DNA from: a bacterium
GTDB lineage: Bacteria > Electryoneota > RPQS01
DNA: 64,000 nt
Assembly (NCBI GenBank): GCA_016703065.1
Contig: JADJCU010000003.1
Location: 137,045-201,044, forward strand
Direction of reading: 5' to 3'
A program made the position numbers and the translations under genes. This document shows positions 1 to 64,000 of this stretch, in pieces. The notes beneath the pieces are model-generated. The model did no database searches. It saw nothing but the letters and a program-made list of their open reading frames with translations, and had not been told where the DNA came from. Every line of letters begins with the position of its first letter. Within the stretch, counting starts at the first letter, position 1.

Positions 1-97
1 ATCAGTATCACCCTTCACCGGGCTTGATCCGTGCGAAATCCGCCTCTCTCACAACCGGTATGGCCACTTTCAAGAAAAATTCGTAGGTTGAGGTCGG

Positions 98-901
98 GTG
101 TTCGGGAAACTAACGTACTTGACCCTCATGCGACTGCCAATCCCTGTTTTTTGCATCTACCTTCTGCTCGGCGCCTCGGCGAGTGCAGAAGACTATCTTC
201 GTTTGCGTGACGGCCGCATCGTCACCGGTGCTGTTATCCGGCAAGATACCGTTGCGGTCTACCTCACGGCCTGGGAACAGCGGAATGCGCGATTCCCGGA
301 CCTGCAGGTCTTCGTCAGAGATGAAGTCGAGTCCATCTGGATTGATGGGCCGCCTGCAACAAGCACGACTAAGCGGTACATGTTGCGGCCCGGACTGTTT
401 GAGTTAGGCGGCGGTTTCAGCCGCAATACGTGGGCCGGGACCATCCATGAAAGGCGTTTTCTGGGGCAGCTATCCCTTCAGGCTGGCTACACCATCTCAA
501 AACTGCTCGGCACGGAAGTAGCTGCGGATTTCAGTCTGCCCGGTGGCAAAGATGTTGACTCAACGTACGGCGACCTCAAGTTTGGCTATCAAATCGCTGC
601 TCACATCGTTGGGTCATTGAATCCCGGCGGCCCGGTGATTCCCTTCGCCTATGTCGGTGGAGGCAGTTCGCTCGGAATTCCGCGCGCCGGCTTGATCGAA
701 ACATCGAGTCGCGACGCCCACAATCTGATCGATGTTGGAATTGGATTGAAGTTCGGGTTGAACGGCATTGGTGTTCGCACAGAATTGCGCCATGCTTATT
801 ACACTTGGACACCCGATATAGCGGTGGATGACGAGGTTCGTTCACCGAGTCAAAACGCGGATGCAACAAGTTTGCGCGTCTCGCTCTTCACGTACTTCTA
901 A
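98..901 (+). CDS. putative outer-membrane beta-barrel protein (hypothetical)
   Basis: 267-aa ORF with a signal-like N-terminus (MRLPIPVFCIYLLLGASASA) and alternating amphipathic strands. It ends ...SLRVSLFTYF, an aromatic C-terminus typical of OM barrels. The stop lies 2 nt before the protease start at 904. The start may be GTG 98 or ATG 128. Confidence 0.5.
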   Translation: MFGKLTYLTLMRLPIPVFCIYLLLGASASAEDYLRLRDGRIVTGAVIRQDTVAVYLTAWEQRNARFPDLQVFVRDEVESIWIDGPPATSTTKRYMLRPGLFELGGGFSRNTWAGTIHERRFLGQLSLQAGYTISKLLGTEVAADFSLPGGKDVDSTYGDLKFGYQIAAHIVGSLNPGGPVIPFAYVGGGSSLGIPRAGLIETSSRDAHNLIDVGIGLKFGLNGIGVRTELRHAYYTWTPDIAVDDEVRSPSQNADATSLRVSLFTYF

Positions 902-903
902 GC

Positions 904-3780
904 ATGGCAAAACTCCACATGCGATTCAATTCTCTACTGCTCGCTCTGCTCCTGACTTGTACGGCCGCTTCGGCTGCCGCTGCAAAGGAATCATTCTCCG
1001 ATGTGCGGCTAAGCCAAGAGCTTCGGCCGACGCCGCCGCTCACGTCGGGCACGTTTCACTCGTGGATGGTCATGAGTGCCGGAGCAAACTCCGAGCTGCG
1101 CGTTCTCTGGGGAAGCCCGGTACCGATGCGCATCGCGTCGCCAGTTGATCTCGCGCAAGACGTTTTGCTCGGACTCGGCGTCGACGCCGACTTCCGTTCG
1201 CTGACCACGACCACAACGCCGTCTCGCACCTATCGCGTTTTTCGGCAATATGTTGACGATCTTCCTGTTCTGTCAGGTCGGCTTGACATTGCCCTGAACA
1301 AGCGCGGTGAAGCGGCTCGTATCAGACTGGCCGACTATTCGAGCTGGCCAACCGTCGGTCTGCACCGTCTATCAGCCTATGCGGCAGGGGAACACCTTGC
1401 GTTGAACCGTGAACCGGCCCATTGGCAGGTTGTTGATTCGCTGACCTTTGCTTGTTGGTATCCGGATTTGACCACTCGAGAATTGCGTGCCGCCTACTGG
1501 ATTCAGATTACGGGACCGCGTCCGCACCAGCGATATTTCGGAGTTGTCGACGCCGTTTCCGGCGAACGGATGCTCGAATGGCCCGGTATCGCGCATGACA
1601 ATTTAGACTTGCATATCGAGCAGCCCTATTGGCAGCCCTACGACCATAGTCCGACGCAAATTGCGCCGTGCGTGTCACAGAACGTCGAGATCAATGGAAC
1701 CCCATATGTCACAAGTTCCGCAGGCAACGTCAGCGTCGAAGCGGGGACGCATGCCGACGTCATCTCGACCTTGACCGGGCCTTACGTCGAAGTGATCAAC
1801 GACGACACGGGCGAAGAGGCGATTCGCGCGAACATTTGGAACGCTCCATATGCGCCGACGACTTGGGGCTGGTCACTTGACGATGCGACGCGGCCCGAAT
1901 TCAACCTCTTTTATCACACAGAGTTCATTCACGACTGGTACAAGATTATCGATCCGGAGTACGATGCGCTCGACTATCCGATGCCGGCGGTTGCCAACTA
2001 CGGCAGCTCCTACGACAACGCATTCTGGAACGGATGGGGAACATATTATGGCTCTGGTCAGAACTACGGCGACTTCGCGATGTACTCTGATGTCATATAC
2101 CATGAGTATACACATGGTGTAACAGATGGCATCTACCCGAATGGCATGTTGCCCTATGTCGATCAACCCGGCGCGATGAATGAGGCCTGGTCGGACTACT
2201 TTGCCTGCACAATTAACGGCGATCCGCTGATGGCAGAGTGGTTGAGTGGCAATGCGAACACGTACTTCCGCGATCTCGCCGGCCATATGCACTATCCGGA
2301 AAACTGGGTCGGCGAAGTGCACGGCGACAGTCCGTTTATCTCCGCCCCGCTCTGGAGAATCCGCACCGCGATGGGAACCGATTTCGCCGACTCGCTCGCG
2401 CATTTCGCGCGCTACGCGTTGACAGAGACGTTCTTCGACTACTTTGTGGCCGTGCTTGAGACTGACGACGACGACGGGGACTTGTCCAACGGTACGCCTA
2501 ATGACGCGGTTATCTATGATGCCTTTGGCCAGAGTGGTATTGGACCAGGCGTCGAGCCGAATTTCGTGCTGCAGTCTATCGCATTCGATGACGGACTAAA
2601 CGGCAACGGCTTTGTTGAAGCGGGTGAGACAGTCACCGTGACTTTCACCCTTTTCAACGACGTTACGCTTTATCCGCCGACTGCAACCAACATCAGTTTG
2701 GTCGCTTCGGAAATCGACGACGATCTCACGCTGAATGGCGCCGTCCACTCGCCTGGCCAACTGGGGCCACGAGATTCAGTAACCGTTGGTCCAATTCAAG
2801 TCGTGGTCGCGGCCGGCGCAAGTGATCATTGGGGAGTCTTGCACTTGTCCATTGCCGCGGATCAACTTACCGAGCCGTTTGCAAAGGACATTGAGTTCAC
2901 GATTGGCATTCCGCAAATACGAATTGTGACTCGTGACGTTGACTCGCACGTGGATAATTTTGTGACGTCCGCTCTACGCACGATTGACAAGATATTTGTG
3001 CACGAACGGCTTGAAACGACTGCACCGCTCGACCTTTCAGCCTTGCCGGATACCGGACTGGTGCTCTGGCTTTCGGGCGATCTTGATGACTCAGGTTTGC
3101 TGCCCGGAGACCGCGCGGCACTCGGGAACTTTGTGAGCAATGGCGGATATCTCGCCCTATCGGGTCAGGACATTCTCGGCGGTATCGCGGGTACACCCTT
3201 CGCCGATGACTTGCTTGGCGTTGACATCGCCGGCTATTCGCAATTGCGTATGGCCACAACGCTGGCCGATCCCTTCGCACACGGAGACACATATCTTATC
3301 GCCGGCTCCGGCGGCGCGGCAAATCAGGATAGCATGACCGTGCTCGATATAGTCGGAACCGCGGAACCCGTGCTCCGGTACGGTCCGGCAGGCGCCAGCG
3401 TAGCCGCCGCAGTCGGACAGACTGGCCGTACAATGGTGATTGGCTTCGGAATCGAGGCTGTGAGCGATCGTTCACATATTAACAATCGTTCGCGCGAGGA
3501 GTTTCTCGACCGAATGCTGATGTGGGCTGGTCACAGCAGCAGTCTGCCTTCCGGGGAACATCTCCAGCCTGCTCCGGCTGACTTCGCATTGACGTCTGCA
3601 TATCCGAATCCGTTCAACAGCGAAGTTCGAATCGAGTTTCAGACTGGCCATGCCCGCGATGCGCGCTTGGTAATTTACGATGTGCTGGGCCGCGAAGTCT
3701 TTAGCGCAGCGGATTTGCGCGGCAGCGGGACGTTTGCCTGGCAACCGTCGCTCGCAAGCGGGTCTACTTCGCTGTCTTGA
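904..3780 (+). CDS. secreted zinc metalloprotease, thermolysin/fungalysin clan (M4/M36-like), with T9SS-type C-terminal sorting domain; 3' end frame-broken
   Basis: Signal peptide (LLLALLLTCTAASAAAA). HEXXH site VIYHEYTHGV plus downstream GAMNEAWSDYF, the third-ligand Glu motif of gluzincins. C-terminal AYPNPFNSEVRIEFQ...LVIYDVLGREV is a Por/T9SS tail. The expected last strand (VYFAVLKSESGVTAPRKLLLMR) lies in another frame and runs to 3830. Confidence 0.8.
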   Translation: MAKLHMRFNSLLLALLLTCTAASAAAAKESFSDVRLSQELRPTPPLTSGTFHSWMVMSAGANSELRVLWGSPVPMRIASPVDLAQDVLLGLGVDADFRSLTTTTTPSRTYRVFRQYVDDLPVLSGRLDIALNKRGEAARIRLADYSSWPTVGLHRLSAYAAGEHLALNREPAHWQVVDSLTFACWYPDLTTRELRAAYWIQITGPRPHQRYFGVVDAVSGERMLEWPGIAHDNLDLHIEQPYWQPYDHSPTQIAPCVSQNVEINGTPYVTSSAGNVSVEAGTHADVISTLTGPYVEVINDDTGEEAIRANIWNAPYAPTTWGWSLDDATRPEFNLFYHTEFIHDWYKIIDPEYDALDYPMPAVANYGSSYDNAFWNGWGTYYGSGQNYGDFAMYSDVIYHEYTHGVTDGIYPNGMLPYVDQPGAMNEAWSDYFACTINGDPLMAEWLSGNANTYFRDLAGHMHYPENWVGEVHGDSPFISAPLWRIRTAMGTDFADSLAHFARYALTETFFDYFVAVLETDDDDGDLSNGTPNDAVIYDAFGQSGIGPGVEPNFVLQSIAFDDGLNGNGFVEAGETVTVTFTLFNDVTLYPPTATNISLVASEIDDDLTLNGAVHSPGQLGPRDSVTVGPIQVVVAAGASDHWGVLHLSIAADQLTEPFAKDIEFTIGIPQIRIVTRDVDSHVDNFVTSALRTIDKIFVHERLETTAPLDLSALPDTGLVLWLSGDLDDSGLLPGDRAALGNFVSNGGYLALSGQDILGGIAGTPFADDLLGVDIAGYSQLRMATTLADPFAHGDTYLIAGSGGAANQDSMTVLDIVGTAEPVLRYGPAGASVAAAVGQTGRTMVIGFGIEAVSDRSHINNRSREEFLDRMLMWAGHSSSLPSGEHLQPAPADFALTSAYPNPFNSEVRIEFQTGHARDARLVIYDVLGREVFSAADLRGSGTFAWQPSLASGSTSLS

Positions 3781-3851
3781 AATCAGAATCGGGTGTGACT
3801 GCGCCACGCAAGCTGCTGTTGATGCGCTAAATCTCAAATCAATTTCAGAAC

Positions 3852-3884
3852 GCAAAGCGGGACTCGATAGGAGTCCCGCTTTGC
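3852..3884. terminator. bidirectional stem-loop between convergent protease and mutM genes
   Basis: Perfect 14-bp inverted repeat GCAAAGCGGGACTC / GAGTCCCGCTTTGC with a 5-nt loop (GATAG), sitting in the 126-nt convergent gap. Confidence 0.65.
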
Positions 3885-3906
3885 TATTCCGAGAAGTCGT
3901 TTCTCA

Positions 3907-4731
3907 CTATTTGCCGCGCTGGCAGCGCGGGCAGTAATACGTAGATCTCTGCGCTTGGCCGATGCGTTTGATCGTGGCGCCGCACCGCTCACATGCTTCA
4001 GATTCTCGGTCGTAGACTCGAAACTCCTTCTGATATGATCCGTACTTGCCCTCAGGACTCATGAAATCGCGCAAGGACGAACCGCCGCGCTCCAGCGCGC
4101 GCGAGAGAACATCAGGCACGGCCCTACACAACCGATCATATTGGGCCAAGGTCAAGCGATTCGCTGCTTTTTGGGGATCAATCTGCGCCACCCAGCAAAC
4201 TTCACTTGCGTAGATGTTGCCGATTCCGGCCCAGACAGTTTGGTCGAGCAAGACCGGCTTGATCGCCATCTTACGCTTCTCGAGCGCTTTTTTTAGCATG
4301 TCGCCCGTAACGCCCGCTTCAAGCGGCTCCCAACCCAATCCACTCAGCGCCCCTATTTCGTCGCTCTTCGCATAGTAACCAAGTGTGCCGAGCGTTCGCG
4401 GATCCTTGAAGAAGAGCGTGTCACGCTCGTCATCGAGAACAAAACCCGCGCGCAAGTGCACATGCGGTTTCTGCTCAGTTGGCGCAACAAACAGTCGACC
4501 GGTCATTCGCAAATGCACAAGCACAATTCCGCGCACTACTTCGATAAGTATGTACTTACCACGCCGCGTCACATCGAGTATTCGCTGGCCGCGCACTTTT
4601 CCGGATAACTGTCGGATCGTCTGCGAGCCCAACTGCCGCGGCACAGTCGACCATGCGCTCCGGATTACGCGGTCAACAATCAGCGGTCGTAGCTCGCGCA
4701 CCGCCGTTTCGACTTCAGGTAACTCAGGCAT
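3907..4731 (-). CDS. mutM: formamidopyrimidine-DNA glycosylase (Fpg/MutM)
   Basis: N-terminus M-PELPEVET (catalytic Pro2) and C-terminal zinc finger CERCG...YYCPRCQ. The start is set at the second Met so that Pro is residue 2. Confidence 0.9.
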   Translation of the reverse strand: MPELPEVETAVRELRPLIVDRVIRSAWSTVPRQLGSQTIRQLSGKVRGQRILDVTRRGKYILIEVVRGIVLVHLRMTGRLFVAPTEQKPHVHLRAGFVLDDERDTLFFKDPRTLGTLGYYAKSDEIGALSGLGWEPLEAGVTGDMLKKALEKRKMAIKPVLLDQTVWAGIGNIYASEVCWVAQIDPQKAANRLTLAQYDRLCRAVPDVLSRALERGGSSLRDFMSPEGKYGSYQKEFRVYDRESEACERCGATIKRIGQAQRSTYYCPRCQRGK

Positions 4732-6004
4732 CATGGAATCTCTTCAGGAAGTCGCCTACCAAGTAGAATGAACCGCACAGGACGCCGCGAGTGTCAGGCG
4801 GGAGCGATAATAACTCAGCATAGGCGGAACCCCGCTCAATGACTCGTGTCGCAAATCCCATTTCCGTCGCGATCAATCCCAGTTCTTCGCGCGAAAAGCT
4901 GCGGGGTGTCGGCGCATCCGTGACCCACAATTCGTCCACGACATGCAGTAGATGCCCAAGCGAGGCGCGAGCGTCCTTGTCGCGCATCATCGCCACCACT
5001 GCAATCCGCCGCGAAAAGTCCTGTTCATGATTCAGGGAATCGGCAAGTGCATCAAATGACGCCGGATTGTGGCAAACGTCGATCATAATGTTAGGATATC
5101 CAGAAAGTTCCTGCTGCCTCGCCTGCAGCTTCAAGTCACTTAGCGCCCTGTTCATTTCCAGTTCCGTCAACGAACGATCGAGGTTCAATGCGGCCGCGGC
5201 CGCTACGGCGAGATTATGCCGCTGAAACTCCCCGCTCACCGGAAGGAGCAGGTTCGCGTCGTGTTCATCAAAGGAGAAGCGCACGACGTTGTCAGGATCG
5301 CGAATCGCTCGAAAGTCGCGCCCCTCATAGTAGAGAACCGCATCCTTGGCACTCGCGGCCTCTGTAACAACGGGCAGTGCGTCGAGGTGCTGCTCGGCAG
5401 AAAAACATATACACCCTTGTTTAATGATTCCGCTCTTGTCGCGCGCGATCTCGGCGATGGTTTTGCCAAGGATGTCCGTGTGGTCGAGATGAATCCTGGT
5501 CAGGATTGCAGTCGTTCGCTTCAGCACATTCGTCGCGTCAAAACTACCTCCGAGTCCGGTCTCCACAACATGCGCGGTCGTGCCTAACCGCTGTGCGCAC
5601 CACAGGTAGAAGACAAAGGTCGTTTCAAAATACGTCAGGTCAATTTTCGGAGCGCGCGCGCACTCGGCACGAAGGACATCTATGCCTTCATTCCACACTT
5701 CACCACTCAGGTCTGACCCGTTTAGCCGCACGCGCTCTTTAGGCGACACAAGATGCGGACTCGTGAACGAGAGCACATTATGCCGCACAGAAAGCAACGC
5801 CTGTGCGAAGGCCGCCGTGGATCCTTTGCCAACGGTCCCTGCGATATGAAGACACTTCGGCGGAGCAAGCAGAAGCCCAAGCCGTTCACACGCGGCGTAC
5901 ACCGGAGCGAGTTTCGGGCGGCCTCGGCTTCCGCCGAGCGGAAACGTGACTTCATAGTTGATAAGCGAGTTGAGGTATTCTTCAACTCGAGTGAAACTAT
6001 TCAT
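4724..6004 (-). CDS. folC: folylpolyglutamate synthase / dihydrofolate synthase (Mur-ligase family)
   Basis: P-loop HIAGTVGKGST and Mur-ligase central and C-terminal pattern. 426 aa. Overlaps the mutM start by 8 nt. Confidence 0.8.
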   Translation of the reverse strand: MNSFTRVEEYLNSLINYEVTFPLGGSRGRPKLAPVYAACERLGLLLAPPKCLHIAGTVGKGSTAAFAQALLSVRHNVLSFTSPHLVSPKERVRLNGSDLSGEVWNEGIDVLRAECARAPKIDLTYFETTFVFYLWCAQRLGTTAHVVETGLGGSFDATNVLKRTTAILTRIHLDHTDILGKTIAEIARDKSGIIKQGCICFSAEQHLDALPVVTEAASAKDAVLYYEGRDFRAIRDPDNVVRFSFDEHDANLLLPVSGEFQRHNLAVAAAAALNLDRSLTELEMNRALSDLKLQARQQELSGYPNIMIDVCHNPASFDALADSLNHEQDFSRRIAVVAMMRDKDARASLGHLLHVVDELWVTDAPTPRSFSREELGLIATEMGFATRVIERGSAYAELLSLPPDTRGVLCGSFYLVGDFLKRFHDA

Positions 6005-6549
6005 TCGTAGTATCGTTTAACTGGGAGAAGTGGCGGGGAACGCCTGTAAGATACGGAGATGCGCGGCGACGCGCAAGCGAGCGGGAGGATGATGCGGCGG
6101 CCGCGCAACACAATGGCGTTGCGCGGGAGCAACTTGCACGAGGCCGTGCGTTGCGCGGCGGCCTCTCGCGGGGAGAGGCTTAGTGAATTGTACCTGGTTT
6201 CTTTGCACCACTCACGATTCCGCTATGGTGCTGGGGGGTCACAAGCCGCGTTATGTTGTGCCATAACATCTTGAAGATGTTTTGACGATGGGAGCTTGTT
6301 GTAATCTCAAGGTTTTTGCAGGACAGACCGCTGCAATACGGCGGGTGATTTTGGTCTGTCCACTGTTCGAAATCAGGTTGGGGCTTCATGGTCTAATTGC
6401 CCTATAATTTTTTCCAAGAGTATGCTCTCTTGGCTTGCGCAAACCGCGCTGTTAGAGTATATTTATTACGGTTTCGTTATTGACATGCAGCCCCAGAGGG
6501 GGTCCGATAGATCCGATGAATAATCTGACGAATAAGCAAGGAGCAGCCG

Positions 6550-6828
6550 ATGTCCACATTTGAAGAGACTATGGAAAACAGCCGGATCTTTCTGACCTAC
6601 AGTCTGGCCATGACGATGCTCGGAAAGTCCGCACAGATACTCGCTGAGCGCGGTGCTGACCCCAAGGCGATGAGCTTCGTGACCACCGGCATTGAGCTGC
6701 TGGCAAAGCAGCTCCGCGACTACGCCGACGGGAAGGACCTTGAAGACGGCGCCGAGAAGGAACTTGACAGCCTCTGCAAGATGCTCGACATTCAGCGCGC
6801 GAACGGCGGCGCAGCGCCTGCCGCGTAA
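6550..6828 (+). CDS. hypothetical small protein (92 aa)
   Basis: ATG preceded by a strong RBS (AAGGAG, 6 nt upstream) and followed by a stem-loop plus T-tract. No family recognised. Confidence 0.45.
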   Translation: MSTFEETMENSRIFLTYSLAMTMLGKSAQILAERGADPKAMSFVTTGIELLAKQLRDYADGKDLEDGAEKELDSLCKMLDIQRANGGAAPAA

Positions 6829-7202
6829 TCTCCCCAAGATCGCTTTTGTGCGAGGCCGGTGAAGCAGTTCACCGGCTTCTTCTTTGAAACCCGCCGAGCC
6901 GTTTGATCTGCCCCGAGAGCGTCCCTTCTCACGTTGCGGGCAGTAAACGGCGGATCATTCCTTTTCATCTTGCGCAATTTGCGCTCCAGCAGGAGCAGAA
7001 CCTTCTGGGCGACCTTGTTGGGAGTCGTGCGGCCGTTTTCCCAGCGGTTGACCGTAGCGAACGTCACCCCGATTTCGTGGGCGAAGTTCTCCTGGGTCAT
7101 GTTGAGGTCTTCGCGCAATTGCTTGATACGGCCTCCATCGAAGTCATCCGGGTGGGGACGGCTTTGGCGAATCATGTTGCGGGCGATGGTCGTGGCGTCC
7201 AT
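6792..7202 (-). CDS. XRE-family helix-turn-helix transcriptional regulator
   Basis: HTH_3-type segment LREDLNMTQENFAHEIGVTFATVNRWENGRTTP. RBS GGAGA lies 8 nt upstream of the ATG. Confidence 0.75.
   Translation of the reverse strand: MDATTIARNMIRQSRPHPDDFDGGRIKQLREDLNMTQENFAHEIGVTFATVNRWENGRTTPNKVAQKVLLLLERKLRKMKRNDPPFTARNVRRDALGADQTARRVSKKKPVNCFTGLAQKRSWGDYAAGAAPPFAR
6855..6886 (+). terminator. rho-independent-type terminator of the 92-aa gene
   Basis: 9-bp stem GCCGGTGAA / TTCACCGGC, loop GCAG, then TTCTTCTTTG. It lies inside the 3' tail of the convergent XRE ORF. Confidence 0.5.
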
Positions 7203-7233
7203 GTATGGGTCTCCGTATTGCGGTTTGTGTGTT

Positions 7234-7245
7234 GTGTTATAACAC
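7234..7245. promoter_or_regulatory. perfect 12-bp palindrome GTGTTATAACAC, candidate operator overlapping a TATAAC -10-like hexamer of the XRE gene
   Basis: Located 32-43 nt upstream of the XRE start codon. On the minus strand the palindrome contains TATAAC, with a weak -35 (GTGGCA) 17 nt upstream. Confidence 0.35.
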
Positions 7246-7375
7246 TTAGCAAGCCTTGTGCCACATACTTAGAGCGGTCTCATTGGCCCGGATTTTGGCC
7301 GGAAGCCGCCGAAAAACTTTGACTTCTTCAATGTAGGCCGCGCTTATACCGGGCAAACCCGCCCGCCCTCCTGCA

Positions 7376-7400
7376 CAAAAAACCCGGCCATACCCGGGTT
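7376..7400 (-). terminator. rho-independent terminator downstream of the beta-helix protein gene
   Basis: The minus strand reads AACCCGG-GTATGG-CCGGGTT followed by TTTTTTGTG. It lies about 90 nt after the stop at 7486. Confidence 0.6.
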
Positions 7401-7485
7401 GTCGATTGCACCTCTCTGTCTGTAACGGAAAGTAAGTGGCCCCGAGCCTACCTCGCGTGACCCGCTGCTTTTCGCGTGCTAACCA

Positions 7486-9333
7486 TCACCATGACCGTTT
7501 CAGGGTAATCTCCATTGGCTCGCCCACCGGAATGCCCCGTAACACGCTCTCCGGAGCCTCGGTACAGATGACGCGATAGTAGTGCGCAGCCTCAAAGGAC
7601 ACGACCTCCTCGTGATAGAAAGGTGAGCTGTCGGCCCAGCCAAGGAAGTAATAGGGGCCTTCTGACATCGGCGCATGGAAAACCAGATAGTGGACAGCCG
7701 TCAGTGGGCAGCCACCTTCTGACCCGGTGACGGGCCGCCAGGCAAGCCGCACATCATTGCCGACGGACGTCACCGTCAGGTACGGCGACGCCGGTGTCGT
7801 CACCCGAACCGCCGATAGCGGAATCTGCACATAACCGTTGACCGCATTCCCTGCATCGCTCTGAATCCGCAACAAGTCGCCATACGTTCCATCTGCCGCC
7901 GAAGCAAAGCTCAATTGCAGCGAACAGGCGCTCATCTCGCCAGAGCCAAGCGCAAAGAGACCCGGACACCCTGTTACTCGCGAGAATTCCGCACTGACCG
8001 GCTCCAATGGCTGATAGACGATTGTCGCCGCATTACCAAAATTCTTCAAGCGAAACCAGTCGCTCAAGTTCCCCGGACATTCAACGCTACCCACGTTCCA
8101 TGTCGTCAGGGCGGTCGCCGGCTGAGCCGATCTAACGAGAGCCAAGAACCCCGTCCCGACGGCAATTACGAAATCCCCACTGGTCACACCGCAGAGTTCT
8201 CCCTGCTGGACCGAACAGACCCGCAACCTGCAATGGTTTCCTGGAGGCGCGGATACCGGCCACGGGAATTGCCCATCATTGGGTGTGCTTGGCGCGAGAA
8301 CCTCCCATGGCCCGTCAGGAAAACTGCGGTTCAACTCGATCTGGACATCCCCGACCACACCTTGCGATTGCCAATTGATCGACAGTGTCTCGCCAACCAA
8401 CGAGGTATCTCCTGCGGCCGGATGGTCGACGACAATCCCCACGGGCGGGAGATCCCCGGTCGGGTATGCGCCCATGTCCGCCCGCGATCCATCTTCGTCC
8501 TGAGCATCGGGGTCTCCCGCATTTATGCAAGGCGATCCGATTTGTAGGTGGTAGTTGCGCCCGTTCTCATCATCAAACTGCGGGTTACCGGAGATGTTTC
8601 CCGGCCCTGTATATCCTCCGCGCACACACGAGTAGCTGATCTGGGCGCCCGATGCCGCCATGATGCTCCATAGAATGCAACTGGTCACATCCGGTCCAGA
8701 GTCGTAGCAATGCAGGTCGCCGCCGATGTTATTGGCCAGTGTCGAACGACGCATGCTTCCGTTGCTCAAGGAAAACCAGACGGCATTGTACCCAACCGGT
8801 GAATCGTTGTCATGAAACACGCAGCGCTCGATTAGTGAGTTTGATCCGTCAAAAATACAGATTGCCGACCCGCGTGACGCTTCATTGTGGCGAAAAGTGC
8901 TGCGCAAAATCGTCGGCGAGCAGTTGGCCGTGTAAATCGCGCCGCCGTTGGTATTCTCGTCATTGCCGATTCCCTTATATGCGTATTCAAACACGCAGTA
9001 CTCGACCAGGCTGCCGCTTGCTTGCGCACCGTAAAACCTGATTCCCGACCACCGATGCCCTTCAATCGGCTCCAGTCGTCCAAACAGTATCGAATCCACG
9101 GCAGTGCCCACCGCCTGGAGGTCGCCATAAACGTCAAAACGATAGTGGCCGCTAAACAAGACATCGACTCCGGGCGCAACTGAGAGCTGCTGTCCCGACA
9201 GGAGCTGAATGTTACAGTCCACAATGAGCGGCGAATCCGCTCCTTCCCAGCTACCTGCGACGTTGCCGCAGACGTGCAGTTCTGCGTGGCCGAGCAGGCA
9301 AGTTAGCAGCACGAGAGAGATGGTCCGCAGCAT
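7486..9333 (-). CDS. secreted right-handed parallel beta-helix repeat protein (function unknown)
   Basis: Signal peptide MLRTISLVLLTCLLGHA. Repeated N-x-GGAIY / ASRGSAI / NNIGGDL turns typical of PbH1 beta-helix repeats, followed by Ig-like C-terminal regions. Confidence 0.6.
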   Translation of the reverse strand: MLRTISLVLLTCLLGHAELHVCGNVAGSWEGADSPLIVDCNIQLLSGQQLSVAPGVDVLFSGHYRFDVYGDLQAVGTAVDSILFGRLEPIEGHRWSGIRFYGAQASGSLVEYCVFEYAYKGIGNDENTNGGAIYTANCSPTILRSTFRHNEASRGSAICIFDGSNSLIERCVFHDNDSPVGYNAVWFSLSNGSMRRSTLANNIGGDLHCYDSGPDVTSCILWSIMAASGAQISYSCVRGGYTGPGNISGNPQFDDENGRNYHLQIGSPCINAGDPDAQDEDGSRADMGAYPTGDLPPVGIVVDHPAAGDTSLVGETLSINWQSQGVVGDVQIELNRSFPDGPWEVLAPSTPNDGQFPWPVSAPPGNHCRLRVCSVQQGELCGVTSGDFVIAVGTGFLALVRSAQPATALTTWNVGSVECPGNLSDWFRLKNFGNAATIVYQPLEPVSAEFSRVTGCPGLFALGSGEMSACSLQLSFASAADGTYGDLLRIQSDAGNAVNGYVQIPLSAVRVTTPASPYLTVTSVGNDVRLAWRPVTGSEGGCPLTAVHYLVFHAPMSEGPYYFLGWADSSPFYHEEVVSFEAAHYYRVICTEAPESVLRGIPVGEPMEITLKRSW

Positions 9334-9375
9334 GAGATACCCCGATTCTAATTGTGGGACGCGGACATGGACAAA

Positions 9376-9401
9376 CGCGGCGGCTCTTTCAAGCCGCCGC
9401 G
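9376..9401 (-). terminator. stem-loop downstream of asnA
   Basis: 10-bp GC-rich stem CGCGGCGGCT / AGCCGCCGCG with a 6-nt loop, 29 nt after the asnA stop. Only a weak T-tract (GTTTGTCC) follows. Confidence 0.45.
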
Positions 9402-9429
9402 AAGCTCAACCAGTCCAGCGGCACGCTGG

Positions 9430-10563
9430 TTAGTTCAAGACGTGAATCTGGCGTTGCGCGCACATGTCTTTCAACACCTGCGGCCATACGGTCACGCTCA
9501 CTTCGCCGAGGTGGGCCTTCTTGAGGATGCTCATGCACGTACGGGCTTGACCGATACCGCCGCCGATCGACAGCGGGATCTCGTCGTTCAGAATCGCCTT
9601 GTGGTACGGCAAATCGAGGAAGTGCAATTGCTTCGTGGCCTCAAGTTGCTGTTTCAGCGTCTCTTTCGTGACGCGGACACCCATCGACGTCAATTCGTGA
9701 CGGCGCTTCGTGACATGATTCCAGACCAGAATATCGCCGTTCAAGCCGTGCATCAGCTGCCCGTTCTTGGTAATCGTCGGCGTGACCCAATCGTCGTAGT
9801 CGGCCGCGCGCATTTCGTGCGGATAGCCGTCCTTTAGCGTCCAACCGATGCCAACAATGAAGATCGCCGGATACTTCTCCGAGAGGACCTTCGTCTCGCG
9901 CTGTTTACGCGGCAGGTCCGGATACATGTCGAGAATCTCCTCGGCGTGCAGGAAAACCAACTCCTTGGGCAGGTTCGGCCACTTGGAGTTCTTCAGCTTT
10001 GGGAATTCGCTCTGCACGAAATCCTCGGCATCGGTCAAGACCTTCCACTCCTTCTTGACGATGTCCATCAGGAACTCGAGGTTTCGATCCTTGGCCGTAA
10101 TTACGCGCTCCCAGTCCCACTGATCGACATAGGCACTGTGGTCGTGGTCGAGGAAGTAATCCTTACGGACTGCGCGCATGTCGGTCATGATGCCTTCGCC
10201 GACACTGCAATTGAATTGCTTCAATGCGACTCGCTTCCACTTCGTGGCCGCCTGAACAACTTGCGCATCAATCGGATGCTTGTTGTAGTCGTTGTTGATG
10301 TGGAAGTCAATCGGCGTGCGCGACCCGTCGCGATCAAGATAGTCGTTGACGCCGCTCGTGGTGTCGACAATCAGCGGGCATTCGACACGGAACAGGTTCA
10401 GCGACTTGCACATTCCGTCTTCAATAAAGCGTTTCAGCTTCGCTAACGCCCATTGCGTTTCTTTGGGCGACAATAGCGACTGATAGTCGGTCGGGAGAAC
10501 TTTCTCGACCTCTTCATACGTTCCAATTCCCGGCCCGGCAAGGTCGGCGACTTTACTGGACAT
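9430..10563 (-). CDS. asnA: aspartate--ammonia ligase (asparagine synthetase A)
   Basis: Matches AsnA hallmarks recalled from E. coli: SAYVDQWDWERV, LNGDILVWN, ELTSMGVRV and IGGGIGQARTCM... Confidence 0.9.
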   Translation of the reverse strand: MSSKVADLAGPGIGTYEEVEKVLPTDYQSLLSPKETQWALAKLKRFIEDGMCKSLNLFRVECPLIVDTTSGVNDYLDRDGSRTPIDFHINNDYNKHPIDAQVVQAATKWKRVALKQFNCSVGEGIMTDMRAVRKDYFLDHDHSAYVDQWDWERVITAKDRNLEFLMDIVKKEWKVLTDAEDFVQSEFPKLKNSKWPNLPKELVFLHAEEILDMYPDLPRKQRETKVLSEKYPAIFIVGIGWTLKDGYPHEMRAADYDDWVTPTITKNGQLMHGLNGDILVWNHVTKRRHELTSMGVRVTKETLKQQLEATKQLHFLDLPYHKAILNDEIPLSIGGGIGQARTCMSILKKAHLGEVSVTVWPQVLKDMCAQRQIHVLN

Positions 10564-10769
10564 AATACGGTCTCCGGGGCTAAACTAAGTAGGATTATAA
10601 GACGACCGCGCAGGTTTGCCAAACCAGATGTAAGCCATTTGTCAGCAGCTTATCAAACACACACGCATCCCTGCGCATTGCCTCTGAATATACCGCTTCG
10701 ATAGGGGACGTGCAAATCGTCTGCGAATGCACGCATTCTCTTAGTGCTTAAGATTTGTGCAGTTCAATG

Positions 10770-10799
10770 AAAAAGCCCTGAGCGTGCTCAGGGCTTTTT
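10770..10799 (-). terminator. A/T-flanked stem-loop terminator after the Cys-rich protein gene
   Basis: AAAAA-GCCCTGAG-CGTG-CTCAGGGC-TTTTT: an 8-bp stem flanked by A5 and T5, 52 nt past the stop at 10851. Confidence 0.7.
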
Positions 10800-10850
10800 C
10801 AAGTTCTGTGACTAACTCTCAGGGCCTCTCCCCTTGGCCCCGGGATGAGT

Positions 10851-11546
10851 TTAGTCGCAGAAGCCTTCGTCGTAGTAGATCGTCAAGCAATAGGAGCCGC
10901 GCGCGGTCGAGAACGAACCGTCAAGAACAAGGTAATACGTGCCGTCGTCCAGGCATGTAGAAAAGCCGGACGCCAAGCGCTGACCATTGCACATCCCTGG
11001 ATTATTGTCGTTCGCCTCAATCAGTTCTGCATCTGGATCCCCGCAGCAACCGTCCTCATACAGACAAAGGTAGGTGTCGAAGAGCGACCCGGTCGTCGTG
11101 ATCTCGAAATAGCCGAAGTCCTCGACATTGAGTTCAACGACGACATCTTTGCCCCAGCGGCAGGTTGGATACCCGCAATCATTGCGGGCGTTGGACGTCT
11201 GTCCGCAGACAATCACAACGACTTCGCCGTCGCCTTCGCCCCCACCCGTCTCGAACGTCAGAGACGTCCCCGGGCAGGCATCCTGAAGCTCGTCCAGTTG
11301 GAAGGCGCCGGGGACTCGGCGTCCATGTACTTCGGGCATCACCAGCTGTTCGAACGAGAAGTAGAAGTCATAGACCGACTCAGGGACTTCTATGTCTTGT
11401 GCAATGTACCACTGTATCTTGTCGTAACAGGCCTGCAGAATCTCTTCTTTCGACGATTTGCCAAACCCGACCGGGCGCTCGCCGGCAACGGCGAGGCTTA
11501 CCGTCAGGGCCGCTCCGCACAACATCAAGCTTAGAAACCGAATCAT
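10851..11546 (-). CDS. secreted Cys-rich protein with pre-peptidase C-terminal (PPC)-like domain
   Basis: Signal peptide MIRFLSLMLCGAALTVSLAVA. C-terminal pattern FDTYLCLYEDG...DDGTYYLVLDG...GSYCLTIYY resembles PPC domains. Many Cys residues. Confidence 0.45.
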   Translation of the reverse strand: MIRFLSLMLCGAALTVSLAVAGERPVGFGKSSKEEILQACYDKIQWYIAQDIEVPESVYDFYFSFEQLVMPEVHGRRVPGAFQLDELQDACPGTSLTFETGGGEGDGEVVVIVCGQTSNARNDCGYPTCRWGKDVVVELNVEDFGYFEITTTGSLFDTYLCLYEDGCCGDPDAELIEANDNNPGMCNGQRLASGFSTCLDDGTYYLVLDGSFSTARGSYCLTIYYDEGFCD

Positions 11547-11882
11547 GAGGTTCTCCTTCCCCTATTTCTGGCATAAACTATTCATATTAAAGAGTTAACA
11601 AGCAATAGGACTTATTAACACTATGCTAAGTAGAGTAATAATGTCAAGATTTGCTGAAAAGTCAAGGACTCGCGCAATTGTCCAATATTTCGACTAACAT
11701 GTCCACTACATTCCCCGACGAAACTCAGGCCTGACCTTACCATCCGAGAAGAGAAAATTGGCCGCCGCGGCCGTTTCACCCGTGTCTGTCGGGATTTGAA
11801 TCCGACACCAACCCATTCCGTTCCCTATACGTAAACCTTGTCTTGCCAAAGTAGTCCGTACACCCGGAAATCATGAAACAGA

Positions 11883-11912
11883 AACGCCCGCCACCAATCT
11901 GGTGCGGGCGTT
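11883..11912 (-). terminator. terminator after the MoxR-DUF58 pair
   Basis: The minus strand reads AACGCCCGCACC-AGATT-GGTGGCGGGCGTT (12 bp with one bulge) followed by TCTGTTTC. It lies 27 nt after the DUF58 stop. Confidence 0.55.
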
Positions 11913-11938
11913 CTGTTACTCAAACTGTGGCGTGAAAT

Positions 11939-12832
11939 CTATCGCAATGCCTTGCGTTTTGTCAAATACGAAATCAAGGCCTGATCGTAGGTCGTGTCCG
12001 TTTTCAGCAGCGTGTGATCAATCTTGTCTTCCTGACAGCCGCGGCGGATGCGCTCTACAAAATCGCCCATCATCTTTTGATACTCTTTGCGAATATGCCA
12101 CGGCTGGGTGGGCAGCTCCGTGCCCGTTTCAAGGTCCTTGAAGCGAATATCACCGCTGAACGCGAAGTCGACTTCGCGCGGATCGAGAATCTGCAGTACG
12201 AGCACTTCGTGACCATTGTGGCGAAAGTGCCTGAGCCCCGAGAGAATTTGCTCCGGTTCGTCCATCAAATCCGAGAGCACAACAATTAACCCCCGTCGTG
12301 AGATTCTCTCCGCGACTCGATGAAGATTCTTCCCGATGTCCGTCTGCGCCGACGGCGTGAGCTTCTCCAGCTGGGACAACACGACATTCAAATACGTGTG
12401 CACCGAGCGCGGCGGCAGATACGTCCGCAAGGTCGTGTCGTAGGCCGCAAGCCCCACGGCGTCGCGCTGCTGAATCATCAGGAACGCCAACGCGGCCGCC
12501 AAATATGACGCATATTGGAACTTCGTGACCTTACCCGATCCGTAGTTCATCGAATTCGAGACATCGAGCAATATGTACGATTTGAGATTGGTTTCTTCTT
12601 CGTACTGCTTGACATACATGCGGTCGGTCTTGGCATAGACCTTCCAATCGAGATTGCGCAATGGATCGCCGTCCATGTAGGGACGATGCTCGGCAAACTC
12701 GACGGAGAATCCATGGTAGGGCGACTTATGCAAGCCGACCATGAACCCTTCAACAACCATGCGCGCGCGCAGCTGCATGTTCTTCAGCCGCGAGACGAAG
12801 GCAGGATCGAGATATTGGAGAGGTGACGACAA
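11939..12832 (-). CDS. DUF58 domain protein (vWA-like partner of MoxR)
   Basis: Hallmark FAEHRPYMDGDPLRNLDWKVYAKTDRMYVKQYEEE, sited directly downstream (3-nt gap) of a MoxR ATPase gene. Confidence 0.85.
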   Translation of the reverse strand: MSSPLQYLDPAFVSRLKNMQLRARMVVEGFMVGLHKSPYHGFSVEFAEHRPYMDGDPLRNLDWKVYAKTDRMYVKQYEEETNLKSYILLDVSNSMNYGSGKVTKFQYASYLAAALAFLMIQQRDAVGLAAYDTTLRTYLPPRSVHTYLNVVLSQLEKLTPSAQTDIGKNLHRVAERISRRGLIVVLSDLMDEPEQILSGLRHFRHNGHEVLVLQILDPREVDFAFSGDIRFKDLETGTELPTQPWHIRKEYQKMMGDFVERIRRGCQEDKIDHTLLKTDTTYDQALISYLTKRKALR

Positions 12833-12835
12833 AGT

Positions 12836-13816
12836 TTATTTCTCGTTCAGCAACCGTTCCACCAAATGCTCCGCCTTCATCCCATCCGCTTCCGCGGTAA
12901 AGTTGGGAACCAAGCGGTGGCGCAGGACAGGCAGGGCAACGGCGCGCACATCGTCAATTTCGGGTGTTGGGCGACCTTGCAGCGCGGCACGAGTTTTGGC
13001 ACCTAAGATCAAATACTGCGACGCGCGCGGGCCGCAGCCCCAGCTCACGTAGTCCTTGATAAACTTCGGCGCTTCGTCCGAATTCGGACGCGTCCTGCGC
13101 ACGAGCTTGACGGCATACTCAACGACGTTATCCGCCACGGGCACGCGGCGCACGAGGTCCTGCAAAGTCGCAATCTGCTGCGCATTCAAGACCTTCGTCA
13201 CGGAGTGCGTGGCCGCCGAGGTCGTGTTCTTGACAATCTGTTCTTCTTCTTTGAAACTCGGATAGTCCACCCACAGATTGAACATGAAGCGGTCGAGCTG
13301 CGCTTCGGGCAACGGATAGGTGCCCTCCTGCTCAATCGGATTTTGCGTCGCGAGCACAAAGAACGGCTCTTCGAGCTTATAGGTCTCCCCTGCCGCCGTG
13401 ACTTCGTGCTCCTGCATAGCCTGCAAGAGTGCGGCCTGCGTTTTGGGCGGCGTGCGGTTGATTTCGTCGGCCAGCACGATATTCGCGAACACGGGCCCTT
13501 TGATGAACTTGAAGCTGCGGCGTCCTGTCGCGCGATCTTCTTCGGCGATCCCGGTACCCGTGATGTCCGAGGGCATCAAGTCAGGCGTAAACTGAATGCG
13601 GCTGAACTTCAGGTCGAGCATCCGCGCCATCGTCGAAATGAGCAGCGTCTTCGCCAGACCGGGAACACCGACGAGCAGGCAATGCCCGCGCGCCAGCAAC
13701 GTCATCATCAATTGTTCAATGATTTGCTCTTGGCCGACAATCACCTTGCCGACTTCTTGGAGCATGACGTCGCGGGAGTCTTTGAGTTGTTTCAGTGCGT
13801 CGAGGTCGGACGCCAT
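12836..13816 (-). CDS. MoxR-family AAA+ ATPase
   Basis: Walker A GVPGLAKT, Walker B LADEINR, and the MoxR AAA_3-type layout. 326 aa. Confidence 0.9.
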   Translation of the reverse strand: MASDLDALKQLKDSRDVMLQEVGKVIVGQEQIIEQLMMTLLARGHCLLVGVPGLAKTLLISTMARMLDLKFSRIQFTPDLMPSDITGTGIAEEDRATGRRSFKFIKGPVFANIVLADEINRTPPKTQAALLQAMQEHEVTAAGETYKLEEPFFVLATQNPIEQEGTYPLPEAQLDRFMFNLWVDYPSFKEEEQIVKNTTSAATHSVTKVLNAQQIATLQDLVRRVPVADNVVEYAVKLVRRTRPNSDEAPKFIKDYVSWGCGPRASQYLILGAKTRAALQGRPTPEIDDVRAVALPVLRHRLVPNFTAEADGMKAEHLVERLLNEK

Positions 13817-13893
13817 AGGCGGGAGAATCCTTGGGGTTGGACTTGCGAGCGGGGGTTTCTCTTCGTAGATTGAAGGAACCGCGCCGGAATCAC

Positions 13894-14580
13894 ATGTTAT
13901 TGAAAAAGAAAATACTTATAGGGTTAACGCGCAAGGAACTGGAAAGTTTCGCGCACGAGCAGAGCGAGCCAGCCTTCCGTGGGCGGCAGCTCTACTCGTG
14001 GCTCTATCAGAAGCGGGCAACGAGCTTCGATGAGATGTCCGATCTCCCCGCAACGTGGCGGCTTAAACTGAAAGATGTGGCGACAATTGGAACGCTTGGT
14101 CTGGCCCGGCCAGCTAACGCGTCACGCGACGGTTCGCGGAAATTCCTGTTCGATCTGGAGGACGGGCTGCGCGTTGAATCGGTCTATCTGCCCGACTCAC
14201 CCGGAGAAACCGTGTGCATTTCGAGTCAAGTTGGATGCGCGCTCGGCTGCCATTTCTGCGCGACGGCAAAGATGGGATTGTTCCGCCACCTGACTGCGAG
14301 TGAGATTGTCCTGCAAGTTCTCGAAGTTGAGAAGCACTGTTCAACGCGGCTCACGAACATCGTGTTCATGGGCATGGGCGAGCCGTTGCACAATTACGAT
14401 CAGGTACTCGCAGCGTTGCGCCTGCTCACCGATGAGAACGGAATCGGACTAGCCGCTCGCCGCATCACGGTTTCGACGGTGGGGCTTGTCCCGGCAATTG
14501 AGCGCTGGATGAAAGATTCACCTCCCGCGAAACTCGCCATCTCCTGCATGCGACAACGGACGCCTGCCGCGCCGAGCTAA
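13894..14580 (+). CDS. rlmN: 23S rRNA/tRNA (adenine-C2) methyltransferase RlmN, N-terminal fragment (frame break near 14544)
   Basis: FRGRQLYSWLY, radical-SAM cluster CALGCHFCAT and GMGEPLHNYD. The start is set at the ATG giving MLLKKKILIGLT. The frame is lost at KLAIS|. Confidence 0.85.
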   Translation: MLLKKKILIGLTRKELESFAHEQSEPAFRGRQLYSWLYQKRATSFDEMSDLPATWRLKLKDVATIGTLGLARPANASRDGSRKFLFDLEDGLRVESVYLPDSPGETVCISSQVGCALGCHFCATAKMGLFRHLTASEIVLQVLEVEKHCSTRLTNIVFMGMGEPLHNYDQVLAALRLLTDENGIGLAARRITVSTVGLVPAIERWMKDSPPAKLAISCMRQRTPAAPS

Positions 14581-14981
14581 TGCCGATTAACAAGGCGTAT
14601 CCGCTCGACCTGCTTTTCAAGACGCTGCGCCGCTTTGCTCATGTGACCAAAGACCCGGTGACCTTTGAGTATATCATGATCTCGGATTTCAATGATCGCG
14701 AGGAAGATGTTGACAATCTCGCGCACTGGCTGAAGAACATTCCCGCGAAGATGAACCTGATTCGCCTTCATCCTACAGGCAGCGGTCTCAAGCCCTCGAG
14801 CGACGCGGCGATAGACCGCTTCATGGGCTGGCTCACTGAAGCGGGTATCCGCTGTACTTTGCGCGAATCGCGCGGCTTGGATGATGAAGCGGCGTGCGGC
14901 ATGCTGTTTACGCAGGAGCCGTTTAGGCCGACAAAACTCAGAGCGTGGGAAACGAAGGATACACACGCCGAACAAGGCTAA
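14580..14981 (+). CDS. rlmN: RlmN C-terminal fragment
   Basis: MPINKAYPL...VTFEYIMISDFNDR...MNLIRLHP continues RlmN. The upstream 36 nt in this frame read SLHATTDACRAEL, the conserved RlmN segment. Confidence 0.8.
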   Translation: MPINKAYPLDLLFKTLRRFAHVTKDPVTFEYIMISDFNDREEDVDNLAHWLKNIPAKMNLIRLHPTGSGLKPSSDAAIDRFMGWLTEAGIRCTLRESRGLDDEAACGMLFTQEPFRPTKLRAWETKDTHAEQG

Positions 14982-15109
14982 GGCTTCCGCAGTTCGGTCG
15001 GGCTCTACTATCGTGGTTGCAAACTCAATTTGAATAGACTATTCCCTGCACGAAGCACACAATGAGCGCGTGTCCGCCAAGTGAGAGCGTGCAGAAGAGG
15101 GTCCAGCGT

Positions 15110-16030
15110 CTACGCTGGTCCCACCAACTTCCCAAGCACGCCATACGGACTTTCCCCGTTGGCCAAGGCCGCGTCCATCAGCGCGGCTTTTTCTTTGGTC
15201 CAGAACTGCGAGAGCAATCTCTTTTCCAGCATTCGCTGAATCCGTCGTCTTGCATGAGCGTGGCGCCGGACTTGGAATTTGCCTGTTGATCGCAAATGCG
15301 CAAGATGCGCCTCAATCTGCTCGGCCAACTCAACGACGCCTGTCTCACGTGTAGCAACGGTATTCACCACCGGGGGCTTCCAATGATCCCACATTTTGAG
15401 CATCATTGCGCCCTGTAAATCTCCCGTGAAACGGTCTGCGCCCTCGCGGTCTGCCTTGTTGACGCAGAACACATCCGCCGCTTCCATTAAGCCCGCCTTC
15501 ATCCCCTGAATCGCGTCACCAGACTCCGGAACGAGCACCACAACGACGCTGTCCGCATACTGCACGACTTCAAGTTCCGATTGTCCGACGCCGACCGTCT
15601 CGAAAAGCACGTAATCATCCCGCCGCATCCAACACGTCGGCCATATCACCTGCGGCCTGAGACAATCCCCTAAATCTCCGCGCGTCGCCAGCGAACGCAC
15701 AAACACCCCGTCGTCCAACCCGATCGCGTTCATGCGCACGCGGTCACCAAGCAACGCGCCGCCCGAAAATGGCGACGTCGGATCAACCGCGAGTATTGCA
15801 ACTTGGCGGCCCTGTTTGCGCAGGTGCTTCGTATAGGCCGTAACCAGCGAGCTCTTCCCCGCTCCGGGCGGTCCGGTGAATCCGATGCGTACGGCCCGGC
15901 CGACTCGATTCCCCAGCGCGCGCAAGACCTCATCGGCGCCTTCGGCGGAGTTCTCTACTCGCGACAAAGTCCGCGCCAAGGCGCTGCGTGAGCCACTGAA
16001 CATCGCATCGATCAGCTCGACAGGCGTCAC
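15110..16030 (-). CDS. meaB: MeaB/ArgK-type G3E GTPase (methylmalonyl-CoA mutase accessory-like)
   Basis: GFTGPPGAGKSSL, AILAVDPTSPFSGGALLGDRVRM and NKADREGA. Its GTG start overlaps the upstream stop (GTGA). Confidence 0.85.
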   Translation of the reverse strand: MTPVELIDAMFSGSRSALARTLSRVENSAEGADEVLRALGNRVGRAVRIGFTGPPGAGKSSLVTAYTKHLRKQGRQVAILAVDPTSPFSGGALLGDRVRMNAIGLDDGVFVRSLATRGDLGDCLRPQVIWPTCWMRRDDYVLFETVGVGQSELEVVQYADSVVVVLVPESGDAIQGMKAGLMEAADVFCVNKADREGADRFTGDLQGAMMLKMWDHWKPPVVNTVATRETGVVELAEQIEAHLAHLRSTGKFQVRRHAHARRRIQRMLEKRLLSQFWTKEKAALMDAALANGESPYGVLGKLVGPA

Positions 16031-16332
16031 TTCGTCGGCGCCTCCGCGTCACTCTCCGTCAAGTCCACTACGATTTGCGGCGCGTTCGCATAGCGTTCCA
16101 CATAGTCACGCACTTCCGGCAGCAGGAAGAGAGCGTCAAGGTCTTCGCGCGCCAACGCGCGGGCGAGAATCTCGGCGCGCTCCTCATCGCCAAAGCGTTT
16201 GTTCATGATGACCAGACGCTCGGTTTCAAAGATACATCGACCGCCGCGAAAATTCCCCTTCTCGTTGCGAATCTTGTAACCCTGTTTCTCCAGCGCCTCG
16301 GTCAGCAGCTGAACAAGTTTCGCGGCTCTCAT
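16027..16332 (-). CDS. hypothetical protein (101 aa)
   Basis: ORF translationally coupled to meaB by a GTGA overlap. No family recognised. Confidence 0.4.
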   Translation of the reverse strand: MRAAKLVQLLTEALEKQGYKIRNEKGNFRGGRCIFETERLVIMNKRFGDEERAEILARALAREDLDALFLLPEVRDYVERYANAPQIVVDLTESDAEAPTK

Positions 16333-16395
16333 TACAGCACATCCTCCCGGCCTTGCGCCTTAAGCGTATCGACGAGCTCTTTCACTTCCTGTGAT

Positions 16396-17403
16396 CTATC
16401 GAGCGGGCAGATCATGATCGTCGTCCTCCGTCTCGACTATGATCAGATTGCTGACTCCTGTCACTGCAATCAATTTCTTGTTTCCGAGTACACACGTGTT
16501 GTGGGTGTTGGCCAGCGTGACATTGCCGCGAATAGCGTTGCCGTGATCATCGTGCGGCATCAAGCGCCACACTTCGTCCCAACTTCCGACATCGTTCCAG
16601 TCGAACGTGCCGCGCACGACGGCGACGCGGGGCGCTTTCTCCATAACGCCATAGTCAATAGATATGCCTTTGCCTGATTCAAACACGCGGCGTGTTACGT
16701 TTTGCTCCTGCGGCGTGCCGATTGCGCCGTCGATCTCTTCAAAGGCAACGCCCCACAACGGCAGTAAATCGCGAATCAGCTTCAATATCGAGTCTGCACG
16801 CCAGACAAACATGCCGCTGTTCCACAGGAACTCGCCGCTCTCCAGAAACAGTCTTGCCGTCGCCAGGTTTGGCTTTTCGGCAAACGTGCGCACCGGATAG
16901 ACGTTGTCCCGCAGCCGGATACCGCTGGTATCCATCTGAATGTAACCATATCCCGTTTCCGGGCGAGTGGGCTGGATGCCGATTGTCGCCAACAGCTCGG
17001 AATCGTGTACAACCTCCACAGCGGACGTGAGGCAGAAATGAAACTGCGGGATGTTGGTAATTCGATGATCAGCGGGCAGCACTATCATTACAGCGTCAGG
17101 ATCGCTCTTGTGCAAATGCACAGCCGCAAGCCCGATTGCTGGCGCCGTATTGCGGCCCACAGGCTCAATAATGAAACGATCGTCGCGGAACTGCGGCACG
17201 AGCTTTTTGATCTGCGCCGCCTGATCGGCGTTTGTGACGATCCAGACATTCTCGCTGTCGACCAGCCCGTCCAAGCGCGACATAGTCTGCTCAATCATCG
17301 TGCCTTCGCCGGTCAGATCGATCAACTGTTTGGGACGGTGTCGACGGGAAAGCGGCCAGAAACGCGCACCCACTCCACCGGCCATGATCACAGCATGAAG
17401 CAT
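16396..17403 (-). CDS. manC: mannose-1-phosphate guanylyltransferase
   Basis: N-terminal AVIMAGGVGARFWPLSRRHRPKQL nucleotidyltransferase motif. Overall length and pattern match the short ManC type. Confidence 0.75.
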   Translation of the reverse strand: MLHAVIMAGGVGARFWPLSRRHRPKQLIDLTGEGTMIEQTMSRLDGLVDSENVWIVTNADQAAQIKKLVPQFRDDRFIIEPVGRNTAPAIGLAAVHLHKSDPDAVMIVLPADHRITNIPQFHFCLTSAVEVVHDSELLATIGIQPTRPETGYGYIQMDTSGIRLRDNVYPVRTFAEKPNLATARLFLESGEFLWNSGMFVWRADSILKLIRDLLPLWGVAFEEIDGAIGTPQEQNVTRRVFESGKGISIDYGVMEKAPRVAVVRGTFDWNDVGSWDEVWRLMPHDDHGNAIRGNVTLANTHNTCVLGNKKLIAVTGVSNLIIVETEDDDHDLPAR

Positions 17404-17406
17404 ATC

Positions 17407-19041
17407 TTATCGTTGGGTTTCAGTCGTCCAGGTAATGTCTGTTTCATTCGTCCAGCGGGGCCGGACAGAAACCGTATCGGGATGCCATTGAAATGGTTCG
17501 GAAAACTCAAACGGCATGACGCTTCCAATGTTGTGCACGCCGTCACGATTGACGTCCTGCAGAATACGGATGCGATACTTGCCTTCCGGCCAACCGCGAA
17601 ACTCGTAACTCGAAAATGTAGTGAAGGACGCGCCTTCCACTCGATCCTTGACCGGATGCAATTCCAGAATCCACTGCGCTCCCGCCGTCGCACGCACCGA
17701 TCCGGAAATTGTTCCCATCGAATCCGCCGGGTACGTATACCATGCAATCGTGACGACCGAGTCGTGCGGCACATTGCCGGAATAATCTCGAATCAGCAGC
17801 CCGGGAATCTCGAGCGTGTATTTCTTGCCCGGAATTAGACTGTGATCAGGCGTGACTGAAATCGAAGCGGGATCGGACGACGAAACGGAAAACGGCACAT
17901 CCACTGTGTCGGCCTTGAAGGTAACGGTGAGCGAGTCGCGCGGCTCGTCAAACAGAATTGGCTCACTGAACACAGCAATGATCTGTTCGGGCAGCTCGCG
18001 ATTCACAGAGCGGTTCGCGGGCCATGATGTAACCAGACTCGGCGCCGTCGTATCAGCGCGCGAATTCACCGCAAACTTTGCGGCGAGAGTGTCGTCAGCG
18101 ACACCGACAGTGACTAACGCGCTGTCGCTGGTCAGAGTGTCGCCAAAATAGACGAACCAACTCCCACTCGCGCTGCTGTCAACGCCAATGTGCTCCGCGA
18201 AAATCTCAGCGGCTCCGTCACGAATTAGTACCGTCGGCTGCATGTCCTTGTTAAGACGAAGGTCCAGACGATGTTGATCAAACTGACGCGCGCGCAAAAT
18301 CGCCGGTGGTGAAGTGTCATGCAGCATCGGCACAAACGTGACAAACGGCGTCAACCCTTCACGTACATCCACATCCATCGAAGCCGGGCCGATAAGCTCC
18401 GACGCCGGCGACCACAACCCGTCAAAATTTCGGTCATCAAGCGCAAACAGTCGATACCGACCCTGCGCAAGATAGGTAAGTTCAAACGATCCATCCGCAT
18501 CCGTTTGCATTCGATAGTCGGGTGAATCGCGCAACGGATCAGGCAAAGTGTCGCTCAGCAAATACGCGACGACGCCAAACGACTTGCTTTTCTCGGGCAG
18601 GGCAACCATACCACGGATCAAACCGCGATCGATGCTGTCGCCCGTACTAAAAGCAAGCGTGAAACTGCTTTCGAGCCCGTTTCCTTGCAAATCTTTCGCT
18701 TGCGCTCCGACCGTAACCACAATGGTCCGGTTATCCGGCAGTGGATCGAGATAGTCCAACACTAATCGCCGACCCGACCAGCGATAGCGTAACCGCTGGC
18801 CGGGCTCGGGTGAGAGGTAAAGCGCCGCTTCGACACCTGAACGATTGACGGGTTCGGAGAACTCGAGCATCACATCGCGGTCCCAGGCAATCTCGGTTTC
18901 ATCCTGTGTCGGACTCGTCTTGACGACGGTCGGCGCAGTCTTGTCTTCAGGGCCGCCGGGCGGAGTGGCCATACGGGCACACGACGCGCACAGCGCCGCG
19001 ACGACGAAGAGCGTGGCGAGCTTAGACGGTCTTACGTCCAA
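17407..19041 (-). CDS. lipoprotein with SbsA/Big_5-type Ig-like domains
   Basis: Lipobox-like signal (FVVAALCASCA). Domain starts DKTAPTVVKTSP, DTSPPAILRA and DTTAPSLVTSWP. Confidence 0.6.
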   Translation of the reverse strand: MDVRPSKLATLFVVAALCASCARMATPPGGPEDKTAPTVVKTSPTQDETEIAWDRDVMLEFSEPVNRSGVEAALYLSPEPGQRLRYRWSGRRLVLDYLDPLPDNRTIVVTVGAQAKDLQGNGLESSFTLAFSTGDSIDRGLIRGMVALPEKSKSFGVVAYLLSDTLPDPLRDSPDYRMQTDADGSFELTYLAQGRYRLFALDDRNFDGLWSPASELIGPASMDVDVREGLTPFVTFVPMLHDTSPPAILRARQFDQHRLDLRLNKDMQPTVLIRDGAAEIFAEHIGVDSSASGSWFVYFGDTLTSDSALVTVGVADDTLAAKFAVNSRADTTAPSLVTSWPANRSVNRELPEQIIAVFSEPILFDEPRDSLTVTFKADTVDVPFSVSSSDPASISVTPDHSLIPGKKYTLEIPGLLIRDYSGNVPHDSVVTIAWYTYPADSMGTISGSVRATAGAQWILELHPVKDRVEGASFTTFSSYEFRGWPEGKYRIRILQDVNRDGVHNIGSVMPFEFSEPFQWHPDTVSVRPRWTNETDITWTTETQR

Positions 19042-19702
19042 TGCCGAAGTACTCGAAGCCGATTTCCTTCATCTGCTCGGGTTCGAACAGATTTCTTCCG
19101 TCAAACAAGATAGGCCGTTTCAGGAGCGACTTCATTCGCGTGAAGTCCGGCTCGCGGAACTCCTGCCACTCCGTACAAATCAACAGCGCGTCGGCGTCTT
19201 TGAGCGGCGTGTAGTAATCATCGTGGAAATGCGCCTTGTCACCCACCATCGATCGCGCATTCTCCATGGCCTGCGGGTCGTAGACGTGCAACTGCGCGCC
19301 GCGTTCGTGCAGCGCGTCAATCGTGTACAGAGATGGCGCTTCCCGCATGTCGTCGGTCTTCGGCTTGAACGACAAGCCCCAGATCGCGAAGCGCAACCCG
19401 CTCAGGTCCTCTCCGAACTTCTTGACCACCTTGTCAACGAGGCGGAAACGCTGTTGCGTGTTCACCTCGTCAACAGCATGCAGAATCTTGAGCGTATGAT
19501 CGTATTTCTTTCCGATCTTGATCAAGGCCGAAACGTCCTTCGGAAAGCACGAACCGCCGTAGCCAATTCCGGCATACAGGAAATGTGGTCCGATTCGCTT
19601 ATCTGAGCCGATCCCAAAACGCACGTTATTGATGTCCGCGCCGCAGGCCGCACAGGTTCGCGATCTCGTTCGTGAACGTGATCTTGGTCGCGAGCATGGC
19701 AT
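19022..19702 (-). CDS. ugd: UDP-glucose 6-dehydrogenase, C-terminal fragment
   Basis: [37 protein letters not shown] and the downstream UDPG_MGDP_dh C-terminal domain. The first roughly 18 codons of the ORF are out-of-frame read-in. Confidence 0.85.
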
Positions 19703-20327
19703 TCGCAGCGTACTTCGTCATCTCCGCTGAGCGCACGTCCATTGAAACCACACGGTGCCCGAGGCGGTGGAACGGCGCGTACAGCCGCTTCATAACCTCT
19801 TCAGCGCGTGCGCTTTCAACGCCGATCACGATGCGGTCGGGCTTCATGAAGTCGTTCACCGCATCGCCCTCTTTCAAGAACTCGGGGTTCGAGACGACGT
19901 CAAATTCAACGTTTGTATGCTTGCGAATCGTCTCGCGCACCAAATCGCCCGAGCCAACCGGCACAGTGGACTTGTTTACAACGATCTTATATTCCTTTAT
20001 ACGCTTTCCGATACTCTCCGCGACGGCGAGCACATACTTGAGATCGGCGGATCCATCTTCGCCCGGAGGCGTTCCGACTGCGATCATCAGCACTTCGGAA
20101 TCATCCATGACGGAGTATAGGTCCGTCGTAAACGTGAGACGACCCTGAGCGACATTGCGGTCAAGGTACTCCTTCAAACCAGGTTCGTAAATGGGAACCA
20201 CACCTTGCTTAAGTAGGTCAATCTTGCGCGCGTCGGTATCCACACAGGCGACTTGATTGCCGGATTCAGCCAAACAAGTGCCGGTCACAAGACCGACGTA
20301 GCCGGTTCCAATGACAGTAACTTTCAT
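19626..20327 (-). CDS. ugd: UDP-glucose 6-dehydrogenase, N-terminal fragment (frame break near 19649)
   Basis: [26 protein letters not shown]ossmann start. The sense frame ends at ...FTNEIANLC. Confidence 0.85.
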
Positions 20328-20362
20328 AGTGAGTTGTCTTTTCTGCTTGGAAATATGCGGAA

Positions 20363-20944
20363 CTATATCGTATTGGCGATATGTTCCTTGAGAAACGTGC
20401 TGAGAATGTGATCCAGCACTAAATGGAGATCTTCAACCGGTCCGTATTCACGCGACGCTACGACGACGTTTTGATCGGTCATCGAAGCGAGCTTGCCGCC
20501 GCCGAATCCGATCAATCCAATGGCAGTAACGCCAAGCTCGCGCGCGGCGCTCGCCGCTTCGAGTATATTCGGCGAGTTGCCCGAAGCCGTGATCAGAATC
20601 ACAACATCGCCCTTACGGGCATAGGCGCGCAGCGGCTCCGCAAACACGGCGTTGTAACTTACGTCATTGGCGTAGGCCGTGAGCATCGCCATATTATCAC
20701 CCGGCGCGAGCATCCGAAAGCGTCGCGCGTTGGGAGCGCTTGCTCCTTTAGTGAAGTCGCACACCCAGTGCGTCGCGGTTGTCCAGCTCCCGCCGTTGCC
20801 GCAAACGAAAACGGTCGCGTCGCGGTCATACGCGTCCACAAGAATGGACATGCAGGCTACAACGTCATCGACATTAACGCTGTCCAGAACGGCCTTTAAG
20901 CGTTCAAGATATGCATGAACGTGTGTCGCTTTGTCAGGTGTCAT
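20363..20944 (-). CDS. gmhA: SIS-domain phosphoheptose isomerase
   Basis: [18 protein letters not shown] and [11 protein letters not shown] motifs. ATGA overlap with the upstream kinase gene. Confidence 0.7.
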
Positions 20945-21930
20945 TTGAACGGATAGCGTTTGATGTTAAAGATGACTTTGCTGCCGTCACGTTCTGGCAT
21001 GAACGGCAACTCAAACAGATCGCCCAGCGCCGCGCGAACATGTTCCTGATACGTCGGCGGCACATAAAGTAACAAGAAACCACCGCCACCGGCGCCTGCA
21101 ATCTTACCCCCTATCGCTCCCGCCTGAAGTGCGCGTTGGTACAACGAATCAATCCCATCATCCGAAATCTTCGCCGCCATGCGCTTCTTGAGCTCCCACC
21201 CGTCGTGCAGAAGCCGTCCGACTCCTTCAAAATCTAATGCAATCAGCGCTTGTTCAATTTGATCGACAAGCGGCATCATGGCTTCCAGGATTTCGCGTCT
21301 AGATGTCGTCTGTGATTTCTGTTCGGCCAGAATCTCAGCTGACTTGCGCGTACGGTTAGTGTAAAACAGCATCAGATTGCTTCCGAAATGCCGCAGAGCC
21401 TGCGTCGGAAGGTTGACTGCGGTTTCAAACACCGTTTCGTCAGGATGAAAGACAAACCGCCGCAGTCCGCCGTAGGCCGCGATGTATTGGTCCTGTTTTC
21501 CGATCGGCCGGCCGCACTTCTCGATTTCAATTACGCATGCCTGTCGTGCCAGCACGTCGGCGGTGACTTGTCGACCGAGGTACATGTACATCGCGTTAAG
21601 AAGTCCTACGACCAGCGACGATGACGACCCGAGTCCGCTGCCCTCGGATGGGATATCGGCCAGTGTCGAAATCTCAACGCCGCGTTCAAGTCCCGTCATC
21701 TCCATGGCAGCTTTGATCAGCTCATGCTTGATCTCAGAAACGTCGTCAACCGTCTCGTTCCGCGAGTAGTTCAGAACGATCTTCTCGTCAAATCGCTCCT
21801 TAATGATGACAAAAATATACTTGTCAATCGCGGTCGAGATTACTTGTCCCGCGCCGTGATGATAGTAATCCGGTAGATCGCTGCCGCCTCCGGCAAAGCT
21901 CAAACGAAGAGGTGTTTGCGTGATAACCAT
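20941..21930 (-). CDS. hddA: GHMP-family sugar kinase, D-glycero-D-manno-heptose 7-phosphate kinase-like
   Basis: N-terminal TPLRLSFAGGGSDLPDYY and the GHMP motif PSEGSGLGSSSS. Confidence 0.65.
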   Translation of the reverse strand: MVITQTPLRLSFAGGGSDLPDYYHHGAGQVISTAIDKYIFVIIKERFDEKIVLNYSRNETVDDVSEIKHELIKAAMEMTGLERGVEISTLADIPSEGSGLGSSSSLVVGLLNAMYMYLGRQVTADVLARQACVIEIEKCGRPIGKQDQYIAAYGGLRRFVFHPDETVFETAVNLPTQALRHFGSNLMLFYTNRTRKSAEILAEQKSQTTSRREILEAMMPLVDQIEQALIALDFEGVGRLLHDGWELKKRMAAKISDDGIDSLYQRALQAGAIGGKIAGAGGGGFLLLYVPPTYQEHVRAALGDLFELPFMPERDGSKVIFNIKRYPFK

Positions 21931-21931
21931 A

Positions 21932-22630
21932 CTATTTGCTTTTCATCTGACGCGCACACACGGCGGCGTACGTCTCAGGTGTTCCAATGTCCTGAATATA
22001 TTCGTCCGTAACGTAAGCGTACATTTTGCCGGTCAACTGAGGTAAAACGTGAAAGCCAATATCTGCCGGCGATGAATCCGGAACATACGTGAAAAGTTCG
22101 GGCGACGCGACGTGAATTCCCGAATTGGCGATCGTCGTCTTGGGCCGATTGGGTTTCTCTTCGAAGTCTATAACCTTCCCCCACTCATCCAACTCAAAGA
22201 TGCCACAGCGCTCGGGTTGATCGGTGCGGTATGCCGCGACAACAAGCGGCGGGAAACCGCACTTTCGGTGAAAAGTTCTCAGCCGAAGTAAGTCCATCTC
22301 TGCGAAATTGTCGGCATAGATGATGTAGAACTGCTCTTCGTCAGCAACGAACGATTGCGCATTGCGCAGCGTTCCCGCACTTCCGAGTAGCGTTGGCTCG
22401 AATCCTTCTACGAATCGAAGTCCATGCGGACGCAAGGCGACAAACGCTCGCCCTGGGTCGGCATGATGATGTGTATTGATGTACGCATCGGTGACTCCCG
22501 CCCGTGCAAGCATCTCGCACCAATAGTCAAGCGCAGGTCGCCCGGCAATGGGAAGAAGACACTTCGGAGTCTGGCGAGTCAATTCTCCCAATCGGCTGCC
22601 AACTCCAGCGGCCAAAACGACCGCCTTCAC
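21932..22630 (-). CDS. hddC: sugar-1-phosphate nucleotidyltransferase, heptose-1-phosphate guanylyltransferase-like
   Basis: KAVVLAAGVGSRLGELTRQTPKCLLPIAGRP. The start is set at a GTG that forms a GTGA overlap with the upstream stop (22627-22630); the ORF-track start is 22675. Confidence 0.6.
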   Translation of the reverse strand: MKAVVLAAGVGSRLGELTRQTPKCLLPIAGRPALDYWCEMLARAGVTDAYINTHHHADPGRAFVALRPHGLRFVEGFEPTLLGSAGTLRNAQSFVADEEQFYIIYADNFAEMDLLRLRTFHRKCGFPPLVVAAYRTDQPERCGIFELDEWGKVIDFEEKPNRPKTTIANSGIHVASPELFTYVPDSSPADIGFHVLPQLTGKMYAYVTDEYIQDIGTPETYAAVCARQMKSK

Positions 22631-23571
22631 GCAGATGCCAGAGTCTTTTCGCGCACGGCACGGCACCAGTCCCACGTCTTTCGCAGACCATCGGCAAGCC
22701 GCACTTCAGTCTTCCAACCGAGAATACTCGCCGCTCGCGCGGCATCAAGATATATTGCCTGAATCTCGCCTGTGCGCGGCGGCGCGTAGTTGGCAGGGTC
22801 GCGAAAATCCGCCAACTGTGCAAGCTCTTTGAACAGCGTGTTGACGGAGGTCCCGGCGCCTGAACCGATATTCATGATCTCGCCGTCGCCTGCTTCGAGC
22901 GCCAGTATGTTCGCGCGCACAACGTCTGAAACATAGACGTAGTCTCGAAGCTGTTCACCGTCGCCGTAAATCGTCGGCGTCCTGCCCTCAAGCAGCACTC
23001 CTGCGAATATTGCGATGACACCCGCTTCACCGTGCGGATTCTGCCTCGGTCCGAAGACGTTAGGATAGCGCAACACTGTATATCGAAATCCATAGAGCAG
23101 CCGGTACAGTTCAAGGTAATGCTCAACCGTGTGTTTTGAAATACCGTATGCGCACTCCGGATGAATCGGATGCTGCTCGCTCACCGGCAAGTTGGACGGT
23201 TCACCGTACACAGCGCCGCCCGTCGAAATGTAGATCAACTTCTTCACGCCGTGCTTGTGCGCAGATGAAATCACGTTGATTGATCCAACGATATTGGACT
23301 GCGCGTCAAAGACCGGATCAAGCAATGATTTCCGCACGTCCATCTGTGCGGCGTGGTGATCAATCACATCCGGTCGAAAGGCGCTGACGACCCTGTCTAC
23401 GGCCTGCGCGTCGCGAATGTCGACTTCGAAGAAAACCGCCATTTCAGGCACATTCTCCCGGAATCCTGTGCTGAGATTGTCAAGCACCGCGACCTCATGT
23501 CCCTCCGCAATGAAACCGTCGGCTACATGCGACGCAATAAACCCCGCCCCACCTGTGACCAATATTCTCAT
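22627..23571 (-). CDS. NAD-dependent epimerase/dehydratase (extended SDR, GalE-like)
   Basis: MRILVTGGAGFIASHV Rossmann motif and catalytic YGISK. Confidence 0.8.
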   Translation of the reverse strand: MRILVTGGAGFIASHVADGFIAEGHEVAVLDNLSTGFRENVPEMAVFFEVDIRDAQAVDRVVSAFRPDVIDHHAAQMDVRKSLLDPVFDAQSNIVGSINVISSAHKHGVKKLIYISTGGAVYGEPSNLPVSEQHPIHPECAYGISKHTVEHYLELYRLLYGFRYTVLRYPNVFGPRQNPHGEAGVIAIFAGVLLEGRTPTIYGDGEQLRDYVYVSDVVRANILALEAGDGEIMNIGSGAGTSVNTLFKELAQLADFRDPANYAPPRTGEIQAIYLDAARAASILGWKTEVRLADGLRKTWDWCRAVREKTLASA

Positions 23572-23572
23572 C

Positions 23573-24733
23573 TTAGGCTGTTGCTCCCTTTGCAGGTCGT
23601 ACTACGTTGAGTGACTGCATCCGCTGTTCAGCGAAGTCCATGATGTCGTCTATATCGGTCTGCGCTTCGAGGTATGCGCGGTATTCACGTACAGAATCCT
23701 CAGCGGTGCGGGTCGCCGACCAGCCCAACGCCTGAAGTTTGTTCACGTCAGAAATGATATGCCTCGTATCTCCAAACCGATACAAACCCGGCAGGCGTGG
23801 ATTCAAATCCTCTTTGCCAAAAACTTTGGCAACGATCGAACAGAACTCGGTGACGGTGTATGCTCGCCCACTGCCAACATTGAACATCTCATAATTCGCA
23901 CGATCATCTTCAAGCACTTTCAGATTCGCTTGAATAACGTCATGGATATTGACAAAGTCGCGGACCTGCAAACCGTCCTCGTAAATCAACGGGGCGCGGT
24001 CAAAGAAATAGCTTAGCGAAAATATCCGGCACGCGCCAGAGTAGTTGTTGTAAAAGCTCTGTCGCGGTCCCTGCACAATTGAAAAGCGCATGGCGACTGA
24101 GGGAATATCATACCGCTTGCCAAACGCCAGAGTCATAAGCTCCTGCGAGTATTTTGACAGCGCATATTGATTCAGCGGCTTCGCATCCGTCTCAGGAGTC
24201 GCCTGCCAATGCAGAATCTCCTGCGTGCGCGGGTCACGAAAATCCCAGCGGCCCACATCCAAATCCGCTACAGGTCGCAACTCGGGATGAAAAAGTGTGC
24301 CGTCTTTGGCGGCATAGCGCCCTTCACCCGCGACGGCTTGAGATGAAGCTACGACGACCTTCTTGACGGGCAACTTGTGCTCGACGATCAGCTCGTAAAT
24401 CAGCGCCGTGCCCACGCTGTTTACCCAAAAGAACTTCGAGAAATCGGGGAGATAATCCTGGTAGGCGGCAAAATGGTAGACAGCTTCCACGCCTTCAAGC
24501 GCTTCACGCATTTTCTCGCGATCCCGCACGTCGCCTTCGATGAATTTAACTTTCGCGGGAATATACGCGGGCTTTCCTTTCATGTGCACCGGCTTTTCCA
24601 AGCTGTCCAAAATGGTCACATCATAGCCGCGGCGCAAAAGCTCATCCGTCGTATGTGATCCGATAAATCCGGCGCCGCCGGTGACTAATACACGCAAGTG
24701 AGTCCTTTTTCGATTAGTGCGCGCCGCGCCCAA
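23573..24733 (-). CDS. NAD-dependent epimerase/dehydratase (extended SDR)
   Basis: RVLVTGGAGFIGSHTTDELLRRGY and YALSK catalytic motif. 386 aa. Confidence 0.8.
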   Translation of the reverse strand: MGAARTNRKRTHLRVLVTGGAGFIGSHTTDELLRRGYDVTILDSLEKPVHMKGKPAYIPAKVKFIEGDVRDREKMREALEGVEAVYHFAAYQDYLPDFSKFFWVNSVGTALIYELIVEHKLPVKKVVVASSQAVAGEGRYAAKDGTLFHPELRPVADLDVGRWDFRDPRTQEILHWQATPETDAKPLNQYALSKYSQELMTLAFGKRYDIPSVAMRFSIVQGPRQSFYNNYSGACRIFSLSYFFDRAPLIYEDGLQVRDFVNIHDVIQANLKVLEDDRANYEMFNVGSGRAYTVTEFCSIVAKVFGKEDLNPRLPGLYRFGDTRHIISDVNKLQALGWSATRTAEDSVREYRAYLEAQTDIDDIMDFAEQRMQSLNVVRPAKGATA

Positions 24734-26144
24734 GCAGTACGGCGGGAATCGTCTTCATCAGTATCTTGAAATCAAGCCAGAGTGTCCAATTGTCAATGTA
24801 GGCCAAATCGAGCTTCACCCATTCGTCAAAATCGGTGATACCGCTGCGTCCTGAGATCTGCCACAAACACGTCAGGCCGGGTTTTACAGCGAGTTTGCGG
24901 CGGTGCCAGCTGTCGAAGCGCGGCAGCTCCGTTTCAAGCGGTGGACGCGGGCCGACAATCGACATGTCTCCTTTGAGCACACTCCACAGCTGCGGCAGTT
25001 CATCCAGACTGAACTTGCGTAGGTACCGGCCAATGATCGTGATACGCGGATCGTTCTTGATTTTGAACACCGCGCCTTTCATTTCGTTCTGCGCTTCAAG
25101 TTTCGCCTTCAAAATGTCGGCGTCAACAACCATCGTGCGGAATTTGTAGCCCGTGAACTTTTCCTTGTTAAAGCCCACTACATTCCAGCGATAAAAGATC
25201 GGTCCGCCATCCTGAATTTTGATGGCGAGGGCGATTAGCAGAAGAAGCGGCAGCAACAGAATGAGCATGAAACCTGAGAACGCAATGTCAAACAATCGCT
25301 TGACGAGAATCTGCCACTCTTTGTGCCTCATCGACGTATAAATCAGCACTGGTTGGTCGTATTGAATCTCGGTCGAAACGTGAGCCACGAGATTCGAGAA
25401 CCAATTCGACAGAATCACGGCGCGCACGCCTTCCTGCTCGCACAGGGCCAACATGTCGGTGCAATCGGCAATTCGTTTCGTAGGAACGGCGAAAACGACT
25501 TCGTCAATAGTATGTTCGTGGAGAATCGCTGGCAAGTCCGCCGGTGTGCCAAGCCGCACAGTTTCCGGCGGGCAGGCATCACCTGACGTGTGTTCCGTGT
25601 CTACGAATCCGACGAGCACCACTGCCAGGTCGGGCTGTTCACTTACTGTCTTGATAAAGCGACTTGCCTTCTCTTCCGCGCCGATGATCAAAACACGTTT
25701 GCTGAATCCACCACCCGCGCGAATGTGCTCTCGGATACCGCGAAAGAACACCCGATTAACCGTCAGCAGAATCGCGTTGATGAGCATAAAAAGGAAGATG
25801 ATCGAACGCGATGGTAACTCAATCCGCAGAACATAACTGGCAGCAAACAGGCACACTGTGCCAAGCACGGCAGTGCGGGTCCCGAGCTTGAAATCGTGCC
25901 ACATTGACGCCGGCCGAATATCCTGATACGACCTCTGCATGTCAAGCAGCAGCCACCAGATGGGTATCAGCAGCGCAAGCACTTCGTAGTAGTTATGTAC
26001 TGAGAGCGCACTGCCAAAGAAATATAACGAGCGAGTCTCGGTGCGGACCGCGAATGCGAGGACAAACGAGACGGCCGTGAGCAACAGATCTCCAAGTAAG
26101 TTGAAGACCCGCAGCCAAATAGTTTTCTCGATGTTCTTAGGCAT
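24714..26144 (-). CDS. polyprenyl-phosphate glycosyl-1-phosphate transferase (priming sugar transferase, WbaP/EpsL-like)
   Basis: N-terminal TM segments, then the C-terminal Bac_transf domain: KFRTM, DELPQLWSVLKGDMSIVGPRPP. Confidence 0.85.
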   Translation of the reverse strand: MPKNIEKTIWLRVFNLLGDLLLTAVSFVLAFAVRTETRSLYFFGSALSVHNYYEVLALLIPIWWLLLDMQRSYQDIRPASMWHDFKLGTRTAVLGTVCLFAASYVLRIELPSRSIIFLFMLINAILLTVNRVFFRGIREHIRAGGGFSKRVLIIGAEEKASRFIKTVSEQPDLAVVLVGFVDTEHTSGDACPPETVRLGTPADLPAILHEHTIDEVVFAVPTKRIADCTDMLALCEQEGVRAVILSNWFSNLVAHVSTEIQYDQPVLIYTSMRHKEWQILVKRLFDIAFSGFMLILLLPLLLLIALAIKIQDGGPIFYRWNVVGFNKEKFTGYKFRTMVVDADILKAKLEAQNEMKGAVFKIKNDPRITIIGRYLRKFSLDELPQLWSVLKGDMSIVGPRPPLETELPRFDSWHRRKLAVKPGLTCLWQISGRSGITDFDEWVKLDLAYIDNWTLWLDFKILMKTIPAVLLGRGAH

Positions 26145-26162
26145 GTCGCGGATGGTACTCCG

Positions 26163-26456
26163 TTACGCTCCCGAGCCGCCGTAAAAAGCGCGCACGGCGT
26201 CGCACACTTCAGCGACCTCCGCGTCCGTCAGCTCGGAAGACATCGGCAGCGCCACGGTCTCTTTGGCGAGCATCTCTGAAACCGGGAAACTGCCCTCCTT
26301 GTAGCCAAGATCGCTGAAACACTTCTGCAAATGCAGCGGTACGGGATAGTAAATCATGTTCCCAATGCCGCGTGACTTCAGGAACTCCATCAATTCGTCA
26401 CGACGCGGCGCGCGCAGAACGTATTGATGATAAGTGAACCGCGCCGGGTTCTTCAA
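26163..26456 (-). CDS. DegT/DnrJ/EryC1/StrS aminotransferase, C-terminal fragment
   Basis: FTYHQYVLRAPRRDELMEFLKSRGIGNMIYYPVPLHLQ is the C-terminal half of sugar aminotransferases. Confidence 0.75.
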   Translation of the reverse strand: MKNPARFTYHQYVLRAPRRDELMEFLKSRGIGNMIYYPVPLHLQKCFSDLGYKEGSFPVSEMLAKETVALPMSSELTDAEVAEVCDAVRAFYGGSGA

Positions 26457-27273
26457 ACGGAGTCACGGCAGGGGTACCTGTCAGGCCGTCGTTGTAGAGC
26501 TTGGCCAATGCCCGCCGCCGCTTATTCCACGTTTCAAGATGCTTGAACTTGATCAACAGCACCGCTGCTTGAAGTTCGTCGAGTCGGCCGCAGATACCAA
26601 TCTGATCATGGTAATAGCGGTCTTTCCCGCCGTGAACGCGGTTGATCCGCACGTCGTGCGCAAGGTTCTCATCGCGAGCGAGGACCATGCCGCCGTCACC
26701 CGCGCCGCCAAGATTCTTTGTTGGATAGAAAGAGAAGCAGCCGAAATCGCCGAATCCTCCGGCAACGACGCCGTTAAACGTCGCTCCCACGGCCTGCGCT
26801 GCATCTTCGATGATAAGCAGGTTGTGCTTCTTCGCGACCGCAGTCCACTTGGCAGGGTCCACCATCTGTCCAAACAAATGCACAGGCATTAGTGCGCGCG
26901 TCCGCGGCGTAACAACAGACTCAAGCTGATCCGCCCGCGCATTAAACGTTCGCTCGTCCACATCGACAAACACCGGCTTAGCTCCGCCCCGCACAATTGA
27001 ACTCGCGGTCGCGAAAAACGTGTACGGAGTTGTAACAACTTCGTCGCCGGCTTTGGGCTTCAAAGCCATCACAGCCAGTAATAGGGCGTCCGTGCCTGAC
27101 GACACGCCGATACCGTACGGCACGCCTGCCAGCGCGGCCATCTTTTCTTCAAGGCCTTTGCCGCGACTTCCTAATATGAAACTCTGTGTTTCGAAAATCT
27201 GCGTCACTTCCGCCAGCACTTCTTCACGAATCTGGCGAAACTGCGCTTGCAGATTCAACATTCCTACGCTCAT
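26398..27273 (-). CDS. DegT/DnrJ/EryC1/StrS aminotransferase, N-terminal fragment (frame break about 26439-26448)
   Basis: LNLQAQFRQIREEV start, GVSSGTDALLLA, and PLP-lysine motif FSFYPTKNLG. ATGA overlap with the upstream epimerase stop. Confidence 0.8.
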   Translation of the reverse strand: MSVGMLNLQAQFRQIREEVLAEVTQIFETQSFILGSRGKGLEEKMAALAGVPYGIGVSSGTDALLLAVMALKPKAGDEVVTTPYTFFATASSIVRGGAKPVFVDVDERTFNARADQLESVVTPRTRALMPVHLFGQMVDPAKWTAVAKKHNLLIIEDAAQAVGATFNGVVAGGFGDFGCFSFYPTKNLGGAGDGGMVLARDENLAHDVRINRVHGGKDRYYHDQIGICGRLDELQAAVLLIKFKHLETWNKRRRALAKLYNDGLTGTPAVTPFEEPGAVHLSSIRSARAAS

Positions 27274-28217
27274 GAATTTGCCCTCAATAAGTACTCGACC
27301 GTTTTGCGCAGGCCGTCGTGCATCGTCACAAGCACGTGATAACCCATGGCCTGCTGAATCTTGGTAATGTCCGCCAGCGAATCCCGCACGTCACCGGCCC
27401 GTGTCGGCTCATGAGTTGGAGCGACGGACTTGTTCAACGCTTCCCCGATGCCGCCCAACACGTCAAGCAGCGAATAGCGCGCCCCGCAGGCCACATTAAA
27501 AAACTGGCCCGCAACCTTTTCCGCCGGAGCTGCGCACGCGAGCAGATTTGCGCTTACTGCATTGTCGACGTACGTGAAGTCGCGCGACTGCTTGCCGTCG
27601 CCATGAACTATGGGGGACGTGCCGTTCAGTGCGTGAGTTATGAAAAGCGGTATTACTGCCGCATACTGCGACTTGGGATCCTGCCTCGGACCGAAGATAT
27701 TGAAATAGCGCAACGCCACCGTTTCAAGGCCGTAGACGGCATGAAACGCAGCGCAGTACTTCTCTGTGGCGAGTTTACTCACGGCATACGGCGACAGCGG
27801 CAGCACCGGCATCGCCTCGATCTTTGGCAATGTTGGTGTGTTGCCATAGACTGACGAGCTTGACGCCGCGACGACGCGCTTAACGCCCGCGTCGCGCGCC
27901 GCGATAAGCACATTCAATGTGCCGCGAATATTCACTTCGTTAGTCGTAACCGGATCGGCGATCGATCTCGGCACCGACCCGAGCGCGGCCTGATGCAGCA
28001 CGTAGTCGCAACCTTGCATCGCTCGCGCAACCGCAACTTCGTCCCGCAGGTCGCCTTCGTGCAGGTCGATGTCGTTCACTAAGGCCGTGAGGTTCTCGCG
28101 CCTGCCCGTCGCAAAGTTATCAAACACCCGCACGCGCGCGCCGCGCTTCAGAAGTTCTTCGACAATATTTGATCCGATGAAACCGGCGCCGCCGGTGATA
28201 AGATAGGTTGACGGCAT
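27270..28217 (-). CDS. UDP-N-acetylglucosamine(uronate) 4-epimerase-like SDR (WbpP/TviC-like)
   Basis: YLITGGAGFIGSNIVEELLKRGARVRVFDNFATGRRENL and YAVSK. Confidence 0.75.
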   Translation of the reverse strand: MPSTYLITGGAGFIGSNIVEELLKRGARVRVFDNFATGRRENLTALVNDIDLHEGDLRDEVAVARAMQGCDYVLHQAALGSVPRSIADPVTTNEVNIRGTLNVLIAARDAGVKRVVAASSSSVYGNTPTLPKIEAMPVLPLSPYAVSKLATEKYCAAFHAVYGLETVALRYFNIFGPRQDPKSQYAAVIPLFITHALNGTSPIVHGDGKQSRDFTYVDNAVSANLLACAAPAEKVAGQFFNVACGARYSLLDVLGGIGEALNKSVAPTHEPTRAGDVRDSLADITKIQQAMGYHVLVTMHDGLRKTVEYLLRANS

Positions 28218-28220
28218 GAG

Positions 28221-29624
28221 CTATTTCTTGGCCGGATCGGGTCTCACGTAGGTGTAACAAGGGTTGATCATGCCGCGAATGGCCGCGAACATGTATTCGA
28301 GTTGACCCTGACCCAACTTCGAGTGGCAAGGCAAGGCAATCAACTCTTCCGCGTCGTCAATCTCCGTCGTGACTCCAAAAGCCGCCAGGCGCTCGTGAAT
28401 GGCGCGCACGGAATACGGTTCGTTGGATCGCATGACATAAGTATCAGGTGCCGACTGTCCCGGAATCGGCGCGTGCATGCCCGTGAGCGCAAACAGCGTG
28501 GATAGCGCCGCAAGGTTCGCCTGACGGCCGCGCAACTCGCGGTCACGCTTTCGCCAATGGATCTGCAATCCCTCCCGAACACGATTGCGCTTCGTCACGT
28601 CAAGACAGTGAAATCGATCCCATACCGTCTTGTCCGGAAAATACCGCCCGGCCAGCGCGGCTCCATACGAAAGCGGCAACCAGCGGGAGAAGTCATAAAC
28701 AGAAAACGCTCCGAAGTTTCCCGGTCGTGATTGCTCGTCCGATGCGAGCAGTGCATCTCGACAATCCTCGATCAGCGGTTCGCTGAGAAGACTTAGGGAC
28801 TCGGCTTCTCCGCAGAGGTGTCCCCAGCGATGCGCCGCCACTCGCGCGCCGCAAAATTCTGCGCGCGCGACAAAACGCCATTGATCTCCGAACAGATCAT
28901 TCAAGCCCTTAACGTAGGACGCTTCGCCAATTGATGCCCACACTCCAATTGTAGAACCTTTCTCCACATCCGCGGCCCGTAGCGCCGATTGAAACGCGTA
29001 TGGCCATGACGGCATATACGTGAATTCGGCGTCAAAAAATTCCCATAGCGCGGTGTTGATCGCAATCACCTGCTCCTCGGGCGCGTCCAGGTCTTCGCCG
29101 CTGAATGGCGCGAGTGCAATTCGCGGGCGCGTGTCCTCCGGCGGCGAGCGAAAAAGAATCGGATACGGCTGCGTGCAATACTTCTGAAAGTAATGCTGCA
29201 ATTCGTTGCGAAAACTAACTCCTACGTCGAGATACTCGAAACTGCTTTTCTCATATTCACAGACAACATGCCAGAATAGGTAGGCATTCGCTTCGATCTC
29301 ACGGCCCTTTTCGTTCGTGCCGCCGTAGTGATAAAAGAGAGTGTTGGGAGTAACGGGCGTGACAATGATCCCGCCGACGAGCTCCTGCCCGACATAGGCG
29401 AGGAAAAGCCTCTGTTCCGCTTCCAAGGCGGGCGTGAGCGTCTCCGGATCATACCAAAGCTGAGCCATCAAACTCAAGTCGCGGCTCTCCTCGACTCGAA
29501 TGCCGGCATTCTGCGCCTTGCGAATGCCTTGCTTGGCGCGGGAACGGAGTTCTTTCCACGCGTGCTCGCGATTCAAATGCAGAAGCGAGCCGCGAGTGAC
29601 GATATCTTTGCCGACGTATTGCAC
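28221..29624 (-). CDS. hypothetical two-region protein (FemAB/GNAT-like N-terminal part; C-terminal part reminiscent of DegT fold)
   Basis: The N-terminal roughly 170 aa resemble Acetyltransf_6/FemAB-like proteins (LFLAYVGQELVGGIIV...LFYHYGGT...ANAYLFWH). The remainder is unassigned. Embedded in the polysaccharide operon with 3-nt gaps on both sides. Confidence 0.45.
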   Translation of the reverse strand: MQYVGKDIVTRGSLLHLNREHAWKELRSRAKQGIRKAQNAGIRVEESRDLSLMAQLWYDPETLTPALEAEQRLFLAYVGQELVGGIIVTPVTPNTLFYHYGGTNEKGREIEANAYLFWHVVCEYEKSSFEYLDVGVSFRNELQHYFQKYCTQPYPILFRSPPEDTRPRIALAPFSGEDLDAPEEQVIAINTALWEFFDAEFTYMPSWPYAFQSALRAADVEKGSTIGVWASIGEASYVKGLNDLFGDQWRFVARAEFCGARVAAHRWGHLCGEAESLSLLSEPLIEDCRDALLASDEQSRPGNFGAFSVYDFSRWLPLSYGAALAGRYFPDKTVWDRFHCLDVTKRNRVREGLQIHWRKRDRELRGRQANLAALSTLFALTGMHAPIPGQSAPDTYVMRSNEPYSVRAIHERLAAFGVTTEIDDAEELIALPCHSKLGQGQLEYMFAAIRGMINPCYTYVRPDPAKK

Positions 29625-29627
29625 GGA

Positions 29628-31124
29628 TTATTGACAGAGTCCCGCGGGAGTACCGCTGAGAGAAGTGATTTGCGAACAGGAATTCACAACCGGATCGACC
29701 GTGACGATCGGACAGCGCTCATCATCGAACTGGTCATGCACGAATTCGGATTGTATCAGCGAGACACTGAGTGTGCCCCACCAATTCTGCGAGGCATCCA
29801 TGTCGAGATAGCTATGCTGGCTGCAATGGACAAACACGACAAAATCCCAGACAGAATCAAAGCAATTGAAATGCACTTCGGGATTAGACGGACCCCTTCG
29901 CTCTTCAGTCACGCTGATATTCAGTGCGCGCGCGATTTGACTGAATGTATTGTGGCGGATGTCTACGGTCGAGTCGACCCAGGAGCCGATTTGGAAGGCG
30001 TTCGACGACGTTTCGAAGTAGTTGTTATGAATGTCCATGTCGCTGACCAGATCGAGTCGGATCACTCCTCGGCTGCCCGCTCCGCTCGTATCAGTTCCGC
30101 CGCAGTCGCGAAACCAATTGCAGCTGATTTCGCCATCGTGAACCGTATCGAGAATAATCGCGAATGGATCGCACGTCTGAAAAACGTTTCGCTCAATCAG
30201 GAACTGACTGGTCGACGCAGCGCGCACTCCTGTTGCCGCCCGATCAAATACACAACGGCGCACGAGCGGCGGCTGCCGCAGCGCGAGCACGCCTTCGTTG
30301 ACAAAGCGCGTGAAGTGGCAGTATTCGACCAGCCCGCTGTCGACGTCCGTCACAATTCCCGAAGCGCCGTAGCGGAACTCCGTATACGACACATTCGGCG
30401 GCGCGGCGTCCGCAAAGAACTTCACTTGCAGCCACTCGTCTGGATCGCGATTGATGACATCCGATGATGTGAAGATAATGTAATCGTCCGGCGTGCCGTT
30501 GCACACAAGCGTTGCGCCATGGCGAACGTTTAGCGATTTGTTGCCGGCAAGTTTCACAACCGCGCCAGGTTCAATCGTCAGTGTGACACCCGTCTGCACA
30601 AAAGTATTGTCGAGCAGCACGTAATGCGTGCCCGATTCCCACGTCGTGCTCTGATTGATATTGACGTTGTTATTCTCGAGTGAATACGTGACGACTCGCG
30701 GAATGCGGAGGTCGCCGACTTGCACGTCTCCGCCGCCGGTCGAAACCAGCTTATAGGGCGCCCAGGCGCCCCCGGGGAATTCCGCAACGACAACATAGTC
30801 ACCCGCGACAACTTCCTCGAATTGAAAATCGCCGTCGCCATCTGCGGAGTCCGCGCGCAGCGAGCTGATAACCCGGTGGTCAAATGCGAAATCGAGGTCG
30901 TAGGTAAACCCGACGGCCGGCGTCTGATCGGTGACGGACCACACTGACACGTCGGCCGTTGGATCGGGCGCAGGATAGAGTCTGACCAGCGCTCCGGCTC
31001 CGCTTCCGTCTGCCGCCGCAACGTGACCGGTGATTCCGCTCTTGGTCTCATCACCTTTCTTGCACGAAACCACGAGCACAAGTCCAAGACAGAGCGCGAT
31101 CAGCGCGAGATGACGCATGAACAT
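29628..31124 (-). CDS. lipoprotein with carboxypeptidase-regulatory-like and right-handed beta-helix regions
   Basis: Lipoprotein signal LALIALCLGLVLVVSCKKG, then an N-terminal small beta-sandwich-like segment, then beta-helix style turns. Confidence 0.5.
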   Translation of the reverse strand: MFMRHLALIALCLGLVLVVSCKKGDETKSGITGHVAAADGSGAGALVRLYPAPDPTADVSVWSVTDQTPAVGFTYDLDFAFDHRVISSLRADSADGDGDFQFEEVVAGDYVVVAEFPGGAWAPYKLVSTGGGDVQVGDLRIPRVVTYSLENNNVNINQSTTWESGTHYVLLDNTFVQTGVTLTIEPGAVVKLAGNKSLNVRHGATLVCNGTPDDYIIFTSSDVINRDPDEWLQVKFFADAAPPNVSYTEFRYGASGIVTDVDSGLVEYCHFTRFVNEGVLALRQPPLVRRCVFDRAATGVRAASTSQFLIERNVFQTCDPFAIILDTVHDGEISCNWFRDCGGTDTSGAGSRGVIRLDLVSDMDIHNNYFETSSNAFQIGSWVDSTVDIRHNTFSQIARALNISVTEERRGPSNPEVHFNCFDSVWDFVVFVHCSQHSYLDMDASQNWWGTLSVSLIQSEFVHDQFDDERCPIVTVDPVVNSCSQITSLSGTPAGLCQ

Positions 31125-31138
31125 TCCCCGGCCTTCCC

Positions 31139-32041
31139 TTAGGTCAGGTAGACGATAGTGGCGGTGGCAATTACCCAGCAGGCCACGTTAATCAAGGTTG
31201 CGCGATCTTTGACGAGCAGCCGCGACGGATCACCGCCCTCGCCGCGATTGTAGATCAGGTACAGATATCGGAACAGGCCGTACACGACAAATGGCAGTGT
31301 CCAGAACAGCGCGCGTGTGCCGTAGTGCTTAAACGTGTCGTCGGAAATCGTGTATAAGCTGTACGCCACCAACGTCGCGGCGCAAAGGGCGGCGAGCATC
31401 TGATCGATAAACGTCAAACTGTAACCCGCCAGACTTGGTCTGTGGATCGCGGCGCTCTCTCCAAGCAGCGCAATTTCATGCCTCCGTTTGGCGAGAGCCA
31501 AAAAGAGCGAGAGCAGAAACGCACACAGAATGAGCCAATAGGACAGATAGACTTCCGGCAGCATCGCGCGAATCACGGCCACGCCGCCGACGGCACGCAG
31601 CACGAATCCCATCGAGAGCAGTAACACGTCAAGAATCACGGCGCGTTTCAGGCCCAACGAATAGGCGAGATTCGCCGCGAGGTACGCGATGGCAATCCCG
31701 CCGAAATAGAGATCGAGCCAAAACGCCCACGCAATGCCCGCCGTGCCGAGCACGCCCGACACGAGCAGCGCAGTCGATGGCGAGATGCGTCCCGACGGGA
31801 GCGGACGGTTCTTCTTCTTCGGATGTTCGCGGTCCGCCTGAAGATCGAGCAGATCATTCAGCGCATAGACCGCAGATGAGAGCATACAGAATGCTGCGAA
31901 CCCTTGCAGGGCGCGCAGAATCACCTCGGGGGAATCTATGACCACACGCGCCGGCGAAAAGAGCACGGCTGCGAAGATGATCATGTTCTTCGACCACTGC
32001 GCGGGGCGCAGCAACTCCAGCGTTGCGGAGAGCGCTTTCAC
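31139..32041 (-). CDS. UbiA-family prenyltransferase, decaprenyl-phosphate phosphoribosyltransferase (DPPR synthase)-like
   Basis: Polytopic membrane protein carrying ALNDLLDLQADREHPKKKNRPLPSGRIS. This is the NDxxDxxxD motif followed by an HP-K-K/R-RP segment, as in mycobacterial UbiA (Rv3806c) as I recall it. Confidence 0.75.
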   Translation of the reverse strand: MKALSATLELLRPAQWSKNMIIFAAVLFSPARVVIDSPEVILRALQGFAAFCMLSSAVYALNDLLDLQADREHPKKKNRPLPSGRISPSTALLVSGVLGTAGIAWAFWLDLYFGGIAIAYLAANLAYSLGLKRAVILDVLLLSMGFVLRAVGGVAVIRAMLPEVYLSYWLILCAFLLSLFLALAKRRHEIALLGESAAIHRPSLAGYSLTFIDQMLAALCAATLVAYSLYTISDDTFKHYGTRALFWTLPFVVYGLFRYLYLIYNRGEGGDPSRLLVKDRATLINVACWVIATATIVYLT

Positions 32042-32055
32042 GTCAACCCGCGCGC

Positions 32056-32619
32056 TTAGAGTTTCACCACGTTGTCGCGCTTTGCCATGCTCGCCGTCGC
32101 GTTGCGCGCGTCGAAGACGAGCGCGACATGGTCGGCCAGCACGTCATAGTCAATGCAGCGGTGATCGGTGCAGATCACCGCCAAGTCGTACTTCTTGAGC
32201 GTCGCCGGATCGAAAGGTACGCTCTTGTGATCGTGATTTGCCGTCGTGACTTCGGGAATATACGGATCGTGATAGTCCACGGTCGCGCCGCGCTTCATCA
32301 GCAATTCGATGATATCGAGCGACGGAGACTCACGCACGTCGTCGATATCCCGTTTGTACGCCACTCCCATGACAAGTGCTTTCGCTCCCTTTACGGCGCG
32401 TCCGCGTTCGTTCAGGGCGTCCGCGACGCGCGACACGACGTATTCAGGCATGCTCGTGTTGATATCGTCGGCAAGTTCGATGAAGCGCGCACGGTATTTC
32501 AGCGTCTTGAGCTTCCACGAGAGATAGATTGGATCAATCGGAATACAGTGACCGCCCAGACCCGGTCCGGGATAGAACGGCATGAAGCCGAACGGCTTGG
32601 TCGACGCCGCGCGAATCAC
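32056..32619 (-). CDS. UDP-N-acetyl-hexosamine 6-dehydrogenase (TviB/WbpA/WecC-like), C-terminal part after an in-frame TAA
   Basis: [29 protein letters not shown] plus the C-terminal UDP-binding domain. It is in the same frame as the upstream part. Confidence 0.8.
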   Translation of the reverse strand: [187 protein letters not shown]

Positions 32620-33363
32620 TTACCACACATCGACACCGAGAATATTACACATGATCGCCAGCTCGTTCACGAGTCCGATATTAATCGAGCGGAACGTGTT
32701 TTCGAGCAGCTTCACCAATTCAGCGGCCTGCGTGCTCGACACGGGCACGATGTGGTCGATTACGCGTCCGTAAATCGCTTGCGCAACGTCGAGACACTCG
32801 GGCGTCGTGCCACCCATGACTTTGGGCGTATTGTGCGTGCCGTACTTCTCGTTGCCCGGATCAACGCGCTCGGGCGAAAAGGCGATGAACACGTCTTTCC
32901 CGACTTTCAGGCCCTTCTCTTCGAAGGCAGGCACCATCAGTTCGTCGGTGGTACCGGGATAGGTCGTGCTCTCGAGCACAATCAACAAACCGGGATGGGC
33001 GTACTTGAGGATTTCATCCCGCGACGCGAGGATATACGAAATATCAGGGTCGCCCGTCTTACGGAGCGGTGTGGGCACGCAAATCGAAATCGCGTCGAGG
33101 TCACGAATGACCGAGTAATCCGACGTCGCTTCGAGCTTTCCAGCCTTGACGAGCCGTGCGAGTTCGGCATGGTCGACGTCCATGACATAGTTCTCGCCGC
33201 GATTGATGCGGTTGACCTTGTCTTGTATAACGTCTATGCCGGTAACCCGGATTCCCTTAGCGGCAAACTGGACGGCCAGAGGCAGTCCGACATAGCCCAG
33301 ACCGATGACGCCCACGCGCAGCGAACCGTCCTGGGCCTTCTTCTTTAACTCGTTCAGAATCAT
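32620..33363 (-). CDS. UDP-N-acetyl-hexosamine 6-dehydrogenase, N-terminal part (ends at in-frame TAA 32620-32622)
   Basis: [20 protein letters not shown] Rossmann start. The start is set at ATG 33363 (RBS GGAAGGA) because a -10-like TATATT abuts the ORF-track ATG at 33399. Confidence 0.8.
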   Translation of the reverse strand: [247 protein letters not shown]

Positions 33364-33401
33364 AATATTCTGCCAATCCTTCCGAGAAATCGGTGACATA
33401 A

Positions 33402-33430
33402 AATATACGCAGAGAACTGCAAAAAAGCAA
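33402..33430 (-). promoter_or_regulatory. sigma70-like promoter candidate for the polysaccharide operon
   Basis: The minus strand reads TTGCTT - 17 nt - TATATT, ending about 38 nt upstream of ATG 33363. Confidence 0.4.
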
Positions 33431-33458
33431 TGAAAAAGGGGCCGACCGACGACCCCCT
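33431..33458 (-). terminator. weak GC stem plus T-tract downstream of the methyltransferase gene
   Basis: The minus strand reads AGGGG-12 nt loop-CCCCT followed by TTTTTCATTGCTTTTTT. The stem is short, so confidence is low. Confidence 0.3.
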
Positions 33459-33705
33459 AAAGGTGCTTCGCAATTGTTATACCGTTATTTACGCCGAATT
33501 GCCTCTTGCACTAATGACCCTAAGTAACTAAACAGTCTCACACTTCAAGACCAATTGTCCATTTTCCGTCGCCGCAGTAAGCAAAGTGACCCGCCCGAAT
33601 CACGCCAAAGCCTCAAATCGTGGCACCATTCTGATGCCGCAGCAGCTGACGAATCCCTCCGGTCTCTCCCACTCCGTTCGCGGGGACGGGCCGGGGGATG
33701 GGGTC

Positions 33706-35427
33706 TCACTCCAACTCCAATTCCGAATTCCCCGCGCTCTTCTTCCTCACTTTCGGCGCCTTCTTGAACGTCGGGTCGCTCCACCCCGCGGTCGCAATCG
33801 GCGGCAAATCCGGTTTGTGTCCTTCCAGCAACTTCTCAATCGTGAGAATCTGCACCTTCTGATGTTTCGTGCCGCTAAACTCGCTATGATAAAACCCCGC
33901 GCTGGCGGCTTCCTTGATCATTTCTCGTGTCGGTTCATTCAGCGTAATGAGCAGCCCTATCGCGGCCTTCTCGCGCTCCATTGTCCCCACCAAATCCCGC
34001 ACATGCGGCGAACTCGTCTTGCCGCCCTTCACCGAAATCAAAATCTGCTCGGGATGCCGATCCTTCCCCTCGAAGAACGTGCGCCGTCCGTCAATCCCTC
34101 GGTCCGCGCCCTTCTTCTGCTCTTCAGGCCGCGCCCCCACCAATCCCAACGCCCACCACTGAAACTGATACTTGTCCTGCTCCGCCAGTTCAACCGCCCC
34201 TTCCAAATCCACCGGCTCACCCACCACGCGGTACGTCTCTGATCTCCCCCCAAATCTGTCTGCAGATTTGGGGGGACTAAGGTGGGTAGCTTTCCGAGCG
34301 GGGGGGATAGGGGGGGCCTTCTCATGCACCGCCACAATCCCGTACGCATCCAACAACCGCTTCTTAATCAGCGTAATCGCCAAATGCGTAATATCAATTC
34401 CCAACCACTTCCGATTCAATTTTTGCGCAACCGCCACCGCCGTTCCGCACCCGCAAAACGGATCAAGCACCACATCACCCTCATTCGTACTCGCACCAAT
34501 GATTCGCTCCAATAGCGCCTCTGGCTTCTGTGTTGGGTAACCGAGGTTTTCGTGCATTGAACCGTGCAGGTGTTCTATGTCGTCCCAATAGTCAGTAACG
34601 GGCGTCCCTTGCATTTCATCGAGGTAACGCTTGTAGGCCACTACTTTCGCATTTCCTTGAAGAACTACTCTTCCTGCCTTCCACTCCCGTGTCATACGAT
34701 CCTTTGTCCACCGCCACACGCGCGTCACACCGCTTTTGGGCGGAAACTCATATGTTAGGTTGGGGCGATTCTTATTTGGATTTGCAAGATTGTCAAGTCG
34801 GTATCGTCTACCGGTTTCTTCTTCTACATGCTTATAGAATTTCTCAACATATGAATCATCGTGCGCAGTGTACTGCTGATTGTATGTTGCCTTCGATCCC
34901 TTTGAGTAAAAGAGAATAATGTCATGCGCACGCGACATTCTCAACGTGTTGTGTGATTTCGGTTGAGATCTCCGCCAACTAATCTCATTCCTAAAATTCA
35001 CCGCCCCAAACACCGCATCCATCAACAATTTTAAATAATGACTCGCCGTCGGATCGCAATGCAGATAAATCGAACCCGTCGGCTTCAACACGCGCCTCAA
35101 CCCCACCAGACACGGTGCCATGTTCGCCAGATACGCCATCATGTCGTTCTCGCCCAAGAAGCGGTGAAACGCGACCAACAAATCGCCCGCCTTGCCGCCC
35201 TGCGACACCACATGCTCGAACCACTTGGCCGATTCCGCGTTCCAATGCCACGTATCTTCAAACGCCATGATTTGCGCCGCGCTCTTTTCGCCCGACTGCT
35301 CGGCAAACAAGACGTTGTAATCCTGATTGCTCTTAAACGGCGGATCAAGATAAATCAAATCCACCGACTCGTCTTTGACATAGCGCGGCAGGATGTCGCG
35401 GTTGTCGCCATAATAGAGAGTGTTCAT
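33706..35427 (-). CDS. beta-class N6/N4 DNA methyltransferase fused to a C-terminal Mrr-type restriction-endonuclease domain
   Basis: Motif IV IYLDPPFKSNQDYN precedes motif I DPFCGCGTAVAVA, the beta order of the N6_N4_Mtase family. The C-terminus GADRGIDGRRTF...ILISVKGGK is an Mrr_cat-like D...(S/Q)xK core. The start is set at ATG 35427 (MNTLYYGDN); the ORF track uses TTG 35442. Confidence 0.85.
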   Translation of the reverse strand: MNTLYYGDNRDILPRYVKDESVDLIYLDPPFKSNQDYNVLFAEQSGEKSAAQIMAFEDTWHWNAESAKWFEHVVSQGGKAGDLLVAFHRFLGENDMMAYLANMAPCLVGLRRVLKPTGSIYLHCDPTASHYLKLLMDAVFGAVNFRNEISWRRSQPKSHNTLRMSRAHDIILFYSKGSKATYNQQYTAHDDSYVEKFYKHVEEETGRRYRLDNLANPNKNRPNLTYEFPPKSGVTRVWRWTKDRMTREWKAGRVVLQGNAKVVAYKRYLDEMQGTPVTDYWDDIEHLHGSMHENLGYPTQKPEALLERIIGASTNEGDVVLDPFCGCGTAVAVAQKLNRKWLGIDITHLAITLIKKRLLDAYGIVAVHEKAPPIPPARKATHLSPPKSADRFGGRSETYRVVGEPVDLEGAVELAEQDKYQFQWWALGLVGARPEEQKKGADRGIDGRRTFFEGKDRHPEQILISVKGGKTSSPHVRDLVGTMEREKAAIGLLITLNEPTREMIKEAASAGFYHSEFSGTKHQKVQILTIEKLLEGHKPDLPPIATAGWSDPTFKKAPKVRKKSAGNSELELE

Positions 35428-35433
35428 ACCGAG

Positions 35434-35462
35434 AAAGTACAAGAGCTAAGGGGGATTGTCAA
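35434..35462 (-). promoter_or_regulatory. sigma70-like promoter candidate of the methyltransferase gene (near-leaderless)
   Basis: The minus strand reads TTGACA - 17 nt - TACTTT. Only 6 nt separate the -10 hexamer from ATG 35427. Confidence 0.35.
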
Positions 35463-35486
35463 GCCGCAAGTCCTCCCAAAAAACAA

Positions 35487-35511
35487 CGGGCGGGCACACC
35501 GTGCCCGCCCG
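35487..35511 (-). terminator. rho-independent terminator of the FG-GAP gene
   Basis: The minus strand reads CGGGCGGGCA-loop-TGCCCGCCCG followed by TTGTTTTTTGGG. A second 8-bp hairpin lies at 35524-35544. Confidence 0.7.
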
Positions 35512-35554
35512 CATAGCCTAAGCGGGGCGGAATCCGTCCGCCCCTGCGTGCTTT

Positions 35555-36910
35555 CTATTGCACGCTCAGCAAATAGACCCTGCCCATATTCTCCGCGGTT
35601 TCGTGGTCCCACCAACGCGCACCAACCACGATGTCAGCCGCGCCGTTGCCATCAAGGTCACCGAGCGCCGCAACGCTGTTGCCCGCCGCATCGGCGATAT
35701 TCTCGCCACTGAACTGGTAGAAATCCGTCTCCCAGCCGCCATAATAGAACGACACGACGCCCCGACTTTGCGCGGCATTCGAAGCCTGCGCCGCCCAGTC
35801 GCCCTTGCCGTCCTTGTTCATGTCACCCAGCGAGAACACCTTCTCGCCAAAGCGCCCGGCCTCATTCGCGCCCAGGAACGTCGCTGAAGGCGCATCCGGC
35901 ATCGTCGCCGCTCCGTAATAGACATAAACCCGGCCCAACTGCTTGCCGCTCGACGTGTACTGCGGCGCGCCGACCACAAGGTCCGCAATCTTGTCGCCGT
36001 TAACATCAGGGACGACGACCGCCGACCAGCCGTACTGGTCCTGAAAGCTCGTCAATTCACCCTTGTAGAGCTTCGTGGGCTTGTTGGCGTCAAAACCCTT
36101 GCCACCCTTGAAGAAATACACTGCGCCGTAATAAGTGGCCTCTGTGCCGTAATGCGGGGCGCCTACGACGAGATCAGCCTGACCGTCGCCCGTAAGATCA
36201 CCCGTCGACACGCACGAGCCGAATAGATCGTTCATCGTGCCGAGCTTGATTTCGAGGTCCGGGCTCTTGCCCAGCGAACCGTTAGCATTGCCGAACCACA
36301 CATACACGCGGCCAGAGGTCGCGCCCGACTTAGCGGAGTGCGGCGCGCCGACCACAAGATCGGCAAACTTATCGCCGTTAATATCGTGCGCGAGTGAAAT
36401 CGAGCGGCCGAACGAATCCTTGGATTCGCCCGCTGAGACCACCGCACCATTGGAGCCGAAGGTTGCGCCGCCAAGATAGAGATAGACCTTCCCAGCGGGC
36501 TTGGCACCCGTTCCCTGACCGCCTTCTGCGGCAATCGCGAGATCCGGCGTGCCATCGCCATTGAAATCACCGCTTGACATCGAGCTGCCAAAGAGCTCAC
36601 CATCATCCGATCCCGTGATCTTCATGACCGGAGTCTCGGCCAGCAGACCATCATGGATCAACACGGCGCCACGAGCCACCGGACCGGCATTCTCCCCCGT
36701 GTAGGACGCGGCATACAGCGGCGCGCCGCCCGTCCAGGCGTAAGCGCCTTCCACAGCAGAACCGAAATAGGCGCGCACTTCGGGGCCGTCCATGACGCGC
36801 AACAGGTACTTAGCGGCGGTATTGCGATTGGATTCCAATTGCGCGAGCGACAGCGCGTAAACCGCGAGGATCGCGACCGTCGAGACGAGAATATATCCCA
36901 CTCTCTTCAT
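35555..36910 (-). CDS. FG-GAP (integrin-alpha-like) repeat protein with N-terminal membrane anchor/signal
   Basis: Repeats such as FGSSMSSGDFNGDGTPDLAIAA, FGRSISLAHDINGDKFADLVVGAP and FGSCVSTGDLTGDGQADLVVGAP. The start is set at ATG 36910 (MKRVGYILVSTVAILAV). Confidence 0.8.
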   Translation of the reverse strand: MKRVGYILVSTVAILAVYALSLAQLESNRNTAAKYLLRVMDGPEVRAYFGSAVEGAYAWTGGAPLYAASYTGENAGPVARGAVLIHDGLLAETPVMKITGSDDGELFGSSMSSGDFNGDGTPDLAIAAEGGQGTGAKPAGKVYLYLGGATFGSNGAVVSAGESKDSFGRSISLAHDINGDKFADLVVGAPHSAKSGATSGRVYVWFGNANGSLGKSPDLEIKLGTMNDLFGSCVSTGDLTGDGQADLVVGAPHYGTEATYYGAVYFFKGGKGFDANKPTKLYKGELTSFQDQYGWSAVVVPDVNGDKIADLVVGAPQYTSSGKQLGRVYVYYGAATMPDAPSATFLGANEAGRFGEKVFSLGDMNKDGKGDWAAQASNAAQSRGVVSFYYGGWETDFYQFSGENIADAAGNSVAALGDLDGNGAADIVVGARWWDHETAENMGRVYLLSVQ

Positions 36911-37005
36911 GGCTATTCCCAGTTTTTTCGTGAGGTATTGGAGTGAGTCGAGGAGTGGCGGCCTTACGGACGCGGCACTCCTCGACAAGACGAGAGGCAG
37001 TCTAT

Positions 37006-37395
37006 CTATCTAAGGCTGACCCGAATCTGACCATGGTCGAATTCGACTTTCCAGCGCTTCAAGTGCTTGCGTCCGATCAAAATGTCAAAGCTATTCAAGT
37101 CGTACGAAGTCTCCGAAATCAACATCGTCTGCTTCGGCAACTCATGCCCAATGAACTCCATCAGTACGCGATGTCGGCCATCTCCGCTGTCAGGATCATA
37201 GCTCGAAGGCTGACCGTACGTCTTACGCATCAATGCGCTAAGTTCTTTTGAAGCCCACGAAAACTCATGCATTGGACTCAACAAAGCACGCAGTCCGTTG
37301 ACTTCAAGAGCATTCTCAAAGGTCGGACTTTGATTTCTCGGGATCTCGATACTGACAGCGACAACCCATAAATTCTCGGAAGACTCATTCGCCAT
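37006..37395 (-). CDS. hypothetical protein (129 aa)
   Basis: ORF in a lower-GC islet. The C-terminus FDILIGRKHLKRWKVEFDHGQIRVSL is reminiscent of retropepsin-like (clan AA) protease tails, but no D-T/S-G active site is seen. Confidence 0.4.
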   Translation of the reverse strand: MANESSENLWVVAVSIEIPRNQSPTFENALEVNGLRALLSPMHEFSWASKELSALMRKTYGQPSSYDPDSGDGRHRVLMEFIGHELPKQTMLISETSYDLNSFDILIGRKHLKRWKVEFDHGQIRVSLR

Positions 37396-37424
37396 GTCAG
37401 TGCGAACTCCCTAAGGTGCTTCAA

Positions 37425-37745
37425 TCAGAGAACGCGCGCCCGCCTCTTCTTCTGCATGATGATCTCAAGATCATCCTTTTCCTGGACGATGAACTTTGCG
37501 CGACCGGCCTTGGCATAACCAAGCAGAAAGGCCTCATCGAGAGAATCGCAGTCCCCAAGCAAACCTGCTTGGCCCCAAACGATGTAGTCGCGCACTGCTG
37601 GGCTACGCAGCATCAGCTGGGTTGCATTCGACGCGAAGTTAGAGTACAGCCGTCGTCTTACATCCGCACCAACTTGCCCGCGCATACGCCCCCCAGGTCC
37701 ACGTTCAGGTCTAAATATGGCCCGAACTCTCTTGGTGCGTGGCAT
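37425..37745 (-). CDS. hypothetical basic protein (106 aa)
   Basis: ATG preceded by a strong RBS (GAAGGAGGA). Lies 29 nt upstream of the 129-aa ORF. No family recognised. Confidence 0.45.
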   Translation of the reverse strand: MPRTKRVRAIFRPERGPGGRMRGQVGADVRRRLYSNFASNATQLMLRSPAVRDYIVWGQAGLLGDCDSLDEAFLLGYAKAGRAKFIVQEKDDLEIIMQKKRRARVL

Positions 37746-37889
37746 TCACATCCTCCTTCGCTAATCCATTGGGTCTTGAAACGCACACCATACCAAACTA
37801 AGAACTGGTGATGTGCGTGTCAAGTTCCTGATATTATTGAAGAAATCTGACCCATGTTTGAAAACTACAGTGATATTCAAAGAGTTCGA

Positions 37890-37921
37890 ATGACGAGTAC
37901 GGCCTGAGCCGTACTCGTCAT
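37890..37921 (-). terminator. terminator of the giant-gene/PorV-OmpA operon
   Basis: Perfect 14-bp stem ATGACGAGTACGGC / GCCGTACTCGTCAT with a 4-nt loop, 26 nt after the OmpA-domain stop, followed by a moderately T-rich stretch. Confidence 0.6.
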
Positions 37922-37946
37922 CGGGTCAAACAAACTCGTTCCTCTA

Positions 37947-38444
37947 TTACCGGACGCGCACGAGGTCGATGCGGCGATTCTGGTAACGGCCCTGCTCGTT
38001 GGCATTGCTGGCCACCGGCTTGGACGAACCATAACCCTTCGCAACGAGACGGCTCGTATCAACGCCGCGCGAGATCAGGTAGTTGCGAACGGCGTCCGCA
38101 CGTGCTTGCGAGAGCGGGTTGTTGATCGCATCGGAACCCGTGTTGTCGGTGTGACCCTGAACTTCAAGCAGCTGGATTTCCGGATGCTCGTTGATCAGCT
38201 TGGACGCACCGTCCAGCACCCGCGCGAATTCATCAGTGATTTCAGCCGAGCCCGTGGCGAAGTTGATGCCCGGGAAGCTGACGACACCACCGGTCTCCAT
38301 CCACACGGCTTCGATCGAATCCTTTTGCTCGGGGCGCAGCAGTTCGAGGCTGAGCTTGAGCGAGGTTGCCTTCGAAGATGTAACGGTGGATGAATTCCTT
38401 CGGACCGTCGGGCTTGCAAACCATCTCATCACGCTCACGCTCAC
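37947..38444 (-). CDS. OmpA C-terminal (peptidoglycan-binding) domain; third frame piece of the PorV-like/OmpA gene
   Basis: INFATGSAEITDEF...LEVQGHTDNTGSDAINNPLSQARADAVRNYL...NRRIDLVRV is a canonical OmpA_C. The first roughly 30 codons of the ORF look out-of-frame. Confidence 0.8.
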   Translation of the reverse strand: MSVSVMRWFASPTVRRNSSTVTSSKATSLKLSLELLRPEQKDSIEAVWMETGGVVSFPGINFATGSAEITDEFARVLDGASKLINEHPEIQLLEVQGHTDNTGSDAINNPLSQARADAVRNYLISRGVDTSRLVAKGYGSSKPVASNANEQGRYQNRRIDLVRVR

Positions 38445-38754
38445 GCTTCAGGCTGCCGAGGGCGCTTCTGAACTTGCCGCACTCGCGGAAGTAGAAGTTC
38501 ACGGACAAACGGTGATTCGCATCGAGGAAGCTCTGCGGCTCTTCGACAAAGGCGTACTGCAAACCGAAGCTCTTGAAGCCGAAGCCGAAGCCGGCCGTCA
38601 TGCCGGTATTCGCCTGTTCGGTTTCAATTGCGTCGTTGAGACCGGCGGCCAGATAGAAGCTGACGTTGTCGCTGACCTGCAGGTCATAGGCGCCGCCAAA
38701 GTCAATCGTGGTCTCTTCGTCCTGCACCTGCTGGACGTCGCCTGACAGGGTCAC
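38242..38754 (-). CDS. C-terminal half of the PorV/PorQ-like beta-barrel plus linker; second frame piece
   Basis: Amphipathic strands DFGGAYDLQVSDNVSFYLAAGL...GFGFGFKSFGLQYAFV...HRLSVNFYF. The sense is lost after about IFEG (near 38350-38390). Confidence 0.6.
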   Translation of the reverse strand: MTLSGDVQQVQDEETTIDFGGAYDLQVSDNVSFYLAAGLNDAIETEQANTGMTAGFGFGFKSFGLQYAFVEEPQSFLDANHRLSVNFYFRECGKFRSALGSLKRERERDEMVCKPDGPKEFIHRYIFEGNLAQAQPRTAAPRAKGFDRSRVDGDRWCRQLPGHQLRHGLG

Positions 38755-39389
38755 GCCTTCCAGGGACGCACACCCAAACCGAGGCGGGCTTCAAACGGCA
38801 CGTCGTCTTCGCCCTGCTTGGCCAGAGGGTCACGCATCATCATACCGATGGTGATCTCGTCATAGGGGCTGAACAACAAACCTGCATCGAAGCCGTAACC
38901 GTCGTTGTCCGCAAGGTCTTCCTGCAGATACTTCGCGCCAACACCGAGGGCGAAACCGCCGCCAAGGTAGCGTCCGTAGCTGAGCTGGAAGGCATTGCTG
39001 GACACATCGAAGGCACCGGTCTTATTCCCGCCGGCATCGTACTGGTTGATTCCGGTGATGCCGGAATTGAGCCAGGACAGACCGAAGGTACCGATACGAT
39101 CGGCACAGAGCGCCGCTCCGATGTAGTTGTGATTACGATCGGCCTTCATCCCACCGGTGTACATCAGCGACACTTCAAACTTGTGTAACCAATGCAGCGC
39201 TGCGGGATTCCAGTAGGCCGCAGTCGCGTCATTGGCAACGGCGGTAGCCGCCGTTCCCATGGCCATCGCCCGCGCACCAACACCCATCCGCAAATACGGA
39301 TTAGCATAGTTTTGCGCATACGTGGCGGAGGCGGTGCACAGCGTCAGCAGCACCAGGACCAACGCCGTATTGCGAATTCGGGATGACAT
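38751..39389 (-). CDS. PorV/PorQ (FadL-like) family outer-membrane barrel, N-terminal piece
   Basis: Strong RBS AGGAGGAAGGG and signal peptide MSSRIRNTALVLVLLTLCTASATYA. Signature GVGARAMAMGTAATAVANDATAAYWNPAAL. Confidence 0.7.
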   Translation of the reverse strand: MSSRIRNTALVLVLLTLCTASATYAQNYANPYLRMGVGARAMAMGTAATAVANDATAAYWNPAALHWLHKFEVSLMYTGGMKADRNHNYIGAALCADRIGTFGLSWLNSGITGINQYDAGGNKTGAFDVSSNAFQLSYGRYLGGGFALGVGAKYLQEDLADNDGYGFDAGLLFSPYDEITIGMMMRDPLAKQGEDDVPFEARLGLGVRPWKA

Positions 39390-39453
39390 ATCCCTTCCTC
39401 CTGTCCTATCGGCTATTCTCAAGTAACTCATATTCCGGATTTCTACAACTTCG

Positions 39454-39482
39454 GGGTGGGGAGCCAGAGCGGCTCCCCACCC
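39454..39482 (-). other. intercistronic GC-rich hairpin between the giant gene and the PorV-like gene
   Basis: Perfect 12-bp stem GGGTGGGGAGCC / GGCTCCCCACCC with a 5-nt loop, 12 nt after the giant-gene stop. No U-tract follows. Confidence 0.5.
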
Positions 39483-39494
39483 ACTCAGTTTGGT

Positions 39495-42400
39495 TTAGTT
39501 CGAGGCCTTCTTGTAAGCCACCTTGACGATGTTGTTCATGGTCTGGCCGCTTCCAGAGACCTTCACGTTCGCAAGGTACACACCGTTGGCGACTTCTTCG
39601 CCATTCTCGTTGGTACCGGCCCACGTGATTTCCGTGTTATTGTCAGCCAGCGGGCCGTCGAAGACGTTCTTGACCAGACGACCGGAGAAGTCGTAGATCT
39701 TGATCGTTACGTGCGCGCCGTTTCCACTGCCCGCCTCGATCGGCAGGACGAAGGTCGTATGACCATCTTCCGGCGTGAACGGGTTCGGGTAGTTGTAGGT
39801 TTCGCCGCCCAACGTGATGGCACGGTGACCAACACGCTGACCCCATTCGCCCGTCGCCCGGTTGCCGGCGAGATCGCTGACTTCCGCATGCAGGCTGTAG
39901 TCGCCCGACTCAAGACCTTCGAAGGCCAAGGTCGCGTAACCCGTGAGGCCGTTTCCGGCGATGCTGACGTTCTTTACGCCACCAGCGTTGGTGCCGTCTT
40001 CAGTGGTCAGCCAGATATTGACACTGGCCGGATCCAGACCCACCGTACCGACTTCAGCGAAGTCAACGCGGAAGGTAATCGGTTCGCCGACTGCCAGCGG
40101 ATTCTCATCATCCGACAGCGGCTGTACGTTCGTGAATTCAGGCGCCGCTACGTCAACCGCGTAGACTTGGCTGATCGGTGCCATCGGCGCGCCGCTGGTG
40201 AAGTCACCATTGAGCGAAGCGCGAATGCTGTTCAGACCGGTCAAGTCGAAGTTGGCGCAGTAGGTCGCGGTATCACCGTTGAAGGAGACCGGCGCATCCA
40301 CCACGATCGGGGCATACACCAGTTCACCGTCCACCAGCATCGAGCCTTCCAGAGTCATCGTCACGGTGCTGCGGTCAACCTGGTCGCACTCAAAGTAGGC
40401 TTCGAAGCAATGCGGCATCGCCGACACGTGGAACGGCTCGAGGAAGTAGATGTTGCTCAGGCAGTCGTCGAAGCTGACAACCTGGAAGCTCCACAGCTTG
40501 CTCGTGGTGTTGCAGACATAGTCACAGACCGTCAGGACGGCGGTGTACTGGCCTTCTTCAAGTCCGCCCACCCAGTTGATGAACTGGCCATCAACCTGCG
40601 CGTTCGGCATAAGGTCGGTCCACTGACCGTTATCCTGATTCAGCAGGCGGAATTCGATGCAATCCGGATCGACGCCGCTGTTGCCGTCAAGGCTGGTGAC
40701 GCCGCTCAGTACGTCGCGCCATGCACCAAGATCAAGCTTGGACGTGGAGAACGTGGTCTGGGTCGCGCCCTTGCCACTCTTGGTGTTCATACCAAGGAAA
40801 CCGGTGGTCGGGGCCGTGTTCTTATCCATCATGCTCGAGTTCTCACCCGGCAGGCTCAGGGCGCCGGCGTTTTCATCATCGAAGAAGTGAGCGCTGATCG
40901 TCACGAGCTGGTCGCCATTGACAACGCTGTTCTCCAGCGGGGTCAGGACATGGACAACCGGCGCGGCGTCATCAGCCACCCAGGTCTGCGTGACTTCGCT
41001 CGCCGTACCGTACTGGTCGGTCGCGGTCAGGACGATGCGTACATCGGTCGGGGCTCCGTAGCCGCCGAAGTCACCGAAGGTCGCGTTGCCTTCAACCGTG
41101 AACACCTGGTCGTACACGCTGTTGTTGTATGCCGGGCTGATGTCCATGGTCACGTGCGCCACAAGGTTACGCTCGATGATTGAACCGTCTTCGTCGTACA
41201 GACCGATGAAGTTGGCCACGATGCCGCCGTTGTTCACGTTGGCGCCGTCCATTTCAGAAACCGTGGCTGCGAAGTACAGCGGGCGATCCGGATTCCAGAA
41301 GCCGTTGTACTGGCAGGTCGCGTCTTCGTTCACGATGTAATCAGCAACCGGACCATTGCTCAGCGAACGGAACGTCCACGTCCAAGTCGCGAGGTTGCCG
41401 ACACAGTCTTCAGCGTACGCGTTCACCGTCCAGATACCAGCGATCGGGCTGGTCAGCACGACCTTGGCGCTGGAGAGAGTGCGCTCGATGAAATCTTCCT
41501 GATCTTCGTAGCGGGTCACGTTGCCGCGCGGATCAGCAATCACGAACCAGACGCGCTCGATATTAATACCTGAGCCGTTGTCGTCAAGCGGGTTGGTGAC
41601 TTCGCGGGAAGTGCGACCTTCGTTCTTAGTCGCGGAGGACTTGCCGGTCACGCTGCTCGTCGTTGCGCTGCCCTTAAGCAGGGTCGTCGCATCGCCGCCG
41701 CGCAGCATCAGGCTGCCTTCGCAATCGTCAGTGTAGATAACTTCGACCACCACACCACCGTCGTTCTGGACGCTGTCGCCGTCAGCCGGGTAGTTTGCGG
41801 TCTTCTGCGGTTCGCAACCGTCAGCCGTGTAGCGCTGCGAGGACTGGTTGTAACCGTCAACGTCGCCAGCCGTGAAGTAGATGTTCCGCGTCTCGACGAT
41901 GACCGACAGGCCGGTCTGGCCATCCGGGAAGCTCGTCGACAGCACGAAGTTCACTTCAACTTCATCACGTCCGTCCGGGTTAATCGTCGTCGGGCCGCTG
42001 ATCGGCGTGCTGTCCGGCAAGGTAATCACGCTATAGGTGATACCGTTCGGGGCAATCGGTGCCGATTCAACCGTGCTGACCACGAAGCTGAATTCCTGCG
42101 GATCGGTCGCATTGTACTCAGGATTGAACCAGGTACCGCACTCACCGTCCACGAATTCAACTGCCGGTCCCGGACAATCAACGTGCCACGTCCAAGTGAT
42201 ATTCTGGGTGTCGGTCGTACCGATGTTACCGGCACGGTCAGGCACCGCGATCGTGATCTGGTGATCGCCCGGCATGTAGAACGCATCGGCCGCTTCGCCA
42301 GAAGCTGCACCACCGAGGGTGAACACGAAGTCGTTAAGACCCGGTTGCAGAATCGTGAAGCCCAAACCTTCTGCCGAGGTATCCGCGGCGGTGAAGACGA

Positions 42401-43260
42401 CACCGTCGATCCAGAACTGTACCGTGCTCAGGTCGATACCCGCGGCACCGTAGCAGCAGCGGCCCCAGTCACTGATGGACGCCTGAATGGTCGGACGCTC
42501 GCCGCAGTTGAACACGGCCGGTTCGTAGTTAATCGGGTCTTCGTCATAGCGATCTCTGAAGCCCCAATCCTGGGTCCAGAAGAAGTCGTTGTCATTGTTG
42601 ATACAGTCGATACCGTCCTCGTTGGCCATGTCGTCACCGTCATCATTGATCGGGGCGCCAACCGGCGAGACCGGGGTGATGACCGGCGGAACGATATCCA
42701 CCGTGTAGCGGTAATCTTCCGTTTCGTCGTTGTAGTCACAGACGTTGTTGTAGACATGCCAGTGGGCGCATAGCGTCAGCGGGCAGTCTTCACCGTAGTA
42801 GTAGCCGGTCTCTTCATCGTACCAGTCATAGAAGACGTTGTCAATCAGGCCGTCCCACTGTACGGTGACAGAGGCGCGGTAACCGATCAGCACTTCGTTC
42901 TCCATGATCGGAGTGAAGGTCATGGCTTCGGCAGTGATTTGATGTACGTAGTTGGACTCATAGACTCCGCAATTGGCGAGGTCGAGGTAGACACTGATGG
43001 TGTCGATACCCGACTCACGATCCACGAGGTCCGCCCAGATGGTCGTCTCGACGTCGCCGATGTAGAAGGTCTCGGCATGCGCCGTCGGCGGCGTATTGTC
43101 TACGTAGAAGTTCGTGATGTTAGTCGCACGGTCATCGACGTAGAACTGGATGCTATGGACGCCCTGCGGCAGGCAGCCAAACCACGGCGGGCAGCTGTAG
43201 TAGTTCGGGTTGAATTCAACCGAGAAGATGCCGCTGATGTCGTCATAGTGGACATCGAAG
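39495..43260 (-). CDS. giant secreted modular protein, C-terminal segment ending in a T9SS/FlgD-Ig-type sorting domain
   Basis: The ORF-track ORF is 39495..43532, but its first roughly 90 codons are R/T/S-rich read-in. Protein-like sequence starts at FDVHYDDISGIFSVEFNPNYY (about 43260). The C-terminus reads NYPNPFTPEDGHTTFVL...VTIKIYDFSGRLVKNVF...GVYLANVKV. Confidence 0.85.
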
Positions 43261-46200
43261 TTCGTCGTAGTAGCAGTCTTCGTAGCCGTCGTAGTCTTCC
43301 ATCTCAACCGGCACACCGTCGTTAACGATACGGATACCGTCCAACCAAACGTCCACACGGTCCGGCGTCGGCGGATACTCGCCTTCACCCAGAACCACCC
43401 ACCACTGCGGCGTGCAGTCAACGACTGGCATACCGTTGTAGTTCGGCAGGTCTTCGTAGTAGACCGAGCAGTCGTCGCCGTTGTCGACGCGGACAAACTC
43501 GTCAATCGGGCGAATTGTTGTAATAAAGACACCGAAGCGAGCGCGATCCGGACACACCGACGTCAAGTCTGAAATGTCCCAATCAGGCGTCCACTGGAAG
43601 TCCACCGTACCGTTTTCAAGGTCGCGGTCGTTGTAGGTGATACCCCACTCCTGCCACATACCTTCATACTGGCCGGAAGCATCGCTGGCATCCCAGTTCC
43701 AGTAGGCCACCACGACTTGCCATTCTTCTGCGTTCTCCGGCAACAGGCTGTTGTCGAAGTGCATACGGAACGACGAGGCGGGCTGAACGATGTCAAGCTC
43801 TTCGAGATCGTCGGACTGAATTTCTTCAACCGTCGAAATCAAGGTGTAGTAGTACTGATAGGCCGGTACCAGGCTGTGCGACTGCTCAGGCAAGTACGGC
43901 TGGAACCACATGGAACCGCGCCATCCCGTGCCCCACGCAGGAACTGTGACTTCGAGGACGCCGTCTTCGCTGACCAGCGTACCATTCGAGCCGCCCTGGT
44001 AGTTGGCTTCATGGATGTCCATCGCGTAGGTGACGATCTCGATGAACGTATTGTCACCCTGCGTCACCTTGTTCGAGGTGAAGATCGTGACACGGCCATC
44101 TTCGTCTTCCAATTGGCACGGCAGCGTATTCGACGGCAACTCACCGCCGTAGTAGGACGAACCGGCTTCAGGCTCGATGCAAACGACACCGGCATTGATC
44201 AAGCAGTTTTCGGTGTAGTCTTCGAGCGTTGCGAGGACCCACGGCTGTTCTTCACCGTTGCTCGGGACGCGTACCCAATCCGGCGCGTAGATCTGGACTT
44301 CTTCCGTGACCGTCACATCCGTACGGCGCCAGACTGGCGGGTTCGGATCGATGTTACCGGTTTCATCCCAGGCCACCGCACGGAACCAGGCATTCGCCGG
44401 GTACTCGTTGAACTCAAGCGTAACCTGCCACAGGTGCCAAGCCAGCCATTCGTTGCACTGGTCAACACGCGTGTTAATCGCATCCTGCAACGGAATCCAT
44501 GTTTGACCTTGGTTAGTCGAGACCTGGAACTGCACCTGCGAGGTCCAGTTCGGGTCGCAATCGTCGGTCACAGCGTACGGGTAGTCATCGCAACCGAATT
44601 CGTTGTCATCATCGTAACCGACGATGCAAGCGCGCTGGTACTGCGAATCTTCAATGTACACTTGGATCGTGTGCTCACTGCAGTTGCCTGCCTCATCCCA
44701 CGCGACCACAACAAGTGTGTACCAGGAGTTTGGCGTCAGCGCGGTAGTTGCCAGTTGTGCCGACCACAGCGGACCTTGCGAGTCACAACTGATCAGGTCG
44801 GGGCTGGTGTCTTCTTCACCGTAGAAGCAGACCTGTGCGATATTGCTGTTGCCGCCCTGACCGAAGACGTCTTCGGCGGTGGCAACCATATTGATGACAT
44901 CACCCCACGGGATAACCGTTTCGCTCGGCGTCATGTCACCGTTCACGTTGGTGAACATCACATCCGGCGGGCAGTTATCGACGCGCACCGTGTCAGCGAA
45001 CAGCACGTAGGCGATGTTCGATTCCGGAATCGCGTTGTCGCTCAGGGCCGCACGCAGGCTGATCGTGCCGCAGGCGTCCCACTCGCTAGTGAAGTACGTA
45101 TAGACATCCCACGAGTAGACCCAATTGCCGCTGACTCCGTTGTCCTGATAGGCATAGCCCCCCGGGTACCAGAATCCTTCGTCATCGGGCGACTCTGCCC
45201 ACTTCCACTCAAACCAGACGGTGTCAAGACCGGCATCCGTCTGCTGGTTGTTGAAGTGGACCCAGATGTCGTCGGGTTCATTCCATGTCGCTATCGGCGA
45301 CTGCTCCAGCGCGCAGTAACCACCGATCAGGCCATGCGAAGCAGGTCCATTCTCGGTAAGGTCATACGGCAGGCTGTGGTCGATGATGATGTTACGGCAA
45401 TCCGTGGCACGGGTCACAAGGTCACCACCAAGGTCGGCGGAACCGATCGCACATATCTGGCCCGGGCCTTCCGGCAGCGTCGTGACATCCCAGTATCCCG
45501 GACAGCTCGACCAGTCAGTCTGGCCAACGTTGCCCTGAACCGTGGTGATTTCGTGCGTGTCGCCTTCCGCAGTCACGTAGATGAAGCGGACATAATCCAG
45601 ATACGGTTCGGATTCGGCGTAGATACAGAGATTCGTTCCGTGAACATGCGGCGTGCCTTCAACGTCGTAGAAGTCGTTGATGGCGTAGATCGAGATGTTG
45701 GCTTCTTCATCGACCACCGTACCGGACCAACTGAATACGATCTCAGTCTGGTTGCAGTAATCCCAGCCGATCACGGCGAATTCATAAGTCCAGCCAACCA
45801 CGAGGTTCGTCGGAACCACCCAGTTGACACTGTACGGGAAGTTGTCATCCGCACCGAAGGAGGTCCAGTCGCCCGGATCACCCGTATGACGGTAGTAGAA
45901 CTCCACGTAACGCAGACCGAAGTTATCCGAAGCATTCGCGAGGAACGTATGCTCCGCGCCGCGCTCCAACTCGACCACCGGCGTCTGCGTCGGATCTTCC
46001 GTGAGGAATACCGAGGTAATCGTCGCGACCGGCGCTTCGTTATCTACGTTGACCATCAGAGTAGCGTGTTCAGGAGCGCCTTCAACACCACCGGCAAGGC
46101 TGCCGTCCATGTTGCCGAAATCGTCTTCCGCGAACGCGCCGATATAATAGGTGCCATTCAGCAGTTCGGTGTTCCACGTGCCTTCAACCGGGCCGAATGA

Positions 46201-49200
46201 GCCGGCGTCGCCTTCGACGCGCTCAATCACCGTCCACGGACCGGCGCTGCCCTGCTCAATGAAGGCGAACGTCACTGCGACGACATCCTGGTAGCTGACG
46301 TTGGCCGTCAGAACCACGTTACCGCTCAGGAAGATCACCGAGGAGTCCGGCGTGCAGTCCGTCGTCGTCACAAGGTTGTCCGCCATCGGGGCGTTATGGT
46401 CAACCGCTTGGAAGCGCTTGACATAACCCTGCGTGATCAACGACTGCCACTTCTCTTCCCACGTCGTGCCTTCACCGTAGTTCAAGAACTGCGTCCACGT
46501 GAGTTCGTTACCTGACTGATCTGTTGTCAGAACTGCGATATCATACCAGACACCGGGTTGCGGCGCCGGGCAATCGTTCGACCAGAGATATGTGTTGTCC
46601 TGACTGAACGGCGCAGTTGAATCATCGCCGAGGTTGCACCAGCTCCACATTTCGAGCGGGTGATCATCGGCACGCTTGATGAACCACATCGCACCGTAAG
46701 CATCTGCGGCGACTTCGTCAGCGCAGGCACCAAGGGTTACGACACTGTAGCGTTCGAGGCTGTCCGGAATCTGTTCTTCCGTCCAGTTGGCACAAGTCTC
46801 AAGCTGGTCAATGTGTGTATCGTTGTCCCAGACGAACACCTTGGCCATCGGCGCAATCACGTCGAAGGAAACAGTGTAGGTCTCGGTCTCTTCAAGGTTA
46901 CCGCACTCATCTTCCGCCCACGTGCGGACCTGAACATCGCCGGCCAAACCGGAGACATCCCAGACCACTGACCAGAAGATGTCATGATCCATACCGTCCC
47001 ACCACGGATTCGGCTCGCTGCCGTCCCACGGGCACGGTACTTCATCTGTTTCATCAACGCCGATTTCAAACCAGGTATTTCCGCCATCCGTGCTGTATTC
47101 GAAGTACATGCGCTGAATGTCGCCCGGATTCGTCGGCCAGTTGTCGCCGATCATCGAGAAGGCTTGCAGCCAGATGTCATGCGCATCGCCTAGGGCGCCA
47201 ACGCTGACAGTATGCGTCTGCTGATCAATGATCCACAGACCCTCCACACCCTGATCGCGATCATCGTCGCACCACGGCTGTTCGGTCAGACCGACCGACC
47301 ACAGCATCGAGGCCGGCGGCGTCGTATCGAAGATGTGAACATTGATCACGTGGCCTTCATCAAAGGCTTCCATGACGCGCTCCACATCGAGGTCGCCATT
47401 GCCCCAACGATCCTGAACGATCGGCACAATGTGCAACGAGTCGCCACATGTAATACCGTCAAGCCACAGTTCGACGTAGTGCGGGTTGCACGAGCTCGGG
47501 ATGTAGCCACACTGGGTCCATGCATCGGCTTGGTTCAGGTGCCAGATGTTCTTGCACCAAACCTGAACGATGTTATTCGTTTGAGTTGAGTCATCCGGGG
47601 TCAGACCGTCAGTCCAGGCAACCCACAGGTTGGCAGGTTGCTCGTCACCCGAGTTGATTTCGAACCAGACATCGTCACCGGGGGCAACCGGCTCGCCGTT
47701 GACTTCGATCACGTCGGCCACAGGCGCGCCATGATCAACGTCCACCCAGAACTCGTCGAGCATTTCGAGCGGTTCGATCTGGCAGATAGCATCGTGCGCA
47801 CGGGCCCAGACGCGGTAGCGACCACTCGGGTACAGGGCAACGCCTTCATCCGTCGTGTCGGCAAGGTGCCAGTAGATACACCAGTTCGGGTTGTTGTGCG
47901 AATCGAACGTCGGGTCCCACCACGTCGTGTCGACTGCGGTGGCCGTGACGCCGGCTTCTTCACTCTCGACGTACAGGACCATGTACCATACATCCTGTTC
48001 GTAGACCGGCAACACGCCGCATATCTGGACGCTCTGGTCACCACCGATTTCGGTCGTGCCGTCGAGAATCTCGTCCGTGATCGTGTTGCTTTCACCCTCG
48101 GTACAATCGTAACCCGTGTAGGTCAGGGACTGGATATCCGTGTGTTCCGGAAGCGTCGGGAAGCAGTCGATGCAAACAAGGCTCGTCGATTCTTCGTTGC
48201 AATCGGTCGTGACGATCACGCTGTCAACATTGCCCTGGCAATCCGAGAAGTGCACCGTGAAGGTGTAGCAACCGTAGTCCAGCGCAACGATCTGCTGTTG
48301 ACCGTCGCCCTCGCCTTCACCGATGTAGGCGTAGCGGTTCTCCATCCAGTACTGACACAGGTCTCCGTCAAAGTCGAACGTCCATTCGTCGTCGTCAAGA
48401 CGAGTCATGTCGCCGAACTCGTAATAGTAGTTTCCGTCTTCGCGCACCGCAGTCAGCCAGACGTTGTTCTCGTTGAACTCGCCGGACAACATATCCGGAT
48501 CGAAAGTCATCGTCACGACGGCAGAACCCGGCTCGATATCGAAGCGGCAACGGTCTCCGCAAGCGGTCTCAACCGGCAACGTACCCGCAGCCACGCCCGT
48601 ACCTGTCGGCGGAATCGCGTCGACATACAGGATCACGGCGTCGGACGTGTCATTACCGTTGTAGTCTTCGACGATCGCGCGAATCCAGAAGGCTTCCTGA
48701 TCGCCCACGTCTTCCGGCTGCGGATAGAACATGAAGCACTCAGTCGTGTCGCCATTCAGGCCGTTATTGATCGGATCCCAAATGGTGTTCACGTTGCGCC
48801 AGCCGGACACGTTGTCACCGTTGACTTCAGCATACTGAACAGTAATCGAAGCCAGACCGGTGTCAATGTTGGTCGGGGCAAAGACCACGCGAACGCAATA
48901 CGGATCACCGTCATGGATGTACAGCGAGGAATCAACTGTGCACGACGACGCAACTTCTTCAAGCGAGCTGGTTACATCGAGAATCTCGATGCGCGCAGCA
49001 GGCTGAATATCGTTCAGGCGGATCGTGATGTAGCACACATCGTTATCACACAGGTCGTCATTCCAGACCGTGTCGATGGCGATAACGCGCAACTGATACC
49101 AGCCTTCCGGATCGTTGTTCGTCTCTTCCATGTAGGCCAACAGGTCCCACGTTGCCGTGATCGTGTTGCCTTCGTGACGCACCGTATCATCGCTGAGCGT

Positions 49201-52200
49201 ATCGGCCTGAATGTTCGTCCACTCACCGATCGGATTCAACGTACGATACTGGAAGACGCCGAGGATCGACTGATCAAATGTCGCGTACTCCTGGTTGGTC
49301 GCAACGATAGCGAGGTCACGGCTGTCCGGTACCACCACCACGTCGTTGCCGTCAACACCCGGCTCCACATCGCCCACAAGGGTGATGCAGGCGCGCGGTT
49401 CGCTGACGTCCACCCAGATGCTTTCCGCGGCAGTGACGTAGGTATTACCGCAATGGTCGGTGACTACTGAACGGCTCAGGAACAGCGTGTTCTCTTCGCC
49501 GATTTGGTCGCCGGCCATAACGTCGTAGGTTTCATCAACCAGGCCGTCGCCATCGTTGTCGATGTTGTCGGCGGTCGGGTCGTAAGCGATCCAGAAGGAT
49601 GACCATGCATCCGTCCAGCCCATATCGTCGTTCGAGAAGACCGTATCCACGTTGCGCCAGCTCGAATCCGCGTACGGGTTCGAAGTCATGGACACCTGAT
49701 AGATCACGGCGCAGATATCTTCGACGACGAGATTATAGTTACCATCAATCGGCTGAATATCCGTGACGAACTCGGTCTCATCGGCATCCGTGCAACGGCC
49801 GCCGTTAAGCCAGAAGTCCTCAGCCACGATATCGTGCGTCGCGACCGGCTCTTCGTTGTCTACGAAGAAGACGTGCAGCGAGTCGCCCGGAGCCGGGTTC
49901 TCAATCACATGATAGGCAGTGCCGTCATACCAGGTCACCACAGTACGGAACTCGTGGTGTCCGTCGCCAACTGCACGGCTGTCGAAGTTAATGACGTACT
50001 CGCACATGCAAATCGTCGAGTAAGCAGCTTCGCCGCCAAACACGCTGTTGATCTGGTCGGAGTCGCAACGGTCATAGGCAATCGGATCCTGCTCGTCCCA
50101 ATCGATGTTACGCGGGTCGTCAACCCAACGATCGATTTCCGGACCTTCCCAGAGGCCGTTGTCGTTGGCGTCGATGACGAACGAGTAATCGTAGCAGCTT
50201 TCCGGATCGCCCGTGCTCAGGGAGACGTTAGTCGTCCAGAAGCCGTCACTGCTTTCAGACATCGGGTAGAACTGGTCGTTCTCCCAAACGTACACTGCGA
50301 CATCCGGGAACAGGTCGCGGTCCGCGTACCATGAGTACTCCGAGTTGGACTGGCGCTCGTAGTACCAGCCGGCCATACCGGGCAGTTCGCGTTCGTCGAA
50401 CTCGAATCGCACGTTGGCGTTGTTCGGGTTCGTGTCGTAATTCACACCCGTGACCGGGTCAATCACCGGCACCCACGCCGTACCATTCCAGCGTTCGAAC
50501 GCTACCTGGGTGATTTCACCCGAGAAGTAGCTCGGATCGCTGACGTCATTGGCAGACAGCGGCACCGTGTTGTGCGCACCGCAGACGTCGCCGTACGGCG
50601 GGTAGCAGTACACAACCTGCGGCTCGTTCACATTGACGATGCGGACGACGAGGTCAATGCGCGTGCTGTCTGACTCTTCGATGATGCGATCACAGTCAGA
50701 ATCGCCTTCGTTCAAGGTGTCATACTGCCACGGCGTGTACGGAGTCACCCAGTTCACCACAACCGCGAAGTTGTAGTTGCCCGGCGGGTACGTGTTGTCG
50801 AAGTAGAGACCCAGCTCGTACAAGCCGTCGGAACCGTCTGGCGGATACTGATCCCATGCCATGAAGTCGTCAAAGTAGTCAAAGTCGACCAACTGACCTT
50901 CGTCGCACAGGCTCTGAAGCGCGCCTTCGTCATCAAGCTGCCAGAGCTCGACGTTGAAGACATTGACCGAGTCGCCATGGCAGTTGCGGATCGCGTCTTC
51001 GTCCACATAGAACTGGACCAACGCTTCCGGATCATTCGAACCCTGGTCCGTCGTGCGGTTGTAGATGACTTCGATCGTGTCGGTTTCTTCTGTCTGCCAC
51101 GGAACCTCTTCCAACTCGACGCGAATACGGCCGTCCGGATCATTCGGGTCGTTGGTCACGTAGGTTGCGTGTGTAATCGGCGTGTTCGGCGGACAGAACG
51201 TGTAGATGTAGCAGGAGTTCTGGTTATACCAATATTCCTGATTACCCGTCAAGTCTTCGACGTAGGCCACGAAGTCCCAACGCGAGAAAACCAAACCATC
51301 AGCGGCATCCGCCGAATCCAACCAGGCGCGGGCGCCCGGCCAGACCACGTATACACTATCCCATGTGCTCTCGAGGGCGATGGCGCTGTCGCCGTTGACC
51401 GTCTGGAAGCGCGGGATCGTCGGATTCATGCTATAGTCATTCGGCACGTCAAACGTGTCGGTCGTACCATCAGCACGGTAGTACTTGAAGTACATCAGCC
51501 ATTCGTCTTCAACCTGTTCGTGGACATTGGCCACCAGCAGGAGGGTGTCAATAGGCGTCTGATAGTTGCAGGTCGAGTACTTGTCACCGTCATAGATCGG
51601 CATCGTCGGCGCACTGTACTGTGGCAGACCCCACTGGAACCACGCGTGGTTAAAGCACCACAGATTGGTTCCGGACGGGATTGCGTCGCGAATTTCGATT
51701 GCCATGCAGCAAATCTCGGTGCCGCATTCGAGGTCGCGGTCGAGGTTACAGTCACGGTTGTAGTCGCCCTGCATATTATTGTCACCGAAGCCTTCTTCAG
51801 AGACATTGTCAATCGCGTAGGCACGGAAGCGGACGCTGTCCAGCGGGCTGTTGCCGAAGTCGTTGAAGTAAATCGACAATTCGTAGTAGCCATTCGCGTC
51901 AGGATAGGTCACCAGACCCGTATACGGATAGACATAGACATCAGCGCCCCAGGCTTCGTTCCAATCCGCGACATCCTGAAGGTCCTGCCAGTTGCCGTAG
52001 CGATCCTGGAACTGGAACTGAACGCCATAGATGCCACAGTCACGATCGAGCCCGATGTTGTCAGCCGCATTGGCGCGCAGGTAGAAGTATTCGCCTTCAC
52101 CAACCGTACCAATAGGCTCAAAGAGGTCACCGTTGTAGTCGCCAATCCAGCATTCCGTCACTGCCGGCATCGTATTGTCCACGAACACACGGCTGATGAT

Positions 52201-55200
52201 CGGATCGTTATCGAACAGGCCGGCGTCATCATAGGCAACGGCATACAAGGAATACCAGCCCGAAAGCAGATTATCGGTATTCCATGCGGTCGAATGGTAG
52301 AATGCCCAACCGTCAACCACGCTGTCCGGCGAGGTCGTCCCGCCAATGAACTGGTGGATTGCAAGGCCCGGTACGGACAAGGAGTCAATAAAGAAGTAGG
52401 CAATCGAGTCGACATCCGACATAATCGGAGCGGTCGACTGCACCGGCACCCACACCGTGGTGTCACACCGCAGGTTGGTGACGCACATATCTTCCGTCGG
52501 GTAGCAGATCAACGCCATCGGCGCCGTCGTATCGCATTCGATACGTACCGTAACCACCGGCGTATTGATCCAATCCGAGTTGTCGCAGACGTCGGCGGTC
52601 AGGAAGCGCAGGTTATACTGGCCACTCTGGATGCCGGCGATATTCCACTGCGTCACGAAGTCTTCCGTATCGGGCTGGCGATAGGTAACTGAATCTTGAC
52701 CCGGGGTCATGATCGTCACCCAGCCACTATCCGGATTGGTATTACCCGGTTCGTATTCGCCGAACGGAGCGTCGAAGGCCTTATACTGGAACATACCCTT
52801 GGCAAGATCGAACCACTGGTAAGTCGCCAGGCCGCCGATAAAGCGATCGGTCAGCACGAGACCCCACGAGTTCAATTCGCCTTCACTGTAACCGTACTCT
52901 TCGTAGATACGAAGCGTCCACGTACCAACCGAGTTCTCGCCGTCAAAGGCTGACAGCACGTCCATCGGGCGGTAACCGCCGTCGAACGGACTCCAACCGG
53001 CTTCCACCGGACGAGCAGCTTCGTCGTCGAAGATTGTTCCGACCAGACCCGGTGCGTACCAGCCATAGTTGTGATCAAACAAGGTCACTACCGTGGCGGC
53101 CGGGCTTTCGAGTTCAATGCGCAGCGTGAACGGATAGTCAATGGCGAGATCTTCGATCACGATATTGACGTCCTGCACTGTGAAGTTGTCGGTGACGTTG
53201 ATTTCGGCTTCGACGGTCGAAGAGTACGGAATCTGCACGTCAGCTTCCGGATCATTGTAGCTGAACACGGCAAACGTCGTGTCTCCCGGCAGCGGATCGT
53301 AGACTTCACCCTGGAAGTCGAACGCGCGCAGTTCAATCGTCGAGTCGGTGTCGACGTTTGGCTCGAAGCAGGGCAGCAGTGCGCCCTGTGCCGTCGTGTC
53401 GCCATTGACCGAAGAGATGTACGCCAGAGGAGCGATATCGTCGGTAATCGAAACAGTGATCGTATCGACGCAGTAGTTGCCGAACTTATCCCACGTATGA
53501 ACGCGGACGAACCACGTGTTGGTGCAGTTTTCCGGATCAACCGGCGGCAAGCCCAGTGTGTCTTCGCTGTTCCACGTCAGGTTGCGAATATTCCAGTAGG
53601 TCGCGAACGGCCATTCCGGATCTCCGTCTTCGGCGCTGCCGCCTGCGACCCAAATATTCGCGGTCTGCCAGTAGCTGTAGGCGTCCACGATGTCGTCGCG
53701 GTTGGCGTCAAAAGCGTAGTCGAAGGCCACGCCGGCAACGCCGTCCAGCTCGTCATCAATGATTGCGCGCAGTTCAACGTAATCCCACGAGGTAAGCAGA
53801 TCCGTCTGCGGAACGATCGTTCCCGGATGCGCAACGTAGAATTCGTCAATCGACGGGCACGTGCGATCGAGAGTGAAGTACCAGTCGTAGGTGCACTCAT
53901 TCTCCATGTTGTCACGTGCGACGACTTGGATATGGTAGAGACCGTCCGGATGGCTTTCCAGAGCCACGCCAGTCGGGTCAACCAACATCACGGGAGCGGC
54001 ATTGGTCGCATAACCGGTTGACGGTTCGTATACTTGCACGAACGGCACCAGGACTCCCAGCGGGTCGTAGAGACGAATCTCAGAGGCCAGGCCGTTGTTG
54101 AAATTCGCGCTATCCACAGTGGTCGTGTCATTGTCGACGCCCGAACCCGGCATGCCGTCATCCAGGATCAGCGGGTCGTTGAGCCACAGGGCCAGCGAGT
54201 CGAAGTTGCTGCCAATCTTCACGCTGTCATCAGCGGTGTATTGGTCAACGTAGGAGTGGTTAACAAAGACGCCGTTCCAGCACTGCTCAACAATCGTGTC
54301 GCCTTCACCATATGTGAAGTAAAGCGCGTTGCCGTGCGGGCAGGTTTCGTCTTCGAAGAACGTCAGCGCATACTCACCTTCGCAGGCAAGCGAGTCACGG
54401 TGGCCGTAGATGTCGCTGGCAAACGCCTTCACATTATAGCGACCCTCGCTGAAGTTGTCGGCGAACCACAGGTAGTTCACCCACATCCCGCCGACGTTCA
54501 TCGAGTCTACGCTTCCAACTTGCGGGAAGTCGTCATTGATACGCAGGTCAGAAGTGTAGAAATCCACACCTTCGCCGATTTCGTCAGTGGCGCCGTCTTC
54601 GTCGTTGTCGATGTCGTCAGATTGCAGGACGGTATCTTCAATGAATACGAAGAAGCGCGTCAGGTTTTGATCTTCATGCGAGTACCAGACCCAGTACGCG
54701 CCGTCGTCGTTGCGCCACACCTTATAGAGGTTTTCGAGCGGCGAAGTGACGAAGGCCGAACCGGAGGAGTCAGGAGAGACCTTTTCGTTGTTCCACAAAT
54801 TCATGTTGAATTGGTCAACGAAGTCCGAATCGGAGCCGGCGACCGTTGTCGAATCGCACAACAGAATCATGCCCGGGTTCGGCTCGTTCCAGTTCTGAAT
54901 CGTGAACGAAATCACGCTGTCAAGGTCAGCCGCATTGCAGAACTCTTCCGGCATGCCGCAAGAGGTGTCCGACAGATGCAGACCGAACCAGTAACGATCG
55001 GACAGAATGAACTCGTTAAACAGGTCACCGGCGCCCATGTCATCATAGAGCGGGATGATGAAGACCAACGAGTCGATATTCTGGTCGTTGTAGTTATAGT
55101 AGATGACGTCAGCGTACTGCTTCGGATCATCAAGGAAGCCGGTGAAGTCAATCCAGACTCCCGACCAGTCGTAAACGGTGTCACCAGGAATGGTGATGCA

Positions 55201-58200
55201 GTTGTTGTCGAGCAGGACGGCCACGGTCAGGACGCTGTCCCAATCCATATTGTAGCTGGCGTTCTGCAGAACCAGAACACTGTCCACGCCGCCTTCATCG
55301 CCGTAACCCGGCAATTCCGTCTCGATTGCGAAGTCACCCCACGCTACGGATGACAGGTAGGTCGCAGTGAAGGCTTCACCCGAACCGTACTCGACATCCA
55401 TATAATAGCCGTGCGAACCACCCAGACCAGTCTGGCGATGGCTCTTAACCGGGACGGTGACAATCTGACCGCAATCCATCGTCTGCGGATCACTGACAAT
55501 CCACTTCGCCACGAGGCGCAGGTCGCCATCGCAATCACGCAGTGTATCCCAGTATGCCGGAACCGGATCGGCCATGTTCGGCTCGGTGCCATAGACCGGG
55601 GCGCCGCCGAACATTGTCGGCGCGGGCGTCCAGGCAGTCCAGGCGTATGCCGGACCAAACTGCGTCAGATCAGCAAGAACAGAGTCAATACGGAGCGTAT
55701 CTTCGAATCCGTTGAACAGGCTGTCCATCCAGACCCAGACTTCGATCGCGGCGTCACCTGAGCCGTTGAACCAGCCCGGTGCGCAGGAGTCGACGCCCAT
55801 AACCCAGACGGAATCGATATCCGGCACAGTCGTATCAGCGCCGGAGAACTCAAAGATGTTGTAATGCGAACCCATATTGCAGCCCGCGTCGGTCACGTAG
55901 ATCCACAGCGAATCATACGTGCCTTCGGCGCCGATCAGATGGCACGCGTAGTCGAAGTCGATACGCAGAGTATCTGTTGACTGCGACAGGGTGTCATTCG
56001 GATCAGCATAGACACCCGACGGCGTCCAACCCCAGTACGCGCGGTAGTTGTCACCACCAAGGTGCACAACTTCGTGCGCCGGAATTGAGTCGTAGGCGTC
56101 CTGCATGACCGGGTCACACCAGAAGCGGCTGAAGTCAGCCCACACATTTTCCGGTGCCGAAACGAGGTCATTCACATAACCGTTGATGTCGGCGTACACG
56201 TGGACATTCGAGTCACCCGGCGTCACATACGCACGGATCGAGTCGTCACCTATTGTATAGATGAAGTCAACAATCGGCGGCAGCGAATCATAGATGGCGA
56301 TCGGCCAGGCAATGGTGTCAACGTTACCCGCCCAGTCCATCAGGGCGATGTCAACAAAAATGGTGTCGCCATTGTTGTATTCAACAAGCAGCGGAATATC
56401 TTGGGCCACAAATGCGTCGTCAATATCGCACTCACCGAAGCCCCAGAAGTAGCATACCGAGTCATTGATACCGTCGGTCATCATTGGGATATCGTCGAAC
56501 GACTCCGTCCAACCGAGGCTGGGATCAAACGCAGACAGGTCGGCCCACTGCGATTCAACAAGGCCGAGGCTCGAGTCATGATCCGGATCAACGACAAGCA
56601 ACTTGAAGCTAACCAGCGAACCCGGACCGAGGTACGGAAGCTCGTGATCATCGAGGAACACGTTGCCTGAAAAGTAATCAAACAGAGCCGAGTCGCACTC
56701 GCAATACGCTGCCGAGAAATCAATCGTCGGCGGTACGCAGTCGCTGCAGAAGTCAAGCGTATCCTGCAGATACAGCTCGCGGTCGTGATGACCGATCAAG
56801 TCATGAGCTGCGTGGAAGCGGAACTCGGGTTCAATCGTATTGATACAGAAGAACTGATCATCCGGCATGAACGTCCAGTACGCATAGGCCGTAATCGGGC
56901 CGGGCGCGTAGAGGATTTCTAGCGTCCAATCATTTATGAAACCTTCATCGAGTCCAGCGTCATCATAGACAAGCAGTGTCCAATCACCATTGATTGGCTC
57001 GCCGTCAAAGTCAGACAAATTTCCTTCCGGTCGGAACGATCCAGTAAACGGTGCGCTGCCCGCCGTGATGTCGGTTGCAGCTTCGTCATCAAACACCGTG
57101 TTGATATAGTCCGGATCGGCGGAACCATTATTCGTTGACAATTCGACATACGTACCCGACGGGCTGATCAGGTAGATATCCAGATCACCGTCATATGTAT
57201 GCTCGATGTCATTGATTGTAACATTGACGTCAAGGGCAACACCGCCATTCGGTTCATTGATTTCTGCAATGGATGTTGCAAAATCAGTGATAGCCACGGG
57301 ATCACCGACATAGACTTCAACCGAAGTCAGGTTCGGAATAACCACGCTGTCCGGCTCCACGCTGTCCATCAGCGCATCCTGCAGGATCACCGACAGGTCG
57401 GCCCAGATTTGCGTCGTGTCAACACCGATACCGCGTCCGTCTTCGCAATCAATACCCCAATCTGTAACGACACCGACGAGGGTCATTTCCTGCTCGGGAT
57501 CGACACAGACGAAGTCGCCTTCCATAGCGTCGACGTTGACGCCGAGGCTATCATAGAGCATCCAGTCCGTCCAAATCGGTTCGTTAACGTCAACCTGGAC
57601 GCATTCGTCGAAGTTCTTTTCAGCTTCAACGCCGCCCCACGTGACGAAACGAATCTGGAAGTCGAGGGTGTCTCCGTCGCACCAAATGGTAGCCAGATCC
57701 GACGAGTCGGCACGGAGGTACCAGTAGTACTTGCGGGCCCAGCCCAGTTCGTTACCGAACATGTCGGTAAAGATGAACCACTCGGGGTCGACATAGTCCG
57801 GCACCAGCCACGGGTTCGGGTCGTCCGTGATCATCTGGAAGTTACCTTCGGCCACCCGGATCGAATCCGCATGTTCACCCGGTACGCAATCATTGATCTC
57901 GCACGTTTCGATAATCGTGGCGCAAACCGTGATGTTCGTATCTTCCGGCGCGATCCAACCCATCAAGCTGTCCGGTCCAAAGACGTTCGGACAACCTGCC
58001 GCCCACGGGTCGCAGGGGATGAGGTTTACGCAGAAAGTCGTGTCTTCAAAGCTGTCAAATTCAAAAGCGTCCGTGAACGCGGGCTCGTTATAGCGACCCG
58101 GGTTACCACCCTGATCCCAAGCGCCGCGAACCACGAAGCATGAATTATAGATGAATGTGTCGACGGGCAGGTTGGTAATCGTACCAACGAGCGTGTAGGC

Positions 58201-61200
58201 CCATTCATTATTCGGCAGACTGTCGGGCGTAACCTCTAATAGGTTAATGGTCACATACGTGCCCGGCGCCGCACCTTCCATCAGCAGACCTTCCGTGCTG
58301 TCCACGAGCGAAATCTGCCAATTTCCGGTTTCTACCCAGTCACCGATTCCGTTCGGGCCGTAGCCGGAACCATCGCTGTTCGGGTATGCATCTTCATCGA
58401 AGTGAACCTGTTCATCAACGCGCAGCGTAATGCTGAAGGTATCGCCTTCGGCATAACGATAGCCGCAGTCGCCGTTCCAGCCGTTGTTGTTAACGGTTGC
58501 CGTGCTATGCGTCTCGGGATCACGAGCCCCCGGGGCGATGAGTGTCCACTCGAGGAAATTCGGGTTGTTGTTGTCAACGTCAATCGATCCATAGGTGGTA
58601 TCGCAAACGAGGAAGATGGTCTCGTCCTCATCCAAAGCCGAGTCACCGTCAATCGTCCAAACCTTGACAATAACCGTATCCTGATCCGTGATCGGAACGA
58701 GCATGATACTGTCGGTACCGGGGTTGATGAACCACGTTCCGTTCCACATATAGCGGAACTCCATGAGCGCATCAAGCAGGTAATCCGGATCGTCGATATT
58801 CTCGAGTCGTCCGTCATAGACCGAGTTGTCTGGCGGATCCTGACAGGACGCCGATGAACCCAGATCGTCGCAGGTCGTCTTGAAGAGCGGCTTGCGAACC
58901 AAACGGCGACGGTGATCGGATTCACCCGGCTGAATGGTCGGATTCATGAATTCGATCACGAGCGTATCGTGATAGACGTCATCGGTCCAATCCTGCGTGG
59001 CATCGGCCGGATCAAAATTGTCCACCGCCGTTATCGACAGAGTGTCGAGCAGCAGGCGGACCCAGATCGAGTCGTGAACGTCGTCATGGGCAGGATTCGT
59101 GATAGCGTCATAGGCGCCGCCCGAGTCAACCGATCCGGGCGAGAAGGCATTCCACAACGGCATCTCACCGAACAGGTTGAAATCGGCAAACGGACCATTT
59201 TCTGAACCGGCCACGAAGTCAAGAGTGTCCGGATCGAGGAAGTAAAACTCCATCGGACCAACAATGCGCGGACAGCGGCTTTCGCCAAGCAGCGCAATAT
59301 TGTTGCAGGTGAGAGTCGTGTTGTCAGCTTCGGAGGTATTGTCATCCGAGTCATACGCTATCGCGCGAATGATTCCATAATCTCCGGAGTTAATACAGTC
59401 AGCTTCGTAGTCGTCAATCTGATAGTCGTTCTCGCTAACATCCAGCGTGTCGACCATCTCAAGTTGGACTTCAATGCAACCCCGCCAAATCTTGAACGGC
59501 GGAGCCAGACTGACAAGAATCGGATCGTTCGCCCAGACGGTATCATAGTCCGGCGAGACGGTCTCGATATTGCGAATACACGAGAAGTCAAACATGGCCT
59601 TCACGGCGCTCGTGTCCGTACGCATATAGACACACAGCGACTCGCCCGCGAAGAAGTTCATATTGCAGGCGTTCAGCTCGTTGACCACGTTGACGGAGTC
59701 AATCGCCGGTCCAAGGCCGTTCACCCAAATGCAAACTTGTTCTTCGAGATACACGTTACCGGCATTGTCCTGCAATTCGAGGCGCAGGCAATAGAGGCCG
59801 TCGGGCACAGGATCTCCGCCAGGACCGGAACGATCCCATTCGACGGAAATCGTATCACGCGAATCAGTCGAGTTGAAGCTGAAGTCGACAGGGTAGCAAT
59901 CGCGGTCGTGCGAACCACCGCTCGTGCCGTTCGACTCATCAATATAGAAGGAATCGGCGGCAAAAGGCCACAGCCCTTGCGTGTAGATCGAGTCAATACG
60001 AACCGTGTAGCAGAGGTTTTCTTCGAGACAGGTGTCAATCAGGCCCTGCGTGAAGAAACGGCGCGCGCGGAACTGGAAGACCGGATCGTCATCACCATTG
60101 ACCCACAGATAAGGATCGGTGACGCTGGCCGCCGGATAGTCCGGGCCAATCGGCAGAACTGGTCCGTTAAGCGTATCAAGGTCAAAGTCAACAATCGTCT
60201 GCGGGAAACACGAGTCAACAACTACATATAGGTTGTTGAGCTGAGTGTAGCCCTCGAGGATGTTCGTCGTATGGTCATGGTCAGAGCCCAGGACGGCATT
60301 ACAACCACCGGCGTCCATATAACGGGCTTCGGTGATACCGACGTGCATACCCCACTGGCAGTAGTCAGCCAGGTAGCCGAAATCGGCAGAGGAGTCAGTT
60401 TCGCCATCCTTACCATACCAAGTAAAGCACGCCGAGCCGGGAATACCGAGGTCAGGCACGCGCCATTCCCAGTGCACGGAGTCAGCGCTGGGCTCACCGG
60501 TCGGATGGTAGTAGTCGAGCAAGGTGATCGGCGAACCGGTCGGCGTTTCGTCGTCATCGTCAGGAATCACGCGCACGTCGAAACCAATGAGGTACACCTT
60601 GGTCAGTACGTCTAAGGTAACCGACGGATCATAGTCTTCCTCAACATTATCCAAATACCAACGGACCGAATCCGGCGAAATGTTCGTCTCAACCGTTGCC
60701 AACGCGCTGTCATAAGGAGAGAAGCGCTGATTGCAGTAGTTCGGGTCGTCCGTATCGAGCGCCCAGTAGGTCTCATTGCCCGGCAGTTCCGGGGCAATGT
60801 TATCCAAGCAGACGTCGCATCCTTCAACATCATTGGCGATATCTTCATAGCCCCACTCAACGGCGTTCGACGGGTTACCCGCATCGTCGATTGAGTAGAC
60901 AAAGATATTCGGCGGGTCGCCGGGGCCACCAATTTCGTCAAACAGACAGAGCTCGATCGAATCCCAATGCATAGAGTCGATCGGAATATCAATGTACATG
61001 AGGTCGTTGTCTTCGCCCGGGTCAGGCAGGCTGCCGAAGCGGCCCGACACCCAGACTTCGTCCAGCGACAACAGGTCTACGCTGTCTTCGTTCATCGGGA
61101 ACAGATAACCCGAGGGCACAAGTTCGCTCAGGTCAACGGCCATCCACTGCGCATCAAAGTTTGGCACGGTTTGGTCGCAGTCGACACGGTCCGGCTCATA

Positions 61201-62346
61201 ACTATACGTCATGTCGAGCGGATCACCGTCGCAGTTCGTCGGGAACTTGCCCTGCGCCTCTTCGGTCGTACTCATCCAGATACGCAGGAAGTCGCCACAA
61301 CCGGCGATCGTATCATTGTCCAAATAGTTCATCTGGACGATCTCACACGAGTCGACACAGAGAATATCAAGTTCCGGCGGCAGGTTGTCGACCGGGCGCT
61401 TACAGTACACGGTATCGACCGCGACCGCGTCATCCGGCCAGACTTCACCGCCTGCGGCATCCCACGTGAAGTAGACAAGGAAAATCGTATCCGCGCGGCA
61501 ACCGCCGAATTCGTTCTCCATGGTACCCGGGGCCACCGTAATCGTGTCGGCCGAACCCTTCCAGTTCACGGAACCGGTACCGTCCAGCGCGCCGGCATCC
61601 CAAACCAGGGTATCGCCGCCGGCGAGTTCGTCAATCGTCAGAGCGATATCGGCATCAAGGTAGACGCGGTCGCCAATGGCCACCAGGTTGTCGCCCATGA
61701 ATCCACCCACTTCGCGGAAGCCGATATAGGCACAACCTGACTGGAGTTCACAGGTGGTGATCCAGTTGTACGGGTTGTCCGCACAGACGGTCGTTCCGTT
61801 GGGCAGCGGGGCGTTGTCCCAGCCAAGCCACGTGATACCGAAGAACAGCTCCGTACCCACGGGGTAATCTGTACCTTCCGGATGGAAATCCAGCGTCGCG
61901 ACAACCAAACAGCTGTCGAACGACGTGCCCCATTGCCCACTTGGAATCGGCACCCCGGCCAATCCCATGTGGTCCGTGACAACCCAGTCCATCCGGTAGA
62001 TGAACGGTCCAGGGCCCGACGGGCAGATCAGCGAGACCTGCGGGGCGCTGCCGAGGATGGAACCGAGGTCGGGGAGCCCGCTGTTAGTCGGGTCGGTCGG
62101 GTCTAAGCCAACCGCTACCGAATCACAATAGCGCGCAGAAAACGCTGCGCGTACCGTGACAATAAGCCCGTCGCCGAGTTCGTCGATGATACCGTTGATC
62201 GGCACGGGGCCGAGGGTATCTTCATAGCAAATGATGGTTGCCGGCTCGGTCGCATTGATCTGCGCCTGCGCCGTTTGCGGCAGCAGCGTCACAATCAGCG
62301 CCGTAAGCGCGGTGGCCAGCCACACAAAAAGAGTCTTGGACCTCAT
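43243..62346 (-). CDS. giant secreted modular protein, N-terminal segment (about 6,370 aa) with signal peptide and two P-domains
   Basis: ATG 62346 is preceded by AGGAGA (8-nt spacer) and encodes MRSKTLFVWLATALTALIVTLLPQTAQAQ. The ORF is uninterrupted down to 43243. Sequence is acidic and Trp/Tyr/Cys-rich throughout. The ORF track extends upstream to 62565, which I judge to be non-coding leader. Confidence 0.85.
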   Translation of the reverse strand: MRSKTLFVWLATALTALIVTLLPQTAQAQINATEPATIICYEDTLGPVPINGIIDELGDGLIVTVRAAFSARYCDSVAVGLDPTDPTNSGLPDLGSILGSAPQVSLICPSGPGPFIYRMDWVVTDHMGLAGVPIPSGQWGTSFDSCLVVATLDFHPEGTDYPVGTELFFGITWLGWDNAPLPNGTTVCADNPYNWITTCELQSGCAYIGFREVGGFMGDNLVAIGDRVYLDADIALTIDELAGGDTLVWDAGALDGTGSVNWKGSADTITVAPGTMENEFGGCRADTIFLVYFTWDAAGGEVWPDDAVAVDTVYCKRPVDNLPPELDILCVDSCEIVQMNYLDNDTIAGCGDFLRIWMSTTEEAQGKFPTNCDGDPLDMTYSYEPDRVDCDQTVPNFDAQWMAVDLSELVPSGYLFPMNEDSVDLLSLDEVWVSGRFGSLPDPGEDNDLMYIDIPIDSMHWDSIELCLFDEIGGPGDPPNIFVYSIDDAGNPSNAVEWGYEDIANDVEGCDVCLDNIAPELPGNETYWALDTDDPNYCNQRFSPYDSALATVETNISPDSVRWYLDNVEEDYDPSVTLDVLTKVYLIGFDVRVIPDDDDETPTGSPITLLDYYHPTGEPSADSVHWEWRVPDLGIPGSACFTWYGKDGETDSSADFGYLADYCQWGMHVGITEARYMDAGGCNAVLGSDHDHTTNILEGYTQLNNLYVVVDSCFPQTIVDFDLDTLNGPVLPIGPDYPAASVTDPYLWVNGDDDPVFQFRARRFFTQGLIDTCLEENLCYTVRIDSIYTQGLWPFAADSFYIDESNGTSGGSHDRDCYPVDFSFNSTDSRDTISVEWDRSGPGGDPVPDGLYCLRLELQDNAGNVYLEEQVCIWVNGLGPAIDSVNVVNELNACNMNFFAGESLCVYMRTDTSAVKAMFDFSCIRNIETVSPDYDTVWANDPILVSLAPPFKIWRGCIEVQLEMVDTLDVSENDYQIDDYEADCINSGDYGIIRAIAYDSDDNTSEADNTTLTCNNIALLGESRCPRIVGPMEFYFLDPDTLDFVAGSENGPFADFNLFGEMPLWNAFSPGSVDSGGAYDAITNPAHDDVHDSIWVRLLLDTLSITAVDNFDPADATQDWTDDVYHDTLVIEFMNPTIQPGESDHRRRLVRKPLFKTTCDDLGSSASCQDPPDNSVYDGRLENIDDPDYLLDALMEFRYMWNGTWFINPGTDSIMLVPITDQDTVIVKVWTIDGDSALDEDETIFLVCDTTYGSIDVDNNNPNFLEWTLIAPGARDPETHSTATVNNNGWNGDCGYRYAEGDTFSITLRVDEQVHFDEDAYPNSDGSGYGPNGIGDWVETGNWQISLVDSTEGLLMEGAAPGTYVTINLLEVTPDSLPNNEWAYTLVGTITNLPVDTFIYNSCFVVRGAWDQGGNPGRYNEPAFTDAFEFDSFEDTTFCVNLIPCDPWAAGCPNVFGPDSLMGWIAPEDTNITVCATIIETCEINDCVPGEHADSIRVAEGNFQMITDDPNPWLVPDYVDPEWFIFTDMFGNELGWARKYYWYLRADSSDLATIWCDGDTLDFQIRFVTWGGVEAEKNFDECVQVDVNEPIWTDWMLYDSLGVNVDAMEGDFVCVDPEQEMTLVGVVTDWGIDCEDGRGIGVDTTQIWADLSVILQDALMDSVEPDSVVIPNLTSVEVYVGDPVAITDFATSIAEINEPNGGVALDVNVTINDIEHTYDGDLDIYLISPSGTYVELSTNNGSADPDYINTVFDDEAATDITAGSAPFTGSFRPEGNLSDFDGEPINGDWTLLVYDDAGLDEGFINDWTLEILYAPGPITAYAYWTFMPDDQFFCINTIEPEFRFHAAHDLIGHHDRELYLQDTLDFCSDCVPPTIDFSAAYCECDSALFDYFSGNVFLDDHELPYLGPGSLVSFKLLVVDPDHDSSLGLVESQWADLSAFDPSLGWTESFDDIPMMTDGINDSVCYFWGFGECDIDDAFVAQDIPLLVEYNNGDTIFVDIALMDWAGNVDTIAWPIAIYDSLPPIVDFIYTIGDDSIRAYVTPGDSNVHVYADINGYVNDLVSAPENVWADFSRFWCDPVMQDAYDSIPAHEVVHLGGDNYRAYWGWTPSGVYADPNDTLSQSTDTLRIDFDYACHLIGAEGTYDSLWIYVTDAGCNMGSHYNIFEFSGADTTVPDIDSVWVMGVDSCAPGWFNGSGDAAIEVWVWMDSLFNGFEDTLRIDSVLADLTQFGPAYAWTAWTPAPTMFGGAPVYGTEPNMADPVPAYWDTLRDCDGDLRLVAKWIVSDPQTMDCGQIVTVPVKSHRQTGLGGSHGYYMDVEYGSGEAFTATYLSSVAWGDFAIETELPGYGDEGGVDSVLVLQNASYNMDWDSVLTVAVLLDNNCITIPGDTVYDWSGVWIDFTGFLDDPKQYADVIYYNYNDQNIDSLVFIIPLYDDMGAGDLFNEFILSDRYWFGLHLSDTSCGMPEEFCNAADLDSVISFTIQNWNEPNPGMILLCDSTTVAGSDSDFVDQFNMNLWNNEKVSPDSSGSAFVTSPLENLYKVWRNDDGAYWVWYSHEDQNLTRFFVFIEDTVLQSDDIDNDEDGATDEIGEGVDFYTSDLRINDDFPQVGSVDSMNVGGMWVNYLWFADNFSEGRYNVKAFASDIYGHRDSLACEGEYALTFFEDETCPHGNALYFTYGEGDTIVEQCWNGVFVNHSYVDQYTADDSVKIGSNFDSLALWLNDPLILDDGMPGSGVDNDTTTVDSANFNNGLASEIRLYDPLGVLVPFVQVYEPSTGYATNAAPVMLVDPTGVALESHPDGLYHIQVVARDNMENECTYDWYFTLDRTCPSIDEFYVAHPGTIVPQTDLLTSWDYVELRAIIDDELDGVAGVAFDYAFDANRDDIVDAYSYWQTANIWVAGGSAEDGDPEWPFATYWNIRNLTWNSEDTLGLPPVDPENCTNTWFVRVHTWDKFGNYCVDTITVSITDDIAPLAYISSVNGDTTAQGALLPCFEPNVDTDSTIELRAFDFQGEVYDPLPGDTTFAVFSYNDPEADVQIPYSSTVEAEINVTDNFTVQDVNIVIEDLAIDYPFTLRIELESPAATVVTLFDHNYGWYAPGLVGTIFDDEAARPVEAGWSPFDGGYRPMDVLSAFDGENSVGTWTLRIYEEYGYSEGELNSWGLVLTDRFIGGLATYQWFDLAKGMFQYKAFDAPFGEYEPGNTNPDSGWVTIMTPGQDSVTYRQPDTEDFVTQWNIAGIQSGQYNLRFLTADVCDNSDWINTPVVTVRIECDTTAPMALICYPTEDMCVTNLRCDTTVWVPVQSTAPIMSDVDSIAYFFIDSLSVPGLAIHQFIGGTTSPDSVVDGWAFYHSTAWNTDNLLSGWYSLYAVAYDDAGLFDNDPIISRVFVDNTMPAVTECWIGDYNGDLFEPIGTVGEGEYFYLRANAADNIGLDRDCGIYGVQFQFQDRYGNWQDLQDVADWNEAWGADVYVYPYTGLVTYPDANGYYELSIYFNDFGNSPLDSVRFRAYAIDNVSEEGFGDNNMQGDYNRDCNLDRDLECGTEICCMAIEIRDAIPSGTNLWCFNHAWFQWGLPQYSAPTMPIYDGDKYSTCNYQTPIDTLLLVANVHEQVEDEWLMYFKYYRADGTTDTFDVPNDYSMNPTIPRFQTVNGDSAIALESTWDSVYVVWPGARAWLDSADAADGLVFSRWDFVAYVEDLTGNQEYWYNQNSCYIYTFCPPNTPITHATYVTNDPNDPDGRIRVELEEVPWQTEETDTIEVIYNRTTDQGSNDPEALVQFYVDEDAIRNCHGDSVNVFNVELWQLDDEGALQSLCDEGQLVDFDYFDDFMAWDQYPPDGSDGLYELGLYFDNTYPPGNYNFAVVVNWVTPYTPWQYDTLNEGDSDCDRIIEESDSTRIDLVVRIVNVNEPQVVYCYPPYGDVCGAHNTVPLSANDVSDPSYFSGEITQVAFERWNGTAWVPVIDPVTGVNYDTNPNNANVRFEFDERELPGMAGWYYERQSNSEYSWYADRDLFPDVAVYVWENDQFYPMSESSDGFWTTNVSLSTGDPESCYDYSFVIDANDNGLWEGPEIDRWVDDPRNIDWDEQDPIAYDRCDSDQINSVFGGEAAYSTICMCEYVINFDSRAVGDGHHEFRTVVTWYDGTAYHVIENPAPGDSLHVFFVDNEEPVATHDIVAEDFWLNGGRCTDADETEFVTDIQPIDGNYNLVVEDICAVIYQVSMTSNPYADSSWRNVDTVFSNDDMGWTDAWSSFWIAYDPTADNIDNDGDGLVDETYDVMAGDQIGEENTLFLSRSVVTDHCGNTYVTAAESIWVDVSEPRACITLVGDVEPGVDGNDVVVVPDSRDLAIVATNQEYATFDQSILGVFQYRTLNPIGEWTNIQADTLSDDTVRHEGNTITATWDLLAYMEETNNDPEGWYQLRVIAIDTVWNDDLCDNDVCYITIRLNDIQPAARIEILDVTSSLEEVASSCTVDSSLYIHDGDPYCVRVVFAPTNIDTGLASITVQYAEVNGDNVSGWRNVNTIWDPINNGLNGDTTECFMFYPQPEDVGDQEAFWIRAIVEDYNGNDTSDAVILYVDAIPPTGTGVAAGTLPVETACGDRCRFDIEPGSAVVTMTFDPDMLSGEFNENNVWLTAVREDGNYYYEFGDMTRLDDDEWTFDFDGDLCQYWMENRYAYIGEGEGDGQQQIVALDYGCYTFTVHFSDCQGNVDSVIVTTDCNEESTSLVCIDCFPTLPEHTDIQSLTYTGYDCTEGESNTITDEILDGTTEIGGDQSVQICGVLPVYEQDVWYMVLYVESEEAGVTATAVDTTWWDPTFDSHNNPNWCIYWHLADTTDEGVALYPSGRYRVWARAHDAICQIEPLEMLDEFWVDVDHGAPVADVIEVNGEPVAPGDDVWFEINSGDEQPANLWVAWTDGLTPDDSTQTNNIVQVWCKNIWHLNQADAWTQCGYIPSSCNPHYVELWLDGITCGDSLHIVPIVQDRWGNGDLDVERVMEAFDEGHVINVHIFDTTPPASMLWSVGLTEQPWCDDDRDQGVEGLWIIDQQTHTVSVGALGDAHDIWLQAFSMIGDNWPTNPGDIQRMYFEYSTDGGNTWFEIGVDETDEVPCPWDGSEPNPWWDGMDHDIFWSVVWDVSGLAGDVQVRTWAEDECGNLEETETYTVSFDVIAPMAKVFVWDNDTHIDQLETCANWTEEQIPDSLERYSVVTLGACADEVAADAYGAMWFIKRADDHPLEMWSWCNLGDDSTAPFSQDNTYLWSNDCPAPQPGVWYDIAVLTTDQSGNELTWTQFLNYGEGTTWEEKWQSLITQGYVKRFQAVDHNAPMADNLVTTTDCTPDSSVIFLSGNVVLTANVSYQDVVAVTFAFIEQGSAGPWTVIERVEGDAGSFGPVEGTWNTELLNGTYYIGAFAEDDFGNMDGSLAGGVEGAPEHATLMVNVDNEAPVATITSVFLTEDPTQTPVVELERGAEHTFLANASDNFGLRYVEFYYRHTGDPGDWTSFGADDNFPYSVNWVVPTNLVVGWTYEFAVIGWDYCNQTEIVFSWSGTVVDEEANISIYAINDFYDVEGTPHVHGTNLCIYAESEPYLDYVRFIYVTAEGDTHEITTVQGNVGQTDWSSCPGYWDVTTLPEGPGQICAIGSADLGGDLVTRATDCRNIIIDHSLPYDLTENGPASHGLIGGYCALEQSPIATWNEPDDIWVHFNNQQTDAGLDTVWFEWKWAESPDDEGFWYPGGYAYQDNGVSGNWVYSWDVYTYFTSEWDACGTISLRAALSDNAIPESNIAYVLFADTVRVDNCPPDVMFTNVNGDMTPSETVIPWGDVINMVATAEDVFGQGGNSNIAQVCFYGEEDTSPDLISCDSQGPLWSAQLATTALTPNSWYTLVVVAWDEAGNCSEHTIQVYIEDSQYQRACIVGYDDDNEFGCDDYPYAVTDDCDPNWTSQVQFQVSTNQGQTWIPLQDAINTRVDQCNEWLAWHLWQVTLEFNEYPANAWFRAVAWDETGNIDPNPPVWRRTDVTVTEEVQIYAPDWVRVPSNGEEQPWVLATLEDYTENCLINAGVVCIEPEAGSSYYGGELPSNTLPCQLEDEDGRVTIFTSNKVTQGDNTFIEIVTYAMDIHEANYQGGSNGTLVSEDGVLEVTVPAWGTGWRGSMWFQPYLPEQSHSLVPAYQYYYTLISTVEEIQSDDLEELDIVQPASSFRMHFDNSLLPENAEEWQVVVAYWNWDASDASGQYEGMWQEWGITYNDRDLENGTVDFQWTPDWDISDLTSVCPDRARFGVFITTIRPIDEFVRVDNGDDCSVYYEDLPNYNGMPVVDCTPQWWVVLGEGEYPPTPDRVDVWLDGIRIVNDGVPVEMEDYDGYEDCYYDELRCPL

Positions 62347-62700
62347 TCTGTGGTTCTCCTGAATATGGGAAATCTTCAAAGTCCGGTGGGAATCAGATGC
62401 GGCGGAAGCACACGCCGAAAGCGCGTCAGGTGAGATAATCACCGTGTGCGCATTGTGGATAACTTGCGTAGTCATGAACTGCTTGTTCAAGTCTGAAATA
62501 AGGCTAGAATCTGGCATGTACGCGTCCGCTTTGTTAATCAATCCAGCTTGAGGAAAAAAACACAAGCCCCCTGAACCACAGCATATTCTGCATGCTGCGA
62601 GTGATCTCAGGTTGCTTGGGGGGTTTGCTGGAAATCAAGTACTTAGTAACTGGGCTGTGACCTAAGTTCAAAAAAGTTCTATACTGGTCAAAGTTCCCCA

Positions 62701-62729
62701 AATATAGTCAATCGAAACCAACTTGTCAA
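62701..62729 (-). promoter_or_regulatory. sigma70-like promoter candidate of the giant-gene operon
   Basis: The minus strand reads TTGACA - 17 nt (AGTTGGTTTCGATTGAC) - TATATT, about 355 nt upstream of ATG 62346, in an AT-richer intergenic region. Confidence 0.45.
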
Positions 62730-62916
62730 GGAAAATGTTTGGCCTATTCTTAACAATCACAAACTCCGGCGAAACGAAAGTCTTTGTTCCTCAGGAGCTT
62801 CGCAATCGCGTCAGACCCGCTGGGGCTAACAAACTGCTATCTGAATGTTTCTTATGGAGCTTATGGCATGTGATTTAGCGTGCCTATGGCCAATCAGTTG
62901 GCAAAATGCACGCCAT

Positions 62917-63798
62917 TCAACATGACAAGGCAGTCGATGTCAAGATCAGGGTCCGTACTATCTTAGAGGAAACAATTGAAGAAACATGACTTAGATCGTA
63001 ATCCGGAGACAGCTCTACGACATCCCAACCGATCCAATTGCAATCTGCAAGTGCACGAATCCAGCTTTGCAGGGTGACAAAACTGACCCCCCCGGGTTCA
63101 GGCGTGCCGGTTCCCGGAAGTATTGATGAATCAAGCACATCAAGGTCCAATGTGACATATAATGGGCGGTCACCAACCCACTCCCGCAACTGCTGTGGAG
63201 CCAGGTCCGCCGAGCGATAAGTTCCAAATTTTTTAGCAGTTTCGAACTCCTCCCGGGTTCCAGACCTCGGGCCAATCTGCAAAATTCGTGACGGATCCAC
63301 AAATTCGCTGATTCGGCGCATTACCGTGGCATGGCTTAGCGGCGTTCCCAGGTAGTCATCGCGCAAATCCAGATGTGCATCAAACTGTACTAATACAAGA
63401 CTTGGGTGTCTATTGAACGCAGCTTTCACCAGCGGAAGCGATACCAGGTGTTCCCCACCTAAACCTGCAGGAATTATACCCTTGCTATAGAGTTCGCCAG
63501 CGGCTTGCTCAATGAGCCGGAGCGTCTCGGCCTTATCGCCGGGGGGCAAAATGAGGTCCCCAACATCCGCAAACTGCACATCGTCGAGGTCTGCATTACA
63601 CACTGGACAGAAAGTTTCGATCCCGTCAGAGACGTTTCGAATCGCCGCCGGACCGAACCGTGTGCCCGGCCGAAATGAACAAGTGCCGTCATATGGAAGG
63701 CCAAAGAGCGCGAGCTTCGCTCCCTCAAGAGAGGTCTGCGCACCCATGTAAACCTGGGTTCGCGTTAGAGGCGTACTTAGCGTCGACGAGGCATCCAT
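62917..63798 (-). CDS. speB: agmatinase (arginase/ureohydrolase family)
   Basis: FGLPYDGTCSFRPGTRFGP, GGEHLVS, FDAHLDLRDDY and LDLDVLDSSILPGTGTPEPGG. The start is set at ATG 63798, just after the speE stop; ORF-track start 63867 would overlap speE by 56 nt. Confidence 0.85.
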   Translation of the reverse strand: MDASSTLSTPLTRTQVYMGAQTSLEGAKLALFGLPYDGTCSFRPGTRFGPAAIRNVSDGIETFCPVCNADLDDVQFADVGDLILPPGDKAETLRLIEQAAGELYSKGIIPAGLGGEHLVSLPLVKAAFNRHPSLVLVQFDAHLDLRDDYLGTPLSHATVMRRISEFVDPSRILQIGPRSGTREEFETAKKFGTYRSADLAPQQLREWVGDRPLYVTLDLDVLDSSILPGTGTPEPGGVSFVTLQSWIRALADCNWIGWDVVELSPDYDLSHVSSIVSSKIVRTLILTSTALSC

Positions 63799-63811
63799 CA
63801 CGTCGGGACTC

Positions 63812-64000
63812 TCAAACCAGGCCGAGCTCGCGCGCAAGGAACGCCGGCGCGGCAAAGGCCGCGTCATGCACTGCCGGAGTATAGTATTTCGCGGTCGACG
63901 TGATCTGCTGCTGCCGCTCTAGTCTAACGGCCTCAAGCGGATGCACTTTGTCCGATGCAAAGAAGAAACTCCACCAGCCGTACGGATACGTTGGAATCAC
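63812..64000 (-). CDS. speE: spermidine synthase, C-terminal end (gene continues beyond the window)
   Basis: IPTYPYGWWSFFFASDK...KYYTPAVHDAAFAAPAFLAREL matches the SpeE C-terminus pattern (PTYPSG.WSF..ASK...YYN..IH.AAF). Confidence 0.8.
   Translation of the reverse strand: MIPTYPYGWWSFFFASDKVHPLEAVRLERQQQITSTAKYYTPAVHDAAFAAPAFLARELGLV

Follow-up and report, generated by a model that had tools for sequence, protein, structure and literature searches.

A PorV/PorQ-family barrel fused to an OmpA_C domain is encoded beside the gene for a giant secreted protein in an Electryoneota bacterium

It is only partly clear how T9SS-type surface proteins of very large size remain attached to the cell. Anionic LPS is the presumed attachment for type-A cargo, and PorP-like barrels are presumed to carry type-B cargo. 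A locus from an uncultured bacterium of the Electryoneota (contig JADJCU010000003.1) raises the question of whether there is a further arrangement. In the 64,000 nt that were analysed (the window), the gene for a giant secreted protein is followed by three ORF pieces, which an initial annotation had read as one broken gene for a barrel joined to a peptidoglycan-binding domain. We examined what this gene encodes, whether it is tied to its giant neighbour, and what the two proteins might do together.

The three pieces (39389..38751, 38754..38242 and 38444..37947, all on the minus strand) are one gene, which comprises 481 codons once two gaps are repaired (Table 1). The first ORF was listed as 38751..39431, and its true start is the ATG at 39389. 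Apart from the two gaps the repaired frame contains zero other stops, and the joined pieces align end to end with intact proteins of 470-484 aa, with irregularities only at the two junctions. The intact orthologues are one fusion polypeptide and not separate genes, in support of the proposal that the pieces make up a single protein of about 480 aa.

Table 1. Features of the barrel gene and its surroundings, in window coordinates.
Feature	Position	Strand	Remarks
Giant secreted protein gene	39495..62346	-	~7,617 aa; signal peptide MRSKTLFVW...AQA|Q; 2-nt gap ~43259
Giant protein C-terminal sorting domain	39498..39797	-	T9SS type-A-like Ig fold
Shine-Dalgarno AGGAGG	39397..39402	-	8 nt before ATG 39389
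Whole gene, PorV/PorQ-family barrel + OmpA_C	37947..39389	-	481 codons after repair of two gaps
Sec signal peptide MSSRIRNTALVLVLLTLCTASATYA	39315..39389	-	read from sequence; predicted cleavage before QN
PorV/PorQ-family barrel	38488..39305	-	N-terminal helical segment, then 14 beta strands; end ...HRLSVNFYF
Frame break 1	38755..38757	-	1 base missing in G run; DNA alignment to L007, L020, L006, L024
Invariant linker motif GPKEFIHRYIFEGN(P)SLKLSLE	38344..38406	-	orthologue alignment; holds frame break 2
Frame break 2	between 38364 and 38363	-	2-nt gap inside linker motif
OmpA_C peptidoglycan-binding domain	37950..38279	-	PF00691; GHTD...LSQARA motif intact
Hairpin, perfect 14-bp stem, 4-nt loop	37890..37921	-	starts 26 nt past stop codon
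FG-GAP repeat protein gene	35555..36913	-	downstream neighbour in most orthologous loci of lineage

The encoded protein consists of a signal peptide, a 14-strand barrel, a linker of about 55 aa that holds an invariant motif, and an OmpA_C domain. The signal peptide can be read directly from the sequence, as the initial annotation had done, and the AlphaFold model of the orthologue P0001 has an N-terminal helix there (residues 2-18); A25, Q26 and N27, around the predicted cleavage site, are invariant in the orthologue alignment. The barrel belongs to the PorV/PorQ family. The NCBIfam model for this family (PorV_fam, NF033709, a subfamily-level model with a curated cutoff of 90 bits) scores 116.4 bits on the repaired window protein (E 1.9e-33, profile positions 3-326 of 326), 125.7 bits on intact P0001 and 100.2 bits on window piece 1 alone. 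Scores against the narrower equivalog models fall far below their cutoffs: 50.8 bits for P0001 with PorV (NF033710, cutoff 250), 69.1 and 65.6 bits for P0001 and the repaired window protein with PorQ (NF033711, cutoff 220), and 89.4 and 82.9 bits, respectively, with PorV2 (NF052325, cutoff 325). PorP_SprF (PF11751, cutoff 22.3) gave no match for P0001 or the window pieces (E<=0.01-1) and 17.8 bits, below that cutoff, for the second-tier protein P0067; the OMP_b-brl and OmpA_membrane models gave no match. The earlier view of the barrel as PorV/PorQ-like rather than PorP-like thus agrees with the family scores (116-126 bits for PorV_fam, no match for PorP_SprF), and no match places it among generic porins or OmpA N-domains.

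Structure prediction pointed the same way. The P0001 model (overall pLDDT 80) has 14 strands within residues 69-304, and its confidence is pLDDT 84-96 in the barrel blocks and mostly above 85 in the strands. In a Foldseek search of the PDB, ranks 1 and 2 were PorV chains (8gl6_F, E 5e-12; 6h3i_F, E 1e-10), with TM 0.63-0.66 and an rmsd of ~5. Both structures show Flavobacterium johnsoniae PorV bound to SprA, the translocon, and to the C-terminal domain of a substrate.

The OmpA_C domain (PF00691, cutoff 27) scored 82.4 and 78.1 bits, the former on piece 3, and its GHTD...RA motif is matched in alignments to OmpA_C structures such as 5wtp and 2k1s. D415 and R430, which correspond to the conserved Asp and Arg in contact with the peptide stem, are invariant across the orthologues. 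By score and by these two residues the domain is an OmpA_C member, with a putative function in binding peptidoglycan. These domain calls are far beyond chance, and the HMM scores agree with the intact orthologues that barrel, charged linker and OmpA_C domain lie in one polypeptide, as had been suggested. The model of PorE (NF052230), a lipoprotein with TPR, beta-propeller, CRD and OmpA_C parts, reached 65-68 bits against a cutoff of 600 and covered the OmpA_C part only (profile positions 517-603). Within the linker the motif GPKEFIHRYIFEGNPSLKLSLE is invariant among the orthologues; it has a pLDDT below 50 in the model and aligned to no PDB chain.

The giant protein, whose orthologue in GCA_020637395.1 is called at 7,452 aa, ends in a sorting domain. 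Its C-terminus matched TIGR04183 (T9SS type-A) at 26.8-29.4 bits (cutoff 23) and FlgD_ig at 33.5 bits (cutoff 27). Pfam PF18962 gave 21 bits and the type-B domain CHU_C (PF13585) 20.2-22.7 bits, each under a cutoff of 27. An AlphaFold model of the domain, built from an alignment of 8 database homologues, has seven strands at a pLDDT of 92, and its closest PDB matches are PorZ (5m11) and PorU (6za2), with 27-28% identity. The domain is type-A-like, not type B. The C-terminal domains of PorU and PorZ are type A, uncleaved, and retained on PorV and PorQ (PMC10202324). The giant protein contains neither a C25 sortase domain nor PorZ domains, and a database search with its C-terminus returned only 8 proteins, with no PorU or PorZ of this lineage among them.

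We also examined whether the two genes form a unit. The strong ribosome-binding site and the spacing described in the initial annotation were confirmed, with AGGAGG 8 nt from the ATG and a gap of 105 nt between the TAA of the giant gene and the ATG of the barrel gene. The same annotation had described a 14-bp terminator stem beyond the barrel gene. The perfect stem is present, but it is not a canonical intrinsic terminator: it lacks a T run and was not picked up by a simple terminator scan. A strong hairpin lies at the same place in all eight orthologous loci checked (L001, L005, L006, L007, L011, L017, L020 and L024), with stem sequences that differ among them, and it is probably the 3' end or a transcript-stability element of a two-gene unit. 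The ribosome-binding site, the 105-nt gap and the conserved 3' hairpin are together compatible with a two-gene transcript.

Among the orthologous loci having upstream sequence, a gene with the same C-terminal domain lies directly upstream of the barrel gene in 20 of 20, so that the suspected co-occurrence with a giant gene holds, as adjacency, throughout this survey. The same is true of 14 of 14 next-tier loci (31-39% identity). The upstream ORF stops within 1,300 nt of the barrel gene, mostly 50-220 nt away and up to ~600 nt in L003. Across 1.33 Mb of fetched loci, 46 of the 57 ORFs with this C-terminal domain are the barrel gene's upstream neighbour, a count that is partly circular because the HMM for the domain was custom-made from the upstream proteins themselves; TIGR04183, applied as an independent model, matched 39 of the 51 upstream C-termini. 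The FG-GAP gene further downstream is missing in L003/L004, in L022 and in other lineages (L003 being a locus at 57% identity), and it is outside the widely conserved two-gene pair. Since the downstream genes vary between lineages, the conserved unit appears to be the gene pair. Every proposed check that was run gave the outcome that had been predicted.

The fusion is not confined to this genome. There are ~60 intact orthologues or clusters of 470-484 aa, with 54-89% identity, in ~20 species, and the next tier (31-39% identity) includes barrel-only and barrel-TPR relatives. The periplasmic modules on related barrels are therefore none, TSP3 plus OmpA_C, or TPR, and these types can be read as an echo of PorE, among whose domain types TPR and OmpA_C are found. 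No separate OmpA/Pal gene was found beside the barrel-only relatives, where the downstream genes encode NUDIX, alanine racemase and other housekeeping proteins. A representative-library search used a profile that kept the OmpA_C columns, so that its 226,725 hits were mostly OmpA_C proteins, and only the top 150 hits were used; among the matches listed, dozens of 50%-identity clusters have the architecture, some with 2-3 OmpA_C domains, so it is not rare, and the arrangement is common in public sequence data. The gene pair occurs in FCB-related candidate phyla, and both it and PorV-family barrels are also found in MAGs labelled Elusimicrobia and Margulisiibacteriota; PorV-family barrels occur in MAGs labelled Poribacteria as well. 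To our knowledge there is no cultured member. At NCBI, members are already listed under the names 'PorV/PorQ family protein' or 'OmpA family protein'. A PorV-OmpA fusion was not found described in the searchable literature, nor was the architecture described in that on T9SS in KSB1, Electryoneota, Eisenbacteria and Elusimicrobia. The initial annotation, which knew of no T9SS component described with this architecture, thus agrees with the searchable literature. CHU_0125, considered as a described relative, was rejected, being a Pal homologue that matches in the OmpA_C part only.

Among the ~30 window ORFs scanned with Pfam and NCBIfam there was no T9SS translocon, motor or sortase gene, and no T9SS core gene lies within the 21-kb flanks of the orthologous loci. 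With Roseivirga PorU2 (L072) as the query, only C-terminal domains were matched in the fetched loci. Proteins of 1,230 aa upstream of barrels in L042, L043, L047 and L073 were considered as PorU and rejected, as the L043 protein had no NCBIfam match; the other three were judged by homology to L043 only. A possible T9SS has been reported in several FCB phyla but not in this one, and none has been reported in Elusimicrobia, Poribacteria or Margulisiibacteriota (PMC11285876). Because PorV-family barrels occur in phyla with no reported T9SS, membership of the family is no proof of a T9SS role.

The closest parallels are PorV-PorU and PorQ-PorZ of the T9SS attachment complex in Porphyromonas gingivalis and F. 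johnsoniae. The barrel is of the same family, with 14 strands and PorV as the best match, the C-terminal Ig domain of the giant partner is likewise closest to those of PorZ and PorU, and the gene order, partner and then barrel, recalls porU-porV. However, the fused OmpA_C domain has no counterpart in canonical PorV and PorQ, which are without a periplasmic domain, and the partner has ~7,600 aa and lacks the sortase and PorZ domains. These systems belong to Bacteroidota, and the lineage studied here is an uncultured group near AABM5-125-24/KSB1. A PorV-family paralogue beside a large protein with a C-terminal sorting domain is also seen in PorV2-PorU2 (NF052325, NF052324), pairs of which are present in the Roseivirga loci L072 and L081; there the partner is a PorU-like sortase, and PorV2 has no OmpA_C fusion.

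A second parallel is the combination of PorP/SprF, the PorE lipoprotein and type-B cargo. A PorE-PorP-type-B-domain complex provides a precedent, and non-mobile surface proteins have been proposed to be fixed to the wall through PorP-PorE (PMC9143113). The logic is the same, with a 14-strand barrel adjoining the cargo gene and then an OmpA_C domain, and with binding of the C-terminal domain being presumed in our case. The barrel here is outside PF11751, however, the cargo domain is type-A-like rather than type B, a single polypeptide combines barrel and anchor, and it lacks the TPR/propeller scaffold of PorE. With OmpA, OprF and Omp38 the protein shares a common plan of an N-terminal barrel, a periplasmic OmpA_C domain and an internal beta-signal ending in Phe, but unlike OmpA it has a 14-strand FadL/PorV fold, not an 8-strand one, and is strictly coupled to a cargo gene. 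In Myxococcus, the OmpA_C outer-membrane protein TraB is co-transcribed with the large surface receptor TraA and is needed for TraA function. The likeness lies in the pairing of an OmpA_C protein with the gene for a large surface protein; the match to NF033763 (100-136 bits, cutoff 700) is limited to the C-terminal TSP3-OmpA_C tail of second-tier relatives and does not make the barrels kin.

Taken with these parallels, our preferred reading, to which we give about an even chance, is that the cognate barrel retains the C-terminal domain of the giant protein and ties the giant protein to peptidoglycan. After Sec export and removal of the signal peptide, the 14-strand barrel would be inserted in the outer membrane, and the OmpA_C domain, on its periplasmic linker of ~55 residues, would bind peptidoglycan non-covalently. 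The ~7,600-residue surface protein, whose gene lies immediately upstream, would have the barrel-OmpA_C protein as its dedicated partner. Once the giant protein had crossed the outer membrane, possibly by T9SS-like export, its uncleaved type-A-like domain would remain on the outer face of the barrel, much as the PorU domain does on PorV, the PorZ domain on PorQ and type-B domains on PorP/SprF. Because the barrel would be pinned to the wall, the giant protein would stay in one place, and any pull on it would be passed on to the peptidoglycan. Such a protein may be seen as the cargo-PorP-PorE chain of Bacteroidota with barrel and wall anchor merged into one polypeptide.

The protein could instead be a general envelope tether of the OmpA/OprF type, with a FadL-fold barrel, that links outer membrane and peptidoglycan over the whole cell and has no specific connection to the giant protein. 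The combination of a barrel and a canonical OmpA_C domain is the classic OmpA/OprF plan, its spread over dozens of clusters, some with several OmpA_C domains, would suit a general role, and a reinterpretation of PorE, too, makes it a general tether (PMC12204202). We nevertheless consider this unlikely, since such close tracking of a single cargo gene would be unexpected in a housekeeping protein: giant-gene adjacency is seen in 34 of 34 loci when the two nearest tiers are taken together, it persists where the periplasmic module is lacking or is TPR instead of OmpA_C, and it is kept while the downstream genes change completely.

To a similarly low degree, the barrel may be a dedicated export helper, which either picks up the C-terminal domain of the giant protein at a translocon and hands it on, as PorV does, or takes part in a T9SS-independent export; the OmpA_C domain would then only fix the site of export. 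The best structural matches, PorV bound to the SprA translocon and a substrate domain, fit this role, as does the presence of the pair in MAGs labelled as Elusimicrobia and Margulisiibacteriota, for which no T9SS is reported (PMC11285876). However, a 14-strand barrel with its N-terminal segment inside seems an implausible channel for a 7,600-residue protein, a shuttle pinned to peptidoglycan would be unable to travel from one complex to another in the manner of PorV, and among solved structures the C-terminal domain is closest to the retained domains of PorU and PorZ. A broader and equally doubtful proposal is that the giant protein and a PorV-family barrel with an anchor (OmpA_C, TSP3-OmpA_C or TPR) make up an ancient, self-contained module for surface anchoring or export that is independent of the Bacteroidota T9SS, with PorU-PorV and PorZ-PorQ as specialised descendants.

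Slightly less probable again is that both frame breaks are genuine mutations and that this organism has lost the module. Break 1 (window GGAAGGC-GTG, homologues GGAAGGGxGT, where the homologous proteins read PWKGVTL) leads to a TGA at 38753..38751; break 2 reads AACC--TCG in the window and AACCCGTCG in the homologues. Two 1-nt breaks had been predicted, which is right for the one at ~38753 and wrong for the second, a 2-nt gap at 38364/38363. Besides these two, the giant gene is broken at ~43259, and neighbouring polysaccharide genes are hit too, with a 2-nt gap in DegT at ~26440 and an in-frame TAA in UGDH at 32620-32622; three of the gaps are 2 nt long, unlike the classic homopolymer error. 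Yet the breaks are not confined to the module, as they are also found in a second UGDH paralogue (~19650-19700) and in the housekeeping gene rlmN (~14550), and it is these similar breaks in other window genes that make sequence error the likelier cause. The repaired gene has no other stop, its product is 89% identical to the intact orthologue P0001, and its dN/dS is 0.09-0.14 against four orthologues and 0.04-0.18 in every piece, values that indicate purifying selection on each of the three. A further argument against a pseudogene is that the sequences of close relatives are from long-read assemblies of MAGs, whose contig names start with 'tig'. The frame breaks are most likely sequence errors. 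The UGDH stop was considered as a selenocysteine codon at the catalytic site and rejected, because it is a TAA in place of Glu (GVDVW*VIRAA).

A FadL/TodX-type channel for hydrophobic compounds with an incidental OmpA_C domain is very improbable: a weak Toluene_X (PF03349) match to the N-terminal motif (23.6-25 bits, E 8e-6 to 2e-5) and FadL structures among the Foldseek matches would speak for it, but the former is below the cutoff of 29.7 and covers only ~40-55 N-terminal residues, the latter have TM 0.41-0.52 and an rmsd of 8-11 against 0.63-0.66 and ~5 for PorV, the barrel has ~275 residues against ~420 in FadL, and the genetic context is a giant surface protein and not catabolic genes.

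Retention on a wall-anchored barrel would suggest a third solution beside those thought to serve type-A and type-B cargo, in which a type-A-like domain stays on a PorV/PorQ-like barrel of its own, itself pinned directly to peptidoglycan. If true, a surface protein of 7,600 residues would be mechanically connected to the cell wall. Because the pairing is strict and is found across several uncultured phyla, it offers a simple genomic rule by which cognate cargo-barrel pairs may be predicted. The pair may also serve as a compact two-protein system for studying how PorV-family barrels recognize C-terminal domains, and it bears on the reach of T9SS-like sorting beyond Bacteroidota.

The three overlapping minus-strand ORFs between 39389 and 37947 lie as the initial annotation had placed them, and they are pieces of one protein: the joined product aligns over its entire length with approximately 60 intact proteins of 470-484 aa (54-89% identity, 100% coverage). 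DNA alignment with orthologous loci bore out the first of the two proposed 1-nt frame breaks and showed the second to be a 2-nt gap; the corresponding homologue sequences are PWKGVTL and FEGNPSLKLSLE, respectively. The repaired frame has 481 codons with no further stop, and comparison with four orthologues gives a dN/dS of 0.09-0.14, with low values in each piece separately. The proposed strong ribosome-binding site is present, as is the 105-nt spacing, measured from the TAA of the giant gene.

Comparison with intact orthologous loci revealed similar lesions in other genes of the window, giving seven in total between 14.5 and 43.3 kb (<30 kb), six indels and one nonsense codon. A selenocysteine reading of the stop in the UDP-glucose dehydrogenase gene was rejected; the TAA is a point substitution. 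Seven lesions, including one that hits a housekeeping gene, together with purifying selection on the fusion gene, point to sequence or assembly error as the source of its breaks, and it is improbable that the window copy is a genuine recent pseudogene in the source organism. Close relatives are long-read MAGs (contig names starting with 'tig'). Whatever caused the breaks, this is a real gene family, with intact members in other genomes.

Features of the fusion gene, the giant gene and their surroundings (window positions)
Feature	Position	Strand	Details
Giant gene	62346..39495	-	~7,617 aa, signal peptide
Giant gene lesion	~43259	-	2-nt gap
Fusion gene start	ATG 39389	-	AGGAGG 8 nt upstream
Break 1	~38755-38757	-	1 base lost from G run; creates TGA 38753-38751 (DNA alignment)
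Linker motif GPKEFIHRYIFEGNPSLKLSLE	38344..38406; P0001 residues ~329-350	-	22 residues, almost invariant in orthologues
Break 2	between 38364 and 38363	-	2-nt gap; window AACC--TCG vs homologues AACCCGTCG
Two ORFs of the ~860-nt insert	37006..37395; 37425..37745	-	129 aa; 106 aa
UDP-glucose dehydrogenase (UGDH) gene	32059..33372	-	in-frame TAA 32620-32622, Glu in orthologues (GVDVW*VIRAA)
DegT-type aminotransferase lesion	~26440	-	2-nt gap
Sugar-nucleotide and polysaccharide biosynthesis cluster	24714..35442 and 16396..24733	-	downstream of gene pair
Second UGDH paralogue	19022..20327	-	split at ~19650-19700; beyond orthologue-covered region
rlmN (housekeeping)	13831..~14990	+	frame change at ~14550; beyond orthologue-covered region

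The barrel had been called PorV/PorQ-like rather than PorP-like, and profile scans agree: NCBIfam PorV_fam (cutoff 90 bits) matches the repaired protein over the whole profile with 116.4 bits and P0001 (an intact orthologue, 89% identical) with 125.7 bits, and PorP_SprF gives no match. In the HMM scan, the fusion protein falls far short of the equivalog cutoffs for PorV, PorQ and PorV2. Its C-terminal part is the canonical OmpA_C domain anticipated (PF00691, 78-82 bits), with an invariant GHTD...RA motif. The AlphaFold model of P0001 (73-sequence alignment, pLDDT 80) has a signal helix, a short helical N-terminal segment, 14 beta strands (residues 69-304), a low-confidence linker (305-357) and an OmpA_C fold. 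Its top two PDB matches are PorV chains of F. johnsoniae SprA complexes (8gl6_F, E 4.6e-12; 6h3i_F, E 1.1e-10; TM 0.63-0.66). The linker motif is more conserved than the barrel, has a pLDDT below 50 with no PDB chain aligning to it, and may be a docking site for a periplasmic partner. Signal-peptidase sites are predicted at 39315 in the fusion protein (TYA/QN) and at 62263 in the giant protein (AQA/QI); Gln would come first after cleavage in both, and A25-Q26-N27 is invariant among fusion-protein orthologues. A Gln at this position recalls the Bacteroidetes 'Q-rule' (PMC5837995).

A Pfam scan of the giant protein matched only two P-domains, one Big_13 and one FlgD_ig. The type-A sorting-domain model TIGR04183 matches the final 100 residues of the protein above its cutoff (26.8-29.4 bits, cutoff 23), and the type-B model CHU_C is under threshold for this C-terminus. 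The domain is modelled as seven strands (pLDDT 92), with P. gingivalis PorZ (5m11) and PorU (6za2) as best PDB matches (27-28% identity); these are the two type-A domains left uncleaved and bound to PorQ and PorV (PMC10202324). The giant protein has the only strong C-terminal sorting domain in the window. A 958-aa M4/M36-like metalloprotease (904..3780, plus strand) matches the type-A sorting domain weakly and in part, close to the C-terminus (TIGR04183 19.5 bits against a cutoff of 23; T9SS-dependent M36 model 31 bits). It may represent another such cargo, one that no barrel gene adjoins.

When one genome per species was scanned, the full-length fusion was found in approximately 20 species at 59-81% identity. 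These are labelled 'bacterium', 'Calditrichaeota bacterium HK-STAS-AABM5-4', 'candidate division KSB1' and 'Alphaproteobacteria', the last evidently placeholders. The suggested survey for co-occurrence with giant genes shows that an ORF ending in the C-terminal domain lies just 5' of the barrel gene in 20/20 orthologous loci having upstream sequence. The gap is mostly 92-185 nt (~600 nt in locus L003), and in most orthologous loci this ORF exceeds 3,200 aa and continues to the limit of the fetched sequence. The next tier (31-39% identity), comprising Eisenbacteria barrel-TSP3-OmpA_C proteins, a barrel-only lineage and Elusimicrobia barrels with a C-terminal TPR, has such an upstream ORF in 14/14 loci. 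The 1.33 Mb of loci contain 57 ORFs with the domain at their end, and 46 are the barrel gene's upstream neighbour; TIGR04183, as an independent check, matches 39 of 51 upstream C-termini. Downstream context differs between lineages (an FG-GAP protein and the polysaccharide cluster here, housekeeping genes in the barrel-only lineage), so the conserved unit is the two-gene pair.

The terminator stem proposed for the pair recurs as a strong hairpin just 3' of the stop in 8/8 orthologous loci checked, with differing stem sequences, but has no T run; it is consistent with the pair having a defined 3' end. Between this hairpin and the FG-GAP gene, the window carries an ~860-nt insert (37006..37889; GC 49-52% vs 58-62% around it) where orthologous loci have only ~100 nt. 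The 129-aa ORF of the insert has no Pfam or NCBIfam match, and the 106-aa ORF no NCBIfam match. The polysaccharide cluster (UbiA, beta-helix proteins, epimerases, DegT, Bac_transf, NTP-transferases, GHMP kinase and SIS protein) is syntenic in orthologous loci and could be a glycan source for the giant protein or the surface.

Among 1.84 billion representatives, a profile search found, in the matches listed, dozens of distinct 50%-identity clusters combining a PorV-family barrel with one to three OmpA_C domains. Seven of ten representatives re-scanned pass PorV_fam and none reaches a named equivalog cutoff with a full-length match; their above-cutoff matches are only to OmpA_C-domain models, summed across repeated OmpA_C domains. 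Four Elusimicrobia MAG loci (L038, L039, L046, L057) and a Margulisiibacteriota one (L077) encode a PorV-family barrel with a C-terminal TPR, not OmpA_C; all lie directly 3' of giant genes with the same sorting domain except L057, where none was found upstream. In a conserved arrangement at L042, L043, L047 and L073, a gene for a ~1,230-aa sorting-domain protein precedes a PorV/PorQ-family barrel gene. In L043 and L047 the barrel is followed by a second sorting-domain protein of ~865 aa, and in L073 by one of 657 aa; L042 has a split first protein and shows no third gene. The L043 1,230-aa protein, the sole one of its set scanned, has no NCBIfam match. Roseivirga loci L072 and L081 (10001..16151) carry a PorV2 gene (NF052325, 487 bits) immediately followed by a 1,709-aa PorU2 gene (NF052324, 941 bits), which makes another pairing of barrel and sortase, here in a true Bacteroidota genome.

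The best-supported reading of these domains, folds and gene pairing is that the fusion protein is the cognate anchor of the giant protein. We infer that the latter's uncleaved C-terminal domain would bind, and remain at, the outward-facing side of its partner PorV/PorQ-like barrel, retaining the cargo, and that the OmpA_C domain would bind peptidoglycan, attaching the pair to the wall; export of the giant protein would follow a T9SS-like route. By analogy, such an anchor would join two documented principles: specific C-terminal domains are kept by cognate PorV-like barrels (PorU/PorV, PorZ/PorQ, type-B/PorP-SprF; PMC10202324), and PorP-PorE is proposed to tie non-mobile cargo to the wall (PMC9143113). 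Unlike PorP-PorE, barrel and wall anchor are one chain in the fusion protein, and its relatives swap in TPR, a PorE-type module.

Possibly, the fusion protein is instead an export helper, or the pair uses a T9SS-independent route. No T9SS core genes were found among the scanned window ORFs or in the flanks of the loci. Elusimicrobia and Margulisiibacteriota, which hold the barrel-TPR loci, have no reported T9SS. Published work names a possible T9SS in several FCB phyla, the window's lineage not among them, and mentions none beyond that group (PMC11285876). The strict adjacency of barrel gene and cargo gene speaks against a general OmpA-like tether. A FadL-type transporter is poorly supported: the Toluene_X score is under threshold, and FadL structures match the P0001 model clearly less well than PorV chains.

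Family members are already named 'PorV/PorQ family protein' or 'OmpA family protein' by NCBI, and the family assignment is therefore not new. The literature searched yielded no description of an OmpA_C fusion to a PorV-family barrel, nor of its strict pairing with giant genes bearing a type-A-like C-terminal domain. A cognate anchor of this kind would be relevant to the T9SS and cell-envelope fields, and more so should the pair function independently of a canonical T9SS.

Follow-up and report, generated by a model that had tools for sequence, protein, structure and literature searches.

A probable 7,617-residue T9SS surface protein, broken in its assembly and encoded beside a PorV/PorQ-family barrel with a peptidoglycan-binding domain

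Do two overlapping reading frames of unusual length, lying on the same strand of a bacterial contig, encode one giant surface protein, and if so, how would such a protein reach the cell surface and stay there? We addressed this question in a window of 64,000 nucleotides (the whole stretch of DNA that was analysed), for which a first-pass annotation, made from the sequence letters, had proposed a single gene for an acidic, T9SS-tagged protein. We consider it probable that there is one gene, broken in the assembly, for a secreted surface fibre that is exported by the T9SS and anchored by the barrel encoded next to it.

The two minus-strand frames, 39495..43532 (1345 aa) and 43243..62565 (6440 aa), overlap by 290 nt, as had been reported, and the span from the ATG at 62346 to the stop at 39495 is indeed 22,852 nt. 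The passage of the coding reading from one frame to the other, previously placed at about 43258, was located within 43250-43269, and deletion of any one base in this interval gives one stop-free ORF of 7,616 aa from that ATG to that stop. The accompanying proposal of one extra nucleotide at the break did not hold, since an alignment to its three closest relatives shows the window to be short of 2 nt.

39495 to 62346, minus strand: giant gene, a single coding sequence of about 7,617 codons, broken in the assembly at 43258/43259
43258 to 43259, minus strand: frame break, with 2 nt absent relative to L006, L004 and L008 (gaa c--ttc gat in the DNA alignment)

The restored giant protein has 7,617 aa and its junction reads ...DCYYDELFDVHYDD... 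In tblastn the closest relative, L006, aligns in exactly two pieces which abut at 43258/43259, with 73% identity upstream of the break and 71% downstream. At least ten relatives are unbroken and collinear (the full-length ones have 7,217-7,586 aa), and further gene calls of 7,419 and 7,442 aa occupy the same position, upstream of the partner gene described below. These collinear orthologues, with the same signal peptide and C-terminal domain, bear out the single-gene proposal: they show one gene rather than two, and as the locus is collinear with its relatives it is not a chimeric assembly. The body of the protein is conserved at about 50% identity between orthologues, and its relatives amount to a handful among 1.8 billion representative proteins. 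An exhaustive profile search returned 642 matches at E<=0.001, only 7 of which span the unique region, and the N-terminal 1,650 aa used as query found at least one partial relative. Literature searches on KSB1 and T9SS, or on giant proteins and T9SS, found no report, and the giant-protein family is unstudied.

The break in the giant gene does not stand by itself in this assembly. Five frameshifts and one nonsense codon affect other conserved genes in the 64-kb window: the partner gene has two deletions, of 1 nt and 2 nt, the DegT gene and a second sugar dehydrogenase gene are each split across frames, the C-terminal sorting domain (CTD) of the window protease continues in a different frame, and an NDP-sugar dehydrogenase gene carries TAA in place of GAA. 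These other lesions map to about 3765, 19650, 26440, 32620, 38364 and 38757. An alternative genetic code was ruled out, as homologues have GAA opposite the sole in-frame TAA and the giant gene is free of in-frame stops. Because the window carries many such lesions, we read the giant-gene break as an assembly error; the 2-nt deletion at 43258/43259 is peculiar to this assembly and most likely a consensus error. Since the 64 kb contain at least seven coding lesions, the assembly is flagged as error-prone, and pseudogene or frameshift calls made from it should be distrusted.

If the frameshift were real, the locus would be a recent pseudogene or split gene, making a 6,367-aa secreted product that lacks the sorting domain and leaving the last ~1,250 codons untranslated. 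The deposited record does annotate a 6,367-aa product for the giant gene (MBK6766231.1), and the absent bases lie outside any long homopolymer. This explanation is nevertheless unlikely, given that the 1,255 codons past the break are stop-free and conserved like the upstream part, that the adjoining conserved gene has two further deletions and that three more frameshifts and a nonsense codon are found in conserved genes of the window, a lesion density in 64 kb which resembles a poor consensus; so many independent inactivations are hard to credit. Programmed +1 ribosomal frameshifting at CUU-CGA, which would fuse both frames in translation, is very improbable: the reading does step by +1 at the break, and the shift site includes CUU, the codon at which the ribosome slips in prfB, but ten relatives are in frame with no orthologue requiring a shift, the site has neither a Shine-Dalgarno-like stimulator nor a stop codon, and the window has many other frame errors.

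Several elements flank the coding sequence.

62701 to 62729, minus strand: sigma-70-like promoter TTGACA-17-TATATT, with 11/12 consensus matches, about 350 nt upstream of the ATG
62553 to 62618, minus strand: leader hairpin followed by TTGTGTTTTTTTC, from a minimum-energy fold
62355 to 62360, minus strand: ribosome-binding site AGGAGA, read directly and conserved in L001 and L002
39454 to 39482, minus strand: GC-rich hairpin right after the stop (GGGTGGGGAGCC..GGCTCCCCACCC), a possible partial terminator or stabiliser

L001 and L002 have an identical promoter block, while their proteins share only about 50% identity with that of the window. The ribosome-binding site that had been claimed for the ATG at 62346 was found as AGGAGA at 62360-62355, eight nt ahead of it. 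The leader hairpin and its T-run are kept in three lineages (three sequences compared) with some compensatory pairs, and the z-score of the fold is -1.3; the hairpin matched no Rfam family at E<=1. We tentatively regard it as a candidate attenuator or terminator, or the end of a small RNA. The post-stop hairpin is retained in seven relatives with differing stem sequences, and a simple terminator scan did not call it in the window, where no T-run follows.

How the protein would leave the cell is indicated by signals at its two ends.

62263 to 62346, minus strand: predicted Sec signal peptide, aa 1-28, with the cleavage motif AQA followed by Q (sequence features and conservation in orthologues)
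39522 to 39791, minus strand: T9SS type-A C-terminal sorting domain, FlgD-Ig-like (FlgD_ig and TIGR04183 matches)

The N-terminal signal peptide recognised at first reading, MRSKTLFVWLATALTALIVTLLPQTAQA, has a basic n-region, a hydrophobic core (hydrophobicity peaks at residues 7-22) and the AQA cleavage motif, and is kept in orthologues, with the predicted peptide conserved in P0002 and P0004. The sorting tail was also recovered by profile, with FlgD_ig at 29.9 bits (cut-off 27) and TIGR04183 at 24.1 bits (cut-off 23), the latter barely over its threshold and thus marginal but consistent, while Pfam Por_Secre_tail scored 18.1 bits, below its cut-off of 27. The same C-terminus matches the CTD portions of PorU, PorZ and M6-like T9SS models, the CTD match finishes 9 residues short of the stop, and the motifs YPNPF...IKIYD..G..V...GVYLA.V...KV are kept in all orthologues. 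These features are consistent with a T9SS type-A-like cargo, at a marginal CTD score. None of the core T9SS genes (sprA/sov, porK-N, porU) lies within the 64-kb window, in which the T9SS-related genes besides the giant gene are one PorV/PorQ-family gene and one protease, the second CTD-bearing protein.

What lies between these signals is a body of about 6,500 aa with a net charge of about -1,050 and almost no recognisable domains.

39792 to 42608, minus strand: C-terminal stalk of Big_13-like Ig modules, aa ~6580-7520 (tile profiles, hhalign, Pfam)
53707 to 54129, minus strand: best-recognisable internal Big_13/cadherin-like Ig module, aa ~2740-2880 (profile search)
56917 to 57297, minus strand: P_proprotein insert 1, aa ~1684-1810 (PF01483), 46% identical to insert 2
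52858 to 53238, minus strand: P_proprotein insert 2, aa ~3037-3163 (PF01483)
54553 to 54618, minus strand: invariant block DDIDNDEDGxxDExGEGVDFYT, with DxDxDG (invariant columns, five orthologues)
49522 to 49578, minus strand: second invariant block DNIDNDGDGLVDET, with DxDxDG (orthologue alignment)

The giant protein (846 kDa, pI ~4.05) is acidic, poor in Lys and rich in Trp, Tyr and Cys, as it had been described (D 11.1%, E 5.9%, K 0.66%, W 3.4%, Y 4.8%, C 2.3%). A halophile-type acidity of the proteome was rejected, because pI and Lys content are ordinary in the cytoplasmic proteins that the window encodes. In the orthologue alignment 116 of the 176 Cys (66%) are invariant, against 30% invariance overall. 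The DxDxDG motif is not enriched in the protein as a whole (2 copies observed and 0.9 expected); judged by this motif, the block at 54553..54618 would be a putative Ca2+-binding loop. Together, the invariance of Cys and the invariant DxDxDG blocks hint at stiffening by disulfides and Ca2+.

Near-identical tandem repeats had been said to be lacking, and self-BLAST agrees, with the two P-domains as the sole clear internal repeats. The earlier remark that cadherin-type repeats do not stand out is true by eye only: Big_13/cadherin-like sequence makes up the last ~1,000 aa and several modules further in. The 143 non-family proteins listed (of 635 at E<=0.001) all match the module at aa ~2740-2880 only, and do so repeatedly; five that we scanned are Big_13/Cadherin/Big_3_3 tandem-repeat proteins, and an independent Big_13-type HMM made from two repeat proteins recognised this module alone (15.1 bits). 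We searched orthologue-profile tiles against the 143 independent Ig-repeat proteins, and against a reversed database as control. Every tile in 6581-7560 matched independent Big_13 repeat proteins, with 0 matches in the reversed database, and isolated Big_13-like modules were found at ~780-900, 2740-2880, 5811-5950 and 6371-6510. Inside the C-terminal stalk hhalign detected repeats of about 140 aa, and Pfam gave Big_13 at 34.9 bits together with weak Big_7 and Big_3_2 matches. We set aside as circular an HMM that was anchored on D..GN segments taken from the protein itself. The D..GN motif occurs in 21 copies, against 4.0 +/- 2.0 in shuffled sequences, and D..GN and VD..P signatures, with weak internal profile similarity, extend across much of the chain.

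AlphaFold2 models of aa 29-1200 (6-sequence alignment, mean pLDDT 31.3) and aa 2285-2680 (5 sequences, mean pLDDT 29.7) were unusable, and the N-terminal 2,700 aa had no assignable fold. Since these models were unusable, the possible beta-sandwich nature of ~70% of the chain rests on transitive weak profile similarity and motifs.

The P-domain inserts (PF01483, 85.8 bits for the two copies combined) occur, among the aligned relatives, in the window and L006 only; they are absent from most orthologues, and an additional orthologue in L009 also has P_proprotein. The name given in the public record, a proprotein convertase or subtilase, was rejected, as there are two P_proprotein copies and no peptidase domain was matched. 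Accessory inserts vary by lineage, being P-domains, a vWA domain or a 145-aa domain; the vWA domain of P0002 and P0003 and the P-domains of the window protein are candidate adhesive domains. Because these inserts differ between lineages, they suggest that the giant protein binds ligands, that is, that it may adhere to particles, flocs or other cells.

A body of this size could, instead of forming a passive fibre, harbour at least one catalytic or toxin module that escaped recognition, which would make the protein a giant secreted enzyme or effector. Some 5,500 aa are well conserved with no detectable domain, ARYMDAGGCN..LGSDHD and GGSHGYYMDVEYG are among their invariant polar blocks, and AlphaFold2 gave no usable fold for the parts modelled. 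We think this rather unlikely: in agreement with the first reading, no catalytic family was matched in Pfam or NCBIfam, three regions making up ~70% of the protein had no meaningful relative in sequence and profile searches against the PDB, the D..GN and VD..P signatures and the weak internal similarity recur along the chain, and the composition is like that of Ca2+-binding Ig arrays.

The reading of the protein as a surface fibre draws further on the genes beside it.

37950 to 39389, minus strand: partner gene, for a PorV/PorQ-family outer-membrane barrel with an OmpA peptidoglycan-binding domain, broken by 1-nt and 2-nt deletions
35558 to 36910, minus strand: third gene, for an FG-GAP repeat protein (beta-propeller) with an N-terminal signal or anchor sequence (FG-GAP 164 bits)

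An intact orthologue of the partner matches NF033709 PorV_fam at 119.8 bits (cut-off 90) over residues 31-298 and PF00691 OmpA at 76.8 bits. Its scores against the equivalog thresholds of PorV (49/250), PorQ (60/220) and PorV2 (91/325) are all far below, and we therefore assign it to a distinct PorV/PorQ subfamily. The partner gene lies directly downstream of the giant gene in 7/7 loci examined, and the FG-GAP gene has the same position in every locus that shows it. By gene order, the giant gene, the PorV/PorQ-barrel::OmpA gene and the FG-GAP propeller gene form a conserved cassette. The downstream glycan cluster was considered as a Wbp/Vim linking-sugar pathway (against PMC7468200 and NCBIfam) and rejected, with no assignment for VimA, VimE, WbpB or WbpD. 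Its genes are generic (NDP-sugar dehydrogenase, TviC-like epimerase, DegT aminotransferase, WbaP-like transferase and heptose genes), and a connection between the giant protein and a linking sugar therefore stays speculative.

The closest parallel in gene layout is SprB/SprF of Flavobacterium johnsoniae. SprB has about 6,500 aa, a size near that of the giant protein. It is likewise a surface protein of several thousand residues that bears a signal peptide and a T9SS CTD; sprF, directly downstream of sprB, encodes a dedicated outer-membrane beta-barrel which, as published work proposes, holds the cargo on the surface (PMC9143113; PMC12618676). By its size, T9SS export and the barrel gene that follows, the giant protein could thus be an SprB-like motility adhesin which travels on the surface for gliding, although we find this improbable. 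In SprB the CTD is of type B and SprB repeats are present, whereas the giant protein has a type-A-like CTD and a mostly non-repetitive body, in which neither an SprB repeat nor a type-B CTD (TIGR04131) matched at E<=0.1 and CHU_C gave a weak match of 20.2 bits, below the cut-off of 27. Its partner is of the PorV/PorQ family, not PorP/SprF-like (no PorP/SprF model matched), and carries a fused OmpA domain; because a peptidoglycan-binding partner argues for a fixed anchor, a travelling adhesin is disfavoured. No gld or spr genes lie within the window.

A fixed anchor has its own precedent in PorE-PorP-PG1035 of Porphyromonas gingivalis, in which cargo, barrel and an OmpA-like peptidoglycan binder make up one anchoring unit; there, as with SprF-SprB, a dedicated barrel holds the cargo, and PorE binds peptidoglycan (PMC9143113). 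The PorE C-terminal domain with a peptidoglycan fragment is the subject of another report (PMC7192894). In that system the PorP barrel and PorE are separate and the cargo is type B, while here barrel and OmpA domain are one PorV/PorQ-family chain and its putative cargo is type-A-like. Type-A cargo held on A-LPS via PorV, PorU and PorZ, such as the gingipains, shares with the giant protein the C-terminal TIGR04183/FlgD-Ig-like domain and the usual motifs, but is typically 10-50 times smaller and uses the general PorV (PMC12618676), a point against a barrel reserved for the giant protein. In the cassette the cargo gene is accompanied by another PorV-family gene, a second and specialised one. Cognate shuttles encoded beside their cargo do have precedent (PMC12618676).

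The giant protein also resembles the giant Ig-repeat adhesins (Big_13, BapA, LapA, SiiE) in its acidity, its Ca2+-type motifs, its D..GN / VD..P Ig modules and its Big_13-like stalk of about 1,000 aa. Adhesins of this type have many near-identical repeats and mostly use type I secretion. The giant protein, in contrast, has no T1SS signal and no HemolysinCabind or related RTX matches, its C-terminus being the T9SS CTD, and ~85% of it is unique sequence conserved only among orthologues. Its function as an adhesin is proposed by analogy alone.

The giant protein is most likely a T9SS-exported surface fibre or adhesin on its own wall-tethered barrel. Sec would carry it into the periplasm and the T9SS would pass it over the outer membrane via the CTD, after which it would stay cell-bound as a very long fibre stiffened by Ca2+ and disulfides, with the Ig stalk cell-proximal and the unique region outward. 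The adjacent barrel would be its dedicated shuttle or anchor, and the OmpA domain, being part of the same chain as the barrel, would link the fibre to peptidoglycan, as the PorP-PorE pair does for type-B cargo. We put forward more tentatively, as a possibility, that the PorV/PorQ barrel::OmpA protein is a self-contained anchor module which captures the CTD and bolts an 850-kDa type-A-like fibre through the outer membrane to the wall, that the ~5,500 aa of conserved sequence may hold new folds and that the leader terminator may gate expression.

If the cassette works as proposed, the logic of cognate shuttles would extend beyond type-B T9SS cargo, and the fusion of a barrel and a peptidoglycan anchor into one protein would offer a simple account of how fibres of very large size are held mechanically in place outside Bacteroidota. 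The giant protein is moreover a large conserved block of 'dark' sequence, on which structure prediction can well be tested, as can ideas on the roles of giant surface proteins in uncultured relatives labelled KSB1 or Calditrichaeota.

The first-pass annotation had joined two minus-strand reading frames, 39495..43532 (1,345 aa) and 43243..62565 (6,440 aa), into one gene restored by removal of a single base. Both ORFs are present with the 290-nt overlap, and the protein-like reading exits one frame (...MEDYDGYEDCYYDE, followed by LRCPL and a stop) and resumes in the next (...FDVHYDDISGIFSVEF...). Removing any one base in 43250-43269 opens a continuous frame of 7,616 aa that runs from the ATG at 62346, preceded by AGGAGA (62360-62355, minus strand), to the stop at 39495 with no stop in between. 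The protein of L006, the locus of the closest relative, matches the window as just two segments, one in frame -2 (58719..43258, 73.2% identity) and one in frame -3 (43259..39498, 71.0%); the gene therefore has a single break, without decay past it. In the three closest loci (L006, L004 and L008) the frame is continuous through the junction to the tail, in keeping with a single gene. The extra base, however, was not borne out, since DNA comparison with these loci showed the window to be 2 bases short where the relatives read ctgttc or atcttt. The restored protein has 7,617 aa, with the junction ...DCYYDELFDVHYDD....

Including this break, we counted seven lesions over the 64 kb (approximately one per 9 kb), six of them frameshifts and one a nonsense codon, every one in a gene that relatives have intact:

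~3765: protease 904..3780, sorting tail carries on in a different frame
~19650: second sugar dehydrogenase (paralogue), divided over two frames
~26440: DegT aminotransferase, frame change
32620-32622: NDP-sugar dehydrogenase, TAA where homologues have GAA (nonsense)
~38757 and ~38364: PorV::OmpA, the next gene downstream of the giant gene, a 1-nt and a 2-nt deletion, with the conserved protein still encoded by each of the three frame segments
43258, minus strand: giant gene, frame break

These lesions point to a poor consensus sequence, and because of them we read the break in the giant gene as most probably a consensus error; the assembly consensus of the window is unreliable. The accession series of this assembly is probably one of long-read activated-sludge MAGs, an origin that would be consistent with a poor consensus. 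Less probably, the break is a genuine, very recent mutation; programmed frameshifting to join the two frames is very unlikely, because none of the orthologues requires such a shift. The frameshift is without biological meaning.

When 5.8 billion protein clusters were searched with merged residues 3201-7440, the window's own upstream product, MBK6766231.1, came up, and besides it only five relatives. Uninterrupted orthologues do exist: four of the five are full length (7,217-7,379 aa), two of these span the entire query including the junction, and the two relatives that were read end to end begin with the same type of signal peptide and finish with the same sorting tail. Five loci came from a scan that took a single genome for each species. 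Aligned with its five relatives, of which one is partial, the merged window protein forms a collinear family of six, with 49-82% pairwise identity. A literature search on the giant protein found no publication.

The protein is acidic and Lys-poor, as had been noted (D 11.1%, E 5.9%, K 0.66%, W 3.4%, C 2.3%; pI ~4.05; 846 kDa; net charge approximately -1,047). Cys is its best-conserved residue, with 116 of 176 invariant (66% vs 30% for all positions), followed by Trp (48%), and both of its DxDxDG blocks are invariant. The window's other secreted proteins are short of Lys too (protease 0.6%, beta-helix protein 0.5%), and the scarcity looks like a secretome-wide trait of the organism; because the cytoplasmic proteins are not Lys-depleted (2-8%), the acidity is not proteome-wide. 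All three predicted secreted proteins, at 904-3830 (plus strand), 7486-9333 (minus) and 39495-62346 (minus), contain 0.5-0.7% Lys.

The proposed N-terminal Sec signal was seen, and profile searches recognised the proposed sorting tail:

Giant protein: P_proprotein, two copies (Pfam, 85.8 bits together)
C-terminus: Big_13 (Pfam, 34.9 bits)
C-terminus: FlgD_ig (Pfam, 29.9 bits, cut-off 27)
C-terminus: TIGR04183, type-A T9SS sorting domain (NCBIfam, 24.1 bits, cut-off 23)

The C-terminal sorting domain (CTD) portions of the NCBIfam PorU, PorZ and M6-like T9SS models matched as well. Scanning 56 overlapping 260-aa tiles added only weak matches to Big_7, Big_13 and Big_3_x, and in agreement with the first reading no catalytic family was found in Pfam, NCBIfam or the tiles. 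The public name of MBK6766231.1, "proprotein convertase P-domain-containing protein", was rejected in its convertase sense, there being no peptidase domain; an RTX adhesin was likewise rejected. PDB profile searches with three regions (~70% of the protein) returned no match, and two AlphaFold2 attempts on regions with shallow alignments gave pLDDT near 30.

Near-identical repeats are indeed lacking, as self-BLAST picked up only the two P-domains, and profile-profile self-comparison of a five-orthologue alignment revealed faint repeats of 100-140 aa inside 3200-6000 and 6690-7550. Searched exhaustively with HMMER, 1.84 billion representatives yielded 642 proteins (E<=0.001) matching a profile of aa 1850-3010. 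Only seven matches extend across the profile, all of them members of the family or fragments of such members, one being a 7,586-aa orthologue; among the matches listed, all 143 others hit a single module (window aa ~2740-2880), up to 35 times each, and five of these, when scanned with Pfam, proved to be tandem-repeat proteins of the Big_13/Cadherin/Big_3_3 kind. That no obvious cadherin-type repeats stand out holds for inspection by eye, but orthologue tile profiles run against these 143 proteins (no hits in a reversed database) detected Big_13-like modules at ~780-900, 2740-2880, 5811-5950 and 6371-6510, and unbroken over 6580-7560. The D..GN module signature was counted 21 times, where shuffles give 4.0 +/- 2.0. 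The protein is thus ordered as a signal peptide, ~6,500 mostly unique aa with scattered, strongly diverged Ig modules, a ~1,000-aa Ig stalk and the CTD.

Among aligned relatives, the two P-domains occur in the window and L006 only, with nothing at that place in the other aligned orthologues; P_proprotein is also listed for a 7,419-aa orthologue in locus L009. Orthologues P0002 and P0003 carry a vWA insert, and P0005 and P0006 a 145-aa insert without assigned domain, visible too in the P0007 and P0008 sequences. Accessory inserts occupy fixed points on a conserved scaffold, and the P0005-P0008 lineage combines the 145-aa domain with a duplicated DNDGDG block.

In all seven loci with visible flank the next gene encodes a ~480-aa partner. 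Over its first 300 residues this protein belongs to the PorV/PorQ family by NF033709 (119.8 bits, cut-off 90), though far under the equivalog thresholds of PorV, PorQ and PorV2, and its last 100 residues form an OmpA peptidoglycan-binding domain (76.8 bits). This PorV::OmpA fusion occurs in ~65 protein clusters at >=60% identity, and in both clusters sampled a giant gene again precedes it (called at 7,419 and 7,442 aa). An FG-GAP propeller gene follows in every locus whose flank reaches that far, and after it, in the majority of loci, a cluster for an acidic amino-sugar polysaccharide; polyamine genes lie upstream. The surrounding elements are:

62553-62729 block, minus strand: near-consensus promoter TTGACA-17-TATATT, ~350 nt upstream of the giant-gene ATG
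Within 39390-39482, minus strand: GC-rich hairpin past the giant-gene stop, its stem differing among relatives with pairing kept
19022-33399, minus strand: polysaccharide cluster downstream of the cassette, syntenic in most relatives

A hairpin and then TTTGTGTTTTTTTCC lie ~130 nt downstream of the promoter, and this arrangement is kept in three lineages (the window; L001 9650-9830; L002 9655-9830) whose proteins are only ~50% identical. The leader (62553-62729) matched no Rfam family; its hairpin could be an attenuator or a small RNA. After the GC-rich hairpin, just ahead of the PorV::OmpA start, a ~40-nt block (TTACTTGAGAATAGCCGATAGGACAGGAGGAAGGGAT) is identical in six lineages (window, L004, L006, L008, L009 and L011) and far better conserved than the flanking coding DNA.

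The polysaccharide cluster encodes an NDP-sugar dehydrogenase, a UbiA-family prenyltransferase, a beta-helix protein, a TviC-like epimerase, DegT, a WbaP-like initiating transferase, heptose-pathway genes and a 467-aa protein whose FemAB/GNAT-like match is faint. It could conceivably build the glycan that anchors T9SS cargo; no specific family matches in it back this role. A MoxR-type AAA ATPase beside a DUF58/vWA protein (11939-13816, minus strand) is a common pairing apparently unrelated to the giant gene.

The giant protein combines a Sec signal, a T9SS CTD and an adjoining Ig stalk, and is encoded in a conserved cassette. It would be exported by Sec and then T9SS and kept on the surface as a long fibre, its stalk lying closest to the cell. 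In published systems, cargo of type B is retained by a cognate PorP-like barrel whose gene is adjacent: SprF binds SprB, and the cargo PG1035 is in a single complex with PorP and the peptidoglycan-binding PorE (PMC9143113). By analogy, the PorV-family barrel::OmpA protein is likely a dedicated shuttle or anchor that would tie this fibre of 850 kDa to the wall. Ligand binding is suggested by the variable P-domain and vWA inserts, and hence the protein may be an adhesin.

According to PMC12618676, type-A CTDs rely on the general PorV. By its family's defining features the giant protein is type-A-like T9SS cargo, although by score just marginally. Membership of the SprB family was rejected, as SprB repeats and a type-B CTD are absent and the partner is PorV-family rather than PorP-like. 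The Ig-stalk principle is common to fibrillar adhesins, but ~85% of the giant protein is unique. Giant T9SS surface proteins with dedicated barrels are already known; new are the pairing of a type-A-like CTD with a specialised PorV-family barrel, the fusion of that barrel to OmpA, and the orphan, largely non-repetitive body. The overall first reading of the gene was right, and beyond the frameshift lies a real and conserved surface protein of giant size, so far unstudied, whose partner is of interest as its likely anchor.
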